From Terriglobia bacterium (GTDB taxonomy: Bacteria; Acidobacteriota; Terriglobia; 20CM-2-55-15), in the NCBI GenBank assembly GCA_963664115.2, contig CAXWPJ010000005.1, positions 32,001 through 96,000 of the forward strand: 64,000 nucleotides of DNA. Reading direction: 5' to 3'. Made by a program: the position numbers and the translations under genes. How positions within the stretch are numbered: the first letter of the stretch is position 1; each line of letters begins with the position of its first letter. Positions 1-64,000 of the stretch are shown one piece after another. The notes beneath the pieces were generated by a model that was given only the letters and a program-made list of their open reading frames with translations, ran no database searches and had not been told where the DNA came from.

Positions 1-339
1 GCGGCCGGCCAGAAGGACGGCGAAAGTCTCGTATTCCATGAATTCGCCCACCAACTCGACGACGAATCCGGCGAGGCCGACGGCACACCGGTTCTGAAAA
101 CCCGGGACCAGTGGCGGGACTGGGTGGAGGTGTTCCAGCACGAATACGAAGCGCTCCGGGACGCCGCCGATAGTGGCTGCCGCACAGTGCTCGACCCATA
201 CGGTGCCGAGAGCCCCTCGGAGTTCTTCGCCGTTGCGACCGAATGCTTCTTCGAACGCCCCCGCGACTTGCGGCAACGGCACCGGGAACTTTACGAACAG
301 CTCCGAGAGTTTTACCAGCAGGATCCGGCACAATGGTAG
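1..339 (+). CDS. M90-family zinc metallopeptidase (MtfA-like), 5'-truncated by the window edge
   Basis: Frame from base 1 reads ...LVFHEFAHQLDDESGEADG...LDPYGAESPSEFFAVATECFFERP; HExxH plus EFFAVATE motif of MtfA. Confidence 0.85.
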   Translation, partial: AAGQKDGESLVFHEFAHQLDDESGEADGTPVLKTRDQWRDWVEVFQHEYEALRDAADSGCRTVLDPYGAESPSEFFAVATECFFERPRDLRQRHRELYEQLREFYQQDPAQW

Positions 340-503
340 TGCATTGGTAACGAACAAAGCTCTTCATAAGCAATCGCGCCCCAATTGCCAAGAGCGGTAA
401 GCCTAGATTTGTCAGCTGCCTGGGGGAACCCCCTGGCAGGAAGGCTTTTCGGGATAGCTTCGATTTCCAGTTAGTTGGCGACCGGACTGATGGTCTAAGC
501 ACG

Positions 504-541
504 TCTCAGTTTCCCCGAAGCCGACTTCTCGGGGGTTGAGA
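504..541. repeat. 38-bp palindromic recombination-site candidate, copy 1 (divergent)
   Basis: TCTCAGTTTCCCCGAAGCCGACTTCTCGGGGGTTGAGA aligns without gaps to the reverse complement of the copies at 26303 and 26982. Confidence 0.65.
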
Positions 542-988
542 TTGGATCAGTAAACGAAACGGCGTTACTCGGGAGCGAATCGACACTCTTTAACCCAAGT
601 CGCATAATCAGTTAGGAAACTATGCCGCTCATCGAGCAGCATAATTACATTGTCCGTGCCGGTTCGCTAGAGGTATAAAATGTGCCGAGTAAATCATTCA
701 CATCACTGGTCGACAGTCTCCACAAAACACAGAGGCCGCTGTGAGAAGCGGTCTCGCACAGGTCGACTTAGATGTGCTGCGGGACAGTTGTTGCCCCGCT
801 CTGAGGATGGGAGACTAGCTGGGTAGATCGCAGCCGACCACGGCCACGGTTCGCCAGGCTGGAGGCAGATGCGAGGGCAACGCTCGACGAGTTCGCCGGG
901 ACAGAACTTGTTTGTAATTACATTGTCCGTGCCGGTTCGCCCGCTCTGAGGATGGGAGACTAGCATTGGGTCGATACACGGAGGACCA

Positions 989-1666
989 ATGAAGCAAATC
1001 CTACCAATTCTCTTCCTAGTGGTGCTTTCTTCGCAGCCGACCACGGCCACGGTTCGCCAGGCTGGAGACACACAGGATGCGAGGGCAACGCTGCGCGGAC
1101 TAGACGAGTTCGCCGTAGTTGTTGATCTCAACCTTGAACTCGAGGAAACCGGCCTCAACAAAAACCAGTTACAGACTGACGTCGAGCTCCGGTTGAGGAG
1201 GGACGGTATTCGAGTCACCTCTTCCGGGATGGCCTTCCTTGCCATAAATGTCAATGGTTTCGCCGGTCCCGATCAGACCGGGCTTTATGTGTTTTCTGTG
1301 ACAGCACAGGTCATACAGCCAGTGAGCCTCGTTAGAGACTCCGATATTACAATCTTCGCCGGGACGTGGTCGCTCTCTCTGACCGGCCTCGCCGGAAGTG
1401 CGAGAGTTGAAGGCGGTGTGCGAAACTACGTGGCAGACCTTGTGGACAGTTTCATCAACGCTTACCTGGCAGTGTTTTCTGTGACAGCACAGGTCATACA
1501 GCCAGTGAGCCTCGTTAGAGACTCCGATATTACAATCTTCGCCGGGACGTGGTCGCTCTCTCTGACCGGCCTCGCCGGAAGTGCGAGAGTTGAAGGCGGT
1601 GTGCGAAACTACGTGGCAGACCTTGTGGACAGTTTCATCAACGCTTACCTGGCAGAAAATCGTTAG
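989..1666 (+). CDS. Secreted hypothetical protein with an exact internal 61-aa duplication
   Basis: GGAGG RBS, signal-peptide-like N-terminus MKQILPILFLVVLSS; VFSVTAQV...NAYLA occurs twice. Confidence 0.7.
   Translation: MKQILPILFLVVLSSQPTTATVRQAGDTQDARATLRGLDEFAVVVDLNLELEETGLNKNQLQTDVELRLRRDGIRVTSSGMAFLAINVNGFAGPDQTGLYVFSVTAQVIQPVSLVRDSDITIFAGTWSLSLTGLAGSARVEGGVRNYVADLVDSFINAYLAVFSVTAQVIQPVSLVRDSDITIFAGTWSLSLTGLAGSARVEGGVRNYVADLVDSFINAYLAENR
1289..1654 (+). repeat. Perfect 183-bp tandem duplication (1289-1471 / 1472-1654)
   Basis: Direct comparison; in frame. Confidence 0.95.
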
Positions 1667-1722
1667 AGAGTCCAGCGGGAAATCACGAAGAAGCACGGAA
1701 GGCACAGATAACGAGAATTTCT

Positions 1723-1908
1723 ATGGATCGGCAGACTTTGCTGCGGCAGGAATGCGTACGTGAATTTGAGGCAGTGAAAGCCCAAGTCGCAAGGCTTTTG
1801 AAGCGAGAGGAAAAGTACATAGATCCCGGCCATGCCATCGATCCATCTTCCGGTCGTAACGTGTGGGAGCGATACTGCACGCTCCAATCAGGGAAGAGCG
1901 GCAAGTAA
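1723..1908 (+). CDS. Small hypothetical protein
   Basis: 61-aa ORF directly downstream of 989-1666; no motif recognised. Confidence 0.35.
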   Translation: MDRQTLLRQECVREFEAVKAQVARLLKREEKYIDPGHAIDPSSGRNVWERYCTLQSGKSGK

Positions 1909-1913
1909 AAGCA

Positions 1914-2069
1914 TTAGGAGGCTTCTTTGCGGACGAATGTCCACTCAACGTGCTTGCTGTGAAGCGGACACTCGGGGAACGACTCTCCTTGGAGCATCAT
2001 GATTTCGTAGTCGCAATCGTTCGAGGAGTAGATGCCGGCTTGGGTGCAAAGTTCGCCAGTGCGAAACAT
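1914..2069 (-). CDS. YjzC-like small Cys-containing protein
   Basis: MFRTGELCTQAGIYSSNDC...GESFPECP...VEWTFV resembles the YjzC pattern. Confidence 0.55.
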   Translation of the reverse strand: MFRTGELCTQAGIYSSNDCDYEIMMLQGESFPECPLHSKHVEWTFVRKEAS

Positions 2070-2212
2070 CGGTCGTCTGACATCGCGGCTGTCCACATTC
2101 CCTCCCAGGATGCGGAAATAGGGGCCCAGCCGACCAGCCGGCCAAGGCGAGAGGGTCAGCCAGGCACGGGAGCACTAATCCTTGACAGAGGTGAGAGTGC
2201 GCCCACCCGGAA

Positions 2213-2335
2213 TTATATTCCTGAATTTGACGGTGACGAAGGAAAAGCAACCCCCGGCCCAGTGGACCGACCTGCGGAGCGAGTAAAGAAGAGGAAAAGG
2301 ACGATTACGGCGAAAACTATTACGACTTTTCGCAT
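2213..2335 (-). CDS. 40-aa small membrane peptide (not in the ORF track)
   Basis: GGAGGTGG immediately upstream of ATG; MRKVVIVFAVIVLFLFFTRSAGRSTGPGVAFPSSPSNSGI. Confidence 0.45.
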   Translation of the reverse strand: MRKVVIVFAVIVLFLFFTRSAGRSTGPGVAFPSSPSNSGI

Positions 2336-2545
2336 AATCCACCTCCACCTGAAACTGTGCGCCTGACCGTCACGTATTTCAATAAAAATGGCGCTATGGC
2401 TGGTACATTCGGCACAAATTCTTCTTGGAGGCTAGCATCGAGTTGGTTGGGATTCTTACTCAAAGATCGAACAAAATCGAGCACTTCCCATAATCTCGAC
2501 GGACTTCCGCTGCAAAGAAATCACAGGCCGCGTCTCGGAACCGGC

Positions 2546-2716
2546 ATCCATGCCGCACGCGACCGCCGAATCTTCGAGATGTGGATGGCGTGCTGGACCG
2601 GCGCTGAAATAGCAAAGGCTGTCGGGTGTGATGAGAAAACCGTTTCAGCGGTCGTTTCTGGAAAATCGGCAGAGTTGCCAAATGTCCAGAAAGCCGCCGC
2701 TTCGGTAGTGTCCTAA
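2546..2716 (+). pseudogene. HTH-containing gene fragment
   Basis: RDRRIFEMWMACWTGAEIAKAVGCDEKTVS is HTH-like; no convincing start. Confidence 0.35.
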
Positions 2717-2893
2717 GATTGAGTTGGTAGTTCCTTTGCCAGACGGATTACGTCGTCAGGTGAATACATCTTACCGTCAACCTCGATTTTTGAATCTGGA
2801 CCGAGAACAATGGGCCCTATCTTGTAACCACGTTCCTGAAGCTGATCGACCGCTTCTTTTAATTCAAACAGGCCTGTCATTGCTGGCCTGCAA

Positions 2894-3112
2894 TCAATGT
2901 GAAATCTGTTCCAGGCGGTTGAGGATGCTGGCCTTCTGTTCGTCGGTCAGATTGAGGTTGCATTTTTTGTCGCACAGGATGCAGCGGAAAGGGACATTTC
3001 CGACATCTACGAACCATCGCCATTGAAGATCCGTGTACTGAGGGCTCGGCCTGCCATTGCAGCCGTCTTTTGGGCAATCACCCATCGACAGCGGTATTCT
3101 TTTTTCATCCAT
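2894..3112 (-). CDS. Small putative zinc-binding protein
   Basis: CPKDGC...CILC cysteine pairs in 72 aa. Confidence 0.45.
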   Translation of the reverse strand: MDEKRIPLSMGDCPKDGCNGRPSPQYTDLQWRWFVDVGNVPFRCILCDKKCNLNLTDEQKASILNRLEQISH

Positions 3113-3283
3113 CTCATGACCCTGGTGCTGGACTGTATGGACTGTGAAGTAGCGTTCACCCTGCACATTTCAGGCTGAGACGGTCGAAATCCAAATAATT
3201 CTATCTACGCACAAAGGCCATGGGCAATAAGCGTCTTGAGTCCGGCAGGTCCGCGTTTGAAAGACGCGACCCATCCCCATCTT

Positions 3284-5482
3284 CTAGAAGTTAAAAAGAT
3301 TCGTCAACTTGAACACGATGCCTCGCCCGAGCAGTTGACCGTTGCTGGTATCGCGCAGTTCGTTGTAAACGAGGAAGAGATCGCTCAACGGGTGATGGGT
3401 GAGGTTGAAGCGGATGTTTGAGCTCACCTGATTCGTGTCCGCGTTGTACTGAATGAACGCATTGACAAACGCACGTGGGCTGAACGCATACAGGAAACGG
3501 GCCCCCACCAGGTCCGAGCTAAAACGCCCTTGGGTCAACCTCACCTGGTTGCGCGTGTAGTCCACATCCAACCTGAAATGGATGTTCGGCTTCCAACTCA
3601 CACCCCCGGTAAACGAGCGGCGGCGACCGCTCCAGAACTCACCCCATTCCACAGTTCCGTTCCCGCTGATCTTTCCCGAGGGATTGCTCGAAGCTTCGGC
3701 CGAATAGCTGAGATATCGGTAGTCACCTTCGGGAATGGAGACGCTTTGATGTATCGGAAACACATCCCTCAATCGATCAAACGTCTGAACGATGCTGAGG
3801 TCAGCGGAACCGTTGTTTTCGAACCGAAGGCCCAGGTTCACGCGCTCTTCACGTGTTTCGATCTGTTCGATCTCGCCATCCTCGTAATAATCGAACGTCG
3901 TACCGATCACCAGGTTCCTGAATACGGGACTGGTTTCGAACAGCGGGTTCCAGGAAACTTCCCCGCTGTAATGTGTGTTGTCTCCGCGCCTTACGAACCC
4001 TACTTCAGGATTGAAATTCGTCTGGATCTCGTTGTAACTCGCAACCAGGATCAACTCGTCGTCGCGCCACCGGGCCTCGAACTGCCGCGCCTGATTGAGG
4101 TCGGACAACCCCGCCGTGTCGCTTCGAAGCAGGAAGGAATCCAACTCGAGACGATCGAACTGTAAGTGTGTGTCGACGCCATAGACGCGGTTGTAGTCCC
4201 CATCCCGAGACGACTCCCGGTCCGTCAACAGGCCACCCACCCATGAGTTGGTCAGAAACCTTCTCTTGAGCCGCCCGACCACATATTCGGTGGATGCCGT
4301 CTGGCCCTGACTTTCAGTTTTCATGACGAGAAAACCGATGTCATAGGGTCCTGCCTGTCCGGTCACACGGGCGCCACCGACGATCGGTATCGGTGTTCCC
4401 TGACTGCTCAGCCCGATACGTCTGCTGAAAAACGGAACCAGGTTATTTCCGGCTCCAAAGTTGAACGTCCCCGAATTCTCGAGGAAAAAATCGCGTTTCT
4501 CCGGAAAGAAGAGGTTGAAGCGCGTCAGATTGACCTGTTGCTGATCGACTTCCACCTGCGCAAAGTCTGTACGATACGTGGCGTCGAGCGTAAGTGACGA
4601 CGTCAGACTGTACTTCAGGTCCAAGCCACCGTCGTAGTCGGGATCTGTGTCGAAGTCTCCGAAGGGGTCGTTCGCGGGGCGGACCTGGGTCACGCCGGCA
4701 GTCACGAACGGCGTTATCTTCAGATTACGTCCCGGGCGGATGTTCTCGAGGCCCTCGAGGGTCCCGTACTGCGACACACGAGAGAGGTCCCACCGAATCG
4801 GAATCGGGGTCCAATCGCTCTCTTCGTTGATCCGAAGAATGTTGCGATTCATGTTGATTCCCCACTCCTGGATTGTGGCGCTGGAAAATCGGAGCGTCTT
4901 GAACGGGATCACGAACTCTGCGACCCATCCTTCGGAGTTCTGGGTAACCTGGACGTCCCACACGCCATCCCAATCGGTATTGAATCCGGTCAGGCCGACC
5001 TGGAAATCGGCCTTGGCGCCAGCGGGATTGGTTGTAAACAGAACGCTCGACTGCAGATTGTGGAGACTGTCGATAGCGATGGTGAAGACATCCCCGCTCA
5101 GGTAACCGAAGTCTTCCTCGAGTTCGTTGACCACGATGTTCCCAGGATCGGAGTCATAGCAGAAGACACCGACATAAAGATTGTCTTCATCAAATAAGAA
5201 CCGGGCCTCGGTGCGTTCCAGGGAAGGAGCACCCGGGTTGGGCCGCCGTTGAACAAAGTTTGTGGCCGGAGTCGCCAGGTCCCAGGCCGCCTCGTCCAGA
5301 AGGCCGTCAATGGAAATCTCTTCGGTCATTCCGACTGCTGTGATGACGCGCTCCAAGCGGGCCGCTTCGTAGTCAACGACAATGGGGACATCGGAACCAG
5401 TCACGCCCTGACTGCGGGCGGGCCCCTCAAACAGCATCCCAAGAAGGGCGTAGCAGATAGTCCGTCTCACAAAGTCAGGCAC
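3284..5482 (-). CDS. CBM9-like plus DUF5916 outer-membrane protein
   Basis: Signal peptide, IDGLLDEAAW, IPFKTLRF, TDFAQVEVDQQQVNLTRFNLFFPEKRDFFLE, C-terminal F. Confidence 0.85.
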   Translation of the reverse strand: MPDFVRRTICYALLGMLFEGPARSQGVTGSDVPIVVDYEAARLERVITAVGMTEEISIDGLLDEAAWDLATPATNFVQRRPNPGAPSLERTEARFLFDEDNLYVGVFCYDSDPGNIVVNELEEDFGYLSGDVFTIAIDSLHNLQSSVLFTTNPAGAKADFQVGLTGFNTDWDGVWDVQVTQNSEGWVAEFVIPFKTLRFSSATIQEWGINMNRNILRINEESDWTPIPIRWDLSRVSQYGTLEGLENIRPGRNLKITPFVTAGVTQVRPANDPFGDFDTDPDYDGGLDLKYSLTSSLTLDATYRTDFAQVEVDQQQVNLTRFNLFFPEKRDFFLENSGTFNFGAGNNLVPFFSRRIGLSSQGTPIPIVGGARVTGQAGPYDIGFLVMKTESQGQTASTEYVVGRLKRRFLTNSWVGGLLTDRESSRDGDYNRVYGVDTHLQFDRLELDSFLLRSDTAGLSDLNQARQFEARWRDDELILVASYNEIQTNFNPEVGFVRRGDNTHYSGEVSWNPLFETSPVFRNLVIGTTFDYYEDGEIEQIETREERVNLGLRFENNGSADLSIVQTFDRLRDVFPIHQSVSIPEGDYRYLSYSAEASSNPSGKISGNGTVEWGEFWSGRRRSFTGGVSWKPNIHFRLDVDYTRNQVRLTQGRFSSDLVGARFLYAFSPRAFVNAFIQYNADTNQVSSNIRFNLTHHPLSDLFLVYNELRDTSNGQLLGRGIVFKLTNLFNF

Positions 5483-5648
5483 GTTGCAGCTCCGGATTCC
5501 ATTGTTTCAGCGTGTGTCGAAACGAACCACGGAAACCTGCTACAAGATACGAAATGCGGGGTTTAGAAGCAAACGAAGAGAAATGATTCCCTTGGATGTT
5601 GAGAATCGGGCGAAAACGGAAATTCTCAAGGTCCGCGAAGATGATTTC

Positions 5649-7651
5649 GTAGGGTCGAGCACTGGTGCGGTAACCCGTAGGCCACTCCTTGGCTGTATCC
5701 GGCGTTTCCGCCTTCGTGCCCGTTTAGGAGTGGCCGTAGCTCCGTTTCCAGCGCCCGCCACTTCGCACGCAGCGTGCGGATTTCCCGCACTACGCGCTCC
5801 TGCACACTTCGCCTCAAGGGTTATGAGACCTGTCGAGTGAAAGCGACTATGCAGAATGGCAGGAATAGGACACACGGTAGGCATTGAACAACCCCACCGT
5901 CCCATACAGCCAAGCTGCACTCCACCGCTTCCATCCGAAACCGCGACGCTGACTGGCTCGGGCCCGGTGGGACCGGATCTTCTTTTCAACCCAGGCGCGA
6001 ATGAACTGGAAGCATCCGCTGGAGTGACCAAACGCAAAGTAACGCACCCACCCGCGCAGGATCGGATTGATCTGCTCGATCACCCGATGGAGCGGCTGGG
6101 ACTGCGTACGCTTGAATATCTGATTGAGTCGACGGAGCAACGCGGTCCGCTTTGCTAACTTCGGCGTCCGCAATGCCATCCATCGTCCCCGGCGACTACG
6201 AACGCGCCGGAACTCAAAGCCGAGAAATCCAAAGCTCTCTCCCCGCGTCAGGTCCACCCGTCGGCTCTTCTCCGCATTCACTTCCACCTGAATCTTCGCC
6301 AACTCTTCCCGAAGTCGCTTCTCGACAACCTGCCGAAGCCACTGATACCGCGGATGCGCATCCACCAGGACCACCATGTCATCGGCATACCTGGCGTACT
6401 CGATACACTCCCGCTGCCGGTTCCGGGTAACTTGCTTAGCCCGCTCTAACATCCGATCGACATCATTGAGATAGATGTTACTGAGCAGCGGCGAAATCAC
6501 CCCACCTTGCGGCACACCCTGCTTCCCTGACGCCTTCAGCATCCATTTCAGGAGTCCAAGCACCTCCGGATCGCGGACTCTCTCGGCGACTTTCGCTAAA
6601 ACGATGGGGTGTTTCACCGTGTCGAAGTAGCGTCGCAGATCGAGATCGATCACGTCGGTCTTACCCTCAACGATGGCTCTGGAAACGCGCCCGATGGCAG
6701 CGTGTGCGGTCTTCTTCGGTCGATAGCCGAAGGATCCGGGTTGAAAGTCTGCTTCAAAGATTGGTTCCAGGATCAGCTTCAATGCACCCTGAACCACCCG
6801 GTCCCGGATCGATGGGATCGAAAGCATCCGTTGCTTGCCCCCCTCCTTGGGTATCCCCACCTTCCGGAGCCGTCCGGGTCGATATCTACGTTCGATCAGC
6901 TCCTCTCGAAGCTGGTCGAGAAACCCTTCCACGCCTGCGGCCTCAACGGCGTCAAACGTTACCCCATCGATTCCCGGGGCACCGTCGTTGGCCTTTGCCA
7001 ACCGGTACGCTTCCTGAAGCGTTTCTCGCTTTACCACGTGGATATACAACCCCCAAAAGCGCCAGGCCGGTTCGGCCTTCGCCTTGACGTATAGTCGTCG
7101 CCTCAGGTCTTGCAGACTAATGGGCGCATTTGTCATTTCACCCCTGCCTCCCGTCTTGGTTTCGACCTCATGTACAGCAGGGCCCCTTGGCTCCACGGGC
7201 GTTACTCCGCTTCATCGCTACTACGGACCCGGCCGCCACCGTCTCGTCTGCTCCCGACTTTCCGGTTGTGCCGGTTATACGATCGCTCCTGCTCCACCGA
7301 TTTCTCGATGGGACGAGGACGGTTTCTCCAGTTGCTCGGCATGTCCTTGTCACCGTGCTGCCCCTAATCACCCCGCCGGAGTGACAAGCCGCTTCGGTCA
7401 GATTGCGACATATCATGCTGCCTTCGCCCGTCCCAAGAAGGCTCGGCCTCCGGATCTACTCATTTCGAGGCCACCTCTAGGTTCACTTGCGTTGCGGCCC
7501 GGTGACTCACTCACCATCCTTTCTGATGGCTTTGTCGATCGGCTTCATCCGCTTCGTTTCCTCCACGGATGCGACCCAAGTTACAGAGTCTCTGACTCTT
7601 ACTCTGGTGGGGCTCTATCCCACTGAACATGCCAGCCTTAGCTGGACGCAC
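5649..7651 (-). mobile_element. Group II intron
   Basis: 5' end GTGCG at 7651, 3' end ...CGACCCTAC at 5649, domain V GAGCGCGTAGTGCGGGAAATCCGCACGCTGCGTGCG near 5765-5800, encodes an RT. Confidence 0.93.
5847..7136 (-). CDS. ltrA: Group II intron reverse transcriptase/maturase, no endonuclease domain
   Basis: APGIDG, PSIRDRVVQ, GVPQGGVISPLLSNIYL, YADD, NPILRGW maturase motif. Confidence 0.93.
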   Translation of the reverse strand: MTNAPISLQDLRRRLYVKAKAEPAWRFWGLYIHVVKRETLQEAYRLAKANDGAPGIDGVTFDAVEAAGVEGFLDQLREELIERRYRPGRLRKVGIPKEGGKQRMLSIPSIRDRVVQGALKLILEPIFEADFQPGSFGYRPKKTAHAAIGRVSRAIVEGKTDVIDLDLRRYFDTVKHPIVLAKVAERVRDPEVLGLLKWMLKASGKQGVPQGGVISPLLSNIYLNDVDRMLERAKQVTRNRQRECIEYARYADDMVVLVDAHPRYQWLRQVVEKRLREELAKIQVEVNAEKSRRVDLTRGESFGFLGFEFRRVRSRRGRWMALRTPKLAKRTALLRRLNQIFKRTQSQPLHRVIEQINPILRGWVRYFAFGHSSGCFQFIRAWVEKKIRSHRARASQRRGFGWKRWSAAWLYGTVGLFNAYRVSYSCHSA

Positions 7652-7777
7652 TCAGGACTTGAGAATGGATTTCAGGGCACCGGCACCCGTTCCTTCAGTT
7701 CTTCAAACCAGTTAAGGACGATGTTGATTTGGGGAGAGGCCGCTAAGTCCGTTTGGCCTTCAGGTAACGCCACTAGA

Positions 7778-9489
7778 CCCTGAACAAGCGTGATTGACGA
7801 GGAAATGATAGTGCAATAAGAGCGGAAGTACCCGAAATGCCCCCTCTCCGTGCGAAAAAAACCTTGGACAGATTCTTCGGAAAAGGAGGCATTTCAGATG
7901 AACGATTATACGCGCAAGAACATGAGGAACCGCAAGCGGCGAATCGAACGTCGGCTTGGGGACCGGCATTGGACGGATCAGGTAGAGCCGATGTTTTCGG
8001 CGAGCAACATTCAGTACGAGATGGGAGAGCGGACGCGGGGCACATCGGTTGGTGGTATCGGGACGATGCAACTGGTGGCGCGGCGGACCGGGCTGATCGA
8101 AGCCATCGACAAGGGCGTGCATGTGTTGAAGCGGCACCTGCCGTATCACGAGTCGGATCACGTGCTGAACATCGCCTACAACGCCTTGAGCGGAGGAACG
8201 TGCCTGGAAGACATCGAACTGCGGCGCAACGATGCGGTGTATCTGGATGCGCTGGGAGCGCAACGGATTCCGGATCCGACGACGGCGGGAGACTTCTGCC
8301 GGAGATTCGAGGCCGACGACGTGGAGTGTCTGATGGAGGCAACCAATCAAGTCCGGCTCGGAGTCTGGCGACAGCAACCGGCGGCGTTTTTCGAAGAAGC
8401 GGTGTTGGACGCGGACGGGACACTGGCCGAAACCACGGGGGAATGCAAGCAAGGGATGGACGTGGCCTACGACGGGACGTGGGGATATCACCCGCTGATG
8501 ATCTCGCTGGCCAACACCGCCGAACCGCTGTATCTGGTCAATCGTAGCGGCAACCGGCCGTCGCATGAAGGAGCCGCGGTCCGGTTCTGATTGTGCCGGC
8601 ATGCTTCCTGCTGCGCGGGGACACGGACTTCAGCCAGACCCGGCTCTGGACGGATCCAGGTGGGTTTCATATTCGGGATTGACGCGATGGCGAACCTGAA
8701 GGCCCGGGCCGATGAACTGGAGCCGCGCCAGTGGAAGCGCCTGGAACGGCCCGCGAAATACGACGTGCGACGACAACGTGAAGGAAGAGATCGTTCGGCA
8801 GCGCGGTTTCGACAATATCCGCTTGCAGGATGTGGCCGAGTTTCGGTATTTCGGAGCCTGCGATCGGGACTACCGTGTCGTCGTGTGCGGAAGAATCTGT
8901 CGGTGGCCAAAGGAGAGCAGGTGTTGTTTGACGACATCCGGTACTTCTTCTACATTACCAACCGTTCGGATCCGGCCGACCAGATTGTGATGCGTGAACG
9001 GTGCAATCAGGAGCCAGTTGAAGAACGGCGTTCAGGCTTGCGGAGCCGGTGGACCAGCAACTGGGCCTCAGGTCACTTGGACACTGAAAGCGTGGTTTGC
9101 ATTGCTGCTTCCCGAAACCGGACGTTGGGGCAAAAATATCAGGCTGAGGCAAACCGTGCTGCGCGTTCAAAACCTTCTTGAACGTCATCTTGTGCCGTCA
9201 ACTCGTGCGCACCGGGCGGCGCATTCTGTTCCGGATCCTGGCCTGGAACCGGTGGTTGCCGGTCTTGTTCCGCGGGGTGGATGTGTTGGACGATGTTGAC
9301 CCGATCATGACTCTGAGCCCGGGCGATCGAGGTCCCGGTTTCTGTCAACCGTCCAACACCAGCGAGGCTGAACTGGCCAGATTCAACAGAAACTCGATAC
9401 CTGGAACAGGCCATCCGGGAACGGGATTCTATGCCTCGAATTCTATCGGCGCGAACTGGGCCTCGGCGGATCTGGGCGCTTGTTTTGGG
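7778..9489 (+). mobile_element. IS1380-family element with frameshifted transposase
   Basis: Ends CCCTGAACAAGCG / CGCTTGTTTTGGG, ACTAGA duplicated at 7772-7777 and 9490-9495; PDPTTAGDFCRRF, LDADGT, GYHPL motifs; many indels after 8580. Confidence 0.85.
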
Positions 9490-11361
9490 ACTAGAAATCG
9501 TTACATCGTAGTCTCGGTACGGACGAGAGGCGAGGAAACCCTGTATTGCAAGGGATCGCTCGGGTCCATTTTGAAATCCCTCTGTTGTTGCGACATCGAC
9601 CGCCGTTATCCCATTCATCAATTGATAGAACAGTTCAGTGCCGTCCGCTGACCACAGCGGTCCAAAAATGTTAACGGAGGCTTCCGTGACGCGATATGTC
9701 CGACCCGTTGGTGGGAAGGGCTGCACATAGACGTCACCGGCGGCACCAGCCTCATCGGAGCGGTAGGCAATCCAGTTTCCATCTGGTGAGAATGTAGCAC
9801 CCAACTGGGCGGTATCGGGGTCGTCATAAAAGAGTGTTGGCTCCGCTTCCGCCCCGCCATCGAGCGACAGCGTCCAGATACCACCATCTTGCACAAACAA
9901 AGGTGTGCGTCCTTGCGTAAAGATAAGAGTACGTCCATCAGGAGACCACCCAGTTGGAAGAAGGTAGGTGTCTTCTTCCGCTAAGAACAGCGCCTCTGCC
10001 ACGTCAGTCCCATCTGCGGACTGCCAATAAATGCCCTGCACCCCGTCTCTGTCGGACGTGAACGTCACGCGCTCACTATCAGGCGTCCAGAGAGGGAAAC
10101 CGTTGCTGCCTTCCGAAGTCTGGGTCAGCCGACGCATGGCCGTACTTCCAGATAGGTCATAGACAAAAATCGCACTCCCACCTTCACTCCTGGCTTCTAC
10201 AGCTAGGCGCGTGCCGTCAGGGGACAGACGTGGACCGACATAATCTTGCAGAGGTACGTCGAGGATTTCCTGAGTCCCGTCTCGGTTTACAAGAGCAAGA
10301 GCAACTCCTCCGCTCCCTGTATCGCCTGGAAGATAGGCGAGAGTGCCTGCTTCGGAAACAGCATACTGGGCGGTGTCGCTGCCAAGGTTCGTGGATCGCC
10401 GTGTGCCCTCGACGAGCGGCACGGCCCCGCCGGCGATTGTAAGTGTGTCAAGGTCGAACACGGAGGCGAACAGCGTGTTGCCCTGCGCGTACACGATGTG
10501 ACCCGTCGGCAGATACCGTGCTGCTCCGCCGCCGTCCCAGACCAGAGTGCGCTCGCTGCCACTGATTGACTGCACGACAATCTGGGCGGCGTCTCCAAAA
10601 GCGCCGACCGCGTTCGCAGGATCCTCGAGAGTTCGTGTAAACAGTACCTGCTCGCCACCGGGCAGAATCTGCGGACTGTCGAACATCTCATCCTCCCCTC
10701 TCGTCACGAGCACCTCAGGCGCCCCCCCATTCGCTGGAATGCGAAGAATGCCATCTTGGTGGGCAAACACCATCGTTTCAGGTGTGGGCCAGGACAGACC
10801 GATCTGGAAGCCCGACTCAAAAACCGTCACCGGCGTCCCTCCAGACACCGGCACTCGCTTCAGGAGACTCTCGGTGGGACTCAGCACGTGTATGTAGGCC
10901 AGCCACTCACCATCCGGGGAGAAGACCGGCGTCGCAGGGCCACCGTCGGGTTCATCTGTGCCAGGAACAGGTAGGGAGTCGGTTTGGTTGAAGTCTCGGA
11001 GATGCAGTTGGCCGTTCGCGACATACGCCATCCGCATCCCGTCCGGTGACAGCGCGACCATCGAGAGTTCCGGCCTCGAGAACTGCTGCCCTTCCGGTAA
11101 CAGAAACGGGAAGCGAGTGACGGAACCGGACTCGGGCAGTGGCACGGGCTTTAGGCTCCATGCCGCCAAACCGGTGACTGCTGCGACCAAAACGATCAAC
11201 GCGATCCACCGAAGTCTGGATTGTGGCGCTTGGACAACCTCAATAACGGGCTGCACGACTACTCCGGCGGGATCAGCCAAAACTTTTTGAACGTCCACTC
11301 GTGCGTCGGCAATGGCGTGGTATCGATTCTTCGCTTCTTTCTCCAAGCAGCGCTCCAACAA

Positions 11362-12300
11362 GAGTTATAACCGAATCTGGTGTTTGAGGGATTGAATAAG
11401 AGCGGCGTATCTGGTTGATTTGTTGTGACAAAACTTCAAAGCAACCATAGGAGATACGCCACTGTGAGCAAGAGTAACGTGAATGGACCGGAAGGTCGAG
11501 AAACGATTGAGGATCCAGTAACAGAACTACTACGAGTTGGGGCACAGCAACTGATCCAACGCGCAGTGGAAGCCGAATTGGCAGAGCTGCTATCCCAGCA
11601 CGGTGGCCGGCGAACTGAGACAGGAAACGCCGGGGTGGTACGCAACGGTTATCTGCCGGAACGCGAACTGCAGACGGGATTGGGTCCGGTAACAGTCCAA
11701 ATCCCGAAGGTCCGTGCCAAGACGGGCGAAGCTGTGACGTTCCGATCGGCCCTGGTACCACCGTACATTCGGAAGACGAAGTCGCTGGAAGCAGCGGTGC
11801 CGTGGTTGTATTTGAAAGGCGTTTCCAGCGGCGAGATGGGTGAGGCCCTAAAAGTTCTTGTCGGTCCCCAGGCGCAGGGTCTGTCGGCGAGCACGGTATC
11901 GCGGTTGAAACAGGTTTGGGGCGAACAGTACCGCCTCGGACGAGGAGCGTTTGGATGCAGATCGCTGGGTCATGTCTGGGCCGACGGCATCTACAGCGGA
12001 CTTCGGGCGGAACAAACCAAGTTGTGTGCATTGGTCGTGATCGGCATGAACGCGGAGAGAAGCGTTTCCGCCGAAGACGGTGTACGGGTCGACACTGGCG
12101 CGAGGTCTGAAGCGAAGTCCCATGTTCCGAAGTTGGCCACGATCAACGAAATCTATCCCGATCCAACCGAAGTCTGAACGATGCCTGTCGGTCCAGGCGA
12201 AGGCGAAACAGGCCCTGCACTCGATCTGGCAGGCCGAGACGAAGGCAGTTGGACAACCTCAATAACGGGCTGACACGGGCACGACTGATGTTCAAACTCC
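11362..12300 (+). mobile_element. IS256-family element, degraded or chimeric copy
   Basis: Identical to 49644 onward for about 580 bp, then progressive deletions; right boundary approximate. Confidence 0.8.
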
Positions 12301-13059
12301 GGCGGGATCAGCCAAAACTTTTTGAACGTCCACTCGTGCGTCGGCAATGGCGTGGTATCGATTCTTCGCTTCTTTCTCCAAGCAGCGCTCCAACAACTCG
12401 CCAATCCTTGGATGGAGGTTCGGAGGTAGAGCCGCAAACTCCGGCTGTCTCTCTAGCACCCGAGCCAAGGTGAGGGAAACGTCATCACCTGCAAAGACGG
12501 AATGTCCAGTCAACATCTCAAATAGGACACAACCGAAAGCCCACACATCCGTGCGGTTATCGACTTCTCGCCCTCGTGCTTGCTCCGGCGACATGTACGC
12601 TGCAGTACCCAGAATGATTCCTTCTTGCGTGGCCTGCATACTTAGGGTTGGTGATTTGGAAAGGTTTACATCGGAGTCTCCTGAAAATGCCTTGGCTAAA
12701 CCGAAGTCCAGCACCTTCACTTTGCCGTCGGGAGTCACCTTGATGTTGTCCGGTTTCAGGTCTCGGTGAATGACACCATTTTCGTGTGCTGCTTCGAGAG
12801 CTTCTGCAATTTGCAACGCGAGCTTCAGAGACTCTTCAACTGGAATCGCGCCCTGCTTGATGCGATCGCCCAGGGTGGGGCCTTCGACGAGTTCGAGCAC
12901 AAGGAACCCCGTACCCTCGTGTTCTTCCAGTCCGTAGATTGCTGCGATGTTGGGATGATTGAGAGACGCAAGTAGCTGTGCTTCTCTACGGAAACGAGCT
13001 ACGCGGTCGCCGTCCTGTGCAAATTCCTCGGGCAGCGTTTTGATAGCGACTTCACGACC

Positions 13060-14214
13060 TAGTGTACCCCGCTCGAAGTAATGTAACTAAAATAGCTTTC
13101 CAACGTCCAATAGAGAATGAGGAAAGCACCGACCATTGAATTGGATGACAAGCAGCGGATGGAGTTGGAGCGACTGAGTCGAAGCCGGAGTACATCGGTC
13201 CGGTTGGCGGAACGATCCCGAATTGTATTACTGGCCGCTGAAGGTCGGAACAATTATGAGATCGCCGCCCGCTTGGAGATCACGCGCCAGAAAGCGGGCC
13301 GCTGGCGCAATCGTTTTGTGGAACAGGGCTTGGCTGGGATCGAAAAGGATGCGCCGCGAAGCGGACGGATTCCCACGATCAGTCGCCGGAAGCGAGCCCG
13401 GATCGTCAAGAAGACACTGGAAGAGAAGCCCCCGAACGCGACGCACTGGAGTCGGGCCTCGATGGCGAAGGCCGTTGGCGTGAGCGAGTCCACGGTCGGG
13501 AAAATCTGGCGGGTCCATGGACTGAAGCCTCATCTGTCACGAACCTTCAAACTATCCAACGACAAACGATTCGCCGAAAAGCTGGAGGATGTGGTCGGTC
13601 TGTATCTGAGCCCACCGGAAAACGCCATTGTCTTGTCCTGCGATGAGAAGAGCCAGATGCAGGCCCTGGACCGCACGCAACCCGGGTTACCTCTGAAGAA
13701 GGGGCGGTGTGGCACCATGACCCACGATTACAAACGTAACGGGACAACCACGCTTTTCGCCGCGCTCAACATCCTGGACGGTTCGGTCATCGGAACCTGC
13801 ATGCCAAAGCATCGCCATCAGGAATGGATCCGGTTTCTGAATCAGATCAAACGCGCCATGCCGAAAGATAAGGAGATCCACATTATTTGCGACAACTATG
13901 CGACTCACAAACATCAGAAAGTCGTCAACTGGCTCAAGCGTAACAAGCGTTTTCATGTGCACTTCACGCCAACCAGTGCGTCGTGGCTCAACATGGTCGA
14001 GCGCTTTTTCCGGGATCTGTCCGAGCAACGACTCCGGCGTGGCGTTTTCCGCTCGGTCCCCGAGTTGATCCAGGCCGTGGAGGACTACCTCGCTCGTCAC
14101 AATGAAGACCCGAAACCCTTCATCTGGACTGCAACGGCTTCCGACATCCTTGCTAAAGTCCAGCGCGGCCGGCGAAATCTTGATAAGTTACAGTCTGTTT
14201 AACGGGGACCACTA
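13060..14214 (+). mobile_element. IS630-family element
   Basis: CTAG at both ends with imperfect IR (CTAGTGTACCCCG / CGGGGACCACTAG). Confidence 0.88.
13117..14202 (+). CDS. IS630 transposase
   Basis: HTH; CDEKSQMQAL, THDYKRNGTT, DNYATH, FTPTSASWLNMVERFF. Confidence 0.93.
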   Translation: MRKAPTIELDDKQRMELERLSRSRSTSVRLAERSRIVLLAAEGRNNYEIAARLEITRQKAGRWRNRFVEQGLAGIEKDAPRSGRIPTISRRKRARIVKKTLEEKPPNATHWSRASMAKAVGVSESTVGKIWRVHGLKPHLSRTFKLSNDKRFAEKLEDVVGLYLSPPENAIVLSCDEKSQMQALDRTQPGLPLKKGRCGTMTHDYKRNGTTTLFAALNILDGSVIGTCMPKHRHQEWIRFLNQIKRAMPKDKEIHIICDNYATHKHQKVVNWLKRNKRFHVHFTPTSASWLNMVERFFRDLSEQRLRRGVFRSVPELIQAVEDYLARHNEDPKPFIWTATASDILAKVQRGRRNLDKLQSV

Positions 14215-14262
14215 GGGCACCGGCACCCGCTCCTTCAGTTCTTCAAACCGATTCAGGACGTG
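14213..14262 (-). pseudogene. Kinase 3'-end stub
   Basis: Encodes HVLNRFEELKERVPVP*, same tail as 7672. Confidence 0.8.
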
Positions 14263-14267
14263 CTGTA

Positions 14268-15743
14268 CTACTCTCGCCTCAGAATAAAAAGACCGGCACC
14301 TACTCTATCGGACGCATAGAGCAGCCCTAGATGATCGATGGCCACGTCGTTGATCTGGATAACGGTCGGCTGGCCGGGTTGGATGGGGTGGGAGTTCTCA
14401 TTCGGGCTGGGAATGTAATAGCCGACTTCAATCATGTTGTAAGGATCCGAGACATCGACGACCCTTAACCCTGCATTGAAGTAGGGAACGTAAGCGATTT
14501 TATCGTCGAATCTGTTAAGCACTCCATTGATCGTCTCCGCAAATTGATGAGGTCCGAAACGACCTCCCTTCTCGCAGAAACCAGCATCCGGAACCTGCCA
14601 CGTATCCACCGGGTAGGGGACGCCCGTTTCGTCGGCATGCGTCATGTCGAACATGTAGATCTTCGTTCTGACGGGATCGGCACACCCTATATCCGGATTA
14701 GTGGCTTCATCCGCAACCAAGGCATACGCCCTCGGAAAGGAATCTCGCCCGAAGTTGGGGACGTCATCATAGAATATGGGTGCTACAGTGTGGGTTCCTC
14801 TTCCCGGTGGCTCGGTATCGATACGCCAAACCAGCTCAGGATTGGACGGATCCTCGATATCAAAGGAAACGACGTCTCCTCCACCCAAATAGGCTCCGTA
14901 GACCCTGTTGTTCTGTTCGTCCACGATGGGATGGTGCCAGTTGTTCCCATTTGAAGTCTCAGGTTCGCTCGTTCTTTGCCCCGGCAACCAAGCCCGCCCA
15001 ACGAAATCAGGGTTCGCGGGATCGGTGAGATCGAAAATCACTAGATGGTTTCCGTTGCGAAAACCCGGTTCGTTGGCTGCGCTGTAGTACAGGCCAGTCT
15101 CGGGCGACCACCAGCCTTTGTGCACGGACGCTAGCAATCCGCCGCACCCCTGCCCACAGGAATCTTCCGGTGTTCCCGTGATCTCTGCGACCAAGCGAAT
15201 CTGAGACGGATCCGTGTCTCTAGAAGTGATATCGAAGATCTGAAACTTCGCAAACCCCTCTCCCTGGGAATTTCGTATCAGGTAGTCTCTCCCCAGGGGA
15301 TTGGAATCGAAAGCGTAGTCATACACGACTGAAGTCGAGCGGGAGTTGGCGCTGAGAGTATTCGGTATGTGCCAGACCAATTCCGGATTGGCTGGATCGG
15401 AGACGTTCAGTATCGAAGTCCCGTTCCATTCCATTTGGCTGGTGATGGGGTTGAAGCGTTGGGTCTCGTCCCAGGCGTTCTCCGAATGCCCTACGTACAC
15501 CCACTCGCCGTTGGCTTCATCCCCTTTTGCCGTTACCTGGAGCGACTCACGGCCCTGTAAGTCATGGTGACCAACGAACTCGACGTTCTGGGCTTCAGCA
15601 ACATCCTGAGTCGCGGCGGCGTTGGTCAGGGTCGTCGACAGCACCATCAGCGGAAGCGCTGAGCAGACAGCGAAGGATAGTCTTATTATTGCCCGCCGTA
15701 TCAGTCGTTTCATTCCTGCAAGAGTGTTCTGCTTGGTCATCAC
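14268..15743 (-). CDS. Secreted LVIVD-repeat beta-propeller protein
   Basis: Signal peptide; ILNVSDPANP, IFDLTDPANP, LRVVDVSDP repeats; GGRFGPH. Confidence 0.85.
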   Translation of the reverse strand: MMTKQNTLAGMKRLIRRAIIRLSFAVCSALPLMVLSTTLTNAAATQDVAEAQNVEFVGHHDLQGRESLQVTAKGDEANGEWVYVGHSENAWDETQRFNPITSQMEWNGTSILNVSDPANPELVWHIPNTLSANSRSTSVVYDYAFDSNPLGRDYLIRNSQGEGFAKFQIFDITSRDTDPSQIRLVAEITGTPEDSCGQGCGGLLASVHKGWWSPETGLYYSAANEPGFRNGNHLVIFDLTDPANPDFVGRAWLPGQRTSEPETSNGNNWHHPIVDEQNNRVYGAYLGGGDVVSFDIEDPSNPELVWRIDTEPPGRGTHTVAPIFYDDVPNFGRDSFPRAYALVADEATNPDIGCADPVRTKIYMFDMTHADETGVPYPVDTWQVPDAGFCEKGGRFGPHQFAETINGVLNRFDDKIAYVPYFNAGLRVVDVSDPYNMIEVGYYIPSPNENSHPIQPGQPTVIQINDVAIDHLGLLYASDRVGAGLFILRRE

Positions 15744-15993
15744 CTACACCGTAACAAAGTTGGACGGAAGTGAGCCTCGAAAATCTTCGCAAATTCAACT
15801 ACAGGCATGATTGATAAGCAAGAAAGTTGTCAACTCGCTTTTCTTGGGTGATTCTCAACGTCCGAGAAGATGATTTATTGATGGTATGGACTCCTCTTTG
15901 ATGACTGAGTCGGCATCGAAGTGCCAAAGTCATTTTGAGCCTCGCAATAAAGCGGGCGAAACACGTGTACGTGTGAACAAAAAGGAGTCCGAG

Positions 15994-17028
15994 ATGAAGA
16001 ATAGAACGATAGCAGTGGATCTGGCAAAGAATGTTTTTCAAATTGGTGTTTCAGATCGCCCCGGGCATGTAGAGAAAACCTATCGTTTAAGTCGGGCAAA
16101 GTTTCTGGGGTTCTTTGCGAACCAGGAGCTGGCGACCGTGGTGATGGAAGCCTGCGGATCCGCCCATTACTGGGGTCGGAAGATCCGGGAACTGGGACAC
16201 ACGGTCGTTCTGATCTCGCCGCAGTATGTGACGCCCTACGTCAGGCGCAACAAGACCGACCGTACGGATGTGAAAGGATTGTTGGAAGCCTATCGTGACA
16301 GCGATATTCATCCAGTGCCGGTCAAAACCCTGGCCCAACAGCAACTGACCTCATTGCATCGAATCCGTTCGGCGTGGATGCGAACCCGAACCGCACGGAT
16401 CAATACGGTGCGGGGGTTGTTACGGGAGTTTGGCTACGTGATCCCGACCGGAGCGGATCATCTGGTGCCGGGGGTAATGGAGCTGATCGAAGATGCAGAT
16501 GTCGTCATCCCCAGTGTCGTTCGGGAGATGTTTCACCAGGTGTGTGGCGAGATCCGTGAATTGGAATCTCGCATGCGATCGGTGGAACAAGAGTTGAAGA
16601 CGCTGGCTCGGCAGATGCCTGAGGTCGCGCGTCTGACGTCGATTCCCGGCATCGGCCTGTTAACGGCAACGGCAATGGTGGGGTTTGTTGGAAACATCAA
16701 ACGATTCCGAACGTCCCGCCATTTTGCCAGTTATCTGGGACTCACACCCCGGGAACATTCCAGTGGCAACCAGCGACGCATGGGCCGGATCAGTAAGCAA
16801 GGCGATCGTTACCTCCGGATGCTGTTGGTTCATGGGGGCCGTTCCCTGTTGTGGAGTGCCCATCGAGAGGGCGCCACACCGACACCTCTCCAGCAATGGG
16901 GTCTCCAGAAACACGAGTTCCGCGGACACAACAAGGCAATCGTTGCACTGGCCAACAAGTTGGCGCGTCGCGTGTGGGCGGTTTGGAACCGTGACTGTGA
17001 CCATCAGGCCCGGTATCAGGCGGCCTGA
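15994..17028 (+). CDS. IS110/IS1111 DEDD recombinase
   Basis: IAVDLAKNVFQ, MEACG, NKTDRTD, SIPGIG, GLTPREHSSG, VALANKLAR. Confidence 0.93.
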   Translation: MKNRTIAVDLAKNVFQIGVSDRPGHVEKTYRLSRAKFLGFFANQELATVVMEACGSAHYWGRKIRELGHTVVLISPQYVTPYVRRNKTDRTDVKGLLEAYRDSDIHPVPVKTLAQQQLTSLHRIRSAWMRTRTARINTVRGLLREFGYVIPTGADHLVPGVMELIEDADVVIPSVVREMFHQVCGEIRELESRMRSVEQELKTLARQMPEVARLTSIPGIGLLTATAMVGFVGNIKRFRTSRHFASYLGLTPREHSSGNQRRMGRISKQGDRYLRMLLVHGGRSLLWSAHREGATPTPLQQWGLQKHEFRGHNKAIVALANKLARRVWAVWNRDCDHQARYQAA

Positions 17029-17039
17029 CCCGAAACAGT

Positions 17040-17300
17040 CGGAATATCTTTTCAGCGAGCTGCGATGAGGTTCGAGATGATGGCGTACCGGTCAGACCGG
17101 CGCGGGGCAACGCCGACAAGTCCTTTGGCCCTTAGAGGCCGTTATTTTATCGGTTGGCTCCCCGCGCGCAAATTTCCATCATGGCCTGGAACAATACAGT
17201 TCCACTTTTGAGGCCGAAGATACGGGTGCAGTCGACTAGCTACTCACCTCGTAACTTCTAGTCAGTCCTGCTGAATGCATTTTGCCGAAGAAAGCTGACG
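17040..17300 (+). ncRNA. Putative bridge/seek RNA of the IS1111 element
   Basis: Two GGCC-closed internal loops; one holds CAAGTCCT and TTTATCG (target matches), the other CCATCAT and AGATA (IS end matches); boundaries approximate. Confidence 0.7.
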
Positions 17301-17355
17301 GGAGAGCTGCGCCTACTTGACAGAGGAGTCCAGATACAGGACTTGACCTCGAAAA

Positions 17356-17415
17356 TCAGGGCACCGGCACCCGTTCCTTCAGTTCTTCAAACCAGTTCAG
17401 GACGATGTTGATTAC
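17356..17415 (-). pseudogene. Kinase 3'-end stub
   Basis: INIVLNWFEELKERVPVP*; stop lies 7 nt from site copy 3. Confidence 0.85.
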
Positions 17416-17637
17416 TGAAGGTTCAGCTCAAGCAGCGTTCCGCTCTGGTAGAAGGATCCCACCACGCCCAAGCAAGACTGTCCTCCTATGCCAATAAAGA
17501 GAATCAACGGTCGTCTAGCCGCATGCGGAAACAACAGTTCAGCCCTCGTCGTGGCACCCGCCCCGCCAGGGCGATCTTGAAGGACTGCTGTTCCTCCTGT
17601 ATCCAGATCCGCCCGCTGGTGGGAGAAACATCAATTC

Positions 17638-19701
17638 TCAGAAGATCTCCGGTACTGAAAACACCAGAATACCCTGATTGCGCATGTCGGAGACGATCAC
17701 TTCCTGATCTTCCGGGTTCAGAACCACTCCGAAAGGCTTCTTGAGCTGGGTTGTAGGGCCCACAGGGATTTTCCAAATCGGAGGAACATCCCCGTTATCA
17801 TCGTAACTCCAGACGCCTATAAACGCTTCCTCCGGTTCCATTTGATCTTGAATCCCTGGCATCGCGGCAATGATCAGCCTCCGCTGGGGATACATCTGCA
17901 TCTGGTTGATCCGGATAATTTCCGACTTCGGACCGCGGATAACAGCCCGTGGCGCTACGTTTCCTTCGTCCGTCCGGTTAAACACCAGGATTGCGCCTGT
18001 CTCCGAGTCACTTCTCCCTATGCTGGCCCTATAGGTTCCGAAGTTGCTCTGTGTTCCGACGACCAGAAGATCGTTGATCGGATCCACGGCAATCGCATGA
18101 AGTCTCCCCAACCTGGTGTCCGGGCCCTTGATCACTCGAATCGGTGCAACGTCACCGTTGGCTTCGCGCGGATAGACCTTAATACTGTCGTTGGTGTAGG
18201 TGAAAATCTCATCGTGAATGTTGTCCACGTCCAGCCGGTCGCTGATCGGCCCGGTTCTGGGGCCCTGGATAGTGCGAATGGGCGACTCCTGTCCATCGGC
18301 TCCTCCGGCGAACGTCAGTATGGCCTCTCCATAAGGGACAGGTACAACGATTTCATCGTTGACCGCGTCGTAGCGTATGTCATGCATGGTGCGGGACAGC
18401 CTGCTGGCCTGTCCATAGAGTGTTCGGACCGGTGTTTCTCCTCCGTCCGCCAACCTGGCGAACATCGCAATCTGCGGATGCGCCACTCAGTTGGGCACCA
18501 GGATCTGTCCCCGTCTGCTGTCGTAGCCAACGGCTCCGGGATTGCCGATCATGAGGCTCTCCGTCCCTACTGGCGCTCCTCGAATCGTTCTAATGGGTTC
18601 GACATCCCCATTGGCCGTCACCGGGAAAACCGTAACCGAGGGGGTTCCCATGCTCGCCACAAACAACTCGTCCAGTCGTTCATCCAGCGCAATACCAGGA
18701 GGATGTTGGATTCCGGTATTGGGTCCCGCGATGACGCGGATCGGAGCCACATCGCCTTCGGCCGAGGCGTCGAATATCAGTATGGAGCTGTCGGCATCAT
18801 TGGCCACAAACAGTTCCTGCCTTTCATTGTGCAGTGCCATGTGTGAAGGCCAATTCATTAACGTTCGAGGTCCTTCGATAGTCCGAAGAGGTGCCGTATT
18901 TCCTGAAGCGTTCAGGGGATACACGGTGATTGATGGCAGCTCAAAGCTGCCATAGGTTTCACCGGTCTCCGGATTCAGGTTTTGAGCATTGCCGAAATTG
19001 CTCACGTACATGAGATTGTTTGTCGTGTCCAGGGCAATCCCGTGCGGATCTTCCAGTTGCGTATCCGGTCCTTCGAGAGTCCGAAGTGGTTGTTCTTCAC
19101 CTTCGGCCTGCTTGCGGAACACATGCACGTAACCGCTCTGATTCACGACGAACAACTCCTGCCGTACTTCGTCCGCGGCAACGGAGAATCCACGAATGCT
19201 TGCCAGGAACCGATCCGGCGCGACGTTGCCCCGGGCGTCTGTCGAAAAAACCGGCAACCAACGCTGCGTATCATTGTTGAGCACATAGATGTCCAGGGTC
19301 ACCGGGTCAATGTAGACCCCACACATCATTTCGGCTTTTGTGTTGGTTCCCGAAATGACACGTCGGGGTTCTGTGAAACGGGCTTGAGGCGGCGTATCTT
19401 CGCGACTGTCATACTCCAGGATCTGAAACAAATTCTCGTCCGTGACCACCAGCATGTTGTTTTCGGAATTGACGGCCACGGCGCTAAACGCCGGATTCGG
19501 ATCTCGGATGAAACGCAGCGGAGGTCGCTCAATCACCACCGGCGTCCTGTCCTCCTGGCCCTGCACCGCCGTCACGGCCGCAGACGCAACCCCGGCAACG
19601 TCGCCGCTATCGATTAGAACGGCTTGAGCCATCCAGACGATCAATCCCGCTAAGACGAGCTGAAGTCGCCAACCTTTCCCGTCGCGAAAAGTTTTAGCCA
19701 T
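17638..19701 (-). CDS. Secreted NHL/YVTN-like beta-propeller protein with in-frame TGA at 18487-18489 (404 aa + 282 aa halves, 687 aa if read through)
   Basis: Repeats such as PHGIALD...ITVYP...GNTAPLRTIEGP; ...QILVPN*VAHPQIAMF in one frame. Confidence 0.8.
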
Positions 19702-19859
19702 TGCTCAACCTCCAATGGGAGAACCCTTATGTACTTGAATATTGGCGCGATTATCAGAGGACCGATAATCAAAGTCAAGCGTATGGGCGAATGTGAAGAC
19801 TTTTGGCAACAAAGCAGGTGTGGGTATGTGACGATTCCAACGCTTGAGCAAGGGGGCTG

Positions 19860-19983
19860 GCAGGGTCTTGATCGCCACTTTACGCCCGAGCTTCGTGTCA
19901 CGAGCACGCCACACTTCTCCCATACCACCTTTGCCGAGGAGTGTGCCGATCTCGTAGTGGCCCAGTTTGGTGCCAGATTCCAT
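19860..19983 (-). pseudogene. Kinase 5'-end stub
   Basis: [42 protein letters not shown], then unrelated sequence. Confidence 0.88.
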
Positions 19984-20010
19984 CGTTATAGTGTGTCGCT
20001 GAAATACAGT

Positions 20011-20097
20011 GAAAAACTCTGCAAAGGATACTAAGGCAGGAAGTTAGGCGCTATTAAATTCTCAAGTCCTGAGAAACGACATTCTCGGACCTTGAGA
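20011..20097 (-). repeat. Left 87-bp inverted repeat including 38-bp site copy 4 (20060-20097)
   Basis: 86/87 identical to the reverse complement of 21232-21318; site TCTCAAGTCCTGAGAAACGACATTCTCGGACCTTGAGA. Confidence 0.95.
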
Positions 20098-20188
20098 CTT
20101 TGATTGGCAGCTCGACACAGCACGGCCGTATATAAGGCTCTCTAACTCTCTTAAGAATGTGTGGCTTCGCCTATTTTCCGGTGAATGG

Positions 20189-21139
20189 CTATGCGCCTTC
20201 CAGACCCAACCGATCATTTACTGCATGACGCAGTTTCTGTTTGCAGCCCAGGTAGCGTTCCGTCGTCAACACTGAGGAATGACCCAGCAGGAACTGAATC
20301 TGCTCAATCTCGCCCCCGGCCTGGTAGCACAACCGAGCGCAGGTCCGACGCAGATCGTGTGGGGCAAGTTGGCTGATCTCCGATCGCTTTGCAACTTGCT
20401 TGATAATTCGCCAGACGACTTTTCCAGACAGACCGTCACCCCAGACACCTCCATAACGGTTCACTCTGCGAAAAATTCTTCCAGCACTAATTCCGGCCGA
20501 CCGTGTCCAGTTGTCCAATGCAGCTTTGACCCAGTCCGGCATTGGCACGGTTCTAACGCGTCGACCTTTGCCGATAAGATCCGCAATGATCCAGTGGTCT
20601 TCCCGGACCTGCAAATTCTCGACTCGCAGATCTACCAACTCAGATCGTCTTAAACCACATCCGAGGAGTACGGCAACGATCGCGCGATCTCGAAGGCCCC
20701 GGAGGTCGTCAGACTTGAAGCCAGTTAATAAGGTCCGCCCTTGCTCGGCCGTGAGCCAGTTGCCTATGATTCGTCCCTTTGATTTTGCTCCCTTGACATG
20801 CTGGATTCCCGCTGCCAACTCGGGACTCAGGAGTCCGCAATCCGAAGCCTCATGCGCCAAACGGCGAACAGCAGCCAGGTGCACATTGATGGTCGAAGCG
20901 GCGAGGTTTCTTTCCTTCAGATAGGTTTTGTATCGTCGAACAACAGTCCGGTTGAAAGCAAGGCGGGGCTCTGAACAATACCATCGTATGAATTCGTCAA
21001 TTGCTCGTCGATATGATCTTTGTGAACTTTCTGACGCCAGTGAAGCCAAGACCGCGGCCCTGGATTGTTCAAGGTCTGGCAGCTTGAGGGTCGTCTTCAT
21101 CCGTGACTTTTTCCGCTTCTTATCCGTTTCTCTTTTCAT
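20189..21139 (-). CDS. Tyrosine recombinase/integrase
   Basis: SAM-like N-terminus (WYCSEPRLAFNRTVV); catalytic GLRRSE, K in GKG, HDLRR, LGH, TERY. Confidence 0.93.
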   Translation of the reverse strand: MKRETDKKRKKSRMKTTLKLPDLEQSRAAVLASLASESSQRSYRRAIDEFIRWYCSEPRLAFNRTVVRRYKTYLKERNLAASTINVHLAAVRRLAHEASDCGLLSPELAAGIQHVKGAKSKGRIIGNWLTAEQGRTLLTGFKSDDLRGLRDRAIVAVLLGCGLRRSELVDLRVENLQVREDHWIIADLIGKGRRVRTVPMPDWVKAALDNWTRSAGISAGRIFRRVNRYGGVWGDGLSGKVVWRIIKQVAKRSEISQLAPHDLRRTCARLCYQAGGEIEQIQFLLGHSSVLTTERYLGCKQKLRHAVNDRLGLEGA

Positions 21140-21231
21140 AGTCGTGCCTCCATTTCAAATTGAACAAGGGAGGCAGATTTTCTGGAAAACAAGGCAAAAC
21201 ACTGAAATAGAGGGCTTGTCACGCCGGCGAT

Positions 21232-21318
21232 TCTCAAGGTCCGAGAATGTCGTTTCTCAGGACTTGAGAATTTAATAGCGCCTAAGTTCCTGCCTTAGTA
21301 TCCTTTGCAGAGTTTTTC
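21232..21318 (+). repeat. Right 87-bp inverted repeat including 38-bp site copy 5 (21232-21269)
   Basis: Site is the exact reverse complement of 20060-20097. Confidence 0.95.
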
Positions 21319-21346
21319 GCAGCTTTTTCAGCGACACACTTTAAAC

Positions 21347-21556
21347 ATGGAATCTGGCACCAAACTCGGTCATTACGAGATCTCAACGCTTTTAGGTAAG
21401 GGTGGAATGGGTGAAGTGTGGCGTGCTCGTGATACCAAGCTCGGGCGCGAAGTTGCGATCAAGACTCTTCCTGCAGAGTTTGCGAAGGATTCAGATCGAC
21501 TCGCCCGGTTTGAACGTGAAGCCAAGCTGCGGATCAGCGGTATAAGCAGTGTCTGA
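21347..21556 (+). pseudogene. Kinase 5'-end stub
   Basis: [61 protein letters not shown], then stop. Confidence 0.88.
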
Positions 21557-21842
21557 CGACTATGGCAGCGCTGTCAGTGTCGTCGTATGGGTGTTATGTC
21601 AATCCGGGTTCAGCGCTTGTACTGCCAGCGCCATGGCATGCCATTGGCTCAGGGTTACCGGTTGCCGCCAGGATGGCAGCGCTACGACCGGACCAAATTT
21701 CAAATATCTTTGCTTAGGTTAGTGGCGAGAGGGGCTAGAAGCCGATGTGTAAGGGGAATAATGAGATCGCCACCCCAGCGATGGGTGCGAACTCATGCCC
21801 CCCTTGATCATTTGGCAGTCAGGCGGGACCGGCCGAAAACTC

Positions 21843-24008
21843 CTAGAACAGCTCCGGCACGTGGAAACTCAACACTGCGTTCTGCTTCATGTCGGACACT
21901 ATGACCGTCTGGTTCTTCGGGTCCAGCGCCATGCCAAAGGGCTTAACGAGTACCTCACCGGGTCCGGCAAAAGTCCAGCGCGGTTCAATGTTGCCATCGT
22001 CTTCGTGGATGTCCCAGACGCCCACATGTGGCGCCTTGTCGTCCGGTCCTCGGATGGCCGCAAAAATCAAACCGCGCGGTGGGAAAACACGAAGCGCTCT
22101 GAGACCTGACAGCTCCGCCTTCGCCCCCCGGATGGACCTGAGGGGCTGCGCATTGCCTTCGGCAGTACGCTCAAAGATGAATATGCCGCGGTTGCCCCCA
22201 GTGACCAGCAGATCGTTGAGGGTATCGACCGCAACCTGCCCCTGGGCTCCCTCCAGAATACGGATCGGCGCCACATTGCCATTCGCCTCCCGCGGGAAGA
22301 CCAGGATTCTACCTGAGTCGGGAACCAGGATTTCGTTGTTAACCGGATCGACCACCATCTTGTCGGGCCGACGCAGCTGAGTCCGGCTGCCTTGAATCAC
22401 TCGCAGTGGAGGCTCTGCTCCATCGGCTCCGCCCCGAAACGTCATGATCGCCTGGGCAAACTGTTGCGGCACCACAACCTCGTCGTTCACCTCATCGTAT
22501 TCGATGCCGTGCATCGTTCGGCCCAGTAGTGTCGACTGTCCTTCGATTCTGCGCATCGGGGCAGCTGCTCCATCCGCCAACCTGGCGAAAGCCGCAATTT
22601 GCGGGTGGGCCACTCAGTTGGGCACTAGAATAGCCTCCCTCTTCGTGTCGTACGCCAGAGCTCCCGGATTGCCGATCATCAAGGCCCTTTGTCCCGCCGG
22701 GGCGCTGCGGATCATGCGAAGGGGGGGAGTGTCACCTTCGGCCCCCAGCTCGAAAACGGTCAGCGAATTATTACCGTAGTTGGCCACCCAGAGCTCTTCG
22801 TTCTTGATGTCCAGAAACAAGCCGACGGGGCTGTCCAGCATCGTTTGTGGCCCCTTCAACACTCGAATTGGCGCCACATCGCCATCCGCGTCGGACGTGA
22901 ACACCAGGATTGATTGCCCGGTGTCGTTGGCAACATACAACTCGCCGCGACGCTCATCCACACCGATACCAGAGGGCCAGTTCAACTGTGTCTTCGGTCC
23001 TACGATGACTCGCACTGGCGGCGCATCGCCGCTGGCGGAGCGCTCGTGGACTGTGATGGCCGGGGGCAAAAATCTCCCCGACCCGGGTACCGCCATGTTG
23101 CGTCCTAACGGTCGAGTCGGCTCCAGGTCATTCGCATCGGCTCCTTCAGCCGATCTGCTGGACACGTGCCCGTGGTTCGTTACATAGATCAGGTCATGCC
23201 CTTTATCGACGGCGATCCCGTGAGGGTTGGCCAGGCGGGTTCGGTCACCTTGCAGCAACCGGATCGGCGGCTCATCCCCTGACGCGAGCTTGCGGAACAC
23301 CACAACTGCGCTGTTGTGCTGGCTGGTCAGGAAGAGCTCCTGATTCTCATCATCCACGGCGATTCCACGCCCTCTGGTCGAATAACCCGTGTTCAGTTGG
23401 CGCGCAGGCGGCACATTCCCTTCCTGATCGCGGGAGAAAACCAGCATTTTAGCGGCGGTATCGGCATGGGTGGCGTAAATGTCTCCCGAGAGCGGATCGA
23501 CATACAGACCGCACACGAACTCAATCTCCGTTTGGTCTCCACCCAAGATCCGCTTTGGTTCAGTCAACGCCGCATTGGGCGGCGTATTCGCCGTTCGGTC
23601 ATACACCAGGATCTGGTGCAGGTTTTCGTCGGCCGCCACCACCTCGTTGCGGTCCGCGTCCACGGAGACGCCGCTAAAGCTGGGACTCGAATCTCGGATA
23701 ACCCGTACGGGATCCCTTCTGAGCCGCACCGTCCGAGATGGTTCCTGCAATGGGAACGCTCGGGCGCCCCCAACTCCCGACATGAGGAGTCCAGCCTGCC
23801 TCTGACCCGCTGCGGCAGCCGAAGCGGTGCTAGCGCTGCCCACCCGCCCTTCCGAAAGCGGTTGATAGCCGTTGAGCCCGGCCTCGTTGCCGGGCTGCCC
23901 CTTCTCTGGGTCCAACGCCGACGAAAGTAGGACCAGGGACAGGCTGACCATCGTGATACCGAGCACCGTCCGTATCAAGGTGCGGTTCGTTTTCGGTGTC
24001 TCAAACAT
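21843..24008 (-). CDS. Paralogous NHL/YVTN-like beta-propeller protein with in-frame TGA at 22614-22616 (464 aa + 256 aa, 721 aa if read through)
   Basis: ...AILVPN*VAHPQIAAF; same repeat type as 17638-19701. Confidence 0.8.
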
Positions 24009-24146
24009 GTCTGATTCTCCGTGAATTCATATCCGACCAATTCCTACCGGATCATCCTTGTTGGCCTCGTGCGCCGTAACATAGGCTTCCAGCCTGTGAA
24101 TTCCAAACTTCGGGACGCAGCACTCAACGGTATTATACATTGCCAG

Positions 24147-24938
24147 GGCATTGTCAGGTTATGTCCCCAGCGTGCAGACTGACGGGATGAAGACGCGACG
24201 ATCCCGCTACATCAGGCACCGATTTCCTCCAGAGATTATCAGCCATGCTGTCTGGCTCTACTACCGATTCAGTCTGAGTTTCCGGAATGTCGAGGATCTG
24301 CTCGCTGAGCGCGGCGTGAACGTGACCTACGAATCGATCCGCCAGTGGTCCGTCAAGTTCGGAGCTCAGTATGCGCGTCGATTGAAACGACGCCAGGGGC
24401 GTCTCGGTGACACATGGCACCTGGACGAGGTCTTCGTCACGATTAACGGTGAAAGGCAATATCTCTGGCGTGCCGTGGATCAAGACGGTGATGTGATCGA
24501 TATTTTTGTTACAGCCCCGTCGGGATGGGCGTGCGGCGCGGAGATTCTTTCGGAAGCTGTTAAAGCATCAGGGAAAGGAACCATTCCGTCTCGTGACCGA
24601 CAAGCTGGGCAGCTACCGTGTCGCACATCGCGAACTCACGCCCCTGATCACCCATGATTCCCGCCAATATGCGAACAATTGGGCCGAGGTGTCACACCAG
24701 CCAACGCGACAACGCGAGCGACAAATGCGATGCTTCAAGTCGCCGGATCAGGCTCAGCGCTTCTTGCACGTTCACGGAGTCGTTCAGAATCTCTTTAGAC
24801 TGGCACGACACCGACTCAGGTCGGCTCACTATCGAATGTTGCGCACACGATCCTTCTCGACGTGGGCAGCCGTAACCACAGCGTGAGGTTTGCCTTCCCG
24901 GTCTTTTTCTGCCTTGCGCCAGCTAATTTCACAGTACC
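24147..24938 (+). mobile_element. IS6-family element, transposase frameshifted near 24508
   Basis: RHRFPPEIISHAVWLYYRFSLSFR, WHLDEVFV, TDKLGSY, NNWAEVSHQP; IR GGCATTGTCAGGTTA / TAATTTCACAGTACC. Confidence 0.85.
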
Positions 24939-24953
24939 CCCACGAGGGGGAGG

Positions 24954-26012
24954 CTACTGTGACGATTCCAGGAACCAACCCAGCTGTGCCTCGGCGCACT
25001 CACCGACGACGGTCAGATGACGCTGGACGGCTTCTGAGTCAACGAAGGGGTGCGGTTCGCCCGGGTTCCGAAATCGGAGACCGTTGACCTTGGCCAAGGT
25101 ATTGTCATGGTTCGTATGACTGGCCAGAAAGACATCAACGCGGGCCCTTAGTGCGATGTCTCGAAAACGCCGCGCCGAGGCGCTATAGATTGCTAGGCCC
25201 TCTGAACGCTCCGGCCAGTACCGGACCCCCATGGAATTACCTCCCCAGATGCTTCCCAAATGCCAGCGGTCTCCATCCTTGAGTGGAATCAAGGTCGATA
25301 TCGTCCCCGGGGTGTGACCAGGCGTGATATAGAGCGTTACGGTGGTATCACCCAGCGTCAGTTCCATCCCGTCCGTGGCCACCATGTCTTTCCTGGGCTT
25401 CAACTCTGGCGGACTGTTGTCGTTGGCTACGAGATTCCAATCGGCCTCAGACATGATGATGCGCGCTCCGTACCTGTCCTGGAGCGTCTTAGCTCCGTAA
25501 TAGTGGTCGGAATGGCCGTGGGCAATAATGACGTACTTGATGTCGGCCGCATCAAGCCCCATCTGTCGCAGTCCGTCGACGATTTCGTCCTCGACCATAT
25601 AGTCGTAGGCCGTATCGTGGAGAATAATTCCTTCCGAAGTCGTCACCGCCCACATCGCTAGGCCTTGGATGTACGATCCGTCAGCAAGAGTCATCTCATT
25701 GCTACCGATGTAATAAAGGTTGTCGAATATTTTATGTGGCGGTTCGTACCATAGTTCGCGCGGTGGAATCGTTCGGGGGGGCCGCGCAGCCGTCGGCGCC
25801 GCAGGCGGCCGAGCGGACGCATTGATGACGTTTCTAGAGAACTCTCCGCAATTCCTGTCGAATATCCAGGTGAAATCATTTCCAGGTGAGTATGCCGCAG
25901 CCTTGGCTGCGGCCTCATGACTTTCCGGTGTACCGGTCTGCGCGTTCGATTCAGTCGAAATCCAACCGCCTGCAAGCAGGATCGAGAGCACGGACGGCAA
26001 GTAGCGCTTCAT
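24954..26012 (-). CDS. Secreted metallo-beta-lactamase-fold hydrolase (subclass B3-like)
   Basis: Signal peptide; KIFDNLYYIG, HGHSDH, TPGHTPG, LASH. Confidence 0.85.
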   Translation of the reverse strand: MKRYLPSVLSILLAGGWISTESNAQTGTPESHEAAAKAAAYSPGNDFTWIFDRNCGEFSRNVINASARPPAAPTAARPPRTIPPRELWYEPPHKIFDNLYYIGSNEMTLADGSYIQGLAMWAVTTSEGIILHDTAYDYMVEDEIVDGLRQMGLDAADIKYVIIAHGHSDHYYGAKTLQDRYGARIIMSEADWNLVANDNSPPELKPRKDMVATDGMELTLGDTTVTLYITPGHTPGTISTLIPLKDGDRWHLGSIWGGNSMGVRYWPERSEGLAIYSASARRFRDIALRARVDVFLASHTNHDNTLAKVNGLRFRNPGEPHPFVDSEAVQRHLTVVGECAEAQLGWFLESSQ

Positions 26013-26302
26013 GGATTCTCCCCCGTGTTAAGTCAGGATCAATGACGGATGTCGCAAGACTACCAGATACCCAATGGACGACAAAGCCAATCGTTTTCCG
26101 GCCCCTCAGGGAGAGCTTTGTCCAACTTGACATCGTCGTGACGGGTTGAGGCTCTTGGGTTGGCTGCTTTTCTCATCATGAGAGATCCAGCCTACCGGGT
26201 CTGGCGTCGCGATGAGTACTTCGAAGGTTCTGAACCAGAGGAACCAGTCCCTTGGGACCGGTTCACGCTGCGTGCACGAGGCGATGGGCGTCCGACCTCA
26301 AT

Positions 26303-26340
26303 TCCCAAGTCCCGATAAATCATCTTCTCGGACGTTGAGA
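26303..26340. repeat. 38-bp site copy 6
   Basis: TCCCAAGTCCCGATAAATCATCTTCTCGGACGTTGAGA. Confidence 0.9.
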
Positions 26341-26479
26341 ATTGGCGAGCAGAATTCCCCCGGAAAAATTCAGAAGCCGAACGACCCAGGGGTCGCCGGA
26401 GTCCCAAGCGATGGGCCCCCACTTTGAAGTCAAGCCACTCGCATGCCGTGCTTTGCTTTTCGGCACGCAAACTGCAACC

Positions 26480-26608
26480 TCAGTCAGCCTGCACTTTGCC
26501 TGGTACAATTTCGGTCGAATTCACCAGACATTGAGGGTCAAGCCCGCGATGGAAGTGGATATCACGGACCACATATGGACGTGGGAGGAAATCCTGGGAG
26601 ATAGATAA
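26480..26608 (+). pseudogene. C-terminal remnant of an IS1-like transposase
   Basis: SLHFAWYNFGRIHQTLRVKPAMEVDITDHIWTWEEIL. Confidence 0.6.
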
Positions 26609-26668
26609 CCGCCGCTTGATTAGGAATTACCCAACCGGATCGGTTCTGGCCCAGCTTTGGGCCAGCGT

Positions 26669-26869
26669 CTATGGCGTTGGAGGTATAAAAGTGACGCCAT
26701 TTCTTTCAATAAATATTTTCGGAGTCAATGGCGCACCATCCGAACAGTCTGCCCCAGAACTAACAATCACACCTTCACCCACGGTAATCAGAATGCACAC
26801 GGGCATTGAAGGGGCAATCCGCTCCTCCAGATCCTCTATCCGTACATCCAACTCGATGAATTCATCCAT
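26669..26869 (-). CDS. 66-aa peptide with LEERIAP leader-like motif
   Basis: AAGGAG RBS; MDEFIELDVRIEDLEERIAP followed by a two-Cys core. Confidence 0.6.
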   Translation of the reverse strand: MDEFIELDVRIEDLEERIAPSMPVCILITVGEGVIVSSGADCSDGAPLTPKIFIERNGVTFIPPTP

Positions 26870-26981
26870 GATCTGCTCCTTGGCGGGAACCCTATCATGG
26901 AGCCATCCAGACGGCTAGGTTTTCGGAAGAGAGTGTCCTAAGTGTCCCCGAACATCCCAGCATTTCCTCCGAATCTTCCCG

Positions 26982-27019
26982 GGTCAAGTCCTGATAAATC
27001 ATCTTCGCGGAAGTTGAGA
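26982..27019. repeat. 38-bp site copy 7
   Basis: GGTCAAGTCCTGATAAATCATCTTCGCGGAAGTTGAGA. Confidence 0.9.
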
Positions 27020-27108
27020 ATTAGTTTTGTTAGCAGATGTAGGTTACTGTCGATTTCTAAACAGATGCAATTAGTCGCCCGCGTTTACACGCGAGCAAGG
27101 AGATCATC

Positions 27109-27396
27109 ATGGCAGTCGGAGTTCAGCTTGATTTCGAGGGCGCAACAATAGAACAATACGACCAGATCTTAGAAAAGATGGGCTTAACCCACCGAGGACC
27201 GGGCGGACCGGGTAGTTTGTTCCATTGGGTGACGAAGACGGAGAACGGCCTGCGTGCCACCGATGTTTGGGAGTCCCGTGAGGTTTTCGAGAAGTTCGCA
27301 GAAGAGAAGATTGGACCGATCTCCCAAGCGGTGGGGGTTCCCGCTGCACCTGTGATCCAGTTCTTCGAGGTTTACAACTACCTCACCGCGGGCTGA
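27109..27396 (+). CDS. Small ABM/Dabb-like protein
   Basis: AAGGAG RBS; EQYDQI...LFHW...TDVWESREVFEKF. Confidence 0.7.
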   Translation: MAVGVQLDFEGATIEQYDQILEKMGLTHRGPGGPGSLFHWVTKTENGLRATDVWESREVFEKFAEEKIGPISQAVGVPAAPVIQFFEVYNYLTAG

Positions 27397-27507
27397 GCTG
27401 AAAATGGGATTGGGGGTCGTTACCCGGAGGCTTTAGCCGGGACCCAGATGCGCCAATGTGGTCGGGTGAGCGACTCGTCGCGGGAGTCGCTCTGGACCAG
27501 AACCGGC

Positions 27508-27578
27508 TGGCCCAGCCGCAGATCAACATCGTCCTCAACTGGTTTGAAGAACTGAAGGAACGGGTGCCGGTGCCGTGA
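27508..27578 (+). pseudogene. Kinase 3'-end stub
   Basis: PQINIVLNWFEELKERVPVP*. Confidence 0.85.
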
Positions 27579-27684
27579 AGCAGGTCGTTCGTCCCCGCCT
27601 GTAGCCCGTCAGAGCATTTCGCACAGAATCCGCTGAAAAACTAAGAGACACTTTTCTAATCAGAACGATCTGAAGGAGGATCGA

Positions 27685-28050
27685 ATGAGTGAGAAAGTGT
27701 CGGCAGAGAATCGGGTACGGGAAATTCGTCGGAAGACGAGGAAGAAGTACTCGTCGGAAGAGAAAGTGCGGATTGTGTTGGAAGGACTGCGAGGGGAAGA
27801 GAGCATCGCAGCGCTGTGCCGACGCGAAGGGATTCCATCGAATTTGTATTACCGGTGGAGCAAGGACTTCCTGGAGGCAGGCAAGAAGAGACTGGCTGGG
27901 GACACGAAGCGGGAAGCCACGTCGAGCGAAGTCACTGAGTTGCGGCAGGAAAACGATCAGTTGAAGCAGGTCGTGGCCGAAATACTGCTAAAGAATCGTT
28001 TTCTGAAAAAAACGTTGAACGTAACGGACTCCGAGAGCATCGATATATGA
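27685..28050 (+). CDS. IS3 OrfA (HTH)
   Basis: EKVRIVLEGLRGEESIAALCRREGI. Confidence 0.88.
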   Translation: MSEKVSAENRVREIRRKTRKKYSSEEKVRIVLEGLRGEESIAALCRREGIPSNLYYRWSKDFLEAGKKRLAGDTKREATSSEVTELRQENDQLKQVVAEILLKNRFLKKTLNVTDSESIDI

Positions 28051-29030
28051 GGCAATCGGGATCTGAGAAGCTGGAGACGATCCGAGTGGTGGAAGACTCG
28101 GAGTTGTCGGTGACAGCGACCCTCCGGGAGCTGGGCGTCCCCCGCAGCACGTTCTACGGTTGGTATCGACGATACAAAGAGCGTGGCGCAGCCGGCTTGT
28201 TAGATCGGCATTCCGGCCCCGGCTTCTGCTGGAACCGGATTCCGGGACCGGTGCGGGAACAGGTGGTCGAAACCGCGTTGAACCACCCGGAAGCCTCACC
28301 GCGGGAACTGGCCTGGCAGATCACCGACACCCAGGACTACTTCATCTCCGAATCCAGCGTGTATCGGATTCTGAAGAGATGCGACCTGATCACCAGTCCC
28401 GCATACATCGTGATGACGGCCAGCGATCACTTCCAGCAGCCAACCCGGCGTGTGAACGAACTCTGGCAAACTGATTTCACTTACTTCAGGGTCGTCGGTT
28501 GGGGTTGGTACTACCTGTCGACCGTGCTGGACGATTACTCTCGCTACATCATCGCCTGGAAGCTCTTTCAAACCATGGCCGCATCTGACGTTCAGGACAC
28601 GCTGGACGTTGCACTACAGGCGACAGATGTCGGACAAGTACAAGTCCGGCACCGACCGCGATTGTTGAGCGACAACGGCCCCTGCTACGTATCGCACGAA
28701 CTCAAAGACTATTTACAACGTCGTGGTATGGAACACACCCGGGGTGCGCCCTATCACCCGATGACACAGGGCAAGATCGAACGCTATCACCGTTCGATGA
28801 AGAACGTGGTCAAGTTGGAACACTACTATTATCCGTGGGAACTTGAGCAGGCGATCGCGCAATGGGTCGAACACTACAACCACCATCGGTATCACGAATC
28901 TCTGAACAACGTGACACCGGCTGACGTGTTCTTCGGGAGGGATCAGCAGATCCTTGCACGTCGTGACCAGATCAAAAGAAAAACGCTGGCTCGACGCAAA
29001 ATCGAGAACCTTAGGATTGGAGTGGTATAA
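28047..29030 (+). CDS. IS3 OrfB (DDE/rve)
   Basis: WQTDFTY, SDNGPCY, QGKIERYHRSMK. Confidence 0.9.
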   Translation: MRQSGSEKLETIRVVEDSELSVTATLRELGVPRSTFYGWYRRYKERGAAGLLDRHSGPGFCWNRIPGPVREQVVETALNHPEASPRELAWQITDTQDYFISESSVYRILKRCDLITSPAYIVMTASDHFQQPTRRVNELWQTDFTYFRVVGWGWYYLSTVLDDYSRYIIAWKLFQTMAASDVQDTLDVALQATDVGQVQVRHRPRLLSDNGPCYVSHELKDYLQRRGMEHTRGAPYHPMTQGKIERYHRSMKNVVKLEHYYYPWELEQAIAQWVEHYNHHRYHESLNNVTPADVFFGRDQQILARRDQIKRKTLARRKIENLRIGVV

Positions 29031-29089
29031 CTTCAAAACCGTCTCTTAGCTAAATGGTCTTTTTGTCCGAATTATTCTGACGACGTACA

Positions 29090-30397
29090 GTTCAGAGATT
29101 CGTGATACCGATGGTGGTTGTAGTGTTCGACCCATTGCGCGATCGCCTGCTCAAGTTCCCACGGATAATAGTAGTGTTCCAACTTGACCACGTTCTTCAT
29201 CGAACGGTGATAGCGTTCGATCTTGCCCTGTGTCATCGGGTGATAGGGCGCACCCCGGGTGTGTTCCATACCACGACGTTGTAAATAGTCTTTGAGTTCG
29301 TGCGATACGTAGCAGGGGCCGTTGTCGCTCAACAATCGCGGTCGGTGCCGGACTTGTACTTGTCCGACATCTGTCGCCTGTAGTGCAACGTCCAGCGTGT
29401 CCTGAACGTCAGATGCGGCCATGGTTTGAAAGAGCTTCCAGGCGATGATGTAGCGAGAGTAATCGTCCAGCACGGTCGACAGGTAGTACCAACCCCAACC
29501 GACGACCCTGAAGTAAGTGAAATCAGTTTGCCAGAGTTCGTTCACACGCCGGGTTGGCTGCTGGAAGTGATCGCTGGCCGTCATCACGATGTATGCGGGA
29601 CTGGTGATCAGGTCGCATCTCTTCAGAATCCGATACACGCTGGATTCGGAGATGAAGTAGTCCTGGGTGTCGGTGATCTGCCAGGCCAGTTCCCGCGGTG
29701 AGGCTTCCGGGTGGTTCAACGCGGTTTCGACCACCTGTTCCCGCACCGGTCCCGGAATCCGGTTCCAGCAGAAGCCGGGGCCGGAATGCCGATCTAACAA
29801 GCCGGCTGCGCCACGCTCTTTGTATCGTCGATACCAACCGTAGAACGTGCTGCGGGGGACGCCCAGCTCCCGGAGGGTCGCTGTCACCGACAACTCCGAG
29901 TCTTCCACCACTCGGATCGTCTCCAGCTTCTCAGATCCCGATTGCCTCATATATCGATGCTCTCGGAGTCCGTTACGTTCAACGTTTTTTTCAGAAAACG
30001 ATTCTTTAGCAGTATTTCGGCCACGACCTGCTTCAACTGATCGTTTTCCTGCCGCAACTCAGTGACTTCGCTCGACGTGGCTTCCCGCTTCGTGTCCCCA
30101 GCCAGTCTCTTCTTGCCTGCCTCCAGGAAGTCCTTGCTCCACCGGTAATACAAATTCGATGGAATCCCTTCGCGTCGGCACAGCGCTGCGATGCTCTCTT
30201 CACCTCGCAGTCCTTCCAACACAATCCGCACTTTCTCTTCCGACGAGTACTTCTTCCTCGTCTTCCGACGAATCTCCCGTACCCGATTCTCTGCCGACAC
30301 TTTCTCACTCATTCGATCCTCCTTCAGATCGTTCTGATTAGAAAAGTGTCTCTTAGTTTTTCAGCGGATTCTGTGCGAAATGCTCTGACGGGCTACA
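29090..30397 (-). mobile_element. IS3-family element, copy 2, inverted and 3'-truncated (orfA 29947-30312, orfB to 29090)
   Basis: Reverse complement of 27600-28907 with a few SNPs; lacks its own right end. Confidence 0.9.
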
Positions 30398-31526
30398 CTG
30401 CCAGGTAGCTGATCGTGTTCGTCCAGGAGTCATTTGGCTGGCCGTCCAGGAAGGCCAACTGACGAACGCGTTCCATAGACTGATTCTCGAGTTCCCGGGC
30501 CGCGAGGAACTCGCCGTAGGACGCGAGCTGGAAACCAATGCCTGTGGAAGTTCTCAGGAGAATGGACTGGTCAAGTTCACTGAGAATCGTTTGCGCTTTC
30601 TCTTCGGATATTGCCATGGCATTCGTGAGGACGCTCGTGGCTTCCTCAACCGTCAGCTCGTTTCGCGAGTAAGTTTCCATGGCAATCGCGAGCATTCTCA
30701 GAGCACGCTGCTGCTGCGTGCGGGAGATAGCCGGCCTACTCTCGATCAATCGAGTGACGACGAAGTCAAGATTGTCGCTTTTCAGGGGGTCAAGACGGCC
30801 CACATTCCGATACCGTTCGACGAGACACGAGAGCACAAACGGAATACCAGCATCGTCTGTCAAATTATGAGCAACGAGTTCAGCCCAGAAGACACCGGGG
30901 TCGACCTGATGGGAGCTCGCGTAGCCGCGGATATCTGACTCGCTGAAAGGGAGTATTCGAAGGACTATGCTGTTAGCCGGAACGAGTGAAGGCCTATTCT
31001 CGAGGAACGCCTGTCTCGACGTGAGGATGAAATCAGCATTCCTGTCCTGAAGCAAGAGCTGTTCGAGATCCGTTCTGAACGTGTCGACAGAGTCAGCTTG
31101 GAGCTCATCGAGGCCGTCAAGGAGGTAGACCCGCTTCAGATTGTCTGCAGCAAGAATGTGCTCGTCTGTGGAACTGTAGAGCACGCCGCTCAAGTCACCA
31201 CTGTAACCTCGGAGGGTAGCGCGCACAGGCACTGCGCTAGGAGAAGCTGCAAGAGCCAAGCGTTTGGCAGCTTCCAGCGTGATTACGGTCTTGCCGGAAC
31301 CCGGTTCGCCAATTAGGACCGTCCGGGAATTCTTCAGAATCGCGTCTAGATCTGGTGATTGCTCGCGGAAGATTCCCCGAAACCTTAGTTCGTCAACGGA
31401 GATCCTCCCAAGATCCGTCACTGATTCGAAGCGCCGGTCCAGGTAGCGTTCTCTTTCTTCCTGATCCAGTTTGTCGAGTAGAGAGTGCAGATACTCCTGA
31501 AGTTCTTCTTGAGTGATACTCGGCAT
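30393..31526 (-). pseudogene. NACHT/STAND NTPase truncated by IS3
   Basis: GEPGSGKT, VYLLDGLDEL, FILTSR; stop falls within the IS end. Confidence 0.75.
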
Positions 31527-31808
31527 GTGTGAACGGTTCTAGAAGTTCTATTTTGACACGAACTGGGACCGTGAAATTCCGTGTGACTTTGAGGGCTGTC
31601 GGGCTGGACTTTCCAGACGTTCATAAACGCGTTCTTTCCCGTCCGATCCTCATTTCGACCGTTCTGCTCAGAAAGTGCTTCTTGTCTTTCAGTGGATTCT
31701 CGCTGATATGTCCTACCCTGTGTTCTGCTATGGTCGATGTTACTCCAGGTGTTACTCCGAACAAAAATGCTCGGGGCCGTCCTCGAGCTAAGTCATTGAT
31801 TTATAAAG

Positions 31809-31881
<73 letters not shown>

Positions 31882-32057
31882 GCCGCGGCCAATCATAACA
31901 AACGATTCTGGGCCGTGGAAGGGACGAGACGAGTTGAAAACGGACGGTAAAGGTAAAGAAGAACGGGAGCTATAGACCGTGGGCGGCCAAGGGTTGTCCG
32001 AGTGTGAAGCTGGACGCGTCGTCCGATGCTTGGCATCGAGCGACGTCCAATGGTTTG

Positions 32058-32321
32058 TTATGCGTCAGACTTAGCGCTCTCTTCGGATTCTTCTGCCTTC
32101 TCTTCTTCTTCCGGCATGAAAGGCTGCCACTCTTCCGGAATAGCCTGTGGGCCGGGCCGGATGCCTGCGATATCCGGGTCTTCGCCGTCGAGGGACCGGG
32201 GGCCGGCGTCGGTCTTGCGTTCCTTGGAATCGAAGCGTCGCTGTTCTTTCTCGCGCCTTTTTTCCTGACGGGCCTTTTCCTTCAAGCGTTTCTGGAAGGT
32301 CGGTCTGGATTGTCTCGCCAT
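32058..32321 (-). CDS. Small charged hypothetical protein
   Basis: AGGAG RBS; MARQSRPTFQKRLKEKARQEKR...DPDIAGIRPGPQ. Confidence 0.7.
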   Translation of the reverse strand: MARQSRPTFQKRLKEKARQEKRREKEQRRFDSKERKTDAGPRSLDGEDPDIAGIRPGPQAIPEEWQPFMPEEEEKAEESEESAKSDA

Positions 32322-32629
32322 AGATTCCACTCCTTCGGATTCGGGCCAACTGAGCAAGCGCTACCGTCTGTCAGATAAAAGCGGGTAAGGAAACTCCGTG
32401 TCATTACTGCACCCGCAATGCGTCGGCAAACACGAAACATGCAACCATTCAATTTAAAGGCTCGACGCTTATATTGTCAAACCGGGGGCCGGGAGTGGTC
32501 CGTTCTCCGGTGGTTTGTTATTTCACGTGAAATAAAGAATTTAAGCCTCGCCCTGGCCTCCGCGGGTCGTTTTCTATCCATGATATCCTCCGGACATGCG
32601 GAGTTTTTCGGAAAGAATCTAAGGGTGCA

Positions 32630-33113
32630 ATGCTCGTGGATGTGGATCTCTACGAAGAGGTCGAGGCGGATTCTTCGGCGACCGGACAGGCCATGGGCGT
32701 CGTCGTTCTGGCGAGTTTGGCGGCAGGCATCGGTATCGGTTTGCCTTTCGGTGTTGGTGGACTTGTTGCGGGAACGGCGGTCTCGTTGCTCGGTTGGCTT
32801 ATATGGGCCGGTCTGACCCACTTTATCGGTACGCACATCTTGCCTACGCCCGACACCGAGAGCACTTGGGGCCAGGTGCTCCGTACCACGGGGTTTTCTG
32901 TGGCGCCGGGCATGTTCCGTATTTTTGCCCTGATTCCCGTCCTGGGGATCTTCATCGACTTAGCCGTTCTTATATGGATGCTCGTTACCTTTCGTGGTTG
33001 CTGTCCGGCAGGCCCTGGACTATACGAGCACCTGGCGCGCGATTGCGGTATGCCTGACAGGTTGGCTGGCTTATGTATTTCTGGGAGTTCTCCTGGTTCC
33101 ACTCGCCAGCTAA
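32630..33113 (+). pseudogene. Yip1-like membrane protein, apparent +1 frameshift near 32990
   Basis: YEEVEAD...QA, LRTTGFS; shifted frame continues VVAVRQALDYTSTWRAIAVC. Confidence 0.65.
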
Positions 33114-33198
33114 ATTTTCTGTCTTTTCCCTAAAGTTTCCTCTACAGCGACCGATAAAGTTGTTAGACAGCCTGGAATATCGGTTGAAAGGATGTGCG

Positions 33199-33504
33199 AT
33201 GTACTCGGAACTTTACGGTGACTTTAAAAAACTACTGACGCTCGGCGTGATGGGGCGTCAGATCGAAGTGCCCGAGAGCAATACGCTGTTGAGAGGCTTC
33301 CAATATGCTTCACCCGAAACGATTTCCTACGGTCGATTCTGCTGGAACGGCACCTGCAAGAACTGCACTGTGACGATCCGGCGTGGAGAAGAGGAGACCA
33401 GGGGGCAGGCCTGTCAAACCGATGCCTGCGATGGCATGGAGGTTGTCCGAATTTCGAAAGAACTTGTTAGTCGACTGAAAACGCTCGTAACTACTACTGC
33501 TTGA
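33199..33504 (+). CDS. 2Fe-2S ferredoxin-like protein
   Basis: CWNGTCKNC...ACQT. Confidence 0.75.
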   Translation: MYSELYGDFKKLLTLGVMGRQIEVPESNTLLRGFQYASPETISYGRFCWNGTCKNCTVTIRRGEEETRGQACQTDACDGMEVVRISKELVSRLKTLVTTTA

Positions 33505-33527
33505 ATATTCCTTCACCGTGTTGAAGG

Positions 33528-33558
33528 GACGGCGGTCTTCGGACCGCCGTCTTTTTTT
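33528..33558 (+). terminator. Rho-independent terminator
   Basis: GACGGCGGTC-TTCG-GACCGCCGTC followed by T7. Confidence 0.85.
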
Positions 33559-33754
33559 GTACGGATTCAAGATTTGGGATAGGAGTTGCGGATTACGCGG
33601 ACTTTCAGAAGTCTCGGTTATGAGCGTTTAAGGCGTTACTCTGCATTCAGACCCGTCTTATTCGTCTATCTTCGTTTCCTTCGTGCCTTTGTGTTGAAAA
33701 GACATCCTGCCCGACCACCCTCAGCTGACCCACGCGCCGTGATATCTTCGAAGC

Positions 33755-35473
33755 GTGAAGAACCTCGAGATCGCCTCCATCTTCGGAAACATGGCCGACT
33801 TGCTCGAAATCAAAGGAGCGAATCCGTTCCGGGTGCGTGCCTATAGAAATGCGCGTTCCAGTCTGGAAGTGTTGACCGACAACGTTGAAGAAATCGCCAA
33901 ACGAGATGCCCTGAAGGACATTTCAGGCATCGGCAAGGATCTGGCAGCTAAGATTGTCGAGTACATTCAGACAAGACGGATTCGAGCATTCGAAGACCTG
34001 AAGCGGGAACTCCCCATCGGATTGGTGAGCATCGTCACGATTCCGACGATCGGCCCCAAAACCGCCCGCGCGATCTTCGATCACACCGGCGTGTCCAGTG
34101 TCGAAGATCTGGAGAAGCTTGCCTTATCTGAAGAGCTGCTTACGGTTCCGGGTATCAAGAAGAAAACGCTTGAGAACATCGTCAGCGGTATTGGACTCTA
34201 CAAGCGACGAAAGGGATTGTTCCTCTTGGGCCGCTCTCTGCCACTGGCGAAAGACATTTGCGAGATACTCTCTCCCTTGACCGAGCAGGTCGCTTACGCG
34301 GGCAGCCTCCGCCGCATGCGTGAGACCGTTCACGATATCGACATTCTTGCCGCCGCGCCCAATCCTCAGAAGATCATGAGGGAATTCACCGGGTTGCCAA
34401 TGGTCGAGCGTGTGCTCGTCAGCGGCGAAACCAAAACCTCCGTTCTCATAGCCGACGACCTGCAGGTGGACTTGCGCGTCGTCGATCTTGACAGCTGGGG
34501 CGCCGCGCTAGCGTACTTCACCGGATCGAAGGAACACAATATCCGTCTGCGCGAACGGGCCCTCAAGCGCGGTCTCAAGCTGAACGAGTACGGACTGTAT
34601 GACTCTGCGGACACAGCGGTTGCCGCACGTGAGGAAGCAGACATTTACGAGGCCCTCGATCTTCCATGGATACCCCCTGTGTTGCGCGAGGACAGGGGAG
34701 AGATTGAAGCCGCTCTGGAAGGAAGCCTCCCCGAACTGGTTTCGTCCGAAGACATCCAGGGCGATCTGCACATGCACACAACGTGGAGTGACGGTGCGCT
34801 ATCGACAGCGGCTATGGTGGAGGCCGCCCGCGGTCAGGGTTACAGCTACGTTGCGATTACGGACCATAGCAAGTCACTGGGCGTTGCCGGTGGATTGTCC
34901 AACGAAGATCTGCTCAGGCATGTCCAGGAGATTCACGAGTTGGATAGAAAACTGCCTGATTTTCGCGTCCTCACTGGCACGGAAGTCGATATTCGTGCCG
35001 ACGGCACCTTGGATTATCCGGATGAAATACTCGCGCAGCTGGATTTTGTCGTGGCATCGGTCCACTCCGGGTTTCGGCAGGACATAGAAACAATGACACA
35101 GCGTGTGGTTCGCGCCATCCGGAATCCGCATGTCCGGGTGATCGGCCATCCCACGGGGCGTTTGATCGGAGACCGCGATTCATTCGAACTGGATTTCGAC
35201 GCGGTCATGGTGGAAGCGGCCCGCGCAGGGACGTGTTTGGAGGTCAATGCCCATTATTACCGATTGGACTTGAACGACGTGCTCTGCAGGAAGGCCCGGG
35301 AATCCGGCGTCCGTGTCATTATCAGCACCGACTCTCACAACGCCGAAAATCTTCAGAACCTGCCCTATGGAGTTGCAACGGCACAAAGGGGCTGGCTCGG
35401 CCCGGGAGACGTCCTGAACACGCAGTCCGTGGAAGACGTGTTGTCCTTCAAGGGTCGCCATGCCGGGGCATAG
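33755..35473 (+). CDS. polX: DNA polymerase X / PHP exonuclease
   Basis: NPFRVRAY, GSLRR, HDIDIL, FTGSKEHN, DLHMHTTWSDG, TDHS. Confidence 0.95.
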   Translation: MKNLEIASIFGNMADLLEIKGANPFRVRAYRNARSSLEVLTDNVEEIAKRDALKDISGIGKDLAAKIVEYIQTRRIRAFEDLKRELPIGLVSIVTIPTIGPKTARAIFDHTGVSSVEDLEKLALSEELLTVPGIKKKTLENIVSGIGLYKRRKGLFLLGRSLPLAKDICEILSPLTEQVAYAGSLRRMRETVHDIDILAAAPNPQKIMREFTGLPMVERVLVSGETKTSVLIADDLQVDLRVVDLDSWGAALAYFTGSKEHNIRLRERALKRGLKLNEYGLYDSADTAVAAREEADIYEALDLPWIPPVLREDRGEIEAALEGSLPELVSSEDIQGDLHMHTTWSDGALSTAAMVEAARGQGYSYVAITDHSKSLGVAGGLSNEDLLRHVQEIHELDRKLPDFRVLTGTEVDIRADGTLDYPDEILAQLDFVVASVHSGFRQDIETMTQRVVRAIRNPHVRVIGHPTGRLIGDRDSFELDFDAVMVEAARAGTCLEVNAHYYRLDLNDVLCRKARESGVRVIISTDSHNAENLQNLPYGVATAQRGWLGPGDVLNTQSVEDVLSFKGRHAGA

Positions 35474-35669
35474 CGTAGGGCTCGTTGTCGACTTCTGTTA
35501 CTTGTGTCGAGCGTACGGGCCTCGAAGTTTGTGAGATAAGATTTCGCTCGGTCGTTCGATCAGACATCCTGTCTGATCGAACGGCGACCCTCGCCATTTT
35601 CTTGATGGCGAGGCCTATTAGGCATAACGGAATGTTCAGGTAGGCCCAAAAGCAACGCGCACCGCCCAG

Positions 35670-36716
35670 ATGGAACGTTCAAACGACACGATGGATTCCG
35701 ACCAGATCAAAGCAAAAGCCCGGGAACTCGGATTTGAACTCGCCGGTGTTGCCCCTCTGGGCCCGTCACCGGAGGCCGAGTTCTATCCCGAGTGGCTGGC
35801 CAAAGGATACGCGGGTGAAATGCACTACCTCGCCCAGGGTGCCCGGACGCGGCTGGACCCGTCCCCGCTCCTTCCGGGCGCCCGATCGGTCGTCGTTTGC
35901 GCCTTGAACTATCACACCGACCGTCCGTTGACGTCCTCCGATTCAGGACGTGGGTGGGTGTCCCGCTACGCGTGGGGTGAGGACTACCACAAGGTGCTCG
36001 GGAAACGCCTGAAGCGCCTGGCCGGGTGGATCGGTCAGGAAACCGGGGCGAAGACGCGACTGTACGTCGACACGGGGCCACTCCTTGAAAGGGTGTTTGC
36101 CAAGTATGCCGGAGTGGGCTGGTTCGGTAAGAACACCTGCATTATCGATCAGCAGGTAGGCTCCTGGATCTTTCTGGGTTGCATTTTGACTGAGCTCGAA
36201 TTGGCTTACGATACACCTCGACCGGACCGATGCGGCAGTTGCACGCGGTGTATCGACGCCTGTCCGACGGACGCTATCGTGGAACCCTACGTCCTGGACA
36301 GCCGTAAATGTATTTCGTATCTGACCATCGAACTTCGCGGTGCAATACCGGAGTCGTTGAGGGAAGGCATGGGTCATCACCTCTTTGGTTGTGACATCTG
36401 CCAGGATGTGTGCCCGTGGAACAAGCGCGCACCTCTGGCTGATGAGAACACGCTGGGATCGAGGCCTGAACTGTTCTGGCCGAGTCTGGACCACCTTCTG
36501 GATTTGGACGATGACGGTTGGCGCGATCTGATCCGCGGCACGGCCATGAAGCGTGCCAAAGTCGGGGGACTGATCCGCAACCTGATGGTCGTGGCCGGCA
36601 ACTCGGGTTTAGGCAGGTTTCGGAAGAAGGTCGAGCGGTTTCTCGGTCATTCCGACGAGACGGTACGGTCTCATGCGAGTTGGGCCGTGCGAAAGCTTGA
36701 GGAAGCCGATCGGTGA
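35670..36716 (+). CDS. queG: Epoxyqueuosine reductase
   Basis: SRYAWGEDYH, VDTGPLLER, CGSCTRCIDACP, GCDICQDVCPWN. Confidence 0.95.
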   Translation: MERSNDTMDSDQIKAKARELGFELAGVAPLGPSPEAEFYPEWLAKGYAGEMHYLAQGARTRLDPSPLLPGARSVVVCALNYHTDRPLTSSDSGRGWVSRYAWGEDYHKVLGKRLKRLAGWIGQETGAKTRLYVDTGPLLERVFAKYAGVGWFGKNTCIIDQQVGSWIFLGCILTELELAYDTPRPDRCGSCTRCIDACPTDAIVEPYVLDSRKCISYLTIELRGAIPESLREGMGHHLFGCDICQDVCPWNKRAPLADENTLGSRPELFWPSLDHLLDLDDDGWRDLIRGTAMKRAKVGGLIRNLMVVAGNSGLGRFRKKVERFLGHSDETVRSHASWAVRKLEEADR

Positions 36717-36721
36717 AAGAG

Positions 36722-37120
36722 CTATTTAAGCCTATCGTCGACCGATTTATTTTTTTCTATCTGGACGATTTTGCGTTCAGTCCGGAACATGAACCGGAAC
36801 ACCATCTCCCGTTGCTTTTCATCAATGCCGGCAAACTCAACACCGATCGTCGGGTAGTTCAACCACCTGACGACAGGATAGACCACTGGCATGCCAATGT
36901 CGGGGAGAACCAGCACGGCCGGTCCAAGAACCTGATCTTTGTAGAAGCTGTGGTAGTGGTTCGCCGCGAAGAAGCGGGCTCCGCCGGCTCCGAGCTCATC
37001 GACCATCGGGTCGATGTTCACTGCGTCGATGCTGAAGAGCAGGTACACGGGCTCGGCGGCGCCTACAGGCAATCGGAAAACGGAGCGCTGTTTACTGTGG
37101 TCGGGGGCCTGGCTCTTCAT
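36722..37120 (-). CDS. PilZ-domain protein
   Basis: KQRSVFR, ELGAGG, IGVEF. Confidence 0.7.
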   Translation of the reverse strand: MKSQAPDHSKQRSVFRLPVGAAEPVYLLFSIDAVNIDPMVDELGAGGARFFAANHYHSFYKDQVLGPAVLVLPDIGMPVVYPVVRWLNYPTIGVEFAGIDEKQREMVFRFMFRTERKIVQIEKNKSVDDRLK

Positions 37121-37163
37121 AATTGTTACTTCGGCGCTTTCGGTTAAAATCTTTAGTAATCTG

Positions 37164-38882
37164 ATGCGTCTCTTCCTGATAGCTGCAGTGCCGGTGGCGT
37201 TTGTTCTTTACGGCCACGGCCTACAAGCGCCCTTCTATCTGGACGACAACGGGGTGCTCGAGACAGCCAGGAACGGTGTAAACCTGGGGGCGACGCGGCC
37301 GCTGGGATATTTCTCCTTTTATTTGAGTGCTTTGACGGCAGACGCTTTTGGGCTGCTGTTTCATTGGTTGCCCAGTTTTTACTTCCGGCTTGCCAACCTC
37401 TTCGTTCATATTCTGGCGTCGATGGTTCTGTTCGGTCTGACACGCGAACTGACCCGAAACGTGTCAGCGAGTTACGCGGCTGGTTTTCTATTCCTGGTCC
37501 ATCCCATCGTCAGTCAGCCCGTAATGTACGTGACCCAGCGCTTTGAGTCGCTCGCAGTCCTGTTCATGTTCTCTTCGGCCGGGGCTTACGCGAGATTCAG
37601 GCGCAGCGGTGGGTGGGGATGGATCGTAGGTGCGGTCGTCTTCGGAGTCGGGGCGGGGCTGACCAAGGAAATCGCTGTCGTCCTGCCCGCGTGGATCTTG
37701 CTGATGGAATTCACTTTTTTCCGTAAGTGGGGGTGGGACAGGCGTTTCCTGTACTTAATTCCCCTTGGAGCGGTTTTGGCATGGCCGGCGTGGACGGCCT
37801 TTCGCGGATCGGCAACGACGCTGACATCGGTGCCCTTAGGGCAGTATTGGCTGACCCAGGGCTTGGTGCTGCTGAAGCATCTCCAACTGGTCATATATCC
37901 GGCCGAACAATATCTGCTCTACGACTTTCCGCTGGCGACAGGTTTATCCTGGCCCGTGGTAGGAGCCTGGTCTGTTGTTTTGTCGTTTCTGGCTACAGGA
38001 TTTCTATTGCTGAACCGATATCCAACAATAGGGTTCGGGATCGTGACGTTCTTCGTCCTGTTGCTCCCCGTGACCTTGTTGCCGTTGCCGGATACGTTTT
38101 TTGAGCACCGGGTCTACGGCGCGTTCGGCGGGCTTGCCATGGCGATAGGTTCGCTCCTGGCTACACGACCCCGGCCGTTGATCGCCGTGATGAGCGTCGC
38201 TTTGATTCTGGCGTTGGGAGCGCGGACATTCGAACGAAGTGCGGAGTGGAATTCGGAAATACCGTTTTTCGAGGCCCATCGGGAACGGTTTCCGAACAAT
38301 GCTCACGCCCTGTCGTACCTTGCGGTGCATTACGGAACGACCGGACAGCTCAGACGGTCGATCGAAGCTCTTGAACAGGGCCAGAGAAATCTGGAGTTTT
38401 TCAACGAGTACTATTCAGAGCCCGGGCGCTTGACCGTTGCACTCAATCTCGTCACCGCCCAGATGGCAATGGGCGACGTGGAATCTGCGGGCGAAGTACT
38501 GGAACAGGTCCGGGATATTGGTTCCGATGAGCCCGCGTTTCAACAAGTGCAGGGTAACTGGTTCTTGGCAACGGATCAGCCTGAACTGGCGATCGAGGCC
38601 TTCGAGACCTTGAACCAACTCGATCCAGAAGCGATCGCGGGGTGGCGAGGGCTCCAGATGGCCTATTCGCGACTCGGCCAGGAAGATGAAGCGGAGTTGG
38701 CCGCAGAGGGTTTTCGAGAGCGTGGAGACGCGCAGGATGCACGTAACCGGGCGCGCCGGTTCATACCGGTGCGATACAGAGCGCACGTAACGTTCGGAAT
38801 TTTGTTGATGGGGTTCGCCGTGATTTTCGTGTCATTGAAGTACGTTTGGTCGATCGCACGTCAAGGATGGTCCAATGTCTGA
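37164..38882 (+). CDS. TMTC-like GT-C membrane glycosyltransferase with TPRs
   Basis: FYLDD, RPLGYFSF, LFLVHP, YVTQRFE, TKE, EHRVY, C-terminal TPRs. Confidence 0.75.
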   Translation: MRLFLIAAVPVAFVLYGHGLQAPFYLDDNGVLETARNGVNLGATRPLGYFSFYLSALTADAFGLLFHWLPSFYFRLANLFVHILASMVLFGLTRELTRNVSASYAAGFLFLVHPIVSQPVMYVTQRFESLAVLFMFSSAGAYARFRRSGGWGWIVGAVVFGVGAGLTKEIAVVLPAWILLMEFTFFRKWGWDRRFLYLIPLGAVLAWPAWTAFRGSATTLTSVPLGQYWLTQGLVLLKHLQLVIYPAEQYLLYDFPLATGLSWPVVGAWSVVLSFLATGFLLLNRYPTIGFGIVTFFVLLLPVTLLPLPDTFFEHRVYGAFGGLAMAIGSLLATRPRPLIAVMSVALILALGARTFERSAEWNSEIPFFEAHRERFPNNAHALSYLAVHYGTTGQLRRSIEALEQGQRNLEFFNEYYSEPGRLTVALNLVTAQMAMGDVESAGEVLEQVRDIGSDEPAFQQVQGNWFLATDQPELAIEAFETLNQLDPEAIAGWRGLQMAYSRLGQEDEAELAAEGFRERGDAQDARNRARRFIPVRYRAHVTFGILLMGFAVIFVSLKYVWSIARQGWSNV

Positions 38883-39669
38883 CCGAGCTATAGTCCTGGT
38901 TGTTAACAAGGAAAAGATCCTCGTTGATCTCCTGGTGCGTTCGCTGGACGGCGAAGATCTCGCGATGTTCGGGGCGGCGTCAGTCGCGGAAGCCACGCGA
39001 TTGTTCGAACAACATCGGCCGGATCTGATCATCGTGGACCCCACGGTTGCTGGAGGGTTCGAGTTCATGGATCAAGTCCGGAGCGGATTGAAGCCGGCGC
39101 GGATCGTGGCGCTTGTCGATAGCGATGAGGTGCGAGAACGCGTGGTGGATGTCGGTGTCGAACTCACCTTGGATAAGGCCGCCGGTCTGGATGGACTGGT
39201 GGGTGCGATACGGTCCTCACTGAGCGACGGTTCGGCTGTTCGACTTGGAGGAGACCTCACGCGGATTCTCGTGGTGGATGATGAAGAGGGCATGCGGGCC
39301 ACGTTGGTGGACTACCTGGGCAGCTGCGGCTACAGAGTGTTTGCCGCCAGGGACGGCAGGGAAGCCGTAGAGTTCGTGGCTAAGGATCCATTGCTGCGTC
39401 TCGTGTTGCTCGATGTGAGCATGCCGCGGATGGGGGGCCTCGAAGCGTTGCGGCAGATCATGATGGGGTCGGCTCATCCCGACGTGATCATGATGACCGC
39501 GGTGACGGATCGGGAGATCGCCAAACAGACATTAAGCATAGGAGCTTTCGACTACGTTCTGAAACCGTTTGATCTCAATTCTATGGAAGCCTCGATCGTC
39601 GCATGCCTCGGCTACTCCGATTATCACAAGCGACCCTGGTGGAAGCGTCTCGTACGCCGCACTGCCTGA
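38875..39669 (+). CDS. Response regulator with two receiver domains
   Basis: PDLIIVD; ILVVDDE, LLDVSMP, DYVLKPF. Confidence 0.85.
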   Translation: MSDRAIVLVVNKEKILVDLLVRSLDGEDLAMFGAASVAEATRLFEQHRPDLIIVDPTVAGGFEFMDQVRSGLKPARIVALVDSDEVRERVVDVGVELTLDKAAGLDGLVGAIRSSLSDGSAVRLGGDLTRILVVDDEEGMRATLVDYLGSCGYRVFAARDGREAVEFVAKDPLLRLVLLDVSMPRMGGLEALRQIMMGSAHPDVIMMTAVTDREIAKQTLSIGAFDYVLKPFDLNSMEASIVACLGYSDYHKRPWWKRLVRRTA

Positions 39670-39749
39670 GTCGTTCCCGTCTGTTACAGCCAGATCTCCA
39701 GCCTTCATTATTTCAACCGTTTCAATCGATTCCGCGCTAAATTAATCAG

Positions 39750-41057
39750 ATGAGCAAGAGCATTCGATTGGGAATCCTAGGCCTCGGAACCGTAGGGACC
39801 GGCGTCGTCCGCATCCTCGAAACAAACGCGGCTTTGATCGAACGGCGGATCGGCGTGCCTCTTGAGGTCAAGCGTATCGCTGTTCGGGACGCGAGCAAAG
39901 CGCGGGCCGTGGTCGTCCCGGATGGCGTCCTGACGACGGACCCGTTCGAAGTGGTCCAGGATCCTGACATTGATATCGTGGTGGAACTCATTGGTGGGGA
40001 AGATATTGCGCGTGATTTGGGACTGGCGGCGATCGCCGGCGGCAAACATCTGGTGTCGGCGAACAAGGCTCTATTGGCCGGGCACGGGGCAGAAATCAGA
40101 CATGCGGCCCGCACGGCTGGTGTCAACCTGGGGTTCGAAGCCAGTGTTGCCGGCGGCATTCCCATCATCAAAACGATCCGCGAGGCCCTTGCCGCCAACC
40201 GTATCCTGTCCATCTATGGAATCATCAATGGGACTTCAAATTACATCCTCACGACGATGCGCGAACAGGAAAGGTCTTTCGACGATGTTCTTGATGAAGC
40301 GCAGCGTGCCGGTTATGCCGAAGCCGATCCGACCTTCGATGTTGGCGGGATCGATGCGGCTCACAAGCTTGCAATTCTGGTCAATCTGGCCTTTGGAGTC
40401 ACTGCAAACCTCAGTGATATCTATACCGAAGGGATAACTGACATCAGTCCGATCGACATCGATTTCGGACGCGAGTTCGGCTACACCTTGAAATTGTTGG
40501 CCATTGCCAAGTCATCGGACGGTGCGGTCGAAGCCCGTGTACACCCGACGATGATTCCGGACTCCCATCCCATTGCTCAAGTTGGAGGTGTCTACAATGC
40601 GATCGAAATTGTAGGCGATGCTGTCGGGGACTTGATGCTTTATGGAAAGGGTGCGGGAGAAATGCCGACCGCCAGCGCGGTGGTCAGCGACATTATGGAT
40701 ATCTCCCGCGAGATCGGAACCACCGGCGAGTCGCGCTCGCCCTCGCTGTTGCCCCCTGACGGCGGTGAGGGCAACATTAAGCCCATCGAATCCGTTTCCA
40801 GCCTCTATTACCTCCGTTTCATGGTGGACGATCAACCGGGCGTCCTGTCCCAGATCTCCGGCATCCTCGGCCGGCATGACATCAGCATTGAATCGGTCAT
40901 CCAGAAAAGACGTGAAACCGGCAGCCCTGTTCCCTTGGTGGTGATGACGCACACGGCCATCGAACGCGACGTTCAGGAAGCCCTGTCCGAAATTGATCAG
41001 CTACCGAGCGTCTCGGAAAAGGCGGTTTTGATCCGCGTCGAAGCCGACAAGATTTAA
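39750..41057 (+). CDS. hom: Homoserine dehydrogenase with ACT domain
   Basis: GLGTVGTG, EASVAGGIP, GYAEADPTFDVGG, DQPGVL. Confidence 0.96.
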   Translation: MSKSIRLGILGLGTVGTGVVRILETNAALIERRIGVPLEVKRIAVRDASKARAVVVPDGVLTTDPFEVVQDPDIDIVVELIGGEDIARDLGLAAIAGGKHLVSANKALLAGHGAEIRHAARTAGVNLGFEASVAGGIPIIKTIREALAANRILSIYGIINGTSNYILTTMREQERSFDDVLDEAQRAGYAEADPTFDVGGIDAAHKLAILVNLAFGVTANLSDIYTEGITDISPIDIDFGREFGYTLKLLAIAKSSDGAVEARVHPTMIPDSHPIAQVGGVYNAIEIVGDAVGDLMLYGKGAGEMPTASAVVSDIMDISREIGTTGESRSPSLLPPDGGEGNIKPIESVSSLYYLRFMVDDQPGVLSQISGILGRHDISIESVIQKRRETGSPVPLVVMTHTAIERDVQEALSEIDQLPSVSEKAVLIRVEADKI

Positions 41058-41144
41058 TTGGGGTCAGAGCCCTATTTCCCCATTTTAATAACGGGAATAA
41101 ATGTAACGTGAAATTGGGGAAATAGGGCTCTGACCCCAATTAAA
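41053..41144. repeat. 30-bp perfect inverted repeat (REP/MITE-like)
   Basis: TTTAATTGGGGTCAGAGCCCTATTTCCCCA at 41053-41082 and its reverse complement at 41115-41144. Confidence 0.85.
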
Positions 41145-41174
41145 AAAATAGGCCTGGGACATAGTCCCAGGCCT
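41142..41174 (-). terminator. Rho-independent terminator for the pilin gene
   Basis: AGGCCTGGGAC/GTCCCAGGCCT hairpin with T tract on the minus strand. Confidence 0.75.
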
Positions 41175-41203
41175 TAAGCACGTTTGCTGTATGGGTAAAA
41201 GGA

Positions 41204-42022
41204 TTACTTGATTCGGAAAACGATGTCATCGCCCAACACTGTGAAGGCGGCGCCTTGTTGCGAGGCAGAAGTTTCAAGCGCCCGGTTGGGTCCTGCCGAG
41301 ATGACGACTACGGCGATTTCGGGAAGCACCTCGGTCCCTAGTATCAAGCTTGCTCCCAAGCCGCTCTCAAAGAACCCGACGTGTAGCATTCGAACATTGA
41401 TCATATACTTGTTGCCCCAGGGATCGGTACTTGACATAGTAGCGATGTAGGGTCCGGACCAGCCACGTTGCGGGTCACCCGGAACCGAGCCTCTAAGTGG
41501 GTAACTTTCATCACCAAGGAAATCTGTGTCAACCAAGAAGTCGTCGCTCCGACGGTCGAGATTATTTGTCACGAGGTGCCCTTCGATGGAGTCGTCAGTC
41601 GTTACGAGCCGATGGCCGAATCGGCCAGATCCGCCCGCATAGCTAGGGATACCGGTGCCACTTGGGACGCCTTCCCACCCTGAAACACTCGATTCGACTG
41701 TAGGATACGTTCCGTTCTGTGAGACAAGGTTGTCAAAAAAAAGGTCGCCCGGGCCCGTATTGTTACCCACTTTGAACAACGGAAAAAACGAGCTGTCCTT
41801 ATAGAACGTGATCACACCCTGTCCGATCACCGAGACGTCGGCGATGGCTGCCTGAATCTTGGAGTCGTTGATCGCATCGATCGCACTACCGACAGCGACG
41901 CCGGCGAGTACCGCACCCACGGCTACAGTTGCTGTTGCTTCGATCAGCGATGTTGCGACGCCTCGTGTCCCTTTAATCAGCTTTTTGATCGTTCTTGCAA
42001 TTTCTGTTTTTGCTGCTTTCAT
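41204..42022 (-). CDS. GspG-like pilin with atypical RG-VATSLIE N-terminus
   Basis: Hydrophobic helix, WSGPY, DPWG, SAGPN, GDDI. Confidence 0.8.
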   Translation of the reverse strand: MKAAKTEIARTIKKLIKGTRGVATSLIEATATVAVGAVLAGVAVGSAIDAINDSKIQAAIADVSVIGQGVITFYKDSSFFPLFKVGNNTGPGDLFFDNLVSQNGTYPTVESSVSGWEGVPSGTGIPSYAGGSGRFGHRLVTTDDSIEGHLVTNNLDRRSDDFLVDTDFLGDESYPLRGSVPGDPQRGWSGPYIATMSSTDPWGNKYMINVRMLHVGFFESGLGASLILGTEVLPEIAVVVISAGPNRALETSASQQGAAFTVLGDDIVFRIK

Positions 42023-42063
42023 GTCCCAGCTCCTTCTGCTGATCTGTTCCGTAAGCCATTCTT

Positions 42064-42080
42064 ATGCACGCTGGGTGCCA
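42064..42080 (-). promoter_or_regulatory. Sigma54 -24/-12 promoter
   Basis: TGGCACCCAGCGTGCAT (GG-N10-GC). Confidence 0.75.
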
Positions 42081-42182
42081 GAGCGTAAGTGTATGAATAT
42101 AAAGCTCTCATGTTTCTAAGTGTCCACCAAATTCGTAGATGGGCCATTCCGTGGTCAACAACTTTGCGAGTACTACTATAGG

Positions 42183-43672
42183 TGTACGTCGTCAGAATAA
42201 TTCGGACAAAAAGACCATTTAGCTAAGAGACGGTTTTGAAGTTATACCACTCCAATCCTAAGGTTCTCGATTTTGCGTCGAGCCAGCGTTTTTCTTTTGA
42301 TCTGGTCACGACGTGCAAGGATCTGCTGATCCCTCCCGAAGAACACGTCAGCCGGTGTCACGTTGTTCAGAGATTCGTGATACCGATGGTGGTTGTAGTG
42401 TTCGACCCATTGCGCGATCGCCTGCTCAAGTTCCCACGGATAATAGTAGTGTTCCAACTTGACCACGTTCTTCATCGAACGGTGATAGCGTTCGATCTTG
42501 CCCTGTGTCATCGGGTGATAGGGCGCACCCCGGGTGTGTTCCATACCACGACGTTGTAAATAGTCTTTGAGTTCGTGCGATACGTAGCAGGGGCCGTTGT
42601 CGCTCAACAATCGCGGTCGGTGCCGGACTTGTACTTGTCCGACATCTGTCGCCTGTAGTGCAACGTCCAGCGTGTCCTGAACGTCAGATGCGGCCATGGT
42701 TTGAAAGAGCTTCCAGGCGATGATGTAGCGAGAGTAATCGTCCAGCACGGTCGACAGGTAGTACCAACCCCAACCGACGACCCTGAAGTAAGTGAAATCA
42801 GTTTGCCAGAGTTCGTTCACACGCCGGGTTGGCTGCTGGAAGTGATCGCTGGCCGTCATCACGATGTATGCGGGACTGGTGATCAGGTCGCATCTCTTCA
42901 GAATCCGATACACGCTGGATTCGGAGATGAAGTAGTCCTGGGTGTCGGTGATCTGCCAGGCCAGTTCCCGCGGTGAGGCTTCCGGGTGGTTCAACGCGGT
43001 TTCGACCACCTGTTCCCGCACCGGTCCCGGAATCCGGTTCCAGCAGAAGCCGGGGCCGGAATGCCGATCTAACAAGCCGGCTGCGCCACGCTCTTTGTAT
43101 CGTCGATACCAACCGTAGAACGTGCTGCGGGGGACGCCCAGCTCCCGGAGGGTCGCTGTCACCGACAACTCCGAGTCTTCCACCACTCGGATCGTCTCCA
43201 GCTTCTCAGATCCCGATTGCCTCATATATCGATGCTCTCGGAGTCCGTTACGTTCAACGTTTTTTTCAGAAAACGATTCTTTAGCAGTATTTCGGCCACG
43301 ACCTGCTTCAACTGATCGTTTTCCTGCCGCAACTCGGTGACTTCGCTCGATGTCGCTTCCCGCTTCGTGTCCCCAGCCAGCCGTTTCTTCCCCGCCTCCA
43401 GGAAGTCCTTGCTCCACCGGTAATACAGATTTGACGGAATCCCTTCGCGTCGGCACAGTTCTGCGATGCTCTCTTCGCCTCGCAACCCTTCCAACACGAT
43501 CCGCACTTTCTCCTCAGACGAGTACTTCTTGCGCGTCTTTCGACGAATCTCTCGTACCCGATTCTCTGCCGACACTTTCTCACTCATTCGATCCTCCTTC
43601 AGATCGTTCTGATTAGAAAAGTGTCTCTTAGTTTTTTAGGGTATTTCGTACGAAATGCTCTGACGGGCTACA
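42183..43672 (-). mobile_element. IS3-family element, copy 3 (orfA 43222-43587, orfB 42242-43225)
   Basis: Same termini as copy 1; orfB appears identical while orfA has more substitutions. Confidence 0.9.
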
Positions 43673-43984
43673 GGCGTATTCGGCCTGCGTTCCGATTTCG
43701 ACGAGATCCACGAGAGCGGAGGGGAAACCGCCCATATCAGCCATATAACCAAAACGGGTCACATTTTCCTGTCCGGTACGAACAGTCGAGGGTTCGCCGA
43801 TCAATGCTTGTTTCACACGCGTGATCTGTTCTTTGGCGAGCTTCGACCGGTTCTCTTCCATCGTCATCGGGACAGCAAAGCCGAAGCTGAAGGCGAGAAC
43901 TGCGATGACAGCCAGTGAAAGAGCCACCTCCAGCAAACTTACACCGCGCTCACCCGTCCATGCTCGATGAGTGTCCTGCTTCAT
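43673..43984 (-). pseudogene. Minor pilin truncated by IS3
   Basis: RGVSLLEVAL, FGYMADMGG as in neighbouring paralogues; runs into the IS end. Confidence 0.8.
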
Positions 43985-45180
43985 GGTGTTGGATCCGTCG
44001 GCACGACGACGACCACCGAACCGTCACTGAATGTGACGACGAAAGTGACTCCCGTCATGTCCACTGCCGTCCCATTACCGGTTAACACGTCTACAAAATC
44101 CTGCATTTCGATCGTCAGCGAGCTGCCGCGGCCGATGTCTCCTACGATAACGTCGTTGATGTCCGTGATTGAGGACTGGATGCGGATCGGCAGCGATTCG
44201 GCCACCAGTCCCGTCCCGTCGATAGTTTCGGCCGAAAAATTCGCGGTGTCGCCGCTGGCGAATCGTGGGTTGCTGGAACTGAAGACGTTCGTGTTCCCCA
44301 CGCGCAAAGTATCGAAGTACGCAGGAGGTACGACGTTGATATCGATCGATATTGAAGTGATATCCGTATCGGTCGCGGCAAAATTCTTGACGACAAACTC
44401 AACGCTGTCGTTGTTGTTTCCCGTCACGATCGCAGTGTCCGGAGCCAGAACCAGACGGGGTTCCACGGTGATTGAGCGGTTCCCGAAAGGAATTCCCGTA
44501 AAGGCGTAAAATCCGAAGTTGTTCGTTTGTGCCGTGGAGGAAGTCAAGACCCCACTCTGCGGATAGTTCACCGTGATGCCGACGCCCGGGACGCCGTTGT
44601 CGGCATCGTCGCGAACAAATCCCTGAACTCGTGAAGCTGTCGTTGTGTCGAAGAAATGCAGCGTGATGTCGTCGTTGCCGCCGGCAATCTGGTCGCCGCC
44701 GAAGGAGATGAGCTTTGCGTTGACGTTGGCTCCGAAATCCGTATCCAGAAACGCAGTGTTGTCGTAGAAGAAATCCGTTCCCCATGCGTCCCGTCCCAGA
44801 TCTGCCAAAGACTCGGCCACCTGGGTTTCCAGATAGGGCCCATTCCAACCGGCGCCTGTTTTCTTGGTCGTATCGAAACTGAAGTCCGGTTGGACGCCTT
44901 TGATCCAGAGGTCTTCAAGTGCCGCGGGCGGGCCTCCCATATCGCCGACGTAGCCGAAGGACGATCTTGCATCATTGACAACAATGACAGGGTCGCCGCT
45001 GATCGCACGTTCCAGTTCGCGAATCTGGTCGCTCGTGAAGTCGCGGTTCACCATGTCGAACGCAGCATCGGAAACGCTGACCAGTCCGACCGCGAAAATC
45101 GCGATGATCGCCAGTGTGAATACAGCTTCGATAAGGCTGAAACCCTTGGTTTGGTTTGTCTTCAGTCTCTTCATTTTCAT
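43981..45180 (-). CDS. Large minor pilin (GspG-like head plus Ig-like domain)
   Basis: KGFSLIE, WNGPY, DAWG, GNDDI, GFVRD...GV.ITV. Confidence 0.85.
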   Translation of the reverse strand: MKMKRLKTNQTKGFSLIEAVFTLAIIAIFAVGLVSVSDAAFDMVNRDFTSDQIRELERAISGDPVIVVNDARSSFGYVGDMGGPPAALEDLWIKGVQPDFSFDTTKKTGAGWNGPYLETQVAESLADLGRDAWGTDFFYDNTAFLDTDFGANVNAKLISFGGDQIAGGNDDITLHFFDTTTASRVQGFVRDDADNGVPGVGITVNYPQSGVLTSSTAQTNNFGFYAFTGIPFGNRSITVEPRLVLAPDTAIVTGNNNDSVEFVVKNFAATDTDITSISIDINVVPPAYFDTLRVGNTNVFSSSNPRFASGDTANFSAETIDGTGLVAESLPIRIQSSITDINDVIVGDIGRGSSLTIEMQDFVDVLTGNGTAVDMTGVTFVVTFSDGSVVVVVPTDPTP

Positions 45181-46373
45181 TGGCGCACCGTCGTGAAGAT
45201 CGCGACAGAACCGTCCGAGAAGGTTGCCTGAAATGTGATTCCCGTCATGTCGACGTTTCCTGCTGCCCCGGTTTCTGCATCCTTGAAGTCCTGTACCTGA
45301 ATCCGGACCGTGCCGCCGCGCCGGGCGGCTTCGCCGATGTCCTGATTGGGCGTGAGAGTAAAAGGGGACTGGAGGCGAACGGGGATCGTGCCGCCCGCAA
45401 TCGAACCGGTACCAATGGCTGTCTGAGTCGAAAAGACTACGGTTTCACCACTGCCGACGCGGTCCGAGGTATCTGTGAAGACGTTGCTGTTGTCTACACG
45501 GAGCCGTTCGTAGAACGCCGGCTGGTCGGGATGCAGGAGCGTCAAGCTCGTGAAGGTCGCGTCACTGGAGGAAAAATTCTGTATGACGAACTCGACGTCG
45601 TTGGACTGGCCGCCCGTCGTCACGGCCGTGTCCTGGACATAGACCAGATTGGGTTCGATGACCAGACTCCTGTTTCCGAACGTCACATCCGTGAAGGTAA
45701 ATGCCCCCGCCGAATCCGTTTGCAATGTTGCACTGCTCGTGATGGAATTGAACGGGAATTTCAGGGTCGCTGTCACGCCGGGAAGCGGGTTCCCGACAGC
45801 GTCCCGAACGAAACCGACGACTTCAGAGAGCAATTCCGTTTCGTAAATTTCTACCGTGAGGTCGTCGCCGCCACCGGCGGAGGTGTCGGGGCCGTAACTG
45901 ATCAGTTTTGCACGTACAGTTTGTCCCGTACCCGCGCTGATTTCCGTGCCAATCACATATTGAATCTCGGTACCCCAGGCGTCTCGCTTGATGTCATCAA
46001 ACAACTCGAGCGGAGGTACCTGAATATAGGGTCCCGCCCAACCCGCGCCTAGTTTGACGCTCGTGTCATAAGTAAACACGGGCTGTGCGCCCAGGATCCA
46101 GAGATCCTCCAGCGAAGCCGGAAGATTCCCCGTATCTCCAAGGAAACCAAAGTCGGTCCGTGACTGACCTGTGATCATGCGTGATTCACCTGTAATCGCG
46201 CGTTTGAAGGCCAGCAGTTTACCTCGCGTTTCTTCTTCGTTTTCAGCAGCGAAGGGTTGTGTCAGGAGAGAGAAAGCGCCGGATGTTATCAGAGACAGGA
46301 TGGCGACAGTTACCGCAACTTCGAGCAGGGAGACACCCCTGGACTTTAAGATGTGTAAGTTCCCCACGAACAT
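45177..46373 (-). CDS. Large minor pilin, paralogue of 43981-45180 (start uncertain)
   Basis: RGVSLLE, WAGPY, DAWG, GGDDL. Confidence 0.85.
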   Translation of the reverse strand: MFVGNLHILKSRGVSLLEVAVTVAILSLITSGAFSLLTQPFAAENEEETRGKLLAFKRAITGESRMITGQSRTDFGFLGDTGNLPASLEDLWILGAQPVFTYDTSVKLGAGWAGPYIQVPPLELFDDIKRDAWGTEIQYVIGTEISAGTGQTVRAKLISYGPDTSAGGGDDLTVEIYETELLSEVVGFVRDAVGNPLPGVTATLKFPFNSITSSATLQTDSAGAFTFTDVTFGNRSLVIEPNLVYVQDTAVTTGGQSNDVEFVIQNFSSSDATFTSLTLLHPDQPAFYERLRVDNSNVFTDTSDRVGSGETVVFSTQTAIGTGSIAGGTIPVRLQSPFTLTPNQDIGEAARRGGTVRIQVQDFKDAETGAAGNVDMTGITFQATFSDGSVAIFTTVRQ

Positions 46374-46496
46374 CACCCTGTTATTATCGCTGCAAGACAA
46401 AAGGGCCGCAAGCTATTGTGCTCGGGCCCTTTCCTAAGTGGTCTGCGTACTAATCGGAATCTGTCGGAGGCGATTCCACATTCTTTCGCCGACTCG

Positions 46497-47120
46497 TCAG
46501 CGAATACGTTGGACGATGTCGTCGTTGCCGACCGTGAACGTCCCGGTCCTTGTCTGTGTGAACACCGTGTCAATGGTCTTGTCGGGTCCTGCGGAGAGAA
46601 CGAACGCTGCGTTGGCTCCTCCCGACGGCGCCAAATCGGCCCCGTTAAAATAATACTTGGTGCCCCACGGATCCGTGTCGATGTCGGCCATGTACGGGCC
46701 GTTCCAAGCGCGTGGCCCGGAGGTGGTGAGGGTGAGGGAGTTCTCGTTTACGATCCCAGTGATAGACCCGTTACTGGTCGTTATAAATCCAACCCATGCG
46801 TCGGAAATCCCGTTCGCGCGGGCAGCGACGTCACCGTCTGTGGTTTCCATCGCGTCAGGTACAGTACCGTTGGGAATATCAGACGAGCTCGCATAGATAG
46901 GCTAGGCGCGGGTGTCGGTGTTGAAGGACAGGATGGCGGCCGCGATGTTTCGAATATCGTTCTGGGCGGTGTTATTGCGAGCGCGGTCGACGTAGCTGTT
47001 GATCATCGGCGTGATAATGGCTGCCAGGATGGCGATGATCGCCAGCACGACAACCAACTCGATCAGGCTCCATCCGCCGTTCACTCTCGTTTCCGTTCTG
47101 TTGTTGTTTTCTTGTTTCAT
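46497..47120 (-). pseudogene. GspG-like pilin with in-frame TAG at 46902-46904
   Basis: GWSLIELVVVL...NTDTRA*PIY...WNGPY...DPWG...GNDDIVQRIR in one frame. Confidence 0.8.
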
Positions 47121-47145
47121 GATTCGCCTCCGTAGACAAGCTTAA

Positions 47146-47161
47146 AGCAGCTCGTATGCCA
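47146..47161 (-). promoter_or_regulatory. Sigma54 -24/-12 promoter
   Basis: TGGCATACGAGCTGCT (GG-N10-GC). Confidence 0.75.
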
Positions 47162-47352
47162 TAACGGGCCCTAACTCTATGTCATTGATATATAAGGGTA
47201 GATATCTCGAACCGCTTCGCCAAATCTACGGAAATGGTAGATATCGGGGGGTCCGGATCACGAAATCTGTTGAATCTTGGCAGTAATTCTAGAAAATTCA
47301 GGCTGATTTCATTCCACGCATCTGAGGCACTATACTTGCCGTTAATAAGGTT

Positions 47353-49158
47353 ATGACAGAGAGTTCGGCCCAGAAAACAGGCTCGACCAAGCGCGAAGTC
47401 GTCGTGATGTTCAGCGACATCGTCAGCTATACCGAGTACTGCGACAAGCACGGCGAAGAAGCCGGTGTAGAACTGGTTGCCCGCCACGAGGACATGGTGT
47501 TTCCTATCATCGAAGGCCAGGGTGGGACTGTTGTCAAAACCATCGGTGACGCCGTGATGGCCTACTTCGAGGAAGCCGAGCAGGCCGGGCTGGCCGCACA
47601 GGAGATCATGCTGGCCGTAGCGGTTGACAATGAGGACAGGTCAAAGGACGAGGAGATGCACCTCAGGGCTGCTTTTCACATGGGTCCGGTAATCGTCCGC
47701 AACAAAGACCTGTTTGGAGACACCGTCAATCAGGCCTCAAGGATGGCGGGTGTGGGGCAGCCGGATCAGATCCTGATTTCCCGGTCCATGATCGACATCC
47801 TCAGCGACAATCCGAAGTTCATATGCCGCTTTGTCGGGAAAGCGGACTTCCACGGCAAGACGGGAACCATAGAGCTGTTCGAAATCCTCACGCAGAAGCT
47901 CGAACTCAAAGAAAAAAAGAAGTCCAAGATCGTTTCCGATAGTGCTGTCAAAGAGGACGAGACAGTCGGCAAGGGCCGATTGATCGGCGATAAGTACTTC
48001 ATTGAGAAAATGATCGGAGAGGGTGGCTACGGCAAGGTCTTCAAGGCCCGTCATGAAGAAACGAAGGATGTCGTGGCCATCAAGATGCTTCCGGAAGACG
48101 CCTATTCCTTTTACAGCCGCGAGGCCCAGGTCCTGCGTCAGCTGCAACCCTGCCCCTACATCATGAGCATTATCGATGCTTTCGTGGACGAAGAAGGCCT
48201 GTGCATCGTCATGCCCTATATCGAGCACGGGAGCCTCCAGACCTACATGAACACGCTCAATGGGGATCCACTCCAGCCGGGGCAGACGATCTCGCTGATG
48301 GAAGAGCTTCTGTTGGGCATTGCACATGCCCATTCCCGGGAAGTCATCCACCGCGACGTCAAGCCCCAGAACATCCTGCTGGCCAAAGGGACGGACGGGA
48401 TCCTGACGGATTTCGGTATTGCTCATGCGATGGAGTCCACCGGCCGGACTTCCACAATGACCGCCGGCACGTCCGGCTACATCGCTCCCGAGGTGACTTC
48501 CGGGAAGTTCGACGCTTCAATTGATGTCTACTCGGCGGGCGTCGTCCTCTACAAGATGCTCGGCGGAGAGTTCCCGGTCGACCTGAAGACTCTACCGCCC
48601 TACACCGACCCCAACTTCGTGAAGATCGTTGCCCGCGCGATAGCGGATCGTTCTAAGCGTTATTCCTCCCCCGAAGAAATGCTGGAAGAACTGCGCGGGA
48701 TGGGCTCCAGGGTCCTGGAGTCGACGATGAAGATCATCGCGCAGTCCGGAGAGGAGCGAATCCTCGTAGCAGCCGAAGACGCCGCTTGGGAAACGCTCCA
48801 GACAATGCTGGAAGTCAATAATACTACCGCTATGCGTTGCCGCCTGGACGCACTCCTCAAGCAGGTCCACTGGCAAGTGCCCTCAGTGACGATACTGGAC
48901 TTCACTCTGCTGGCGACATCCCTGTCGAGCGTGCCGGAACAAGTTCGGGCCTGCAGTGCTCTCGGGACAAAGGTGATCGTGGTGAACTGCGGGACGATAG
49001 CTGAGGCCCAGGACATGCTCGATGCCGGTGCTGCCGATTGCACGGCGTCGCTGGAGGCGCCCCAATCCGCGGAGGCGCTGTCGTTGGCAATCAACACCCT
49101 TATGGCGCAGATTCAACTGGGAAGCGGCAAGTCCTGGTGGAAGAAGATAATCAGCTAG
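47353..49158 (+). CDS. Class III nucleotide cyclase - Ser/Thr kinase - degenerate receiver fusion
   Basis: MFSDIVSYT, KTIGDAVM, FGDTVNQASR; GEGGYG, HRDVKPQN, DFG, APE; C-terminal REC-like region. Confidence 0.88.
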   Translation: MTESSAQKTGSTKREVVVMFSDIVSYTEYCDKHGEEAGVELVARHEDMVFPIIEGQGGTVVKTIGDAVMAYFEEAEQAGLAAQEIMLAVAVDNEDRSKDEEMHLRAAFHMGPVIVRNKDLFGDTVNQASRMAGVGQPDQILISRSMIDILSDNPKFICRFVGKADFHGKTGTIELFEILTQKLELKEKKKSKIVSDSAVKEDETVGKGRLIGDKYFIEKMIGEGGYGKVFKARHEETKDVVAIKMLPEDAYSFYSREAQVLRQLQPCPYIMSIIDAFVDEEGLCIVMPYIEHGSLQTYMNTLNGDPLQPGQTISLMEELLLGIAHAHSREVIHRDVKPQNILLAKGTDGILTDFGIAHAMESTGRTSTMTAGTSGYIAPEVTSGKFDASIDVYSAGVVLYKMLGGEFPVDLKTLPPYTDPNFVKIVARAIADRSKRYSSPEEMLEELRGMGSRVLESTMKIIAQSGEERILVAAEDAAWETLQTMLEVNNTTAMRCRLDALLKQVHWQVPSVTILDFTLLATSLSSVPEQVRACSALGTKVIVVNCGTIAEAQDMLDAGAADCTASLEAPQSAEALSLAINTLMAQIQLGSGKSWWKKIIS

Positions 49159-49643
49159 TTGCGCGTGTGGAACGGATCATATCGTATTGAAGGTGTGATG
49201 CGTAGCAATCTGCCTTAATCGGCCTGACCGGTCTGAAAAATAGGGCCCTGAGCACGGAAGGGGAGTGCTCAGGACCTGCTGTCTGGGCAAGAAGAAACTG
49301 TTTATCGAATCCGCTGAGCTATATCATCCCCACCAACAGCGAACGCGACGTTGTTGGCTTGACCCCGGGTTGTTTCGATCGTTGCGTTCGGTCCGGCCGA
49401 AAGCACGAATGAGTGTTGTGCGGTTCCAGCACGAGACAGGGCGAATGCCGTCACGAGGTAGTAATTGCCCCAGGGATCTGCCCCGAGATCGATGTACGGA
49501 CCACGGTAAGCCACGCGGCCTCCCCGTGCGCTCGTCGGCAGGGTGAGCAGATTTTGGTTGAGGAAGGTGTCCAGAGTCCCGGTCCCCCCCACCGTCCAAC
49601 TACTCAGGGTCGGTTCATCTCCCGGTCCGAAGAGATCGTCGGC

Positions 49644-51028
49644 GAGTTATAACCGAATCTGGTGTTTGAGGGATTGAATAAGAGCGGCGTATCTGGTTGA
49701 TTTGTTGTGACAAAACTTCAAAGCAACCATAGGAGATACGCCACTGTGAGCAAGAGTAACGTGAATGGACCGGAAGGTCGAGAAACGATTGAGGATCCAG
49801 TAACAGAACTACTACGAGTTGGGGCACAGCAACTGATCCAACGCGCAGTGGAAGCCGAATTGGCAGAGCTGCTATCCCAGCACGGTGGCCGGCGAACTGA
49901 GACAGGAAACGCCGGGGTGGTACGCAACGGTTATCTGCCGGAACGCGAACTGCAGACGGGATTGGGTCCGGTAACAGTCCAAATCCCGAAGGTCCGTGCC
50001 AAGACGGGCGAAGCTGTGACGTTCCGATCGGCCCTGGTACCACCGTACATTCGGAAGACGAAGTCGCTGGAAGCAGCGGTGCCGTGGTTGTATTTGAAAG
50101 GCGTTTCCAGCGGCGAGATGGGTGAGGCCCTAAAAGTTCTTGTCGGTCCCCAGGCGCAGGGTCTGTCGGCGAGCACGGTATCGCGGTTGAAACAGGTTTG
50201 GGGCGAACAGTACCGCCTCGGATGCGAGGAGCGTTTGGATGCAGATCGCTGGGTCTATGTCTGGGCCGACGGCATCTACAGCGGACTTCGGGCGGAACAA
50301 ACCAAGTTGTGTGCATTGGTCGTGATCGGCGTGAATGAACGCGGAGAGAAGCGTTTCCTGGCGATCGAAGACGGTGTACGGGAATCGACACAGAGTTGGC
50401 GCGAGGTCTTGTTGAAGCTGAAGTCCCGTGGGATGAATGTTCCGAAGTTGGCCATCGGTGACGGTGCGATGGGGTTCTGGGCCGCACTGGAGGAAATCTA
50501 TCCCGAGACACGTCAACAACGTTGCTGGATGCACAAAGTCATGAACGTCCTCAACTGCCTGCCCAAGTCGGTCCAGGCGAAGGCGAAACAGGCCCTGCAC
50601 TCGATCTGGCAGGCCGAGACGAAGGCAGACGCCGAGAAGGCATTCGACTTGTTCATTGAAACCTATGAACCGAAGTATCCGAAAGCCACACTCTGCCTGC
50701 AGAAAGACAGAGAGGAACTGCTGGCCTTTTACGACTTTCCGGCCAAGCACTGGCAGAGCATCAGAACGACGAATCCCATTGAGTCGACCTTTGCCACCAT
50801 TCGACACCGAACGAAGCGATCCAGAGGTTGCCTGACACGGGATGGCATGCTGCACATGATGTTCAAACTGGGCCAGTGCGCTGAGAACAATTGGCGACGA
50901 TTACGAGGATTCGATGATCTGAGCAAGGTAATCATCGGAGTGAAATTCAACGATGGTGTCGAAGCGACACAAGTCGATCAGGCCGCCGCTTGAATCAATC
51001 TCCTAAACACCACTTTTGACAATAACTC
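49644..51028 (+). mobile_element. IS256-family element (complete)
   Basis: IR GAGTTAT.../...ATAACTC; 9-bp TSD ATCGTCGGC at 49635-49643 and 51029-51037. Confidence 0.95.
49707..50993 (+). CDS. IS256 transposase
   Basis: RNGY, WADGIY, GDGAMG, QRCWMHK, RTTNPIES. Confidence 0.93.
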   Translation: MTKLQSNHRRYATVSKSNVNGPEGRETIEDPVTELLRVGAQQLIQRAVEAELAELLSQHGGRRTETGNAGVVRNGYLPERELQTGLGPVTVQIPKVRAKTGEAVTFRSALVPPYIRKTKSLEAAVPWLYLKGVSSGEMGEALKVLVGPQAQGLSASTVSRLKQVWGEQYRLGCEERLDADRWVYVWADGIYSGLRAEQTKLCALVVIGVNERGEKRFLAIEDGVRESTQSWREVLLKLKSRGMNVPKLAIGDGAMGFWAALEEIYPETRQQRCWMHKVMNVLNCLPKSVQAKAKQALHSIWQAETKADAEKAFDLFIETYEPKYPKATLCLQKDREELLAFYDFPAKHWQSIRTTNPIESTFATIRHRTKRSRGCLTRDGMLHMMFKLGQCAENNWRRLRGFDDLSKVIIGVKFNDGVEATQVDQAAA

Positions 51029-51393
51029 ATCGTCGGCACCAAGGACGTCTGAATTCGCGTCAGAGATATTGTTGTACACGGGGAATCTGGACGTATCTCG
51101 CTGGTAACCCAGGATAGCCGTGGCTATCGCTCGAACGTCGGACTGTGCCCGTGTTTCGCGGGCCTGGTCGATATAGCCGGTTACCATCGGAGTGAGAACG
51201 GCCGCGAGGATTGCGATAATGGCCAGGACCACTGCCAGCTCGATGAGCGTGAAACCCTTGTTGTTCAATTCTTTATTAGACATTTGAGAATCTCCTGTCC
51301 TTGCTAGAGTCCCCATTCCCCGACGAGATTATGTATCGGTCTTTTATTCTGGAGGTGGCGGATCTTCGTCCGCTCACCTCCAATTCGTGTCCG

Positions 51394-52017
51394 TCAGCGA
51401 ATTCGAGAGACGATGTCATCGTTGCCCGGTGTCAATGTCTCTGCCTCCGAAACCTGGTCGTCATCGGTGTCGATAAGCCCGTCCGGTCCTGCCGAGAGAA
51501 CAAATCCCATGTTGGCCGCATCGTCGACCAGGTTGAGGGCGGTGACGATATAAGCGTTACCCCAGGGATCGAGGGCTCCCGTCAGATCCAGGTACGGTCC
51601 GCGGTAGGCGACACGCCCGCCTCCAGGGTTATTCGTAGGCAAGGTCAATTTGTTCTGGTTCAGGAACTCATCGATACTCGCCGACGTTCCGGCCACAGTA
51701 TAGTTCGTCCAGCCATTGGGGGCTCCCCCCCCTGTTGCCAGTGCAGGCTCGTCCGCGGTTTGGCTGGCAAAGTATTCCTTGTCAGCTGTAGTACCGGTGG
51801 CCGCAGCAGCAGCGTCTGTGAATATCGGGTATTCCCCGGTGTCCCTCACGTGCAACTGATAGGACTGGGCGATGGCCCGGACATCGGCTGACGCTCGGGT
51901 CGTCCGCGCCTGGTCAATATAGCTGGTGACCAGGGGCGTCAGGATAGCAGCCAGGACCGCGATTATGGCCAGAACGACCGCGAGTTCGATTAGTGTAAAA
52001 CCTTTGTTAGCCTTCAT
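51394..52017 (-). CDS. GspG-like major pilin/pseudopilin
   Basis: MKANKGFTLIELAVVL, YRGPY, DPWG, SAGPDG, GNDDI. Confidence 0.9.
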   Translation of the reverse strand: MKANKGFTLIELAVVLAIIAVLAAILTPLVTSYIDQARTTRASADVRAIAQSYQLHVRDTGEYPIFTDAAAAATGTTADKEYFASQTADEPALATGGGAPNGWTNYTVAGTSASIDEFLNQNKLTLPTNNPGGGRVAYRGPYLDLTGALDPWGNAYIVTALNLVDDAANMGFVLSAGPDGLIDTDDDQVSEAETLTPGNDDIVSRIR

Positions 52018-52066
52018 TTGCGTTCTCCCTTCCAATTGAGTGTTAAAGATCTTAGGTGTCTTCATA

Positions 52067-52756
52067 TCACTGGATCCTAAAAATGATGTCGTCCCCGCCG
52101 GTGCGGAACACATCGTGAAGCTGAGCAAAATCTGTTTCAAGTGTACGGTTGGGTCCCGGCGAGAGCACCACAACCGCTACGCGTGTCCCGGTCGGAACCA
52201 CTAAGGGATTCACCGGGTCATTGCGGATAGCTTCGACGCCCTGGGGCGTAAGAAACTGGACGTTCGCGAGATATTTGTCACCCCACGGGTCGGAACTCGG
52301 CAGCTGGGACAAGTATGGCCCATTCCACCCTCTCTGCCGGTCGAACGAAATATCACCCTGCCTTGGATAAGCCGGCGCCGTGACATCGGGCTGGTTCATC
52401 ACCAGGTGGTTTTCAAGTAAGTCAATTTCGTCCGTGTCGGTTGGCCAGGTACTCGTGGAGTCCGTTGCGTCTTCTCCATCAGTTTCAAGGACGTAAAAGA
52501 TATCGTCGATCGGTGATGTCGCCTGCCCGGACTTGAACGCGGGGGGTGCCATTATGTCCTGAGCGAAATTGTGAATCGCGATACCGATAAATTCGGTGTC
52601 GCTGAAAGCCTTTGCAATCTTCGCGTCGTCCATTCCACCCAGAGCGGGAATCATCGCGATACTGGCCAGAATGGCCGTTACCGAAATCACCAGCACTGTC
52701 TCAATGAGAGAAGTGGCGACTCCGCGATTGCTTCTTAATGAGTTTACGGGCTTCAT
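52067..52756 (-). CDS. GspG-like pilin with atypical RG-VATSLIE N-terminus
   Basis: WNGPY, DPWG, SPGPN, GGDDI; paralogue of 41204-42022. Confidence 0.8.
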   Translation of the reverse strand: MKPVNSLRSNRGVATSLIETVLVISVTAILASIAMIPALGGMDDAKIAKAFSDTEFIGIAIHNFAQDIMAPPAFKSGQATSPIDDIFYVLETDGEDATDSTSTWPTDTDEIDLLENHLVMNQPDVTAPAYPRQGDISFDRQRGWNGPYLSQLPSSDPWGDKYLANVQFLTPQGVEAIRNDPVNPLVVPTGTRVAVVVLSPGPNRTLETDFAQLHDVFRTGGDDIIFRIQ

Positions 52757-52778
52757 AACTGATCCTCGGCGATACCTT

Positions 52779-52794
52779 TGCAATCGTCTTGCCA
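52779..52794 (-). promoter_or_regulatory. Sigma54 -24/-12 promoter
   Basis: TGGCAAGACGATTGCA; IHF-like TATCAACGATTTA at 52800-52812. Confidence 0.8.
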
Positions 52795-52999
52795 ATGGTT
52801 AAATCGTTGATAAATAAAATACTGCCGGTCTTTCGGCTCTACCAAAACTGTTGATTTCCCATGTACAATCTACACAATTCGTTGGAACCTACGATTCTTC
52901 TATCGTCACGACATGTCTCAGTCAGTAACCTAATCAATCACGACGCACCACACGGATTAATAGCTTAATATCAGTTATTTCTGGAAAATGGGTGGACGT

Positions 53000-54400
53000 T
53001 CAGGCGTCGGTGGATTCAGAAGGAGCTTCTTCGCTGACCTTGATCTCGTATTTCTTTACCTTGTACCAGAGGACGCGTTCGGTGATTCCCAGCACCTTGG
53101 CAGCCTTCCGCTGGACACCATCGGAACGCTCCAGGGCATCCAGAATCAGCTGACGCTCGACGTTTTTGACGGTTTCGTTCAGGTCCTGTGTCGTCGTCGG
53201 TGCGGCGGCCGAAGGCCTGTCGTCCACCTGCTTGCTGATGTGGGGTGGGAGTGACTTCGAGCTGAGTATCTCGCCATCGGCGAGCAGTACCGCACGCTCG
53301 ACCGTATTCTTGAGCTCGCGGATGTTCCCGGGCCAACGGTACTCTATCAGTTGGTTCATCGCATCTGAGGAGATCGCCCTGACCCCCCGCCCAAAACTGG
53401 AATTGGCTCCTTCCAGAAAATGCTCGGCCAGGATGGGGATGTCTTCGATGCGTTCCCTCAAGGCCGGCATGCGCACGGAGAACAGGTTCAATCGGTGGAA
53501 CAGATCTTCGCGGAAGGCCTGTTCTTGAACGGATTCTGAGAGATCTTTGTTGGTCGCCGCAATCACACGGACATCAATCGAAATGGGTTTGGTCCCGCCC
53601 AGCCGCTCGAATTCCATTTCCTGCAATATACGCAAGATTTTGGCCTGTGCCTGAAGGTTCATGTCCCCGATTTCATCGAGGAAGATCGTGCCCTGATCCG
53701 CCATCTCGAACTTTCCGATCTTGCGCTCCGTTGCGCCCGTGAACGCGCCCTTCTCAAAGCCGAACAACTCGCTCTCCAGCAGTCCCTCGGGAATGCCGGC
53801 GCAGTTGAGTTTGACCATAGCATTTGCAGCACGCGGGCTGTTCTGGTGTATCGCTTGTGCGATCAACTCCTTGCCTGTACCGGTTTCACCCCAGATCAGG
53901 ACGGTTGCGGTCGTATCGGCGACTCGACTGATCAAGCGGAGAACTTCCTCGATGGCACCGCTTTTTCCGATGATGTTCTGGACATGGAAGGTATCGCTGA
54001 TCTGATCCCGCAGAGTTTTCAGATCGCGCTCGAGTTGTCGGCGCTCGAGGGAGCGTCTGACGACGATCTCCATCTCTTCCATCTTGTAGGGCTTGCCGAA
54101 GAAGTCATAGGCTCCGCGCTTGATCGCTTCGATGGCCATCTCTTTTGAGCTCAGGGCCGTGATCATGAGAATCACGACCGACGGATCGATTTCCTTGAAT
54201 TTGGAAATCGCTTCGATACCGCTGATGCCGGGCAGTTGGATATCGAGCAGGATCAGGTCGGACGGGCGCTGCTTGAACTTCCTGAGGCCTTCTTCCGCGT
54301 CTTCGGCTTGCGACACGGCGTACCCGCGTTTCGTGAGCGCTTCCTGAAGCACGAAACGGGACACTTGCTCGTCGTCGACTATGAGGACGGATTCTTGCAT
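53000..54400 (-). CDS. Sigma54-dependent response regulator (PilR/NtrC family)
   Basis: REC, GETGTGKE, GAFTGA, WPGNIREL, Fis HTH. Confidence 0.95.
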   Translation of the reverse strand: MQESVLIVDDEQVSRFVLQEALTKRGYAVSQAEDAEEGLRKFKQRPSDLILLDIQLPGISGIEAISKFKEIDPSVVILMITALSSKEMAIEAIKRGAYDFFGKPYKMEEMEIVVRRSLERRQLERDLKTLRDQISDTFHVQNIIGKSGAIEEVLRLISRVADTTATVLIWGETGTGKELIAQAIHQNSPRAANAMVKLNCAGIPEGLLESELFGFEKGAFTGATERKIGKFEMADQGTIFLDEIGDMNLQAQAKILRILQEMEFERLGGTKPISIDVRVIAATNKDLSESVQEQAFREDLFHRLNLFSVRMPALRERIEDIPILAEHFLEGANSSFGRGVRAISSDAMNQLIEYRWPGNIRELKNTVERAVLLADGEILSSKSLPPHISKQVDDRPSAAAPTTTQDLNETVKNVERQLILDALERSDGVQRKAAKVLGITERVLWYKVKKYEIKVSEEAPSESTDA

Positions 54401-54447
54401 CGCTTCAAAATAGCTGTCGGGTTCTTAGCTCTCTGTCTGCCGCAATG

Positions 54448-55920
54448 TCATGGAGTTGCCGCGTCCAATTCGCTTTTGGCTTCGACCGAATGAAGGCCTG
54501 AAGGGAGCAGCACTCGGAACAGAGTACCGCTCGACGGGTCGCTTTCGACATGAATCGTCCCCTCATGGGCTTCGATCAACTGTTTCGCAATCGCAAGTCC
54601 CAGACCTGTGCCTTCCTTTTTCGTCGTAAAAAACGGGACGAAAAGCTTCTCGATGTTTTCGGCTGGAATGTAGGATCCCTGATTGTGGAATTCGATCATC
54701 ACCGTTGTCTGTCCGGGTTCACTCGGGTGGAGAAAGTGCACGGGGCGCACCCGAACCGTGATCGTTCCTTCCTGAGGAGTGGCCTCACACGCGTTCTTGA
54801 ACATGCCGGTGAAAACTTCGATCAATTTGCTCCGATCACCCCGGACTACGTACCGATCGTCCGGGTACTCCTCGATCAGCTTTACCTCTCGTTCGATTAA
54901 CGAGTTTCGTGAGTATGCGATCGCTTCTCGAACTATTGTGACGGGGTCTTCGATCTTCGATGTATCGACCTGAACCGAGGCGTAGGAAAGGATATCTTCG
55001 ACCATTGTATTCAGCCGTTCGATCGAGGGCACGATTGTCTTAAGGTATTCCTGCTGCGGTGCGTCCGGAGGGAGGTCCTCCGCTGTTAATTCAGCGAGGC
55101 TTCGGATGTAACCGAGAGGCGTTCGGACTTCGTGGGCCATTCCGCTGATCGTGCTTCCTAGCGACGCCAGGACGTCGATCTTGCGGAGTTGATCTCTAAG
55201 CCGGGAAAACCCTTCGATGTCGCGGATCATGATCACGACTCCGATCGCCTCTTTCCCTTTGCTTTTCGCCGGTGATGCTGTTGCCCTGACGTAAACATCT
55301 CGACCGGATCGAGTTGAGATAATGATGTCCCGGGTCTGGAACGAATTCTGGGTGAGCGCGTCGTCGACAATTTTGAGCACCTGGAAATTTCTTGCCGATC
55401 CAGGAAACAGTTCGGTATAGCTCTTTCCCAGGTAATCCTCTTTTCGGATGCCCAGTAATTCTTCAACCGGCGAGTTCAGAAAGGCCACGGACCTGTCTCT
55501 ATTCAGGCTGACGATGCCTTCACTCATTTGCATGAAGAGATCAGCAGAGCGCAGGTAGCCCTTTAAAGGAACGAAGGTCTGGTTGTACAGGTTTGAGAGC
55601 GAGGTGATCTCGTCGTTAGCCATCTGCATGTCTTCGTCTGATGGGTTCGGGTTGAGTTCCCGCATCGTGCCGATGATCTCTTCAACCGGAGCGATGATGT
55701 ATCGGGAGATCGCGAAAGCGATTCCTGAAGCCACCAGCGCAATAAAGAGCACCGCGATCTTGAGATTGATCAGGAGCGGTGCCAGCTCCTCGCCGCCACT
55801 GATCAGGCCGATTTCAGAGTCGAGTATGTTCAACGGCAGGAAGCCTGCCGCCAGGGTGAAACACGCGACGATGACCGGGATGCTCAATATGAGACGGAAG
55901 CGGTATCGGGATTTCGTCAT
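54448..55920 (-). CDS. PAS sensor histidine kinase (PilS-like)
   Basis: Two TM helices, PAS, AHEVRTPL, PFFTTK, GTGLGL. Confidence 0.92.
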   Translation of the reverse strand: MTKSRYRFRLILSIPVIVACFTLAAGFLPLNILDSEIGLISGGEELAPLLINLKIAVLFIALVASGIAFAISRYIIAPVEEIIGTMRELNPNPSDEDMQMANDEITSLSNLYNQTFVPLKGYLRSADLFMQMSEGIVSLNRDRSVAFLNSPVEELLGIRKEDYLGKSYTELFPGSARNFQVLKIVDDALTQNSFQTRDIIISTRSGRDVYVRATASPAKSKGKEAIGVVIMIRDIEGFSRLRDQLRKIDVLASLGSTISGMAHEVRTPLGYIRSLAELTAEDLPPDAPQQEYLKTIVPSIERLNTMVEDILSYASVQVDTSKIEDPVTIVREAIAYSRNSLIEREVKLIEEYPDDRYVVRGDRSKLIEVFTGMFKNACEATPQEGTITVRVRPVHFLHPSEPGQTTVMIEFHNQGSYIPAENIEKLFVPFFTTKKEGTGLGLAIAKQLIEAHEGTIHVESDPSSGTLFRVLLPSGLHSVEAKSELDAATP

Positions 55921-56045
55921 GATTGTCGGTCAAAGGTTACCCGTTCAGAACTAACAGTTTGCAGTTCCAGGGCGTTCGACGCAAGCCCTTCGATGCATTC
56001 TGCCGCGGACCCTCTGGGCGGGACCCCGGGATTCAGAGGGATTGG

Positions 56046-56651
56046 CTAGCGAATCAGGAGGGTCGAGACGGCCCCGGCACTTAACCAGGGCCCGAGGGCG
56101 ATCGGGCGAGCGGGGACGCCCAGGGCCTTCAGAGCCAGGGCTCCGGCTATGCCGAACGCCCCTGTCAGGACCAGGGCAGTGACGACGTCGGGCCAGCCAA
56201 GAAAGGCTCCAATCATCGCGGCGTATTTCCAATCACCACCGCCCACTTCCTTTTTCCTCGCAGCTTCCACGAGCGTCGTGACAACTAATATGCCGGCACC
56301 GAAGAGTAAGCCCAACAGAGTCCGCATGAACCCGTTAGGCAGAACTAGACTGCCCAAAATTAACGCTGCGGCGGTGCCCGGAACCGTGACCCGGAGAGGA
56401 ATTTCGTGGGTGCGAAAATCGAATAGCGTTACGCCGACGAGGACCAGAGAAAAGGCGCCATACGTGTATGTGAGTCCTGGATCGGACCCGAAGCGGAGGC
56501 CCAGTCCCATCAGGACAAGTACTGACGCAGCAATGGTCGTCGTCTGTTCATATTGGAAGAACCGATCGCTGTAGCGATCGACGAAGTGGTAGATCACCCA
56601 ACCCGCCAGGCCTCCGGCCGTGCCAAGCAGGAGGGAAAAGGAAAGGTTCAA
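56046..56651 (-). CDS. Prepilin peptidase (A24) lacking the N-terminal Cys-rich domain
   Basis: FDFRTHEIP, GGGDWK, ALGPWL. Confidence 0.85.
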   Translation of the reverse strand: MNLSFSLLLGTAGGLAGWVIYHFVDRYSDRFFQYEQTTTIAASVLVLMGLGLRFGSDPGLTYTYGAFSLVLVGVTLFDFRTHEIPLRVTVPGTAAALILGSLVLPNGFMRTLLGLLFGAGILVVTTLVEAARKKEVGGGDWKYAAMIGAFLGWPDVVTALVLTGAFGIAGALALKALGVPARPIALGPWLSAGAVSTLLIR

Positions 56652-57940
56652 GGCCCCGCCTGAGGGGACGAATTCTGTTGGAAGGATAAGTCCTGGATTT
56701 TCTGTTCGACCGACTCCACGAAGTCAGGGAAACGGTTTGCTCCCAGTTCCAGAAATAACCTGTAATGCTCAACCGCGCTGGCGTTCTCGCGTTCTTCTTC
56801 GTAAAGTACCGCTAAATTGTAATGCGTTTCCGCGCTCGAGGGTTGGACTTGAAGAGCGCTGAGGTATCGAAACTTCGCTTCTTCAATGTCGCCCGCACGC
56901 CGGCTCAGGATCGCAAGGTTGGTCATCGCCACGCCGTTCTGCGGATTCAACTCCAGAGCCCGTTCGAATGCTCGTGTCGCGCCCGCGTCCTGGCCGTCTT
57001 CCATCAGGACCGTACCCAGATTGTTGTAGGCCTTGTCGTAGCGGGGGTCGATGCGAATCGCCGTATTGAATGAGCGTATGGCTTCCGGGTTGTTGGCCAT
57101 CGACATATACATGAGCCCCAGATTATTGTGGACCGATTTGTTCATAGGGTTTTGGTCCAGCATCTGGTTGTAGTACTCCAGGGCTTTGAGATAGTCACCG
57201 CTCTGATGGTAGAAGAGCGCCAGCTCGAAAGGATCTCCTGCGGAACTATTGATCTGGAGGTCGGAAGGCTCCGGGGGCGCTTCGGCGGCTGACTCCACGG
57301 GTGTTTCGTCCGGTGTAGTTTCTTCCACGGCTCCGACCCCGACAGACGGCGGAGGCGCCGTTTCCACCAATTCCGTGAAAGCTCCATCGTTCGGCGCTTC
57401 CTCTAACGAGGGTGCCTCAGACTCTGCGGGCGGTGCAAGCTCAGACACTACAGGTTCCGGTACCGGAGGCGGGAGCGGAGTTTCCTCCGCGGTGTTGGGT
57501 ATTGGGGGTTCCGGTGATGTAACGGCAGTTTCAATCTCGCTCGGGATTTCAGATTCGGCCTCCGGTTCTGTACCGGCAACGTTCGCATCGGTTGATTCGA
57601 CTGCATCGGTCTCTTGAGGAGCGATGTCCACGTCAAGATCATTCAACGCACTCACATCATCGTTACCAGGAAGGAGCAGATTGCCGGCTTCGAGTAACTG
57701 GGCCTGTTCCTCCATCGAAGAGGCACCCGTCCATCGGATGTAGACGATTACGCCGCTTGCCAGGACAGTCGAGATAATTACAATCGGGAGCACATAAGTC
57801 GTTAGAATCTTCTTTGACTTTTTCGGTTCGGCCTTTTCTCCCTCAAAGCCAAAGCTCTTCAGAAACGCCGGCGCACGCTGGGGCGCCGATCCTCCGGCAA
57901 GGCTCTTGGCTTTTCGCAGTGCGTCCAGTATCAGACTCAT
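56648..57940 (-). CDS. TPR protein (MshN/GspB-like)
   Basis: MSLILDALRKA N-terminus, TM, acidic Pro linker, NNLG TPRs. Confidence 0.85.
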   Translation of the reverse strand: MSLILDALRKAKSLAGGSAPQRAPAFLKSFGFEGEKAEPKKSKKILTTYVLPIVIISTVLASGVIVYIRWTGASSMEEQAQLLEAGNLLLPGNDDVSALNDLDVDIAPQETDAVESTDANVAGTEPEAESEIPSEIETAVTSPEPPIPNTAEETPLPPPVPEPVVSELAPPAESEAPSLEEAPNDGAFTELVETAPPPSVGVGAVEETTPDETPVESAAEAPPEPSDLQINSSAGDPFELALFYHQSGDYLKALEYYNQMLDQNPMNKSVHNNLGLMYMSMANNPEAIRSFNTAIRIDPRYDKAYNNLGTVLMEDGQDAGATRAFERALELNPQNGVAMTNLAILSRRAGDIEEAKFRYLSALQVQPSSAETHYNLAVLYEEERENASAVEHYRLFLELGANRFPDFVESVEQKIQDLSFQQNSSPQAGP

Positions 57941-57948
57941 TGATTCGC

Positions 57949-58914
57949 CTAGTTTGCTCCGAATCCGGTAATCAAGGCAACGACAACGATTGCCACAAGA
58001 ATGGAAATACCTACAACGAAAACAGTTTTCTTGACCGGCACAATTTCTCTCAAACGGTTCCACCCTTCCGAAGACGTTCCCGACTTACTCAACTGTAAGT
58101 TGTCGATCGCACGACGGGCTACGTCTCCGTCAATCGTCGTCGATCCCAGAGCCATGCCTGCGAGCAGCGATCGGTCGGCAATCAGGTTGATCAATCGAGG
58201 CACGCCTCCCGAATACTCGTAGATTTTTCGAGTCGCCGAGAGGTCAAATGAGACTCTCGTCGGACTCCCGCCCGCCACAGATAGGCGATGCCGGATGTAA
58301 TCAGCGGATTCCGGCTCGGACAACGGCGATAGTTCACACTTGATGGAAACCCTCTGGAACAGTTGCCTCAAACTGGGCTGGGAGAGAAGGTCGATAAGGT
58401 TGAGCTGGCCGACCAGGACAATCTGCAGTAATTTTTCCTTGTGCGTTTCCAGATTCGATAGAATGCGGATCTGTTCGAGCGTTCCCATAGGAATGTTATG
58501 GGCTTCATCAATCAGGACGACGGCCCGTCCACCCGACTCGAGAGTTTTCAGAAGGAAACCATTTAAAATATTGATGAGATCCCGCGTGCTGAGACTTCCC
58601 TGAGCATCTTTTCTTCCCGGAAGTTTGACGTTGAGATCCTCCAGGATCGCCTTGATCAGGTCGGTCTCCGACAGAAACGGGTTCAACAGGAGAGCTGTAG
58701 AGACATCCTTGTCGGTGGCACCGAGGACCGTTCGACATAGCGTGGTCTTGCCGGTTCCGATATCCCCGTAGACGAGCATGAACCCTTCGCGACGCTCGAT
58801 GCCATACTGCAGGAGTTCGAAAGCACGCGTATGGCCTTCACTTCTATAGAAGTACTTGGGGTCGGGTGTCAGGCTGAACGGTGGTTCAATCAGTCCGTAG
58901 TGTTCTTCGTACAT
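57949..58914 (-). CDS. ExeA/GspA/MshM-type AAA ATPase
   Basis: PFSLTPDP, GDIGTGKT, LIDEAH, LVGQ, GVPRLIN. Confidence 0.93.
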   Translation of the reverse strand: MYEEHYGLIEPPFSLTPDPKYFYRSEGHTRAFELLQYGIERREGFMLVYGDIGTGKTTLCRTVLGATDKDVSTALLLNPFLSETDLIKAILEDLNVKLPGRKDAQGSLSTRDLINILNGFLLKTLESGGRAVVLIDEAHNIPMGTLEQIRILSNLETHKEKLLQIVLVGQLNLIDLLSQPSLRQLFQRVSIKCELSPLSEPESADYIRHRLSVAGGSPTRVSFDLSATRKIYEYSGGVPRLINLIADRSLLAGMALGSTTIDGDVARRAIDNLQLSKSGTSSEGWNRLREIVPVKKTVFVVGISILVAIVVVALITGFGAN

Positions 58915-58972
58915 GAAGGTTTCAGCTACCCGCCCTCAGCTCGGTCGCTGAGGGCGAAGCGCTTTTCAGGTT

Positions 58973-60490
58973 TCAGTCCAAAGTTTCCCGCAGCTCTGCC
59001 TGGTTCTCCAATCGCTGTCGCGCGTAGTCGGCCGCGCTCTGAACCGTGGTGATCGTCGGAGTCAGCAGAATCACCATATCGGTCTTTCGGGTTTCCAACT
59101 CAACGCTCCTGAATAATTTTCCAATCAGTGGAATATCGCCGAGAATGGGTACCTTTGTCTCCGCCTTGAGCGTGCGGTCCGAGATGAATCCGGCAATGAA
59201 AATGGTGTCTCCTTCCCTGACCCGCAACACCGTATCGGTTTCACGTACATCGACGATAGGAACCGTGGTCCCATCAGGCGACGTCGCCTGTCCGGTACGT
59301 TCCGTGATGGTCGGATGAATGTTCATCGTGATAATCCCATCGGAGCTGATTTGCGGTGTCACGTCCAGGACGACACCTTCGTTGATCGTGGCCGGAGTCG
59401 TTGTCGTGGAAATGGTACGCCCGGTGTCCGGATCCAACTGACTCGTTGTCGTAAAGAACACGTCCTGCGTTCCGGTGCGGAACACGGCCGGCTGGTTGTT
59501 GAGCGTCGAGATACTGGAAGCTGAGAGGACGTTGACTTCTCCGCGTGTCGAAAGCGTTTGAATCAGGGCGTCGAAGTCGCCGTGAGTCACGTTGAAGTTG
59601 AAACCGTTCTGGATAGCCGACCCGAGACTCTGGGTCAGAGTCCCCGTTGTACCCAGGATCGCCGACCAATCAACACCGGCACGATAATTGTCATTGAGCT
59701 TCACCTCGATGATTCTGGCCTCAATCACAACCTGCCGGTTGACGGCGTTCTGTATCAGTTCCAGATACGTTCCTATCGCGTCCAGATAGGGCCTGTAATC
59801 GGTGACGAAGATCAGCCCGGCAAGTTTGTTGTAGATGATCCGGCCTTCGGGCGATATCAGTGTGGCCAGGTCCGTTTCGATATCAGTCAGGAGACTTGTG
59901 CTCTCCGTTCCTGAAATCGATGTGCTCGAATTGCCGCCCCCGCCGCCGCCAATGTTGGCCCCTCCAGTGCCCCCTGTGGTGCCCCCGCCTCCGGCCGAAG
60001 CGCTGGCCGAAAGAGACCGGCTGACCGTTCGTTCGGTTGTGATGTAGTCGAACTCGAAGGTTCGCGTTTCCAACTGGGGCATGTTCACTCTTAGGAGTTC
60101 CCCATCGATCTGATACTCCAATCCCCGTGGATCCAGAATCACCGCAAGCGCTTCTTCCAGGTTTACGCCGCGGAGGTCGGCGTCTACGGTGTCCGCGATG
60201 GCCGGATCCATCACAAGGCTCAGGCCGTTGGCCTGTGCCAGTGCATTGAGCACTTGACGGAGGTCCGCCGCGACCATGAGCACGTCGAAAGGGTTCGTTC
60301 CGGCATCCTGCTCCAGTTCGAGTTGCACGGCCGGAAGTTGCTGGCCCGGTCCCGGAACCCGATCCTGTACACCCGGAGTGGCCACGCTGGCAACCGCACC
60401 ACCGGGCGTCACGATCTGTGAAATGTTGAGCTCTCGCGGAAGCCCCGGCTGCTGTATGAAAAGTGCCAAAGCTATGGTCATCGCCTGCAT
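58973..60490 (-). CDS. Secretin (MshL-like)
   Basis: STN region, QVVIEARIIEV, GVVLDVTP, KVPILGDIPLIG. Confidence 0.92.
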   Translation of the reverse strand: MQAMTIALALFIQQPGLPRELNISQIVTPGGAVASVATPGVQDRVPGPGQQLPAVQLELEQDAGTNPFDVLMVAADLRQVLNALAQANGLSLVMDPAIADTVDADLRGVNLEEALAVILDPRGLEYQIDGELLRVNMPQLETRTFEFDYITTERTVSRSLSASASAGGGGTTGGTGGANIGGGGGGNSSTSISGTESTSLLTDIETDLATLISPEGRIIYNKLAGLIFVTDYRPYLDAIGTYLELIQNAVNRQVVIEARIIEVKLNDNYRAGVDWSAILGTTGTLTQSLGSAIQNGFNFNVTHGDFDALIQTLSTRGEVNVLSASSISTLNNQPAVFRTGTQDVFFTTTSQLDPDTGRTISTTTTPATINEGVVLDVTPQISSDGIITMNIHPTITERTGQATSPDGTTVPIVDVRETDTVLRVREGDTIFIAGFISDRTLKAETKVPILGDIPLIGKLFRSVELETRKTDMVILLTPTITTVQSAADYARQRLENQAELRETLD

Positions 60491-60507
60491 CGCTTACTCC
60501 CTCGGGG

Positions 60508-61146
60508 TTATCTGGGCGCCAGGATATCGGATCTGTTGATCCGCACCTGTCGGGTTTCACCGGCCCTTTCGAGTACGACCCCTTGATCGTTGATTTGGCT
60601 GACAGTCTCTTCCCCGAGCCGGTCCCCGAGCCGGACAACGCGGGAATCGACAACGGCCCAAGCACCCTCTTCACCTGCAACGATTACCGAAACCGTGTAT
60701 TGGGGCAGGACGCGTACCTGCTCGGGCAGTGGCGCCAGAATCGGTTCCGGCAGATTTATGATTTCCGGTATTAGTGGTTGCGGAGCCAGCGCCGCGATTT
60801 CCTCAGGGGTAAGGAAAGGATTTCGCCCCCATGCGCCTGCGGGCAGCACGGCTAGCTGTTCTGGCAGTGTTGCATCACCCACGATCGCCGGTGCGGGTGT
60901 CAGTCCGGCAGCTATTGTAAGTGGCGCAACTACTGCGGGTGTCAGTCCGGTAGCGATTGTTGGTGCCGCAACGGGTGCCGGTGCAAGTGCAGGCGGAGCG
61001 GTCGCTGCCCTCTGCCCGACCGTTTCAGCTTGCTGAGTCACGATCGGGGCTGTCGGCCGCGAGCGACGCACCTGTAGCGTGATTACACCGGATACAGCAA
61101 TGGCGCCCGCGAACAGAATGAGCATTTGTTTGGCTTTCTCGCTCAT
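60508..61146 (-). CDS. Pilus accessory protein (MshK/GspB-like)
   Basis: TM, Pro/Ala linker with a 42-bp imperfect repeat, RNPF, VRLGD. Confidence 0.7.
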   Translation of the reverse strand: MSEKAKQMLILFAGAIAVSGVITLQVRRSRPTAPIVTQQAETVGQRAATAPPALAPAPVAAPTIATGLTPAVVAPLTIAAGLTPAPAIVGDATLPEQLAVLPAGAWGRNPFLTPEEIAALAPQPLIPEIINLPEPILAPLPEQVRVLPQYTVSVIVAGEEGAWAVVDSRVVRLGDRLGEETVSQINDQGVVLERAGETRQVRINRSDILAPR

Positions 61147-61727
61147 GCCGCTGTCTCGCTTTGGTAGACACGGAAAGACATCGTCACGGAGATCGTCGAT
61201 GGCTGACGGGTCAGTTGTACAGAAACGAATTCCACGAGTCTGGGAAGATTCCCAACATCACGCACGAACTCTGCCACGTTGCGATAGTCCGCACTGAAAC
61301 CTACGGTGACGGTTATGTGCCGCAGAATTCCGACGGATTGCATCAAGGCTTGGTCCGGCGACAGTTCCGCGCCATCTGCGATCACGAATTCTTCAGTAGC
61401 CAGCTCGAAACGGCCCAACTGGTTCAAGGTTGCCAGCCGCGTCACGTCCTGAAGCAGAGCGGGAATTTCCGCGTCGGCCAAAAGCATGCTTGCCATAAGA
61501 TTTTGGTCTGTTGACCACCGGGCGCGTTCCTCATCTGTGGGGAGCACGATGGCTTCCGCTTGCCGCTCCATCCCGGCCAGTTCGTCCTGCCCTTCAGTTG
61601 CGGCCGCTTCCAGCTTTCCCATCTGCAATGTCAGCATGACGACACCCGCGATCGAGAGGACAATCGCAGCTCCGTAGCCAACAACATGCATGTCGAGTCC
61701 TTCTAGAGCTTTGATTTTAAAAGGCAT
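61143..61727 (-). CDS. PilO/MshJ-like protein
   Basis: TM plus ADYRNVAEFVRDVGNLPRLV. Confidence 0.75.
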   Translation of the reverse strand: MPFKIKALEGLDMHVVGYGAAIVLSIAGVVMLTLQMGKLEAAATEGQDELAGMERQAEAIVLPTDEERARWSTDQNLMASMLLADAEIPALLQDVTRLATLNQLGRFELATEEFVIADGAELSPDQALMQSVGILRHITVTVGFSADYRNVAEFVRDVGNLPRLVEFVSVQLTRQPSTISVTMSFRVYQSETAA

Positions 61728-63223
61728 CGAACCTCAAATGTGACGCGGCTTGCAATGACAGGGTTGAACGTCGAGTCCGCGTCCTCGGGAGCTTGCACGT
61801 CTTCGTACGTGACGTTCAAGGGTTTGCTCAGCTCGACGGACGTAAAATGCTCCAGGCTTCGAAGGTCGTCGAAAAAGCGCGAAAAATCGGCATTCGTTTG
61901 TCCCTGGGCTCCTCTGAGATAGCCGGTAACCACCAGAGCATTGGTATCACCACTTACGATCTGTATCGTTTCAAAAACGGCGGTGTCCGGGACGATAAGA
62001 CTCAAACTGCGTAGCGTTTCCTGCCAATCAACCTCTGACGCCATCCGGCCCATGAAGGAAGCACGTGTGCCGGCAAGACTGCGATCTGCGTCGCCGGCCG
62101 CTCCTTCAGACAGCACCGGCTCCAAGGCAACGATCGATGCGTCAATGTCCAGCTGCTGGGCCGTCAGTTGACGTGATCCGGTGACGTAGCGAATCCCGAA
62201 AAGCAGCAGGATACCCATGGCCAACATCGCGGCGATTTTGACCAGCTTCTTATACGCGGGTGGCCCTTCTTTCGTTCCCGCCTTTCCGGGAATCAGGTTC
62301 AGGCCTTCGTCGGTGGAAGCGCGCCACGCTACGCCGAAAGCCGGCGCCAGTGAAGGTATGTGGAAACGAAACTCCTCCCATTCGCCCTTGAATGCGGATG
62401 GGTCCAGATTGTCGTCGAATCGCAGGACGTTGGTCTCGATTCCCAGTTCTGATTTCACTTTGGAGACCATCGAGCCGATCATGTCGCTTTCTCCCGAAAA
62501 CAACATCTCGTCGATCTGGCCCTGGGGGAAATTCTGCCGGAAGTACAGCGTCGAGCGCTTGATTTCGGTCATCAAGCGATCGAACTGCTGCTCGGGTTCG
62601 ACATCCTTAAAACTGATGGGTATGTCACGGCAGAGCAGCATCGCGCCTTCTTGAATGAAGAGGACGTGAACACTGCCGACGCCGAAATGAACGATCGTCT
62701 TGACGACGTCGTTCTTCCAGTACCCGATGTGCTTGACCAGGTTAAGCAGTGCTTCACCGACGGTTGTAACCTTCTGGAGTTTGAGGTTGGAGCCGCCAAA
62801 GAATTCCTGGGCCTCAGTGACGATATTGGTTGCCGCAGTGACCAGCAGTATCTGGCGTTTCTTGATGCCAAGTTCTTCCTTGGCTCTCAGGATTTCGAAG
62901 TCAGAAAAGGTTTCAGTAACGCCCGCTGGAGCCGACTTCTTGGCCTCGCGCTGCATGACGAATCGAAGCTCTCTTCCCGACAGCGGCGGCAGGGTCAGCA
63001 ACCGATGTTCGACCTGCACGCCGTTCGAGGCCACCACTGCTTCTTTCGCCTCGAAGCCGCGTACCTGCAGTGTGTGGTTGAGCTGGTCCAACCTTCTTCC
63101 GGGGTCGATGGCGCGATTATCGATTATGGCGAAGTTGTAAACCTTCAGTCGCCGGCCATAACCCACCTCAACGAGCTTGATGCTCTCCGGCGAGAATTCG
63201 ATTCCGAGGACCCTGTTTGCCAT
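61703..63223 (-). CDS. PilM-PilN-like fusion (MshI/GspL-like)
   Basis: LGIEFSPESIKLVE actin-like start, LNLIP, TM, PilN-like periplasmic tail. Confidence 0.8.
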   Translation of the reverse strand: MANRVLGIEFSPESIKLVEVGYGRRLKVYNFAIIDNRAIDPGRRLDQLNHTLQVRGFEAKEAVVASNGVQVEHRLLTLPPLSGRELRFVMQREAKKSAPAGVTETFSDFEILRAKEELGIKKRQILLVTAATNIVTEAQEFFGGSNLKLQKVTTVGEALLNLVKHIGYWKNDVVKTIVHFGVGSVHVLFIQEGAMLLCRDIPISFKDVEPEQQFDRLMTEIKRSTLYFRQNFPQGQIDEMLFSGESDMIGSMVSKVKSELGIETNVLRFDDNLDPSAFKGEWEEFRFHIPSLAPAFGVAWRASTDEGLNLIPGKAGTKEGPPAYKKLVKIAAMLAMGILLLFGIRYVTGSRQLTAQQLDIDASIVALEPVLSEGAAGDADRSLAGTRASFMGRMASEVDWQETLRSLSLIVPDTAVFETIQIVSGDTNALVVTGYLRGAQGQTNADFSRFFDDLRSLEHFTSVELSKPLNVTYEDVQAPEDADSTFNPVIASRVTFEVRCLLKSKL

Positions 63224-63226
63224 AAG

Positions 63227-64000
63227 CTAGCCTTGAAAGCTCTGCATCATCTGGTAGAGCGGTAGATAGATTGCAAGAGCCACTGTCAACACTACACAAG
63301 CGAGAAACACGTAGAGCAAGGGTTCCATCGTTGCAAACACGCGCTTGATCGTGGCTGGAATTTCTTTATCGTAGTAAACGCAGATCCTCGCCAGGGAAGT
63401 ATCCAATTGGCCACTGGTTTCTCCAACTCGAAATACCCGAATTACCATTGGCGGATGGCCCGTGGCCGTCAGCGATTTCGCGATCGATTCTCCAGCCCGT
63501 ATCTCGTTCCGAATCACAGCTGTCGCGTTACCCAGGACCCGGTTGCCAACCACCGTTTGGAGAATCTGAAGGGTTTGGGAAATATCGACGCCGGCGTTGA
63601 AAAGGATCTGGAAAAAATGGCAGAAGCGGGACAAGGCGATGTCACGCACGAGCACACCAAAAATTGGAATCTTGAGCATCCATCCATCGATTCGGAGTTC
63701 GCCTGCATCGGTGCGACGCCAGAAAAAGAATCCGAAGCCAATCATGACGACCATGCCGATGAGCAGCCACCAGTAACCCACCAGTAATTCGCTTAATGTG
63801 AACAGGATCTGAGTCGGCAAGGGCATGGGGCCGCGTGCCTGGCTGAGAACGTTTGAAAACTGGGGGAACACGACAGTCGCGAGCAGGACCACCAGTCCTC
63901 CTACAGCGGAAAGCACCATGATCGGGTAGATCAATGCCTGAGTGATGTCTCTCCGGAGGTCTCCCTTCCACTCCAGGAAATTTGCGAGATCAGCCAGAAC
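63227..64000 (-). CDS. PilC/GspF/MshG platform protein, 5'-truncated by the window edge
   Basis: ALIYP, LPLPT-like motif, GETSGQLD, MEP, YLPLY. Confidence 0.92.
   Translation of the reverse strand, partial: VLADLANFLEWKGDLRRDITQALIYPIMVLSAVGGLVVLLATVVFPQFSNVLSQARGPMPLPTQILFTLSELLVGYWWLLIGMVVMIGFGFFFWRRTDAGELRIDGWMLKIPIFGVLVRDIALSRFCHFFQILFNAGVDISQTLQILQTVVGNRVLGNATAVIRNEIRAGESIAKSLTATGHPPMVIRVFRVGETSGQLDTSLARICVYYDKEIPATIKRVFATMEPLLYVFLACVVLTVALAIYLPLYQMMQSFQG

Follow-up and report, generated by a model that had tools for sequence, protein, structure and literature searches.

Mirror-symmetric arrays of 34-bp sites around an Xer-like tyrosine recombinase: a candidate gene-cassette system in Acidobacteriota

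Introduction

The question raised by this locus is why a single tyrosine recombinase gene should lie exactly where the orientation of a set of short repeated sites is mirrored, with unrelated accessory genes between the sites on either side. What are these sites, and which enzyme acts on them? The stretch of DNA that was analysed, referred to here as the window, covers 64,000 nucleotides of a Terriglobia bacterium (GCA_963664115.2, contig CAXWPJ010000005.1), whose genome is called G000. The original prediction had seen in it an integron-like shuffling platform with a central non-IntI recombinase. On balance, we favour reading the 34-bp repeats, which bound modules in 25 chromosomal arrays, as recombination sites of the adjacent Xer-like family, with or without the host XerC.

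Layout of the locus

The gene for the recombinase, P0001 (20189-21139, minus strand), sits between two inverted B sites, at the point where array polarity flips. The left B site (20062-20095, plus) has the spacer ACGACA and turns its XerC-like arm toward the recombinase, and the right B site (21234-21267, minus), identical to it in its core, lies within a 96-bp inverted repeat (20002-20097 / 21232-21327). Both carry a conserved leader joined to a 5' remnant of a kinase gene that points away from the recombinase, of 51 codons on the left (19831-20061, minus) and of 64 codons on the right (21268-21538, plus).

Moving outward along the left arm, all on the minus strand, there is a beta-propeller gene in two frames (17638-19701) and a kinase-PD40 3' tail (17356-17413) abutting an A site (15855-17346). 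This site is split by an IS110 element into the parts 17337-17346 and 15855-15878; the transposase occupies 15886-17028, and the same IS end is found in 7 sites of the genome. Beyond it come an LVIVD-repeat protein (14268-15743), followed by a kinase tail (14214-14260) where no site remains, then a Ser/Thr kinase-PD40 gene broken by an IS256-family element (9139-13062) and another kinase-PD40 3' tail (7671-7729) abutting a further A site (5626-7662). Here the two site parts (7652-7662 and 5626-5648) are separated by a group II intron (5649-7651), which starts with GTGCG and has RVT_1, GIIM and RF02003 matches. A degenerate copy on the plus strand (5569-5602, arm score 9.7) faces the A site at 5626, at the distance typical of the frequent short A/B pairs (12-15 bp apart). 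The arm continues with a DUF5916 protein (3284-5482) and a diverged site (506-539) of a third spacer class, GTCGGC, which has the distal orientation (arm score 24.2, opposite orientation 18.8) and falls below the full-matrix threshold (score <12). On the right arm, an NHL/propeller gene, IS6-like fragments and a metallo-beta-lactamase-fold gene (21843-26012, minus) precede two A sites with the spacer ATCATC (26305-26338 and 26984-27017, both plus), which bound a 636-bp direct-repeat module. A kinase 3' tail without its A site (27522-27579, plus) follows, and an IS starts at about 27596.

The mirror-symmetric two-arm layout is thereby borne out by site coordinates and orientations, and the DUF5916, IS-broken kinase-PD40, LVIVD, propeller and metallo-beta-lactamase-fold cargo that had been named is all present. 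The seven site copies of the original prediction resolve into four whole sites with 34-bp cores, two split sites and one diverged site, to which the degenerate eighth copy at 5569-5602 is added. One expectation is doubtful, namely that proximal-distal pairs would allow inversion. This is unlikely because the 6-bp centres of proximal (ACGACA) and distal (ATCATC) sites differ, by the spacer rule given in the available sections of PMC13141974; the two proximal sites do share one spacer.

Site anatomy and arrays across the genome

The site is 34 bp long and is built as 14-6-14, with two unequal 14-bp arms flanking an asymmetric 6-bp centre that is invariant (137 copies read ATCATC). G000 holds 220 classed copies in two spacer classes, A and B, the 40 B sites being dispersed over the genome and including the pair that flanks P0001. 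Chance is excluded as the source of these sites, since 194 full-matrix matches were found in the genome against 0 in a shuffled genome. The sites are strongly clustered: a neighbour lies within 8 kb for 200/220 of them, compared with at most 142 across 1000 random placements, and 186/220 fall in 25 arrays that span 455 kb of the 4.89 Mb chromosome (~9%). The sites extend well past the recombinase locus, with 25 arrays genome-wide to one enzyme gene.

Orientation follows a strict grammar. Of 164 neighbour pairs in G000, 110 are direct; A-A neighbours are direct in 108/111 and A-B neighbours inverted in 49/49, such that 49 of the 54 inverted neighbours join unlike spacers. The same grammar is seen in three congeners, where 16 regions selected because they had matches give 42/43 and 12/12. 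In two congeners, G002 (97% complete, 2 contigs) with 91 site matches and G003 with 41, a search down to E 1e-9 found neither a P0001 homologue nor a remnant of one, and the orientation grammar persists in their arrays despite the missing enzyme. A scatter of the motif independent of the recombinase, the pattern named beforehand as speaking against the prediction, was thus found in part: the motif is genome-wide, and it is present in these two enzyme-less congeners.

Association of sites with the recombinase, which the original prediction had proposed to examine, turned out to be weak. Among 120 genomes of another order, where kin genomes are not independent, a homologue was present in 5/13 genomes with at least 3 T-type sites and in 27/107 others (p=0.33); for matches of at least 55% identity the hand count was 5/13 against 15/107 (p=0.04).

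The recombinase and its relatives

P0001 is an intact tyrosine recombinase of 316 aa, as predicted, with a PF00589 match, core-binding and catalytic domains and the R-K-H-R-H-Y set (R165/K191/H261/R264/H287/Y296). Its gene is present in single copy, and no other of the 325 B pairs is as alike as the two sites around it (0.95 vs a median of 0.60). The enzyme is also non-IntI, scoring 60.8 bits on TIGR02249 against a cut-off of 265 and lacking the IntI insertion; no long insertion interrupts its alignment to XerD and XerA. It lies below the NCBIfam cut-offs for XerC (127/335 bits), XerD (123/330), XerA (113/220) and XerS (60/267). Among PDB sequences it matches archaeal XerA and XerD best, and a fold search returned generic Cre/Xer matches only (TM 0.37-0.45; model pTM 0.54). 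Judging from sequence, the catalyst of the sites is somewhat more probably P0001's Xer-like family, alone or with the host XerC, than any other enzyme. As another possible catalyst, an integrase of 293 aa present in six copies was weighed together with its relatives and set aside: G004 has relatives of it but no matching site, and none was found among the fetched G003 loci.

Conservation of the catalytic residues extends to 110-114 of the 114 P0001 homologues. The G000 matrix gave no match at 55 homologue loci; other lineages use other sites. When motifs were sought de novo downstream of the homologues, a conserved small gene was all that emerged. Three other site families of Acidobacteriota, the T, U and V types, were found around P0001 homologues in the same mirror layout. 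For the T type there are 221 matches vs 1 shuffled, with Q-Q neighbours direct in 38/40 and P-Q neighbours inverted in 74/78; P-Q neighbours are inverted in 12/13 for the U type and in 19/20 for the V type. An inverted P pair frames the enzyme in 19/26 T loci where sites lie on either side of it; the same order occurs in 0/135 other adjacent pairs (these loci are not dereplicated), and inverted-pair framing recurs at L044, L195, L203 and L024. When 48 loci were examined for inverted repeats flanking the gene, pairs were clear at few (L195, L044, L203, L199, L024 and L212); at most of them the values were at background, and for most unlabelled clades the framing is unsupported. By-eye reading placed paired sites beside L098-L106 and L170.

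Site type tracks enzyme clade in a quick tree in which P0001 is a long branch and 48/114 rows carry a site label (SH-aLRT 99 for T, 94 for U and 100 for V), with two T-labelled rows placed outside the T clade. In genome bin G063, which may be a mixed bin, a T-clade enzyme lies among T sites and a U-clade enzyme lies on the contig with 7/8 of the U sites. The agreement between clade and site could come from the gene and its flanking sites travelling together. Clade-diagnostic columns are concentrated in the predicted helices 37-56, 81-100 and 239-252 (11/30, where these make up 54/296 columns; p=0.011), and the XerH helices that match them by homology read DNA, according to the available text of PMC5241119. 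In helix 36-48, P0001 resembles the U clade (0.67) more than the neighbours it has in the tree (0.55), and its sites have their second arm in common with the U sites.

Movement of modules and position of the crossover

Do the sites mark the points at which modules are exchanged? Synteny breaks do map to them, as anticipated: near-identical modules stand beside different neighbours, and the junctions fall inside the site. For instance, a 1246-bp module is 99.8% identical at C2:264297 and C6:43763 and has different neighbours on both sides, and two further moved modules measure 346 bp and 419 bp. The shuffling platform with a central non-IntI recombinase gains in this way from junctions in the sites and from the recurrence of its layout in three other site families.

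The junctions are not confined to the 6-bp centre. Strict pairs sharing one flank number 8 and 5, some of them duplicated, and a crossover strictly in the centre is contradicted by 4/8 and 2/5 of them. The variable arm positions 16, 27, 28 and 34 are linked to neither flank, neighbouring sites share them no more than at random, and a single crossover point could not be mapped from the sites. This free assortment of the variable positions relative to both flanks suggests crossovers that would not lie strictly at the centre, perhaps because junctions migrate, or sequence is converted, across arms that are nearly identical.

Kinase scars and the origin of cassettes

Where do the modules come from? 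Kinase scars lie beside 70/154 A sites and 22/31 B sites, compared with five near-full-length kinase genes in the genome. A stop codon is found 8 nt ahead of 83/121 A sites and is mostly part of the kinase scar. The kinase end fragments in many modules suggest that cargo replaced the interior of the kinase gene. Many new modules may arise as foreign DNA replaces the interior of a site-bounded kinase-PD40 module, with the kinase leader and the last codons left behind as scars. Cassette birth is a long-open question for integrons and dif modules. The scars would be its visible trace and make the origin of cassettes testable.

Relation to known recombination systems

The integron had been taken as the nearest model, and the dif module is closer. 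In the sections available of PMC13141974, PMC11705084, PMC6449649 and PMC12907356, the dif (pdif/xrs) modules of Acinetobacter likewise have unequal arms, a 6-bp centre and C, D and CD modules, as well as spacer classes that would limit which sites pair, accessory cargo and IS elements that target the sites. Such arrays are called characteristic of Acinetobacter in the available part of PMC6449649, and directly repeated xrs underwent no excision in the E. coli tests described in the extract of PMC11705084. The arrays described here belong to another phylum, and differ in a second arm that is not XerD-like, in arms of 14 bp, in two fixed spacer classes, in some 220 chromosomal sites, in kinase scars, and in a putatively dedicated recombinase gene in an inverted B pair. 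Whereas dif modules have inverted bounding sites with C/D alternation, CD being exceptional, two thirds of neighbours in G000 are direct (110/164); V-type loci come nearer to site alternation.

Could the host XerC and XerD then run these sites as dif-module sites, with the recombinase a passenger or selfish gene in a B-bounded module? We regard this as credible but rather unlikely. On a profile built from 10 acidobacterial dif XerC arms, one arm reaches 9.5 bits, where the random 99.9th percentile is 5.1, and the dif of G061 has 13/14 bases in common with the XerC-like arm and its outer flank. The XerC and XerD of G000 exceed the NCBIfam cut-offs, many site-rich genomes are without the enzyme, and the centres of 6 and 8 bp match those of Acinetobacter in the accessible text of PMC13141974, as do the C, D and CD modules. 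It is the second arm that fits poorly, with -1.8 bits on the XerD-arm profile, where dif itself reaches 18.3 and the random 99th percentile is 0.5, although T-type second arms lie, by eye, about two transitions from the dif XerD arm. Hosts with near-same dif bear quite different site families, and a single genome bin has two families, each beside its own enzyme clade. A passenger, moreover, would have no evident reason to be framed solely by the inverted P/B pair, nor to vary clade by clade in its DNA-reading helices.

The preferred reading, in which the adjacent Xer-like family acts, has a precedent in XerH/difH, where one Xer enzyme works on unequal arms (PMC5241119, available text). Single-recombinase Xer systems (XerH/difH, XerS/difSL and XerA) share one Xer-like enzyme and unequal arms in what is available of PMC5241119 and PMC2731167; they act on one chromosomal site, whereas there are hundreds of sites here, alongside a separate canonical XerC, XerD and dif.

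Shufflons and invertases (Rci/sfx, Hin/hix) have inverted sites of the same type, and a shufflon swaps the 3' end of one gene. They too place a recombinase beside or inside a segment bounded by inverted sites. In the present arrays neighbours are mostly direct, whole-gene modules recur in different arrays, and no shared 5' gene with a swapped 3' end, the hallmark of a shufflon, was seen.

A REP-like selfish repeat or a regulator binding site, rearranged through homologous recombination or IS, appears improbable. Such a repeat would be dispersed in many copies and found in enzyme-less congeners, as the motif is, and conversion among repeats would produce variable positions unlinked to the flanks. 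It sits badly with the strict two-class orientation rule in four site families, the invariant asymmetric centre, the dif-like anatomy and the fixed framing of the recombinase gene; a promoter in the site is unsupported, a -10 box following its TTGAGA in 3/148 cases against a background of 5.1.

Integrons and CALINs are alike in having arrays of small site-bounded cassettes, mostly co-directional, enzyme-less arrays, and introns and IS110s in sites (PMC4889954, available sections), while here the enzyme fails TIGR02249, attC boxes, IntI insertion, hairpin covariation and strand bias are missing, and two arms radiate from the enzyme gene, apparently in place of a single attI with a cassette promoter. 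It is very improbable that the sites are attC-like hairpins recombined single-stranded by P0001 or by the genome's own IntI (C9:714590-715759; TIGR02249 439 bits, cut-off 265): they do fold with two bulges (mean -6.3 kcal/mol vs -2.4 shuffled), have stop codons 8 nt ahead and receive a group II intron and IS110s as known for attC (PMC3001079, in part), but these stop codons are largely explained by the kinase scar, RYYYAAC and GTTRRRY each occur in only 10/117 strong A sites (an absence of boxes predicted from the outset), no covariation is seen between mirror positions 16 and 27 (z about 1), array polarity does not track GC skew (8 vs 4; skew weak), and on the contig of the IntI the nearest site is ~195 kb away, no attC-like box being found within 7 kb of that gene, P0001 itself staying at 60.8 bits.

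Proposed mechanism and significance

If the Xer-like family acts on the sites, recombination would take place solely between sites of the same spacer, on double-stranded DNA. Exchange between direct A copies would excise or insert a module, two successive exchanges would swap a module between arrays or replicons, and exchange between the B sites across the enzyme gene would invert that gene. Arrays that lack the enzyme would be orphan arrays, either abandoned or supplied in trans, much as attC clusters occur without an integrase. Taken together, and put forward tentatively, this may amount to a third gene-cassette system beside integrons and dif modules, with clade-specific Xer-like recombinases across the phylum, an invertible B-B hub, mirror arrays of two non-interchangeable classes, orphan arrays served in trans, and cassettes gained by replacement of a template's interior. 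Literature searches returned no description of such arrays; the supplements of an IS1202 preprint may include xrs from Acidobacteriota.

Related arrays occur in several Acidobacteriota lineages and may be a main route for accessory genes in an abundant, poorly studied phylum, one that integron and pdif finders would overlook. If each clade has its own 34-bp site and the spacers do not interchange, this family of thousands of recombinases would supply orthogonal Cre-like tools. Even if the host XerC and XerD act, dif modules would extend far beyond Acinetobacter, with an unexpected second arm.

In contigs of 6 public runs, which cannot reveal an inversion across the 96-bp repeat, no inversion, circle or rearrangement was directly seen and no joint was found at B sites. 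Joints that restore an IS110-free site (15878 to 17337) do occur; their sides are below 30 nt, and other copies may be the source. The contig with the recombinase has a depth of 4.6 in run X3 and 5.1 in X7, against 17-25 in the flanking contigs; in X1 and X4 the depths are equal. This is only a hint at polymorphism of the module, contig depth being distinct from the share of cells.

The recombinase and a two-class family of sites

The tyrosine recombinase P0001 (20189-21139, minus strand; 316 aa, PF00589) lies at the centre of a two-armed array in the window, which is C5:32001-96000 of a source genome of 4.89 Mb in 12 contigs (C1-C12). It is single-copy in this genome, its next-best matches being 24-29% identical, and its profile scores fall below all Xer and IntI cut-offs. 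The original prediction had placed seven copies of a site as mirror images around the gene, and this layout is correct: four copies are whole, two are split (group II intron, IS110) and one, at 506-539, has diverged and is best read in the distal orientation. The proximal sites are of one class, B, and the distal sites of another, A. The two B-site flanks of P0001 show an identity of 0.95, the highest among 325 B pairs, which fits recent exchange between them.

An iterated matrix finds 194 full and 57 half matches in the genome and none in a shuffled one. The core is laid out as 14-6-14, and it is the 6-bp centre that defines the classes, with ATCATC (137 copies) in the majority class A and ACGACA or ACGACC (20) in the minority class B. 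Altogether 220 sites can be classed, 180 as A and 40 as B; a further site lies within 8 kb of 200 of them, against at most 142 in random placements, and 186 fall into 25 arrays spanning 455 kb. Their orientation follows a rule, such that among 164 neighbour pairs A-A pairs are direct (108/111) and A-B pairs inverted (49/49). Two B-B pairs are direct, with half sites in both, and two are inverted, one around the recombinase and the other around 104 bp. In the three congeners (G001-G003), across 16 regions picked for having matches, the rule holds for 42/43 and 12/12 pairs.

A conserved non-coding module of 104 bp, flanked by sites that face each other (in one case two B sites), occurs at C2:319910-320057, C9:911001-911148, C9:1230771-1230918, C11:41221-41368, C12:149839-149986 and C12:509719-509866. 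It could be a small RNA, an accessory sequence or a recombinase-free hub.

Module movement and kinase scars

What lies between the sites appears to move as units. For instance, a 1246-bp module occurs twice in the genome, 99.8% identical, next to different neighbours on either side, and modules of 346 and 419 bp behave in the same way. Several further copies of whole modules are simply segmental duplicates. In the modules compared, identity always changes within the site. Site positions 16, 27, 28 and 34 show no linkage to either flank, and the arm expected to travel with a flank differs in 4/8 right-shared and 2/5 left-shared strict pairs (some of them duplicated), so that crossovers are not confined to the site centre; migration of the junction, or conversion between arms that are nearly identical, may account for this. 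Between genomes, 26 of 418 alignments of the congener regions to the source genome end at a site in both. Multi-module blocks also occur in two copies at over 99% identity (C6:24-48 kb and C11:1-8 kb, 55-58 kb; on C2, 0.5-5.3 kb and 162-167 kb), and are either recent block moves or assembly duplicates.

Many sites adjoin scars, the end fragments of a Ser/Thr kinase-PD40 gene: its last codons lie next to 70/154 A sites, and its leader or start follows 22/31 B sites, with only five near-full-length genes of this kind left in the genome. Most 3' scars measure 40-74 nt and have unrelated DNA upstream, and their length peak at 67 nt is due in part to the point where the kinase paralogues diverge. 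Both arms of the window run from B site through kinase start and cargo to kinase tails (7671, 14214, 17356, 27522), and a tail is also found at 24/65 A sites of the congeners. Most simply read, this would mean that a kinase module bounded by sites had its interior replaced again and again. A (CT)n tract within the otherwise conserved B-site leader at C2:88920, with related tracts in loose ends of the public sequencing runs X3 and X7, is possibly a slippage switch.

Homologues with site families of their own

P0001 belongs to a large family (8000/8000 scored candidates), and its titled homologue loci are all from Acidobacteriota. Around homologues there are further site families, T, U and V, which obey the same two-class rule; T sites have an 8-bp centre, and U sites a 6-bp centre with the second arm as in the source genome. 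Weak V-type sites surround the homologue WP_013573308.1 on plasmid pACIX905 of Granulicella tundricola MP5ACTX9. At T loci the nearest site upstream of the recombinase is an inverted P, one of the two classes P and Q, in 32/39 cases, and the nearest downstream in 33/38. Inverted P sites occupy both sides in 19/26 of these loci (not dereplicated), an order seen in 0/135 other neighbour pairs, and four loci (L036, L195, L203, L024) hold full mirror arrays.

In a quick tree of 114 rows, 48 of which carry a site label, site type tracks enzyme clade with two exceptions. In one genome (G063), which has both a T and a U system, each is accompanied by the matching enzyme clade. Clade-diagnostic residues are enriched in three helices (11/30 within 54/296 columns, p=0.011; 10/30 within 35 columns with helix limits set by eye), which would be those expected to read DNA. 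Beside a further enzyme clade, W, sites downstream of the recombinase with a GCCCTG-like centre (L013, L020, L029, L012, L202) probably represent a fifth site family.

Which enzyme may recombine the sites?

The reading we lean towards, by a little, is that enzymes of the P0001 family recombine double-stranded sites of the same spacer, either by themselves or together with XerC, which would act on the XerC-like arm. Recombination of A with A would then allow excision, insertion and exchange of modules, and B with B would invert the enzyme gene. A single enzyme can act on unequal arms, as described for XerH/difH in PMC5241119.

The main rival, which we consider possible if rather doubtful, is that host XerC/XerD catalyse the recombination. 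The source genome encodes XerC, XerD and a true IntI at other positions. Its candidate dif (C2:108118) is close to the skew maximum (99,962) and is conserved in G001-G003 and in two other genomes (G004, G007); it agrees with acidobacterial dif predictions in three rows of the PMC3025954 supplement. Scored against a profile built from 10 dif XerC arms, the site arm that points towards the recombinase reaches 9.5 bits (random 99.9th percentile, 5.1), and the other arm gets -1.8 bits on the XerD arm. Host XerC/XerD could also explain site-rich genomes in which the enzyme is missing: no P0001 homologue was found in G002 (91 site matches) or G003 (41), and in G001, with 10 matches, the homologue is broken and 54% identical, and the 20 kb around it contain no site. 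Among 120 genomes of one order, a homologue occurs in 5/13 with three or more T sites vs 27/107 others, so that co-occurrence of T sites with any homologue is weak; 11 of the 120 have a homologue on the tree, and both T-clade ones (G152, G177) have T sites. With P0001-type enzymes as catalyst, such gaps could arise from orphan arrays or from bins that have lost a variable module. A single-stranded, attC-like route is disfavoured.

Relation to known systems

The closest working likeness is with Acinetobacter dif modules, as these are treated in PMC13141974, PMC11705084, PMC6449649, PMC12907356 and 10.1101/2022.12.17.520857, two defining features of which are lacking here; tests for an integron also gave a negative result. 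Acidobacterial integrase genes are counted in PMC3469429, in passages that describe no sites, and a search of open papers found no description of such a system. We rate the arrays as site-bounded module shuffling in a new form, and tentatively, with slightly less than even confidence, as a system of its own kind.

The true integron integrase of the source genome, at C9:714590-715759, scores 439 bits on TIGR02249, and no attC-like box was seen within 7 kb of it. G002 also has one (L079), as well as three extra dif-like copies (L190, L191, L192) with two mismatches, besides its main dif.

Selfish elements and other features

The sites attract selfish elements. In the source genome two IS110 types contribute 7 and 7 left ends and 3 right ends, HTH_38-rve elements, which we take to be IS30-like, 6, 4 and 2 ends, and a DDE_5 element, presumably IS701-like, 3 cases; an intron is also among the insertions. 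The contig that carries the recombinase gene passes, within the right B site, into the same IS110 end in two of the runs (X3 and X6). Six identical genes for a 293-aa tyrosine recombinase (C1:92965, C1:107675, C2:196490, C12:35350, C12:158198, C12:487026) each lie within about 100-300 bp of a site or half site and are similar to integrases found with IS91-like elements.

Within the window, 27600-30397 holds two head-to-head copies of an IS (HTH_Tnp_1 + rve) that form a perfect inverted repeat of 1308 bp; a third copy lies at 42183-43676. The region 41271-52177, with repeat families D7, D9 and D11, has the look of a paralogous gene cluster, and at 1289-1654 there is an exact tandem duplication of 183 bp within an ORF without a Pfam match.

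Follow-up and report, generated by a model that had tools for sequence, protein, structure and literature searches.

A class F group II intron at a fixed base of a multicopy 38-bp repeat in a Terriglobia genome

Homing to a defined target is the prevalent specificity of bacterial group II introns outside class C, and bacterial introns that carry no ORF usually rely on the intron-encoded proteins (IEPs) of related introns (PMC4424553). RmInt1 and RmInt2 of Sinorhizobium meliloti, both with class D IEPs, home without an endonuclease to multicopy targets in mobile DNA, using the exon-binding sites EBS1, EBS2 and EBS3; the target is ISRm2011-2 for RmInt1 and the inverted repeat of ISRm17 for RmInt2, and these systems tolerate EBS2 mismatches and allow ORF-less RNA to be complemented in trans (PMC4615759). 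In integrons, IIC-attC introns and IS1111-attC elements insert in the bottom strand of attC, opposite to the cassette genes (PMC3001079), and for the introns the attC hairpin stands in for IBS2 (PMC7923331). Group IIC introns in general are expected to have no EBS2 and an EBS1 of 3-4 bp. Integron arrays also hold IIB introns, i.e., UHB.I2 and H.ha.F1/F2, which are of CL1 or class E and sit at attC in the sense of the cassettes, with poor flank conservation (Sonbol and Siam 2021, PMC7923331). Class F (g2-g5) introns are described as ~2.0 kb long, with IIB-type exon recognition and an RT-X IEP of ~430 aa that lacks an endonuclease (PMC3552965, PMC8919778), and their hosts in Table S2 of PMC3552965 are transposases or "non-coding sequence", never a cassette recombination site.

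The intron that concerns us lies in a window of 64,000 nucleotides (the whole stretch of DNA that was analysed) from a Terriglobia bacterium with a genome of 4.89 Mb (G000). It is a complete group II intron of 2003 nt on the minus strand (7651..5649), with IIB-type RNA and a class F IEP, as judged from its ends, an Rfam match, a tree and the reference list. The ends read GTGCG...CCCTAC, in agreement with GUGYG...AY, the Rfam family RF02003 (group-II-D1D4-4) matches at 7625-7487 with 109 bits, and the remaining marks of a group II intron, i.e., the domain I motif, the domain V triad, the bulged A of domain VI and an RT/maturase ORF, are all present. The ORF (5847..7136, minus strand, ATG at 7136) encodes a protein of 429 aa with a YADD motif and no internal stops, whose domains are RVT_1 and GIIM only, which bears out the statement of a first-pass annotation of this DNA that the IEP has no endonuclease domain. 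The same annotation correctly gave domain V (5765..5797, minus strand; AC bulge in the folded RNA) a CGC triad, but erred in calling it full length: the canonical domain V has 34 nt and this one has 33, one short. In domain VI (5649..5763, minus strand) the A that bulges is at 5655, with 7 nt between it and the intron's 3' terminus. Contigs from four sequencing runs in four studies, one of which may be the source of the assembly, bridge the 3' junction with the identical flank, and an assembly artefact is therefore unlikely; among the run contigs aligned at the 5' end, none had another flank. In RNA runs, the share of the intron was never above 0.06 in any run.

Based on its sequence, the IEP is assigned to class F (g2-g5) and not to class C. 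In a quick tree it joins the IEP of the pNK6b plasmid intron (68% identity) in a clade with 97% SH-aLRT support, the tree having left out L008 and one G000 row, having a wrong ORF in row L002 and having references without g4, g5, basal-F and class E. The pNK6b intron was classed as F(g2-g5) by Miura 2022 (PMC8919778), and class E was dropped for the window IEP on account of this listing of its clade partner. Identity was 47% to B.th.I3 (g2), 37% to Ni.ha.I1 (g3), 32-35% to g1 and 27% to class D, with reference IEPs from Toro and Martinez-Abarca 2013 (PMC3552965). The proposal that the element is non-IIC thus held: group IIC is ruled out by a 7-bp EBS1, a covarying EBS2 and the position of the IEP outside class C. 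Against the RT of GsI-IIC the IEP scored 191 bits; L043, a locus with a IIC-type domain V, gave 346 bits and falls outside the IEP's clade. The CGC triad, in which the window's subclade differs from described class F introns, is found in the near subclade, and more distant members sharing the 33-nt domain V have AGC, so the triad is not diagnostic of class C. A separate 58-nt likeness to the intron 5' end, on contig C2 of G000, was set aside as a remnant outside the family.

Exon recognition could be read from the RNA itself. EBS1, UUGGGAC (7430..7436, minus strand), is the loop of an Id3-type hairpin and forms five Watson-Crick pairs and two wobbles with the seven bases upstream of the junction (IBS1, 7652-7658); the delta nucleotide C is next to it at 7437 and pairs with a delta-prime G at 7472 (both minus strand). 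EBS2, UGAGUA (7457..7462, minus strand), makes five of six pairs with site bases -9 to -14 (IBS2, 7660-7665), and EBS3 is an A at 7368 (minus strand), for which T is expected at +1 (IBS3, 5648) and G is present, a mismatch. Covariation was measured in 54 genome loci and further loci of relatives, which gave 50 distinct intron-flank pairs, counting only pairs with a parsable 5' end and EBS1 hairpin. EBS1 and the upstream flank pair at 112 of 120 positions over 20 distinct hexamers (mean 52.4 and maximum 74 in 10,000 shuffles); the hairpin comparison had 12 rows, one of which (L112) had wrong coordinates. The loop after GGCCUCGA covaries with the flank and is EBS2 (run sum 81 versus 58; 0 of 5,000 shuffles), EBS3 is the base that follows the GGCGGGGU motif and covaries in 34/37, and delta pairs with delta-prime in 28 of 28 distinct loops; all of these counts include kin and hence are not independent. 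Together they establish IIB-type exon recognition, and EBS1, initially put forward as a candidate, is confirmed in identity and in its place in the hairpin loop.

Excision of the intron rejoins its flanks into a 38-bp imperfect palindrome belonging to a family of such sites. The left part (positions 1-13; 7652..7664, minus strand) and right part (positions 14-38; 5624..5648, minus strand) meet after position 13 on the intron strand, i.e., after position 25 of 38 on the + strand, exactly where the first reading had put the exon junction. The site follows, after 7 bp, the stop codon of an upstream module gene of a kinase/TolB-like family, broken by ISs, whose 3' end is at 7672..7760 (minus strand), and the intron is on the strand of that gene, i.e., in cassette sense; GC skew near the locus, a check on replication-strand bias, is weak. 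A profile search found 173 sites above 20 bits in G000 and none in the reversed control. They form 45 clusters and comprise 149 sites with a type A spacer and 24 with a type B spacer; the layout is 16-6-16, A sites are mostly co-oriented and B sites opposed, and head-to-head pairs are frequent at a spacing of 58-59 or 148 bp. Copies in the window are at 504-541, 5567-5604, 15853, 20060, 21232, 26303 and 26982. Empty ones include 26303..26340 (+ strand), which has the GTCCCGA variant that had been noted earlier, and 26982..27019 (+ strand), with a T at position 14 that would satisfy EBS3. A search of 101 related genomes with a fixed site pattern was positive in 8, all of them from two genera, with 127 matches in G000, at least 71 in G002, 33 in G003, 7 in G001 and none in G004.

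The genes between the sites behave as modules. They recur between arrays, 14 pairs having only the downstream flank in common and 8 only the upstream one, 35 of 44 read in the direction of the site, and a stop codon lies within 30 bp before 31 of 149 A sites versus 45 of 500 random positions. Nevertheless, the core of attC is missing: in 170 sites RYYYAAC was found in none, AAC and GTT together in 4 and the reverse strand gave 5. G000 does encode a true integron integrase (G000:C9:714608-715549, TIGR02249 over the cut-off); a simple pattern scan matched no attC-like core within ~5 kb of it, its distance to the nearest site is 196 kb, and no IntI was found in G003, which has 33 sites. The joint is therefore integron-like in layout, with module reuse and a direction bias, and is not attC. 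With dif the site shares a 6-bp spacer and an AA-N6-TT core, dif and pdif consisting of XerC and XerD arms around a 6-bp spacer. A Xer dif/pdif identity was rejected, as the arms differ from those of the genome's own canonical dif on C2, which is present separately with XerC/XerD. We read the 38-bp repeat, from the reuse of modules and flanks beside different neighbours, as the predicted recombination joint of mobile, reused gene modules.

The candidates in G000, G002 and G003 yielded no cognate recombinase for the site. In the window, two identical, inverted B-type sites (20060..21269) surround a tyrosine recombinase gene (20189-21139), which is also flanked by the divergent starts of kinase genes, and this segment could be invertible or a cargo module. 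Neither G002 nor G003 encodes a close match to the recombinase, and at 10 loci with its homologues no site was found within 1.5 kb. Between G000 and G003, XerC/XerD were the only clear recombinase orthologues, and the three resolvase matches in G000 are all at least 6 kb from a site. In addition, a different tyrosine recombinase gene is present six times in G000 with identical sequence (G000:C1:93031, C2:196556, C12:487092 and three more), several of which start 200-250 bp from a family site.

A search for the EBS1 hairpin that ignored flanks was positive in 2 of 35 genomes of the family and found three copies, i.e., the window intron and, in G002, of the same genus, two copies of 864 and 861 nt that lack the ORF. 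All three complete copies are at the identical base of family sites, and in G003 a 55-nt 3' remnant of the intron abuts a degenerate right half-site in register, so that four of four known copies, over three genomes, are in the site family and none is at another target. No further copies were found in 401 genomes of the class or in 4 sister-genus genomes, and in metagenomes neither the EBS1 hairpin nor the 5' junction gave a match (0 each). One-mismatch matches to the junction in 45 other genomes of the 401 were followed up at three loci, which are not intron starts.

The wider clade behaves differently. Both flanks could be compared in 38 intron-flank pairs, of which 3 agree with the site consensus at 23-25 of 25 bases; the other 35 include no site-family flank (best 12/25), their hosts being other introns (at domain V or the 5' end), IS6-type transposase genes or other motifs, and each of these homologues' targets matches its own EBS. 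Those hosted by another group II intron, at its domain V or 5' end, are L008-L010, L014, L019, L021-L025, L045, L062 and L145. In G004, ORF-less copies and full sisters (L117, L121, L125, L096) with EBS1 UUGGCUG interrupt IS6-like transposase genes in their 5' part, genes which we take to be of the IS6 family from their likeness to the window ORF at 24151. An upstream flank resembling TTTTGGCGAA is common to L015-L017, L038, L041, L050 and L057. The four copies in the family, and the 0/35 of homologues with other EBS loops, point to lineage-specific retargeting by standard pairing. The expectation that homologues would share the target thus stood for the lineage and failed for the clade: only one small lineage looks specialised, and the introns most closely related to it are directed to IS6 genes, other introns or other motifs.

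Could the copies instead descend from one old insertion, spread by module shuffling, duplication or gene conversion with no repeated homing? Occupancy is very low (1 of 173 sites in G000, 2 of at least 71 in G002), the copies are confined to one genus, the two G002 copies have ~106 bp of right flank in common and may be one event, and the window and one G002 copy have 22 nt to the left and 28 nt to the right of the junction in common. However, the modules next to the three complete insertions differ, with three linker types, the left arms of the occupied sites are two different common alleles, and the contexts targeted in G002 and G003 also occur unoccupied in G000 (C9:1127778, C11:19587). The G002 copies are also mosaic. 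In domain I they are identical to the window intron at 342 of 360 positions, whereas their ORF deletion is the one found in the G004 copies that target IS6, to which their domain IV remnants are also nearer. Due to this common deletion they did not arise from the window insertion by loss of its ORF in place, and their make-up suggests that domains were exchanged with a separate ORF-less lineage and that they were inserted separately from the window intron. No cognate IEP was found in G002 (best 41%). A shuffled single insertion is therefore, in our judgement, unlikely. That the intron is "adapted" to the family, as first suggested, is upheld as far as repeated insertion at one base goes, on a basis of just 3 to 4 insertion contexts.

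How far pairing accounts for the choice of site bears on another explanation, i.e., that the EBS set arose for some other target and the repeats were struck merely as the most numerous compatible sequences. All seven EBS1 pairs are possible at 139 of 170 sites, and family sites make up 46 of the 84 best EBS1+EBS2 matches in G000. The score of the weakest observed insertion is reached by 1,166 genome positions, 123 of them family sites, and pairing thus explains much of the choice; protein contacts or selection may add to it. An unspecialised intron would fit the family's share of compatible positions, just 11% to 55%, the imperfect pairing (the commonest allele leaves two wobbles with EBS1, EBS2 has one mismatch and EBS3 mismatches +1 in two of the three complete copies) and the ease with which EBS change among sister lineages. 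It would not fit the occurrence of all four copies, in three genomes, in this family and at no other target, nor the EBS3 letters A, G and C of the window intron and the two G002 copies, which are complementary to the T, C and G found at site position 14 (in G000 G 53%, T 25%, C 20%), a likeness noticed post hoc. We regard chance use of an abundant sequence as distinctly improbable, and retargeting to the family as the better account.

The surroundings of the insertions raise the question of whether the intron also reads a folded hairpin, a site opened by a recombinase or an opposed A/B pair, in the manner of IIC-attC. As DNA, the site forms a weak hairpin with bulges (-7.1 kcal/mol), and by inspection each of the four insertions has an opposed site across from it, whether intact, deleted or degenerate, compared to 22 of 149 A sites in G000; the partner in the window (5567..5604, + strand) is degenerate, is 19 bp past the target and scores 5.7 bits, below the threshold. 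The comparison is post hoc, and at an unbiased 12-bit score, the one reached by the 22 A sites, just 2 of the 4 insertions have an opposed site. Moreover, the cut is within the would-be stem, where IBS1 and IBS2 must be unpaired, and the intron has a full EBS2 and delta-delta' pairing. Such structural reading is very improbable, and pairing with the left arm is sufficient in our preferred account. The parallel originally drawn with the attC parasites was also too close, given that the site fails the attC core and that recognition by EBS1/EBS2 and the cassette-sense orientation are unlike IIC-attC.

Other elements break the same sites. An IS110-family element (15879..17336, + strand) with subterminal inverted repeats, a trait by which we take it to be of IS1111 type, interrupts another copy after + strand position 26, one base from the intron cut, as had been reported; a mechanistic role for this offset found no support. 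Six of seven 5' junctions of this element in G000 are in family sites, all six with T at position 14. A related IS110-family element is in the other site arm, at the mirror position of the window IS1111 (L106 on G002:C2; G000:C1:103737), and at least three further repeated elements break the site at fixed positions near the spacer in G000 (e.g., G000:C2:319210, C12:547170, C9:941393, C10:419021, C2:755290 and others). Elsewhere in the window, 640-990 and 1289-1654 contain scrambled and tandemly duplicated pieces in a small ORF, with a 183-bp exact repeat, possibly an assembly error. A bolder reading would make all this an old, abundant and undescribed non-integron cassette system with its own guild of parasites (the class F intron, the ORF-less form derived from it, IS1111 and two or more further types of IS) and an intron lineage tuned to it: EBS3 alleles would track position 14, domain I swaps between full and ORF-less introns would spread the retargeting, and insertion would favour opposed A/B pairs as possible working recombination centres. 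We offer this tentatively, as a possibility with the odds clearly against it.

The observations to be explained are the anatomy and class of the intron, the identity of its EBS, its strand asymmetry and the fixed base in three complete junctions and one remnant. It is probable that they reflect an intact class F intron whose EBS loops match the left arm of a joint with ~170 copies and which likely spreads by endonuclease-free retrohoming. From established group II biology (PMC4615759), the spliced lariat and RT would pair EBS2 and EBS1 with bases -14 to -1, and the lariat would reverse-splice into DNA that is briefly single-stranded, likely as a replication fork passes, with reverse transcription next. 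An ancestor with another EBS set would have been retargeted to this abundant intergenic repeat, in parallel with sister lineages that turned to IS6 genes or other introns; the ORF-less copies would be mobilised in trans, and each insertion, by splitting one arm of a site, would likely block recombination at that joint.

The closest mechanistic match among the systems described in the cited texts is RmInt2; RmInt1 and RmInt2 differ in their class D IEPs, and the window's target is one arm of a module joint in ~170 copies. With the IIC-attC introns and IS1111-attC (PMC3001079, PMC7923331), there is the common feature of an intron and an IS1111-type element that parasitise joints after stop codons, but the window intron is not of class C, has an EBS2 and is in cassette sense, and its site lacks the AAC/GTT core and linkage to IntI. 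UHB.I2 and H.ha.F1/F2 are alike in being non-IIC and cassette-sense at a joint, whereas the window intron is of class F, uses a non-attC site and is at a fixed base in several copies. In the literature covered, mostly papers outside subscription, neither the 38-bp site nor a group II intron that homes to a non-attC cassette joint was found to be described. The mechanism is thus a textbook one and the target is new, a small class F lineage on an undescribed cassette joint.

Cassette joints would appear to draw group II introns repeatedly, here by a second route, programmable base pairing without integron parts. The intron also lends independent support to the 38-bp repeat as a functional recombination joint, and its relatives form a natural class F series with covarying EBS1, EBS2, EBS3 and targets that should be useful for working out the rules of class F homing.

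Follow-up and report, generated by a model that had tools for sequence, protein, structure and literature searches.

To our knowledge, the origin of neatly bounded mobile cassettes from promoterless genes is still unexplained for both integrons and dif modules, because the donor of a cassette and the scar of its formation are rarely visible in either. Among transposons, Ds elements and Pack-MULEs are internally deleted, cargo-bearing, non-autonomous derivatives. The dif modules of Acinetobacter are bounded by pdif sites and associated with XerC/XerD, as set out in the parts of PMC13141974 that deal with them.

Here we describe a 64-kb stretch of DNA from a Terriglobia bacterium (the window), in which cargo genes lie between tyrosine-recombinase-type sites and next to the first codons (heads) or last codons (tails) of a kinase-PD40 gene. 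A known founder gene marks each junction, which allows large numbers of breakpoints to be mapped and dated. Neither the site family nor the kinase stubs were found in the literature searched (few subscription journals, best-ranked matches, main texts), and what is new here is the record of probable kinase scars.

Features of the window

A preliminary description, made from the letters of the window, had listed four kinase tails and two kinase head stubs, and all are present (Table 1), with one coordinate corrected from 14213 to 14212. Its 7-nt spacing between stop codon and site holds when the site is taken to begin 2 nt ahead of TCAAG, which itself lies 9 nt from the stop codon. The two sites it took to survive are there, but as half-sites only, split by a group II intron and an IS110-family element from their other halves at 5621-5648 and 15851-15878. 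The unit at 17337-20097 does run site, head, cargo, tail, site; its cargo, however, consists of two ORFs, and its sites are of differing class (L ACGACA, R ATCATC) and face each other. The tail at 7672 is attached to a kinase only once an inserted element of ~1.75 kb is removed, and that kinase lacks its own head: a deletion adjacent to the IS630-family element probably took away the R site, leader and head expected there. The IS110-family/R-site junction occurs 10 times genome-wide. An Rfam search of the window returned the group II intron and one tRNA, and nothing else.

Table 1. Sites, kinase remnants, cargo and inserted elements in the window
Feature	Position	Strand	Remarks
R site, spacer and outer (B) arm	5621..5648	-	other half separated by group II intron
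Group II intron inside R site	5649..7651	-	RT/maturase ORF 5847-7196; RVT_1, GIIM, RF02003
Inner (A) arm half of intron-split R site	7652..7664	-	
Kinase-PD40 gene 3' end (tail)	7672..7776	-	severed from gene body by inserted element
Broken kinase-PD40 gene	9500..13065	-	PD40 part, IS256-like insertion ~11362-12250, kinase domain; head gone at IS630 end
IS630-family element	13066..14211	+	R site, leader and kinase head expected there absent
Orphan kinase tail, 49 nt	14212..14260	-	after LVIVD cargo gene; reads NRFEELKERVPVP, then stop
Cargo gene, LVIVD-repeat protein	14268..15743	-	
R site, spacer and B arm	15851..15878	-	split by IS110
IS110-family element inside R site	15879..17336	+	
A-arm half of IS110-split R site	17337..17348	-	
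Orphan kinase tail, 58 nt	17356..17413	-	
Cargo, two ORFs	17638..19701	-	404 aa NHL/lactonase-like propeller; 282 aa without Pfam match
Kinase head stub, 42 codons	19856..19983	-	
L site, spacer ACGACA	20062..20100	+	B arm toward recombinase
Tyrosine recombinase P0001, 316 aa	20189..21139	-	catalytic residues present
Second L site, inverted relative to first	21229..21267	-	B arm toward recombinase
Kinase head stub, 184 nt (~61 codons)	21347..21530	+	79 nt from L site
R site without tail	26305..26343	+	
R site without tail	26984..27022	+	
Orphan kinase tail, 63 nt	27516..27578	+	IS starts at 27600, position expected for site

Sites and modules across genomes

Genome-wide counts are 145 for kinase tails, 70 for heads and 179 for sites, and all three are 0 once the genome is shuffled. 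Each site spans 34-39 bp in a 14-6-14 layout of the tyrosine-recombinase type, with a fixed 6-bp spacer that is bordered by AA/TT, like that of dif, and comes in two classes, L (ACGACA) and R (ATCATC, a spacer conserved in 137 of the 179 sites). We rejected an attC-type single-strand hairpin, since the arms do not covary (complementarity at the variable pair 0.42 vs 0.41 expected), 24% of R sites have a fold weaker than -4 kcal/mol and the centre is fixed. Identity with host dif was rejected as well, because a canonical single-copy dif lies elsewhere; of the 31 genomes searched, 9 have exactly one such separate copy, and these include every site-bearing genome.

Tails and sites keep company genome-wide. 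A full, degenerate or half site starts within ~60 nt of 102 of the 145 tails, compared with 28 of 3000 random positions, and the spacing first noted in the window is shared by 71 tails in the window genome and by 27 of 64 in a second species. The contrary outcome named beforehand, a lack of sites at a fixed distance from most kinase paralogues and orphan tails, did not arise. For 42 of the 145 tails no site was scored, a tail is missing from 79 of 151 R sites, and orphan tails are also present in three genomes with 0-1 R sites (G007, G013 and G017).

Intact L-leader-kinase/PD40-tail-R copies are present, in support of the proposed ancestral site-kinase-site unit. One such module lies at C5:155673-158508, and its kinase gene (93.8% over 2721 nt) is also found between two R sites with another leader. 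Segments in genome G000 comprise 16 L-R modules, 12 short R-L linkers and 79 R-R segments; the corresponding numbers in other Acidobacteria are 39, 16 and 13. G000 has 40 site clusters and one recombinase copy. Neighbouring R sites are co-oriented in 105 of 112 cases, the replichore bias of R sites is weak (90 vs 61), and site-bearing contigs reach 1.3 Mb. A conserved 79-nt leader accompanies the L sites flanking the recombinase gene; a consensus scan of L-site leaders found no promoter. The same site architecture is widespread in Acidobacteriota: it occurs in at least 125 stretches in about one third of the genome collection, and 78 of 80 among the matches listed are Acidobacteriota.

Module mobility and the recombinase

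Site-bounded segments recur with new neighbours, both within and between species. In 22 site pairs, sought within one spacer class only and in part redundant, one flank is common at ≥95% and the other is not; several of these pairs join different species. Of 183 ends of low-copy alignments between species, 37 coincide with sites, compared with 4.5 expected. The site polymorphisms did not place the crossover position inside the site.

P0001 has the R-K-H-R-H-Y catalytic residues and an integrase domain (PF00589) and scores below the XerC and XerD cut-offs. It is likely the enzyme that acts on the sites of the window. The tie between recombinase and site family proposed at the outset was borne out: loci of P0001-family relatives in other Acidobacteria carry variant sites at recurring offsets. 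A profile seeded from the flanks of recombinase homologs found 130 sites in 34 of the 55 genome loci that served as its training set (1 in shuffles). In metagenome loci independent of that set it found 144 sites, again at recurring offsets, spread over 57 of 80 (0 in shuffles), leaving in the two sets 21 and 23 loci without a site. One site variant follows one clade of the family. An inverted L pair surrounds the recombinase gene in 12 of 48 evaluable genome loci and 6 of 37 evaluable metagenome loci, as it does in the window. The site profile of the window lineage found no site in any of the 55 homolog loci, so the link between enzyme and sites rests on shared architecture, not on shared sequence; the reading of this blank as a recombinase unlinked to the sites was dropped once lineage-specific site variants emerged. 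De novo motif searches near the recombinase gene picked up nothing beyond the ribosome-binding region and adjacent genes.

Host XerC/XerD or another enzyme could instead move the modules, with P0001 as a frequent passenger, an alternative that concerns the enzyme alone and is compatible with scars. Several site-bearing genomes fit this idea: a P0001-family recombinase was not found in G002 (71 sites), G003 (30 sites) or G004. The copy in G001 is broken, and a recombinase lies within ~1.5 kb in 1 of 72 long loci chosen by their L site. The spacer is dif-like, and by eye the B arm equals the XerC-side arm of host dif at 8 of 11 positions. We nevertheless regard this alternative as rather doubtful, given the separate single-copy host dif, the absence of the XerD-side arm from the sites, the recurring site offsets from P0001 relatives and the variant that tracks one family clade.

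Other recombinases listed comprise three serine recombinases, two Y1 enzymes and 11 Y2/IS91-type transposases. Public contigs from 4 of 23 runs were compared with the window. In X1 and X4 the recombinase segment is covered about one quarter as deeply as the DNA beside it, and in X2 and X5 the two depths are about equal; this is a hint only, since public-contig depth is not copy number. Joints at sites in such contigs are indistinguishable from other copies of the repeat.

Origin of the kinase stubs

Copy number declines steadily from either end of the gene toward its interior. Across the first 82 codons of the kinase, 36-nt windows of similar information give 71, 61, 48, 38, 31, 24, 17 and 14 head copies going inward, and tail windows give 140, 119 and 90, compared with 13-20 in informative interior windows. 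Head stubs measure 29 to 586 nt with junctions that are nearly all different, and most stubs are shorter than 200 nt. Two length classes stand out among the tails, near 40 and 57-66 nt; an insertion hot spot and the point at which paralogue similarity ends account for part of this. Direct head-to-tail fusions were found at C2:744318 and C12:502368. Junctions meet the end of a multi-copy element in 3 of 55 heads and 2 of 129 tails, together 5 of 184, and IS-driven deletion was rejected as the main source of the stubs.

Two earlier suggestions are not supported. The first is replacement of the kinase interior in a single two-ended event: of 90 cargo cassettes, 9 contain both a head and a tail stub (Fisher p=0.41). 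The second is a role of the kinase ends as sequence-specific cis-acting DNA: a set of 43 non-redundant orphan tails next to R sites differs at 85 of 344 third codon positions (24.7%) and at 23 of 688 first and second positions (3.3%), with 77 synonymous and 24 non-synonymous codon differences. Variation mainly at third positions indicates repeated origin from many working kinase paralogues. Given the smooth fall-off in length, the near-unique junctions, the chance-level co-occurrence of heads and tails and this third-position variation, the stubs are best read as scars rather than cis-acting DNA. No cargo donor was found.

We propose a mechanistic model, which we consider more likely than not, in which the kinase ends are scars on site-specific cassette modules and new modules arise through one-end-at-a-time joining of unrelated DNA. 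The unrelated DNA would be joined at one end each time, with the join lying inward of one or the other site by a few tens to hundreds of bases. These near-site joins would be made by illegitimate repair, in the simplest case when cutting at the site is aborted, and a P0001-family recombinase would swap modules whose sites share a spacer, R with R and L with L. The kinase would have no role beyond being the commonest module in the lineage. Several observations run against the model: site-bearing genomes without the recombinase, its broken copy in G001, its rarity near L sites and its single copy for 40 site clusters in G000, homolog loci without a site, tails without a scored site, orphan tails in genomes with 0-1 R sites, and the clustering of tail lengths.

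Passive erosion and fusion without any capture step appears unlikely. Kinase modules would here have entered arrays, in which ordinary deletions fused adjoining modules and trimmed the kinase toward sites retained by selection, which would suit the predominance in G000 of R-R segments (the fusion type) over L-R segments, the independence of heads and tails, a genome full of broken genes and IS elements, and the recurrence of further site-flanking sequences in families. A single random deletion in a 2.7-kb gene, however, should leave remnants along the whole gene, yet the stubs are mostly short; they also look young, their first- and second-position change lying near the site's 2.2%, and IS ends explain few junctions.

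Least probable, and in our view distinctly so, is a tail that is functional DNA, either a homology arm for RecA-type exchange or an accessory element aiding recombination at the adjoining site. The synonymous conservation foreseen for the tail is partly there: across 17 intact kinases from close genomes, the excess is 0.42 over the final 13 conserved codons, and none of the 323 other windows exceeds 0.31. Six cross-species breakpoints (5 distinct) fall at site-less tails vs 0.9 expected, and tails adjoin different site variants in G004 and G007. Yet 8.8% of windows reach the tail's value in G007, G013 and G017 alone, the excess is absent in distant genomes, orphan third positions vary freely, about half of the R sites are tail-less, the 55 loci of the system's relatives in other lineages hold no window-type tails or heads, and heads show no breakpoint excess (2 vs 1.4 expected). 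In view of the synonymous excess and the site-less-tail breakpoints, the tail may have a weaker cis role as a homology arm.

Returning to capture by one-end joining, it is possible, though we put it forward tentatively, that Acidobacteria own a chromosomal cassette system (one dedicated tyrosine recombinase, two non-interchangeable sites) that also builds cassettes by site cuts and short-range illegitimate joining, with more than 100 kinase stubs as datable records of separate captures. The kinase scars would then document the making of new mobile gene cassettes, which is rarely possible, and cassette genesis would become directly testable. The system may organise much of the accessory DNA of Acidobacteriota, an abundant and poorly cultured phylum, and its one enzyme and two spacers would make a natural cassette-exchange tool.

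Comparison with known systems

The system works like the dif modules of Acinetobacter but stands outside that class, because its arms are not host XerC and XerD sites. As far as the parts of PMC13141974 dealing with dif modules go, both have asymmetric sites in which a 6-bp spacer separates two arms. In both, modules lie between inverted sites that turn one arm type inward and alternate with modules of the opposite type, direct sites enclose fused modules, modules are shuffled as wholes, and there are IS families that target the sites. Compared with those same parts, the arms here are at least 14 bp long and lack the host XerD-side arm, each lineage has only two main spacer classes, the sites lie on chromosome-sized contigs and not on the Rep_3/OrfX plasmids known from Acinetobacter, two inverted L sites enclose a dedicated recombinase gene, and many modules retain stubs of one founder gene.

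Integron arrays and CALINs, within what the portions of PMC8618304 and PMC3001079 concerned with them cover, share co-oriented arrays with one or two genes per unit, a stop codon often near the site, arrays distant from the enzyme gene, and sites interrupted by group II introns and IS110-family elements. The cassette system is nevertheless not an integron: P0001 is not IntI (TIGR02249 60.8 bits vs cut-off 265), its short sites have a fixed spacer and arms without covariation, and the genome's own IntI-like gene lies 196 kb from the nearest site. As in Ds elements and Pack-MULEs, the ends are retained, the interior is gone at variable points and foreign DNA lies between. No target-site duplication outside the inverted ends was noticed in the flanking sequences viewed. 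Unlike in those elements, the ends here are tyrosine-recombinase-type sites exchanged at the site, and the two stubs were gained independently.

Spacer classes and distribution of the sites

An iterated profile detected 179 recombination-type sites in the 4.9-Mb genome containing the window (G000) and none in the shuffled genome. In each site, two arms of ~14 bp, A and B, flank a 6-bp spacer, which defines two classes: 151 R sites (spacer mostly ATCATC) and 28 L sites (mostly ACGACA or ACGACC). The sites are grouped in 40 clusters, and 105 of 112 neighbouring R sites have the same orientation. Among 31 genomes searched, G000 has 113 matches to a strict R pattern, G002 71, G003 30, G001 seven, and G007 and G017 one each, while the remaining 25 have none; the records carrying the pattern are titled Terriglobia. 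G004 contains a variant with the spacer ATCCGG, and G004 and G007 a third with a GTCGCC-like centre. The host dif is separate, with one canonical copy at a GC-skew switch in G000 and one copy each in nine of the 31 genomes. No covariation was found between the arms, which favours their reading as putative double-stranded binding arms over an attC-like hairpin.

The sites are also insertion hot spots. The IS110 element of the window is found at one junction ten times, a second IS110-family element at another seven times, and group II introns at a third; a further element enters both R-type and third-variant sites (locus L411:64-1254). IS91-like elements encoding a tyrosine recombinase of their own are frequent neighbours of R sites, at distances of a few hundred bases or less (Table).

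Table. Features of the window and of the G000 genome (contigs, C numbers)
Feature	Position	Remark
Degenerate site	507-544	
Tandem duplication	1289-1654	exact, 183 nt
Degenerate site	5570-5607	R site at 5621 is ~15 nt away, as is usual for R-L linkers
Group II intron	5649-7651	inside a site, splitting it; other half beyond the intron
IS110 element	15879-17336	inside a site, splitting it; other half beyond the element
Two-gene propeller module	17638-19701 (-)	flanks P0001; related to 21843-24008
Tyrosine recombinase P0001	20189-21139 (-)	between two inverted L sites
Dispersed element, ~77-110 nt	21530-21606	sharp left end; 31 BLAST matches in genome
Two-gene propeller module	21843-24008 (-)	flanks P0001; related to 17638-19701
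Type IV pilus / type II secretion cluster	41204-63934	several prepilin-like genes; second IS256-like copy
IS91-like elements near R sites	C1:92926, C2:196541, C12:36180, C12:487077, C12:570167	
Tails with ~130-nt insert	C6:31827, C2:744680, C2:764511, C12:562362 and others	several copies, one position within the tail; also in G004, G017

Many kinase gene ends lie at recurring distances from sites

G000 contains 145 tails and 70 heads of kinase-PD40 genes (3' and 5' ends), with none in shuffles. The genome-wide tail-to-site distance proposed as a check in the preliminary description is 9 nt in 71 of the 145 tails and 19 nt in 11. A full site adjoins 77 tails, a degenerate one seven, a half-site 18 and the third variant one, while 42 have none; only 28 of 3000 random positions score. 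Of the 64 tails in 17 G002 loci, 37 are no more than 60 nt from a site, 27 of them at 9 nt. Heads lie within 300 nt of 20 of the 28 L sites (at 79 nt in 13), and a scored site is located no more than 200 nt from 40 of the 70 heads.

In the window, the four tails and both head stubs lie where first described, apart from a one-base offset (14212 instead of 14213), and the tail at 7672 is part of a kinase-PD40 gene interrupted by three insertions. The described 7-nt gap between stop codon and site holds if the site is counted from two bases 5' of TCAAG, but both adjoining sites are half-sites. The unit at 17337-20097 is indeed site-bounded, but its cargo comprises two ORFs and its two sites differ in class. 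An intact L-leader-kinase-PD40-tail-R module at C5:155673-158508 demonstrates that the proposed ancestral site-kinase-site unit exists. The same kinase gene (93.8% identity) also lies between two R sites with a different leader. The observation is confirmed, and its interpretation is partly supported.

Kinase-PD40 genes without an intervening site follow one another head-to-tail in L165 (a G017 locus) and in L116 and L140 (G013), their stop and start codons overlapping or almost overlapping; this is possibly an ancestral state.

Site-bounded units move

Segments spanning two consecutive R sites (e.g. 389, 714, 867 and 1289 nt) recur beside different neighbours, and 22 site pairs in loci of G000, G001, G002 and G003, including some redundant copies, share one flank at ≥95% but not the other. 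When 31 loci of G001, G002 and G004 were compared with the G000 genome, 37 of 183 low-copy alignment ends coincided with sites versus 4.5 expected, an excess somewhat overstated because alignments tend to stop at shared repeats. Polymorphisms within the site did not place the crossover point. These results demonstrate that site-bounded units move.

For the observed site classes, module layout, module shuffling and scar statistics, we propose a model based on tyrosine-recombinase rules and the pdif sites of Acinetobacter dif modules, as described in PMC13141974. Recombination between same-spacer sites would excise and insert R-to-R or L-to-L units, and L-R modules would be swapped via two same-spacer crossovers. 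New cargo would be joined near a site, one end per event, most simply by repair following an aborted cut at the site.

Stubs are probably recent cuts from working kinases

With 36-nt profiles of similar information, head copy number declines inward from the start codon (71, 61, 48, 38, 31, 24, 17, 14), and tail copy number from the stop (140, 119, 90, versus 13-20 in informative interior windows, also 36-nt); both declines are smooth. Head stubs measure 29-586 nt and nearly every junction differs, with only 3 of 55 head and 2 of 129 tail junctions at the end of a multi-copy element. Tails tend to be about 40 or 57-66 nt long; a small element that inserts in the tail, and the loss of paralogue resemblance further up, explain part of this clustering. 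Of 90 R-to-R segments lacking a kinase body, 42 carry no stub, 32 only a tail, seven only a head and nine both (Fisher p=0.41). Their longest ORF has the kinase direction in 48 cases and the opposite one in 29.

Among 43 non-redundant orphan tails adjoining an R site, 85 of 344 third positions mismatch the majority, compared with 23 of 688 first and second positions and 26 of 1161 invariant site positions; 77 changed codons are synonymous and 24 non-synonymous. The tail-calling profile favours conserved positions, but its threshold of 18 bits, well below the typical scores of 60-75, tolerates many changes. Since such a third-position pattern is beyond the reach of non-coding remnants, we infer that many working paralogues have probably given rise to orphan tails by repeated, recent cuts. 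Random erosion, a rival source of stubs, fits their short, young and independent nature less well than one-end joining near a site, which would account for it. Kinase genes occur only occasionally near sites of other lineages (7 of 125 loci), and kinase stubs therefore belong to this lineage, not to the system.

The dispersed element (Table) follows at least five head stubs of differing length and holds a stretch resembling the XerD-side arm of the host dif.

Tail synonymous conservation among 17 intact kinases from close genomes is 0.42, above all 323 other windows (maximum 0.31). The excess, also proposed as a check, is matched by 8.8% of windows in the G007/G013/G017 subset, where it is not exceptional, and was not found in distant genomes. 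Alignments end at site-less tails six times (five distinct; 0.9 expected), and orphan tails are present in genomes with zero or one R site, where the third site variant often comes after them. Together, these data make a secondary role of the tail as a homology arm possible.

The P0001 family and its sites

P0001 is a 316-aa tyrosine recombinase with the catalytic residues present. It scores under the XerC, XerD and IntI cut-offs; among proteins of solved structure, the closest in sequence is 4a8e, an archaeal XerC-like protein. The family is large: of 8000 candidates scored, 7993 reached E≤1e-40. In 55 homolog loci, no site was detected with the G000 profile. A second profile, seeded from motifs in their flanks, repeats the 14-6-14 layout, its spacers falling into the classes CAGGC[GC] and ATC[GC]C[CG]; it detected 130 sites in 34 of these 55 loci, its own training set (one in shuffles), and 144 in 57 of 80 metagenome loci (none in shuffles). 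From the recombinase gene, the arrays extend outward as a series of L-gene-R modules with short R-L linkers between them. The recombinase gene is enclosed by an inverted L pair, as in the window, in 12 of 48 evaluable loci of the first set and 6 of 37 of the second. In a tree of 37 proteins, this site variant is almost restricted to one clade.

No family member was detected in G002, G003, G004 or G013, and the G001 copy is broken. When 72 long loci were selected for an L site, only one had a family member within ~1.5 kb; five genomes of this kind have 12-71 pattern matches and 1-4 recombinase hits each. Orphan arrays, comparable to the integron CALINs described in PMC8618304, would fit this pattern, as would service by another enzyme.

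In public contigs from two of four runs, depth over the recombinase segment (window 20061-21260) drops to about one quarter of that of the adjacent DNA, hinting that some populations carry it only in a fraction of their members.

Comparison with known systems

An integron was rejected, as P0001 is below the IntI cut-off and the arms lack covariation. An IntI-like integrase (L413, C9:714593-715873) lies far from all sites. Within the coverage of the literature searched, no published description of this site family or of kinase stubs was found. PMC13141974, a review, calls the dif-module system unique to Acinetobacter. The system reported here has neither the XerC/XerD arm pair nor the plasmid context of those modules, but probably works in a similar way.

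Follow-up and report, generated by a model that had tools for sequence, protein, structure and literature searches.

An intact IS1111-family element lies in a split 38-bp site

The window (the whole stretch of 64,000 nucleotides analysed here) carries at positions 15879-17336 a complete and intact insertion sequence (IS) of the IS1111 family, which interrupts one copy of a repeated 38-bp site (Table 1). The transposase shows the residues D9, E52, D89 and D92 together with GL-P----SG at 249-258, and reached 317 bits against the NCBIfam model NF033542 (IS110 RNA-guided transposase; cut-off 140); the 380-aa form given by the ORF finder begins at an upstream ATG within the inverted repeat. The subterminal inverted repeats are 12 bp long with 11/12 matching, have the same end positions in nine left and 12 right ends, and carry extensions as in the 7+3 bp rule for IS1111 stated in the accessible part of PMC11187229. 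In the predicted RNA the top-strand match (17117-17124) stands 5' of the bottom-strand match (17146-17152), which is the IS1111 order. The following hallmarks are thus present: DEDD domains, a length of 344 aa, 7+3 ends, a downstream non-coding region (NCR), and a fixed site and orientation without target duplication, and since every one that could be tested was found, we assign the element to the IS1111 family. The IS1202 family was ruled out, as a DDE transposase, a 5-bp duplication and insertion outside the XerC arm are all absent here.

Table 1. Features of the IS, its predicted RNA, the 38-bp site and further mobile elements. Plain numbers are window positions; G000 is the host genome.
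Feature	Position	Strand	Basis or remark
Split 38-bp site, left part	15851..15878	+	left arm, 6-bp centre GATGAT (15869-15874), first 4 bp of right arm
IS left end	15879..15897	+	7-bp extension and subterminal inverted repeat 15886-15897
DEDD transposase/recombinase, 344 aa	15994..17028	+	Pfam PF01548, PF02371; NCBIfam NF033542
3' NCR, 308 bp	17029..17336	+	predicted seek/bridge RNA source; conserved part about 17078-17236
TGATGG, copy of the IS's own first six bases	17078..17083	+	predicted pairing with 5' donor guide
Target-binding stem-loop with internal loop	17100..17167	+	consensus fold, covariation
First guide, complementary to right-flank top strand (+2 to +9)	17117..17124	+	covariation
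Second guide, matches junction -5 to +2 (would pair with bottom strand)	17146..17152	+	covariation and allele tracking
5' donor guide, complementary to IS left extension	17174..17182	+	stem-paired in predicted fold
3' donor guide AGATA (IS's last five bases) plus four letters fitting target +1 to +4	17218..17226	+	
IS right end	17317..17336	+	TTGACA, inverted repeat 17322-17333, 3-bp extension
Split 38-bp site, right part	17337..17346	+	
Intact site, centre TGTCGT	20062..20095	-	flanks tyrosine recombinase gene
Intact site, centre TGTCGT	21234..21267	+	inverted partner of 20062..20095
Intact site	26305..26338	-	exact match to junction guide
Intact site	26984..27017	-	
Group II intron in another site copy	5650..7651	-	single-copy; one base from IS insertion position
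Second DEDD IS, copies	G000 C2:754151, C9:940141, C10:417769, C11:1513, C11:29384, C12:168035, C12:342416; L167		
293-aa integrase elements	G000 C1:92965, C1:107675, C2:196490, C12:35350, C12:158198, C12:487026		

TTGACA at the right end is a perfect -35 hexamer and the candidate -35 of a circle-junction promoter, whose predicted -10 is poor (3/6, read from sequence); a promoter scan gave nothing relevant. At gathering scores, Rfam reported only tRNA and a group II intron domain and had no model for the RNA of the IS. Contigs of the RNA runs X16-X19 (two studies) cover parts of the element, including an exact 199-nt piece (17038-17236, depth 2.5) and also pieces of the transposase; they come without strand or level and possibly derive from DNA, so we did not count them as expression. 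No end-to-end circle joint was seen among the joints listed for contigs of DNA runs X1, X2, X5 and X14, and joints that skip the IS may derive from other site copies and hence do not demonstrate excision. Some contigs skip the guide region (17118 to 17301 in X17 and X19; 17115 to 17316 in X1 and X2), possibly as non-autonomous derivatives or relatives. Two sequencing runs from one study that hold most of the window carry a sponge metagenome label.

The element occurs at one base and in one orientation of the site

The clean split of a site copy that the first-pass annotation had described was confirmed: the element stands after ...GATTTAT and before CAGGACTTG, with no duplication. Copies were sought in the host genome (G000) by a 22-nt search with the IS ends, which returned nine left and 12 right ends, and 8/9 of the left and 11/12 of the right ends adjoin the 38-bp site. 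Seven of the nine left ends directly follow the site's ...TTTAT and ten of the 12 right ends directly precede C[A/G]GGACTTG, in each case at the same base. The mirror position in the left arm holds one left end (C1) and one right end (C10, from a 74% identical sibling), and one left end (C3) and one right end (C7) lie outside the site. The other copies, which the annotation had proposed to map, are therefore almost all at the same base of the site and not in unrelated sequences. Moreover, intact sites differ from one another in the second base before the junction, 39 of 168 having the AT allele, whereas the occupied right-arm sites were AT in 7/7 cases (Fisher p 6e-5), as the guide described below predicts.

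Several individual copies deviate from this picture. The copy at C3:7811 has the site as its right flank and, as its left flank, unrelated coding sequence ending in a partial guide match, which is possibly the product of a half-match event or of an adjacent deletion. The remnant at C12:18693 is bordered by the site on its right although its loop is a different one. In the copies at C10:423967/422120 and C5:206591, the NCR is interrupted by another element at an identical position.

Two guide segments of the NCR covary with the flanks of the element

Both target matches claimed for the NCR are exact: CAAGTCCT at 17117-17124 is the reverse complement of the right flank, and TTTATCGG at 17146-17153 has letters identical to the junction in the site copy at 26305-26338 (minus strand). 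Among 1000 dinucleotide shuffles of the NCR, an 8-nt target complement arose in 32, a 6-nt same-sense match in 581 and both in 17. On their own the guide/target matches are thus modest, and the strong evidence is comparative.

The transposase was matched in 23 of 41 genomes searched, G000 included, and 51 loci with the better matches were examined. From 19 aligned RNA variants we obtained 13 first-guide classes with a right flank and 10 second-guide classes with a left flank; 10 unassignable loci were left out, and the best of two registers was taken in data and shuffles alike. The first guide agreed with the right flank at 6.76 of 9 positions compared with 4.02 after shuffling (13 classes), and the second guide with the left flank at 3.96 of 5 compared with 2.22 (10 classes), values reached in 0 of 100,000 shuffles each; after removal of six site-targeting variants, most of those present, the counts were 0 and 16 of 100,000 for the first and second guide, respectively. 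As the guide classes are kin, these shuffle counts overstate significance and are not probabilities, although the trend itself is clear. Flanks that misfit their guide were found at L082 (right, 5/9), L091 (2/9), L108 (3/9, apparently shifted by one base) and L088 (left, 2/5).

The correspondence extends to variants of the site itself. Elements with a TTTCT junction guide (L105, L122) occupy TTTCT sites, one with TTTAA (L083) occupies a TTTAA site, and a 75% identical relative with a re-written first guide is found in the site's left arm at 11 loci of the congeneric genome G002. Relatives with 51-78% identity have other guides and unrelated targets that mostly fit them (for example L085, L110, L137, L088, L090), and this holds even for relatives at 75-78% protein identity; L137, L141 and L145, with other guides, are inserted elsewhere although G002 is site-rich. 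Across the sequences compared, the target guides thus covary with the flanks of related elements, down to single-base alleles of the site. The annotation had called the IS a specialist parasite of the site, which is apt for this guide variant and not for its lineage, since related elements with other guides hit unrelated sequences and the lineage is evidently retargetable. In a tree of 23 transposases, the right-arm variants form two well-supported clades and two left-arm rows stand apart, all within an open polytomy, so that the tree is compatible with a single as well as with repeated, independent acquisition of this target.

The predicted RNA has a target loop and a likely donor loop

The outer GCCGAC/GTTGGC and inner GGCC stems of the annotation were recovered both in the single-sequence fold and in the 19-variant consensus. 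The folding energy of the NCR was uninformative, being no better than that of shuffles (z -1.09). In the consensus fold both target guides are unpaired and form variable columns between conserved stems, the first base of CAAGTCCT and the last base of TTTATCGG lying at the edge of the outer stem, and five pairs show two-sided changes compared with 0/500 shuffles. In the window sequence alone the target guides are predicted to be partly self-paired (unpaired probability 0.71 and 0.39). Exposure in loops, which the annotation had named as decisive, therefore applies to the target guides in the consensus fold and not to CCATCAT, which is stem-paired. Its partner in both the MFE and the consensus fold is TGATGG (17078-17083), and it is paired in every predicted fold of the longer RNA; its mean unpaired probability is 0.17-0.27 in three longer constructs and 0.44 in the isolated second domain, and the CCATCA/TGATGG helix has a compensatory change at one pair in 6/19 variants.

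A second loop with CCATCAT (17176-17182) and AGATA (17218-17222) had also been proposed. Both segments are exactly where they were placed, with the reservation that CCATCAT is paired and not looped. The AGATA segment had been read as a match to the circle junction; together with the next letters it fits the right IS/target junction better, the four letters after AGATA in the window copy being three exact and one G-T wobble relative to the target. Statistics for the donor loop come from distant IS1111 elements only (38-49% identity; 80 loci, 29 with a downstream RNA match, 24 usable), and left ends and cores within the close clade were compared by eye. In 24/24 distant elements the 3' donor guide is identical to the terminal five bases, which occur in three versions (shuffled 10.6). 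The two letters that follow agree with the target at +1+2 in 23/24 cases (shuffled 11.0) and with the donor at +1+2 in 4/24, and the 5' donor guide matches left-end base +7, which lies beyond the internal stem, in 17/24 (shuffled 9.3). The two letters past the core follow the target weakly (22 vs 16.5; 2.4% of shuffles), and the four-letter handshake count in 12 close classes is likewise weak (1.32 vs 0.99; 1.8% of shuffles). In the consensus fold the 3' donor guide is unpaired. Given the 24/24, 23/24 and 17/24 matches, we regard the donor loop as likely real, with two possible partners for its 5' guide.

Taken together, we favour, with a probability of roughly 0.9, the reading that an intact IS1111 element inserts at one base and in one orientation of a site present in about 170 copies, likely by means of a two-loop guide RNA whose first loop reads both strands. 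The anatomy of the element, its fixed insertion point, and the complementarity and covariation of guides and flanks are direct observations.

Two other accounts of targeting have to be weighed against this one. If the short hairpin at 17100-17167 were the functional RNA, the IS ends being read by the protein through the inverted repeats and the second domain being structural, then the pairing of CCATCA inside the RNA, with its compensatory change in 6/19 variants, would be expected, and the accessible part of PMC11187229 describes an 82-nt RNA that alone supported ISEc11 transposition. The CCATCA letters themselves lean the same way, matching the RNA 5' segment at 132/138 positions and the left end at 102/138 in 23 distant elements, neither above shuffles. 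We nevertheless regard this account as unlikely, for the 3' donor guide tracks three right-end sequences in 24/24 distant elements, left-end base +7, which the internal stem does not include, is tracked by the 5' guide in 17/24, and target and donor loops have one common layout around a GGCC stem. Far less probable still is that targeting rests mainly on protein or DNA structure (a hairpin, for instance, or recombinase bound to the site), the model put forward for IS1202 at dif sites, the RNA matches being incidental or echoing the inverted repeat. Guides and flanks vary together against nearly constant inverted repeats, relatives with other guides are found elsewhere even in site-rich genomes (L137, L141, L145, G002), and the occupied allele follows the guide; these observations outweigh the weakness of single guide matches and the GGACT contained in both the IS inverted repeat and the site. 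Also in favour of protein or structure, 20 of 21 further element ends in G000, of at least two types and, judging from their end sequence, presumably IS30-like, adjoin site halves at the centre.

The 38-bp site is abundant and probably a cassette boundary

The abundance and conservation of the site, which the annotation had anticipated, are evident: G000 has 168 intact copies at <=4 mismatches compared with none for a reversed control pattern, and all four other genus genomes searched carry it (11, 90, 46 and 2 matches, the last three in G002, G003 and G004). Forty relatives were searched in all, and two further family genomes had one match each; elsewhere the pattern was present in no viral contig and in 11 short metagenome contigs. 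The copies are clustered and consist of two inverted arms around a fixed 6-bp centre, GATGAT in 128/168. Among 127 neighbour pairs at <=15 kb, those with the same centre are direct in 74/80 and those with different centres inverted in 38/47. Flanks are shuffled, similar left flanks joining different right flanks (four sites, for example, with four right sides), and in a cross-genome test the G002 clusters proved to be a mosaic of pieces from scattered G000 loci. Clean excisable cassettes were not found among 192 G002/G000 alignments of >=500 bp, 13 of which had one end at the site in both genomes and none both ends. A conserved stretch of about 50 bp follows 70/168 sites (in the window at 7674, 14214 and 17358 on the plus strand and about 27530 on the minus strand); its 25-bp core has 139 genome matches and may be an accessory sequence or a cassette end.

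The site was rejected as the chromosomal dif, for which a separate and probably single sequence at C2:108120 (L166) is the putative candidate; it lies at the GC-skew sign change and has matches in 18/24 other family genomes. The left arm of the site agrees with the XerC-side arm of dif at a mean of 6.9/11 positions and the right arm with the XerD-side arm at 5.1/11, the XerD-side arm not being conserved. In genome G010 there are two variants of dif, with a left arm similar to that of the repeated site.

We lean, by a narrow preference, towards a tyrosine-recombinase cassette boundary that is read by the host Xer proteins. XerC and XerD of the host both score above their NCBIfam cut-offs, and of the 12 recombinase loci in G003 only three, namely XerD (85%), XerC (79%) and a further integrase (70%), have a close counterpart among the G000 proteins. 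Service by a dedicated recombinase, such as the product of window gene 20189-21139, is a less probable option. The two inverted site copies that flank this gene speak for it, as do the palindrome of about 18 bp per arm, longer than the 11-bp Xer arm, and a right arm unlike dif; yet the gene has no match at E<=1e-30 in the site-bearing G002, G003 and G004, its homologues occur in G009, G019, G024 and G030, genomes without a site match, no site was present in the fetched flanks of nine homologue loci, and XerD and XerC are among the few G003 recombinases close to those of G000. Somewhat more doubtful is an attC- or REP-like single-stranded hairpin in place of a double-stranded dif-like site. Pairing between the arms is possible, with two staggered bulges whose positions vary, and attC is known to be parasitised by group II introns. 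G000 also encodes an integrase (C9:714590-715759) whose C-terminus we take from its motif to be IntI-like, although the gene has no site within 3 kb and was the best match of 0/12 G003 recombinase loci. IS1111 elements on attC are known from PMC11187229, in its accessible part. The arms, however, do not covary (66 complementary vs 69.2 shuffled), which argues against a hairpin, and neither the fixed 6-bp centre nor the orientation rule for same-centre and different-centre neighbours is in keeping with it.

Further elements at the site and in the window

Seven copies of a second DEDD IS (354 aa, 24% identical) occupy the centre of the site and have a 3-bp sequence at either side. This IS is associated with the GACAA arm allele in 6/7 (p 0.002) and the TTA allele in 6/6 cases (p 0.0004), and the occupied alleles match loop segments of its own NCR. 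In addition to the group II intron of the window, two further 5' ends, which we assume to be intron-like, adjoin the left arm of the site (C12:17050, C12:564505). Six identical 293-aa integrase elements begin about 20 bp from intact or decayed sites, and two relatives (C12:569262, C3:2990) begin directly inside site centres.

Within the window, positions 19856-21474 comprise the tyrosine recombinase gene and the two inverted sites that enclose it; behind each site comes a similar promoter-like stretch and kinase 5' end. With its 149-bp inverted repeat (83%), the region looks like an invertible module. An exact 183-bp tandem duplication lies at 1289-1654, elements with an rve-type transposase are repeated (27596-30397, 42183-43676), two of them lying back to back, and a transposase of the Mutator type occurs twice (11362-12248, 49644-50628), one copy inside a PD40/kinase gene region.

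A model for insertion

By analogy with IS621 and ISEc11, the IS would be copied out as a circle, and the guide RNA and DEDD recombinase would pair the circle junction with the site. The strand bound by the two 3' guides, here the bottom strand, would on the same analogy be cut exactly at the observed junction and exchanged. For IS621, the accessible part of PMC13626964 describes a cut beside the core in the strand bound by the 3' guides, which is the first to be exchanged; the incoming core then pairs with the donor guide. Mapped onto our element, such a bottom-strand-first exchange would explain why the core letters of the donor loop follow the target: the letters after AGATA match the target rather than the circle, so that their pairing would have to await exchange and would favour insertion. 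A core dinucleotide common to donor and target was considered and rejected, as left ends in this clade begin with TG and 26 distinct right flanks start with CG (18), CA (6) or GG (2), so that donor TG and target CA/CG have none in common; the 24 distant elements have the first base common to donor and target. Without a common core, we infer that one exchanged strand would fix the product. Swapped core letters were absent from the junctions of the G000 end search and of the 51 examined loci, which fits fixation of one transferred strand, and single-strand transfer is reported for two IS110 elements in two bioRxiv abstracts. Insertion splits the right arm 4 bp from the centre and would inactivate the site.

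A broader picture, which we offer as a speculative possibility, is an undescribed Xer-type cassette platform of about 170 sites with a guild of parasites, in which the RNA of one IS1111 lineage would be aimed at both arms and at single-base alleles of the site, possibly several times independently, a second DEDD lineage would take the centre, no common core would be needed, and the copy of the IS's own left end would sequester the donor guide as a switch.

Comparison with known systems

The comparisons below refer to what the accessible parts of the cited sources describe. Among the IS1111 elements with seekRNA (ISEc11, ISKpn4, ISPst6, ISPa11 and ISPa25; Siddiquee et al. 2024, PMC11187229) we find the same DEDD transposase of 330-350 aa, 7+3 bp subterminal repeats, downstream NCR and lack of duplication, the same order of top-strand before bottom-strand match, and natural re-programming (ISEc11/ISXne4, PMC11187229). 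The element described here differs from them in its new target, in at least 13 natural guide classes on related scaffolds and in the tracking of single-base alleles. With the IS1111-attC group (ISKpn4, ISPst6, ISPa25; PMC11187229) it has in common that an RNA-guided IS sits in a boundary site of gene cassettes; its target, however, is not attC, being a 38-bp, dif-like site with a fixed 6-bp centre and no arm covariation. The IS621 bridge RNA (PMC11208160, PMC13626964) likewise has two loops of parallel layout and a junction at the expected first cut. Its 3' donor guide continues into letters that become paired to the incoming strand once exchange has taken place (PMC13626964), as would those of the element described here. 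Unlike in IS621, the RNA is here downstream, donor and target have no common core dinucleotide, and in the predicted fold a copy of the IS's own left end keeps the 5' donor guide in a stem.

The dif-site hunters IS1202 and ISAjo2 (PMC10132070, bioRxiv 2022.12.17.520857) also seek Xer-type cassette sites; they have a DDE transposase and a 5-bp duplication, insert 5 bp outside the XerC arm and, as far as these sources go, have no described guide RNA, whereas the IS of the window inserts inside an arm and splits the site. The site itself recalls the Acinetobacter pdif/dif modules and chromosomal dif-module islands (PMC12907356), in which clustered 11-6-11 sites distinct from the main dif bound small gene modules. 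It is unlike Acinetobacter pdif, on the available account, in its 168 copies, in neighbours that are mostly direct and not inverted, in an XerD-side arm that is not conserved and in belonging to another phylum.

IS1111 on attC and IS1202 on dif sites were already known, and the class of target found here appears to be new; in the main texts of open-access PMC and bioRxiv papers we found no report of an RNA-guided IS on a dif-like cassette site. The IS likely parasitises an undescribed gene-cassette exchange site by RNA-guided insertion, which would add a dif-like cassette site to attC, REP and transposon ends as targets of RNA-guided IS1111 elements and make the IS a marker of an abundant cassette system. 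The mechanism class is established, and what our analysis adds in testable form are the target class, the allele-level guide series, the missing common core and the self-mimic stem. Because the IS ends and the donor loop vary in concert, and the core letters of this loop go with the target, the element bears on the question of seekRNA versus bridge RNA. Should a common core prove dispensable, this would ease a known constraint on bridge editors, and the natural panel of guides and targets on recombinases that are 75-100% identical makes the rules of IS1111 re-programming directly testable.
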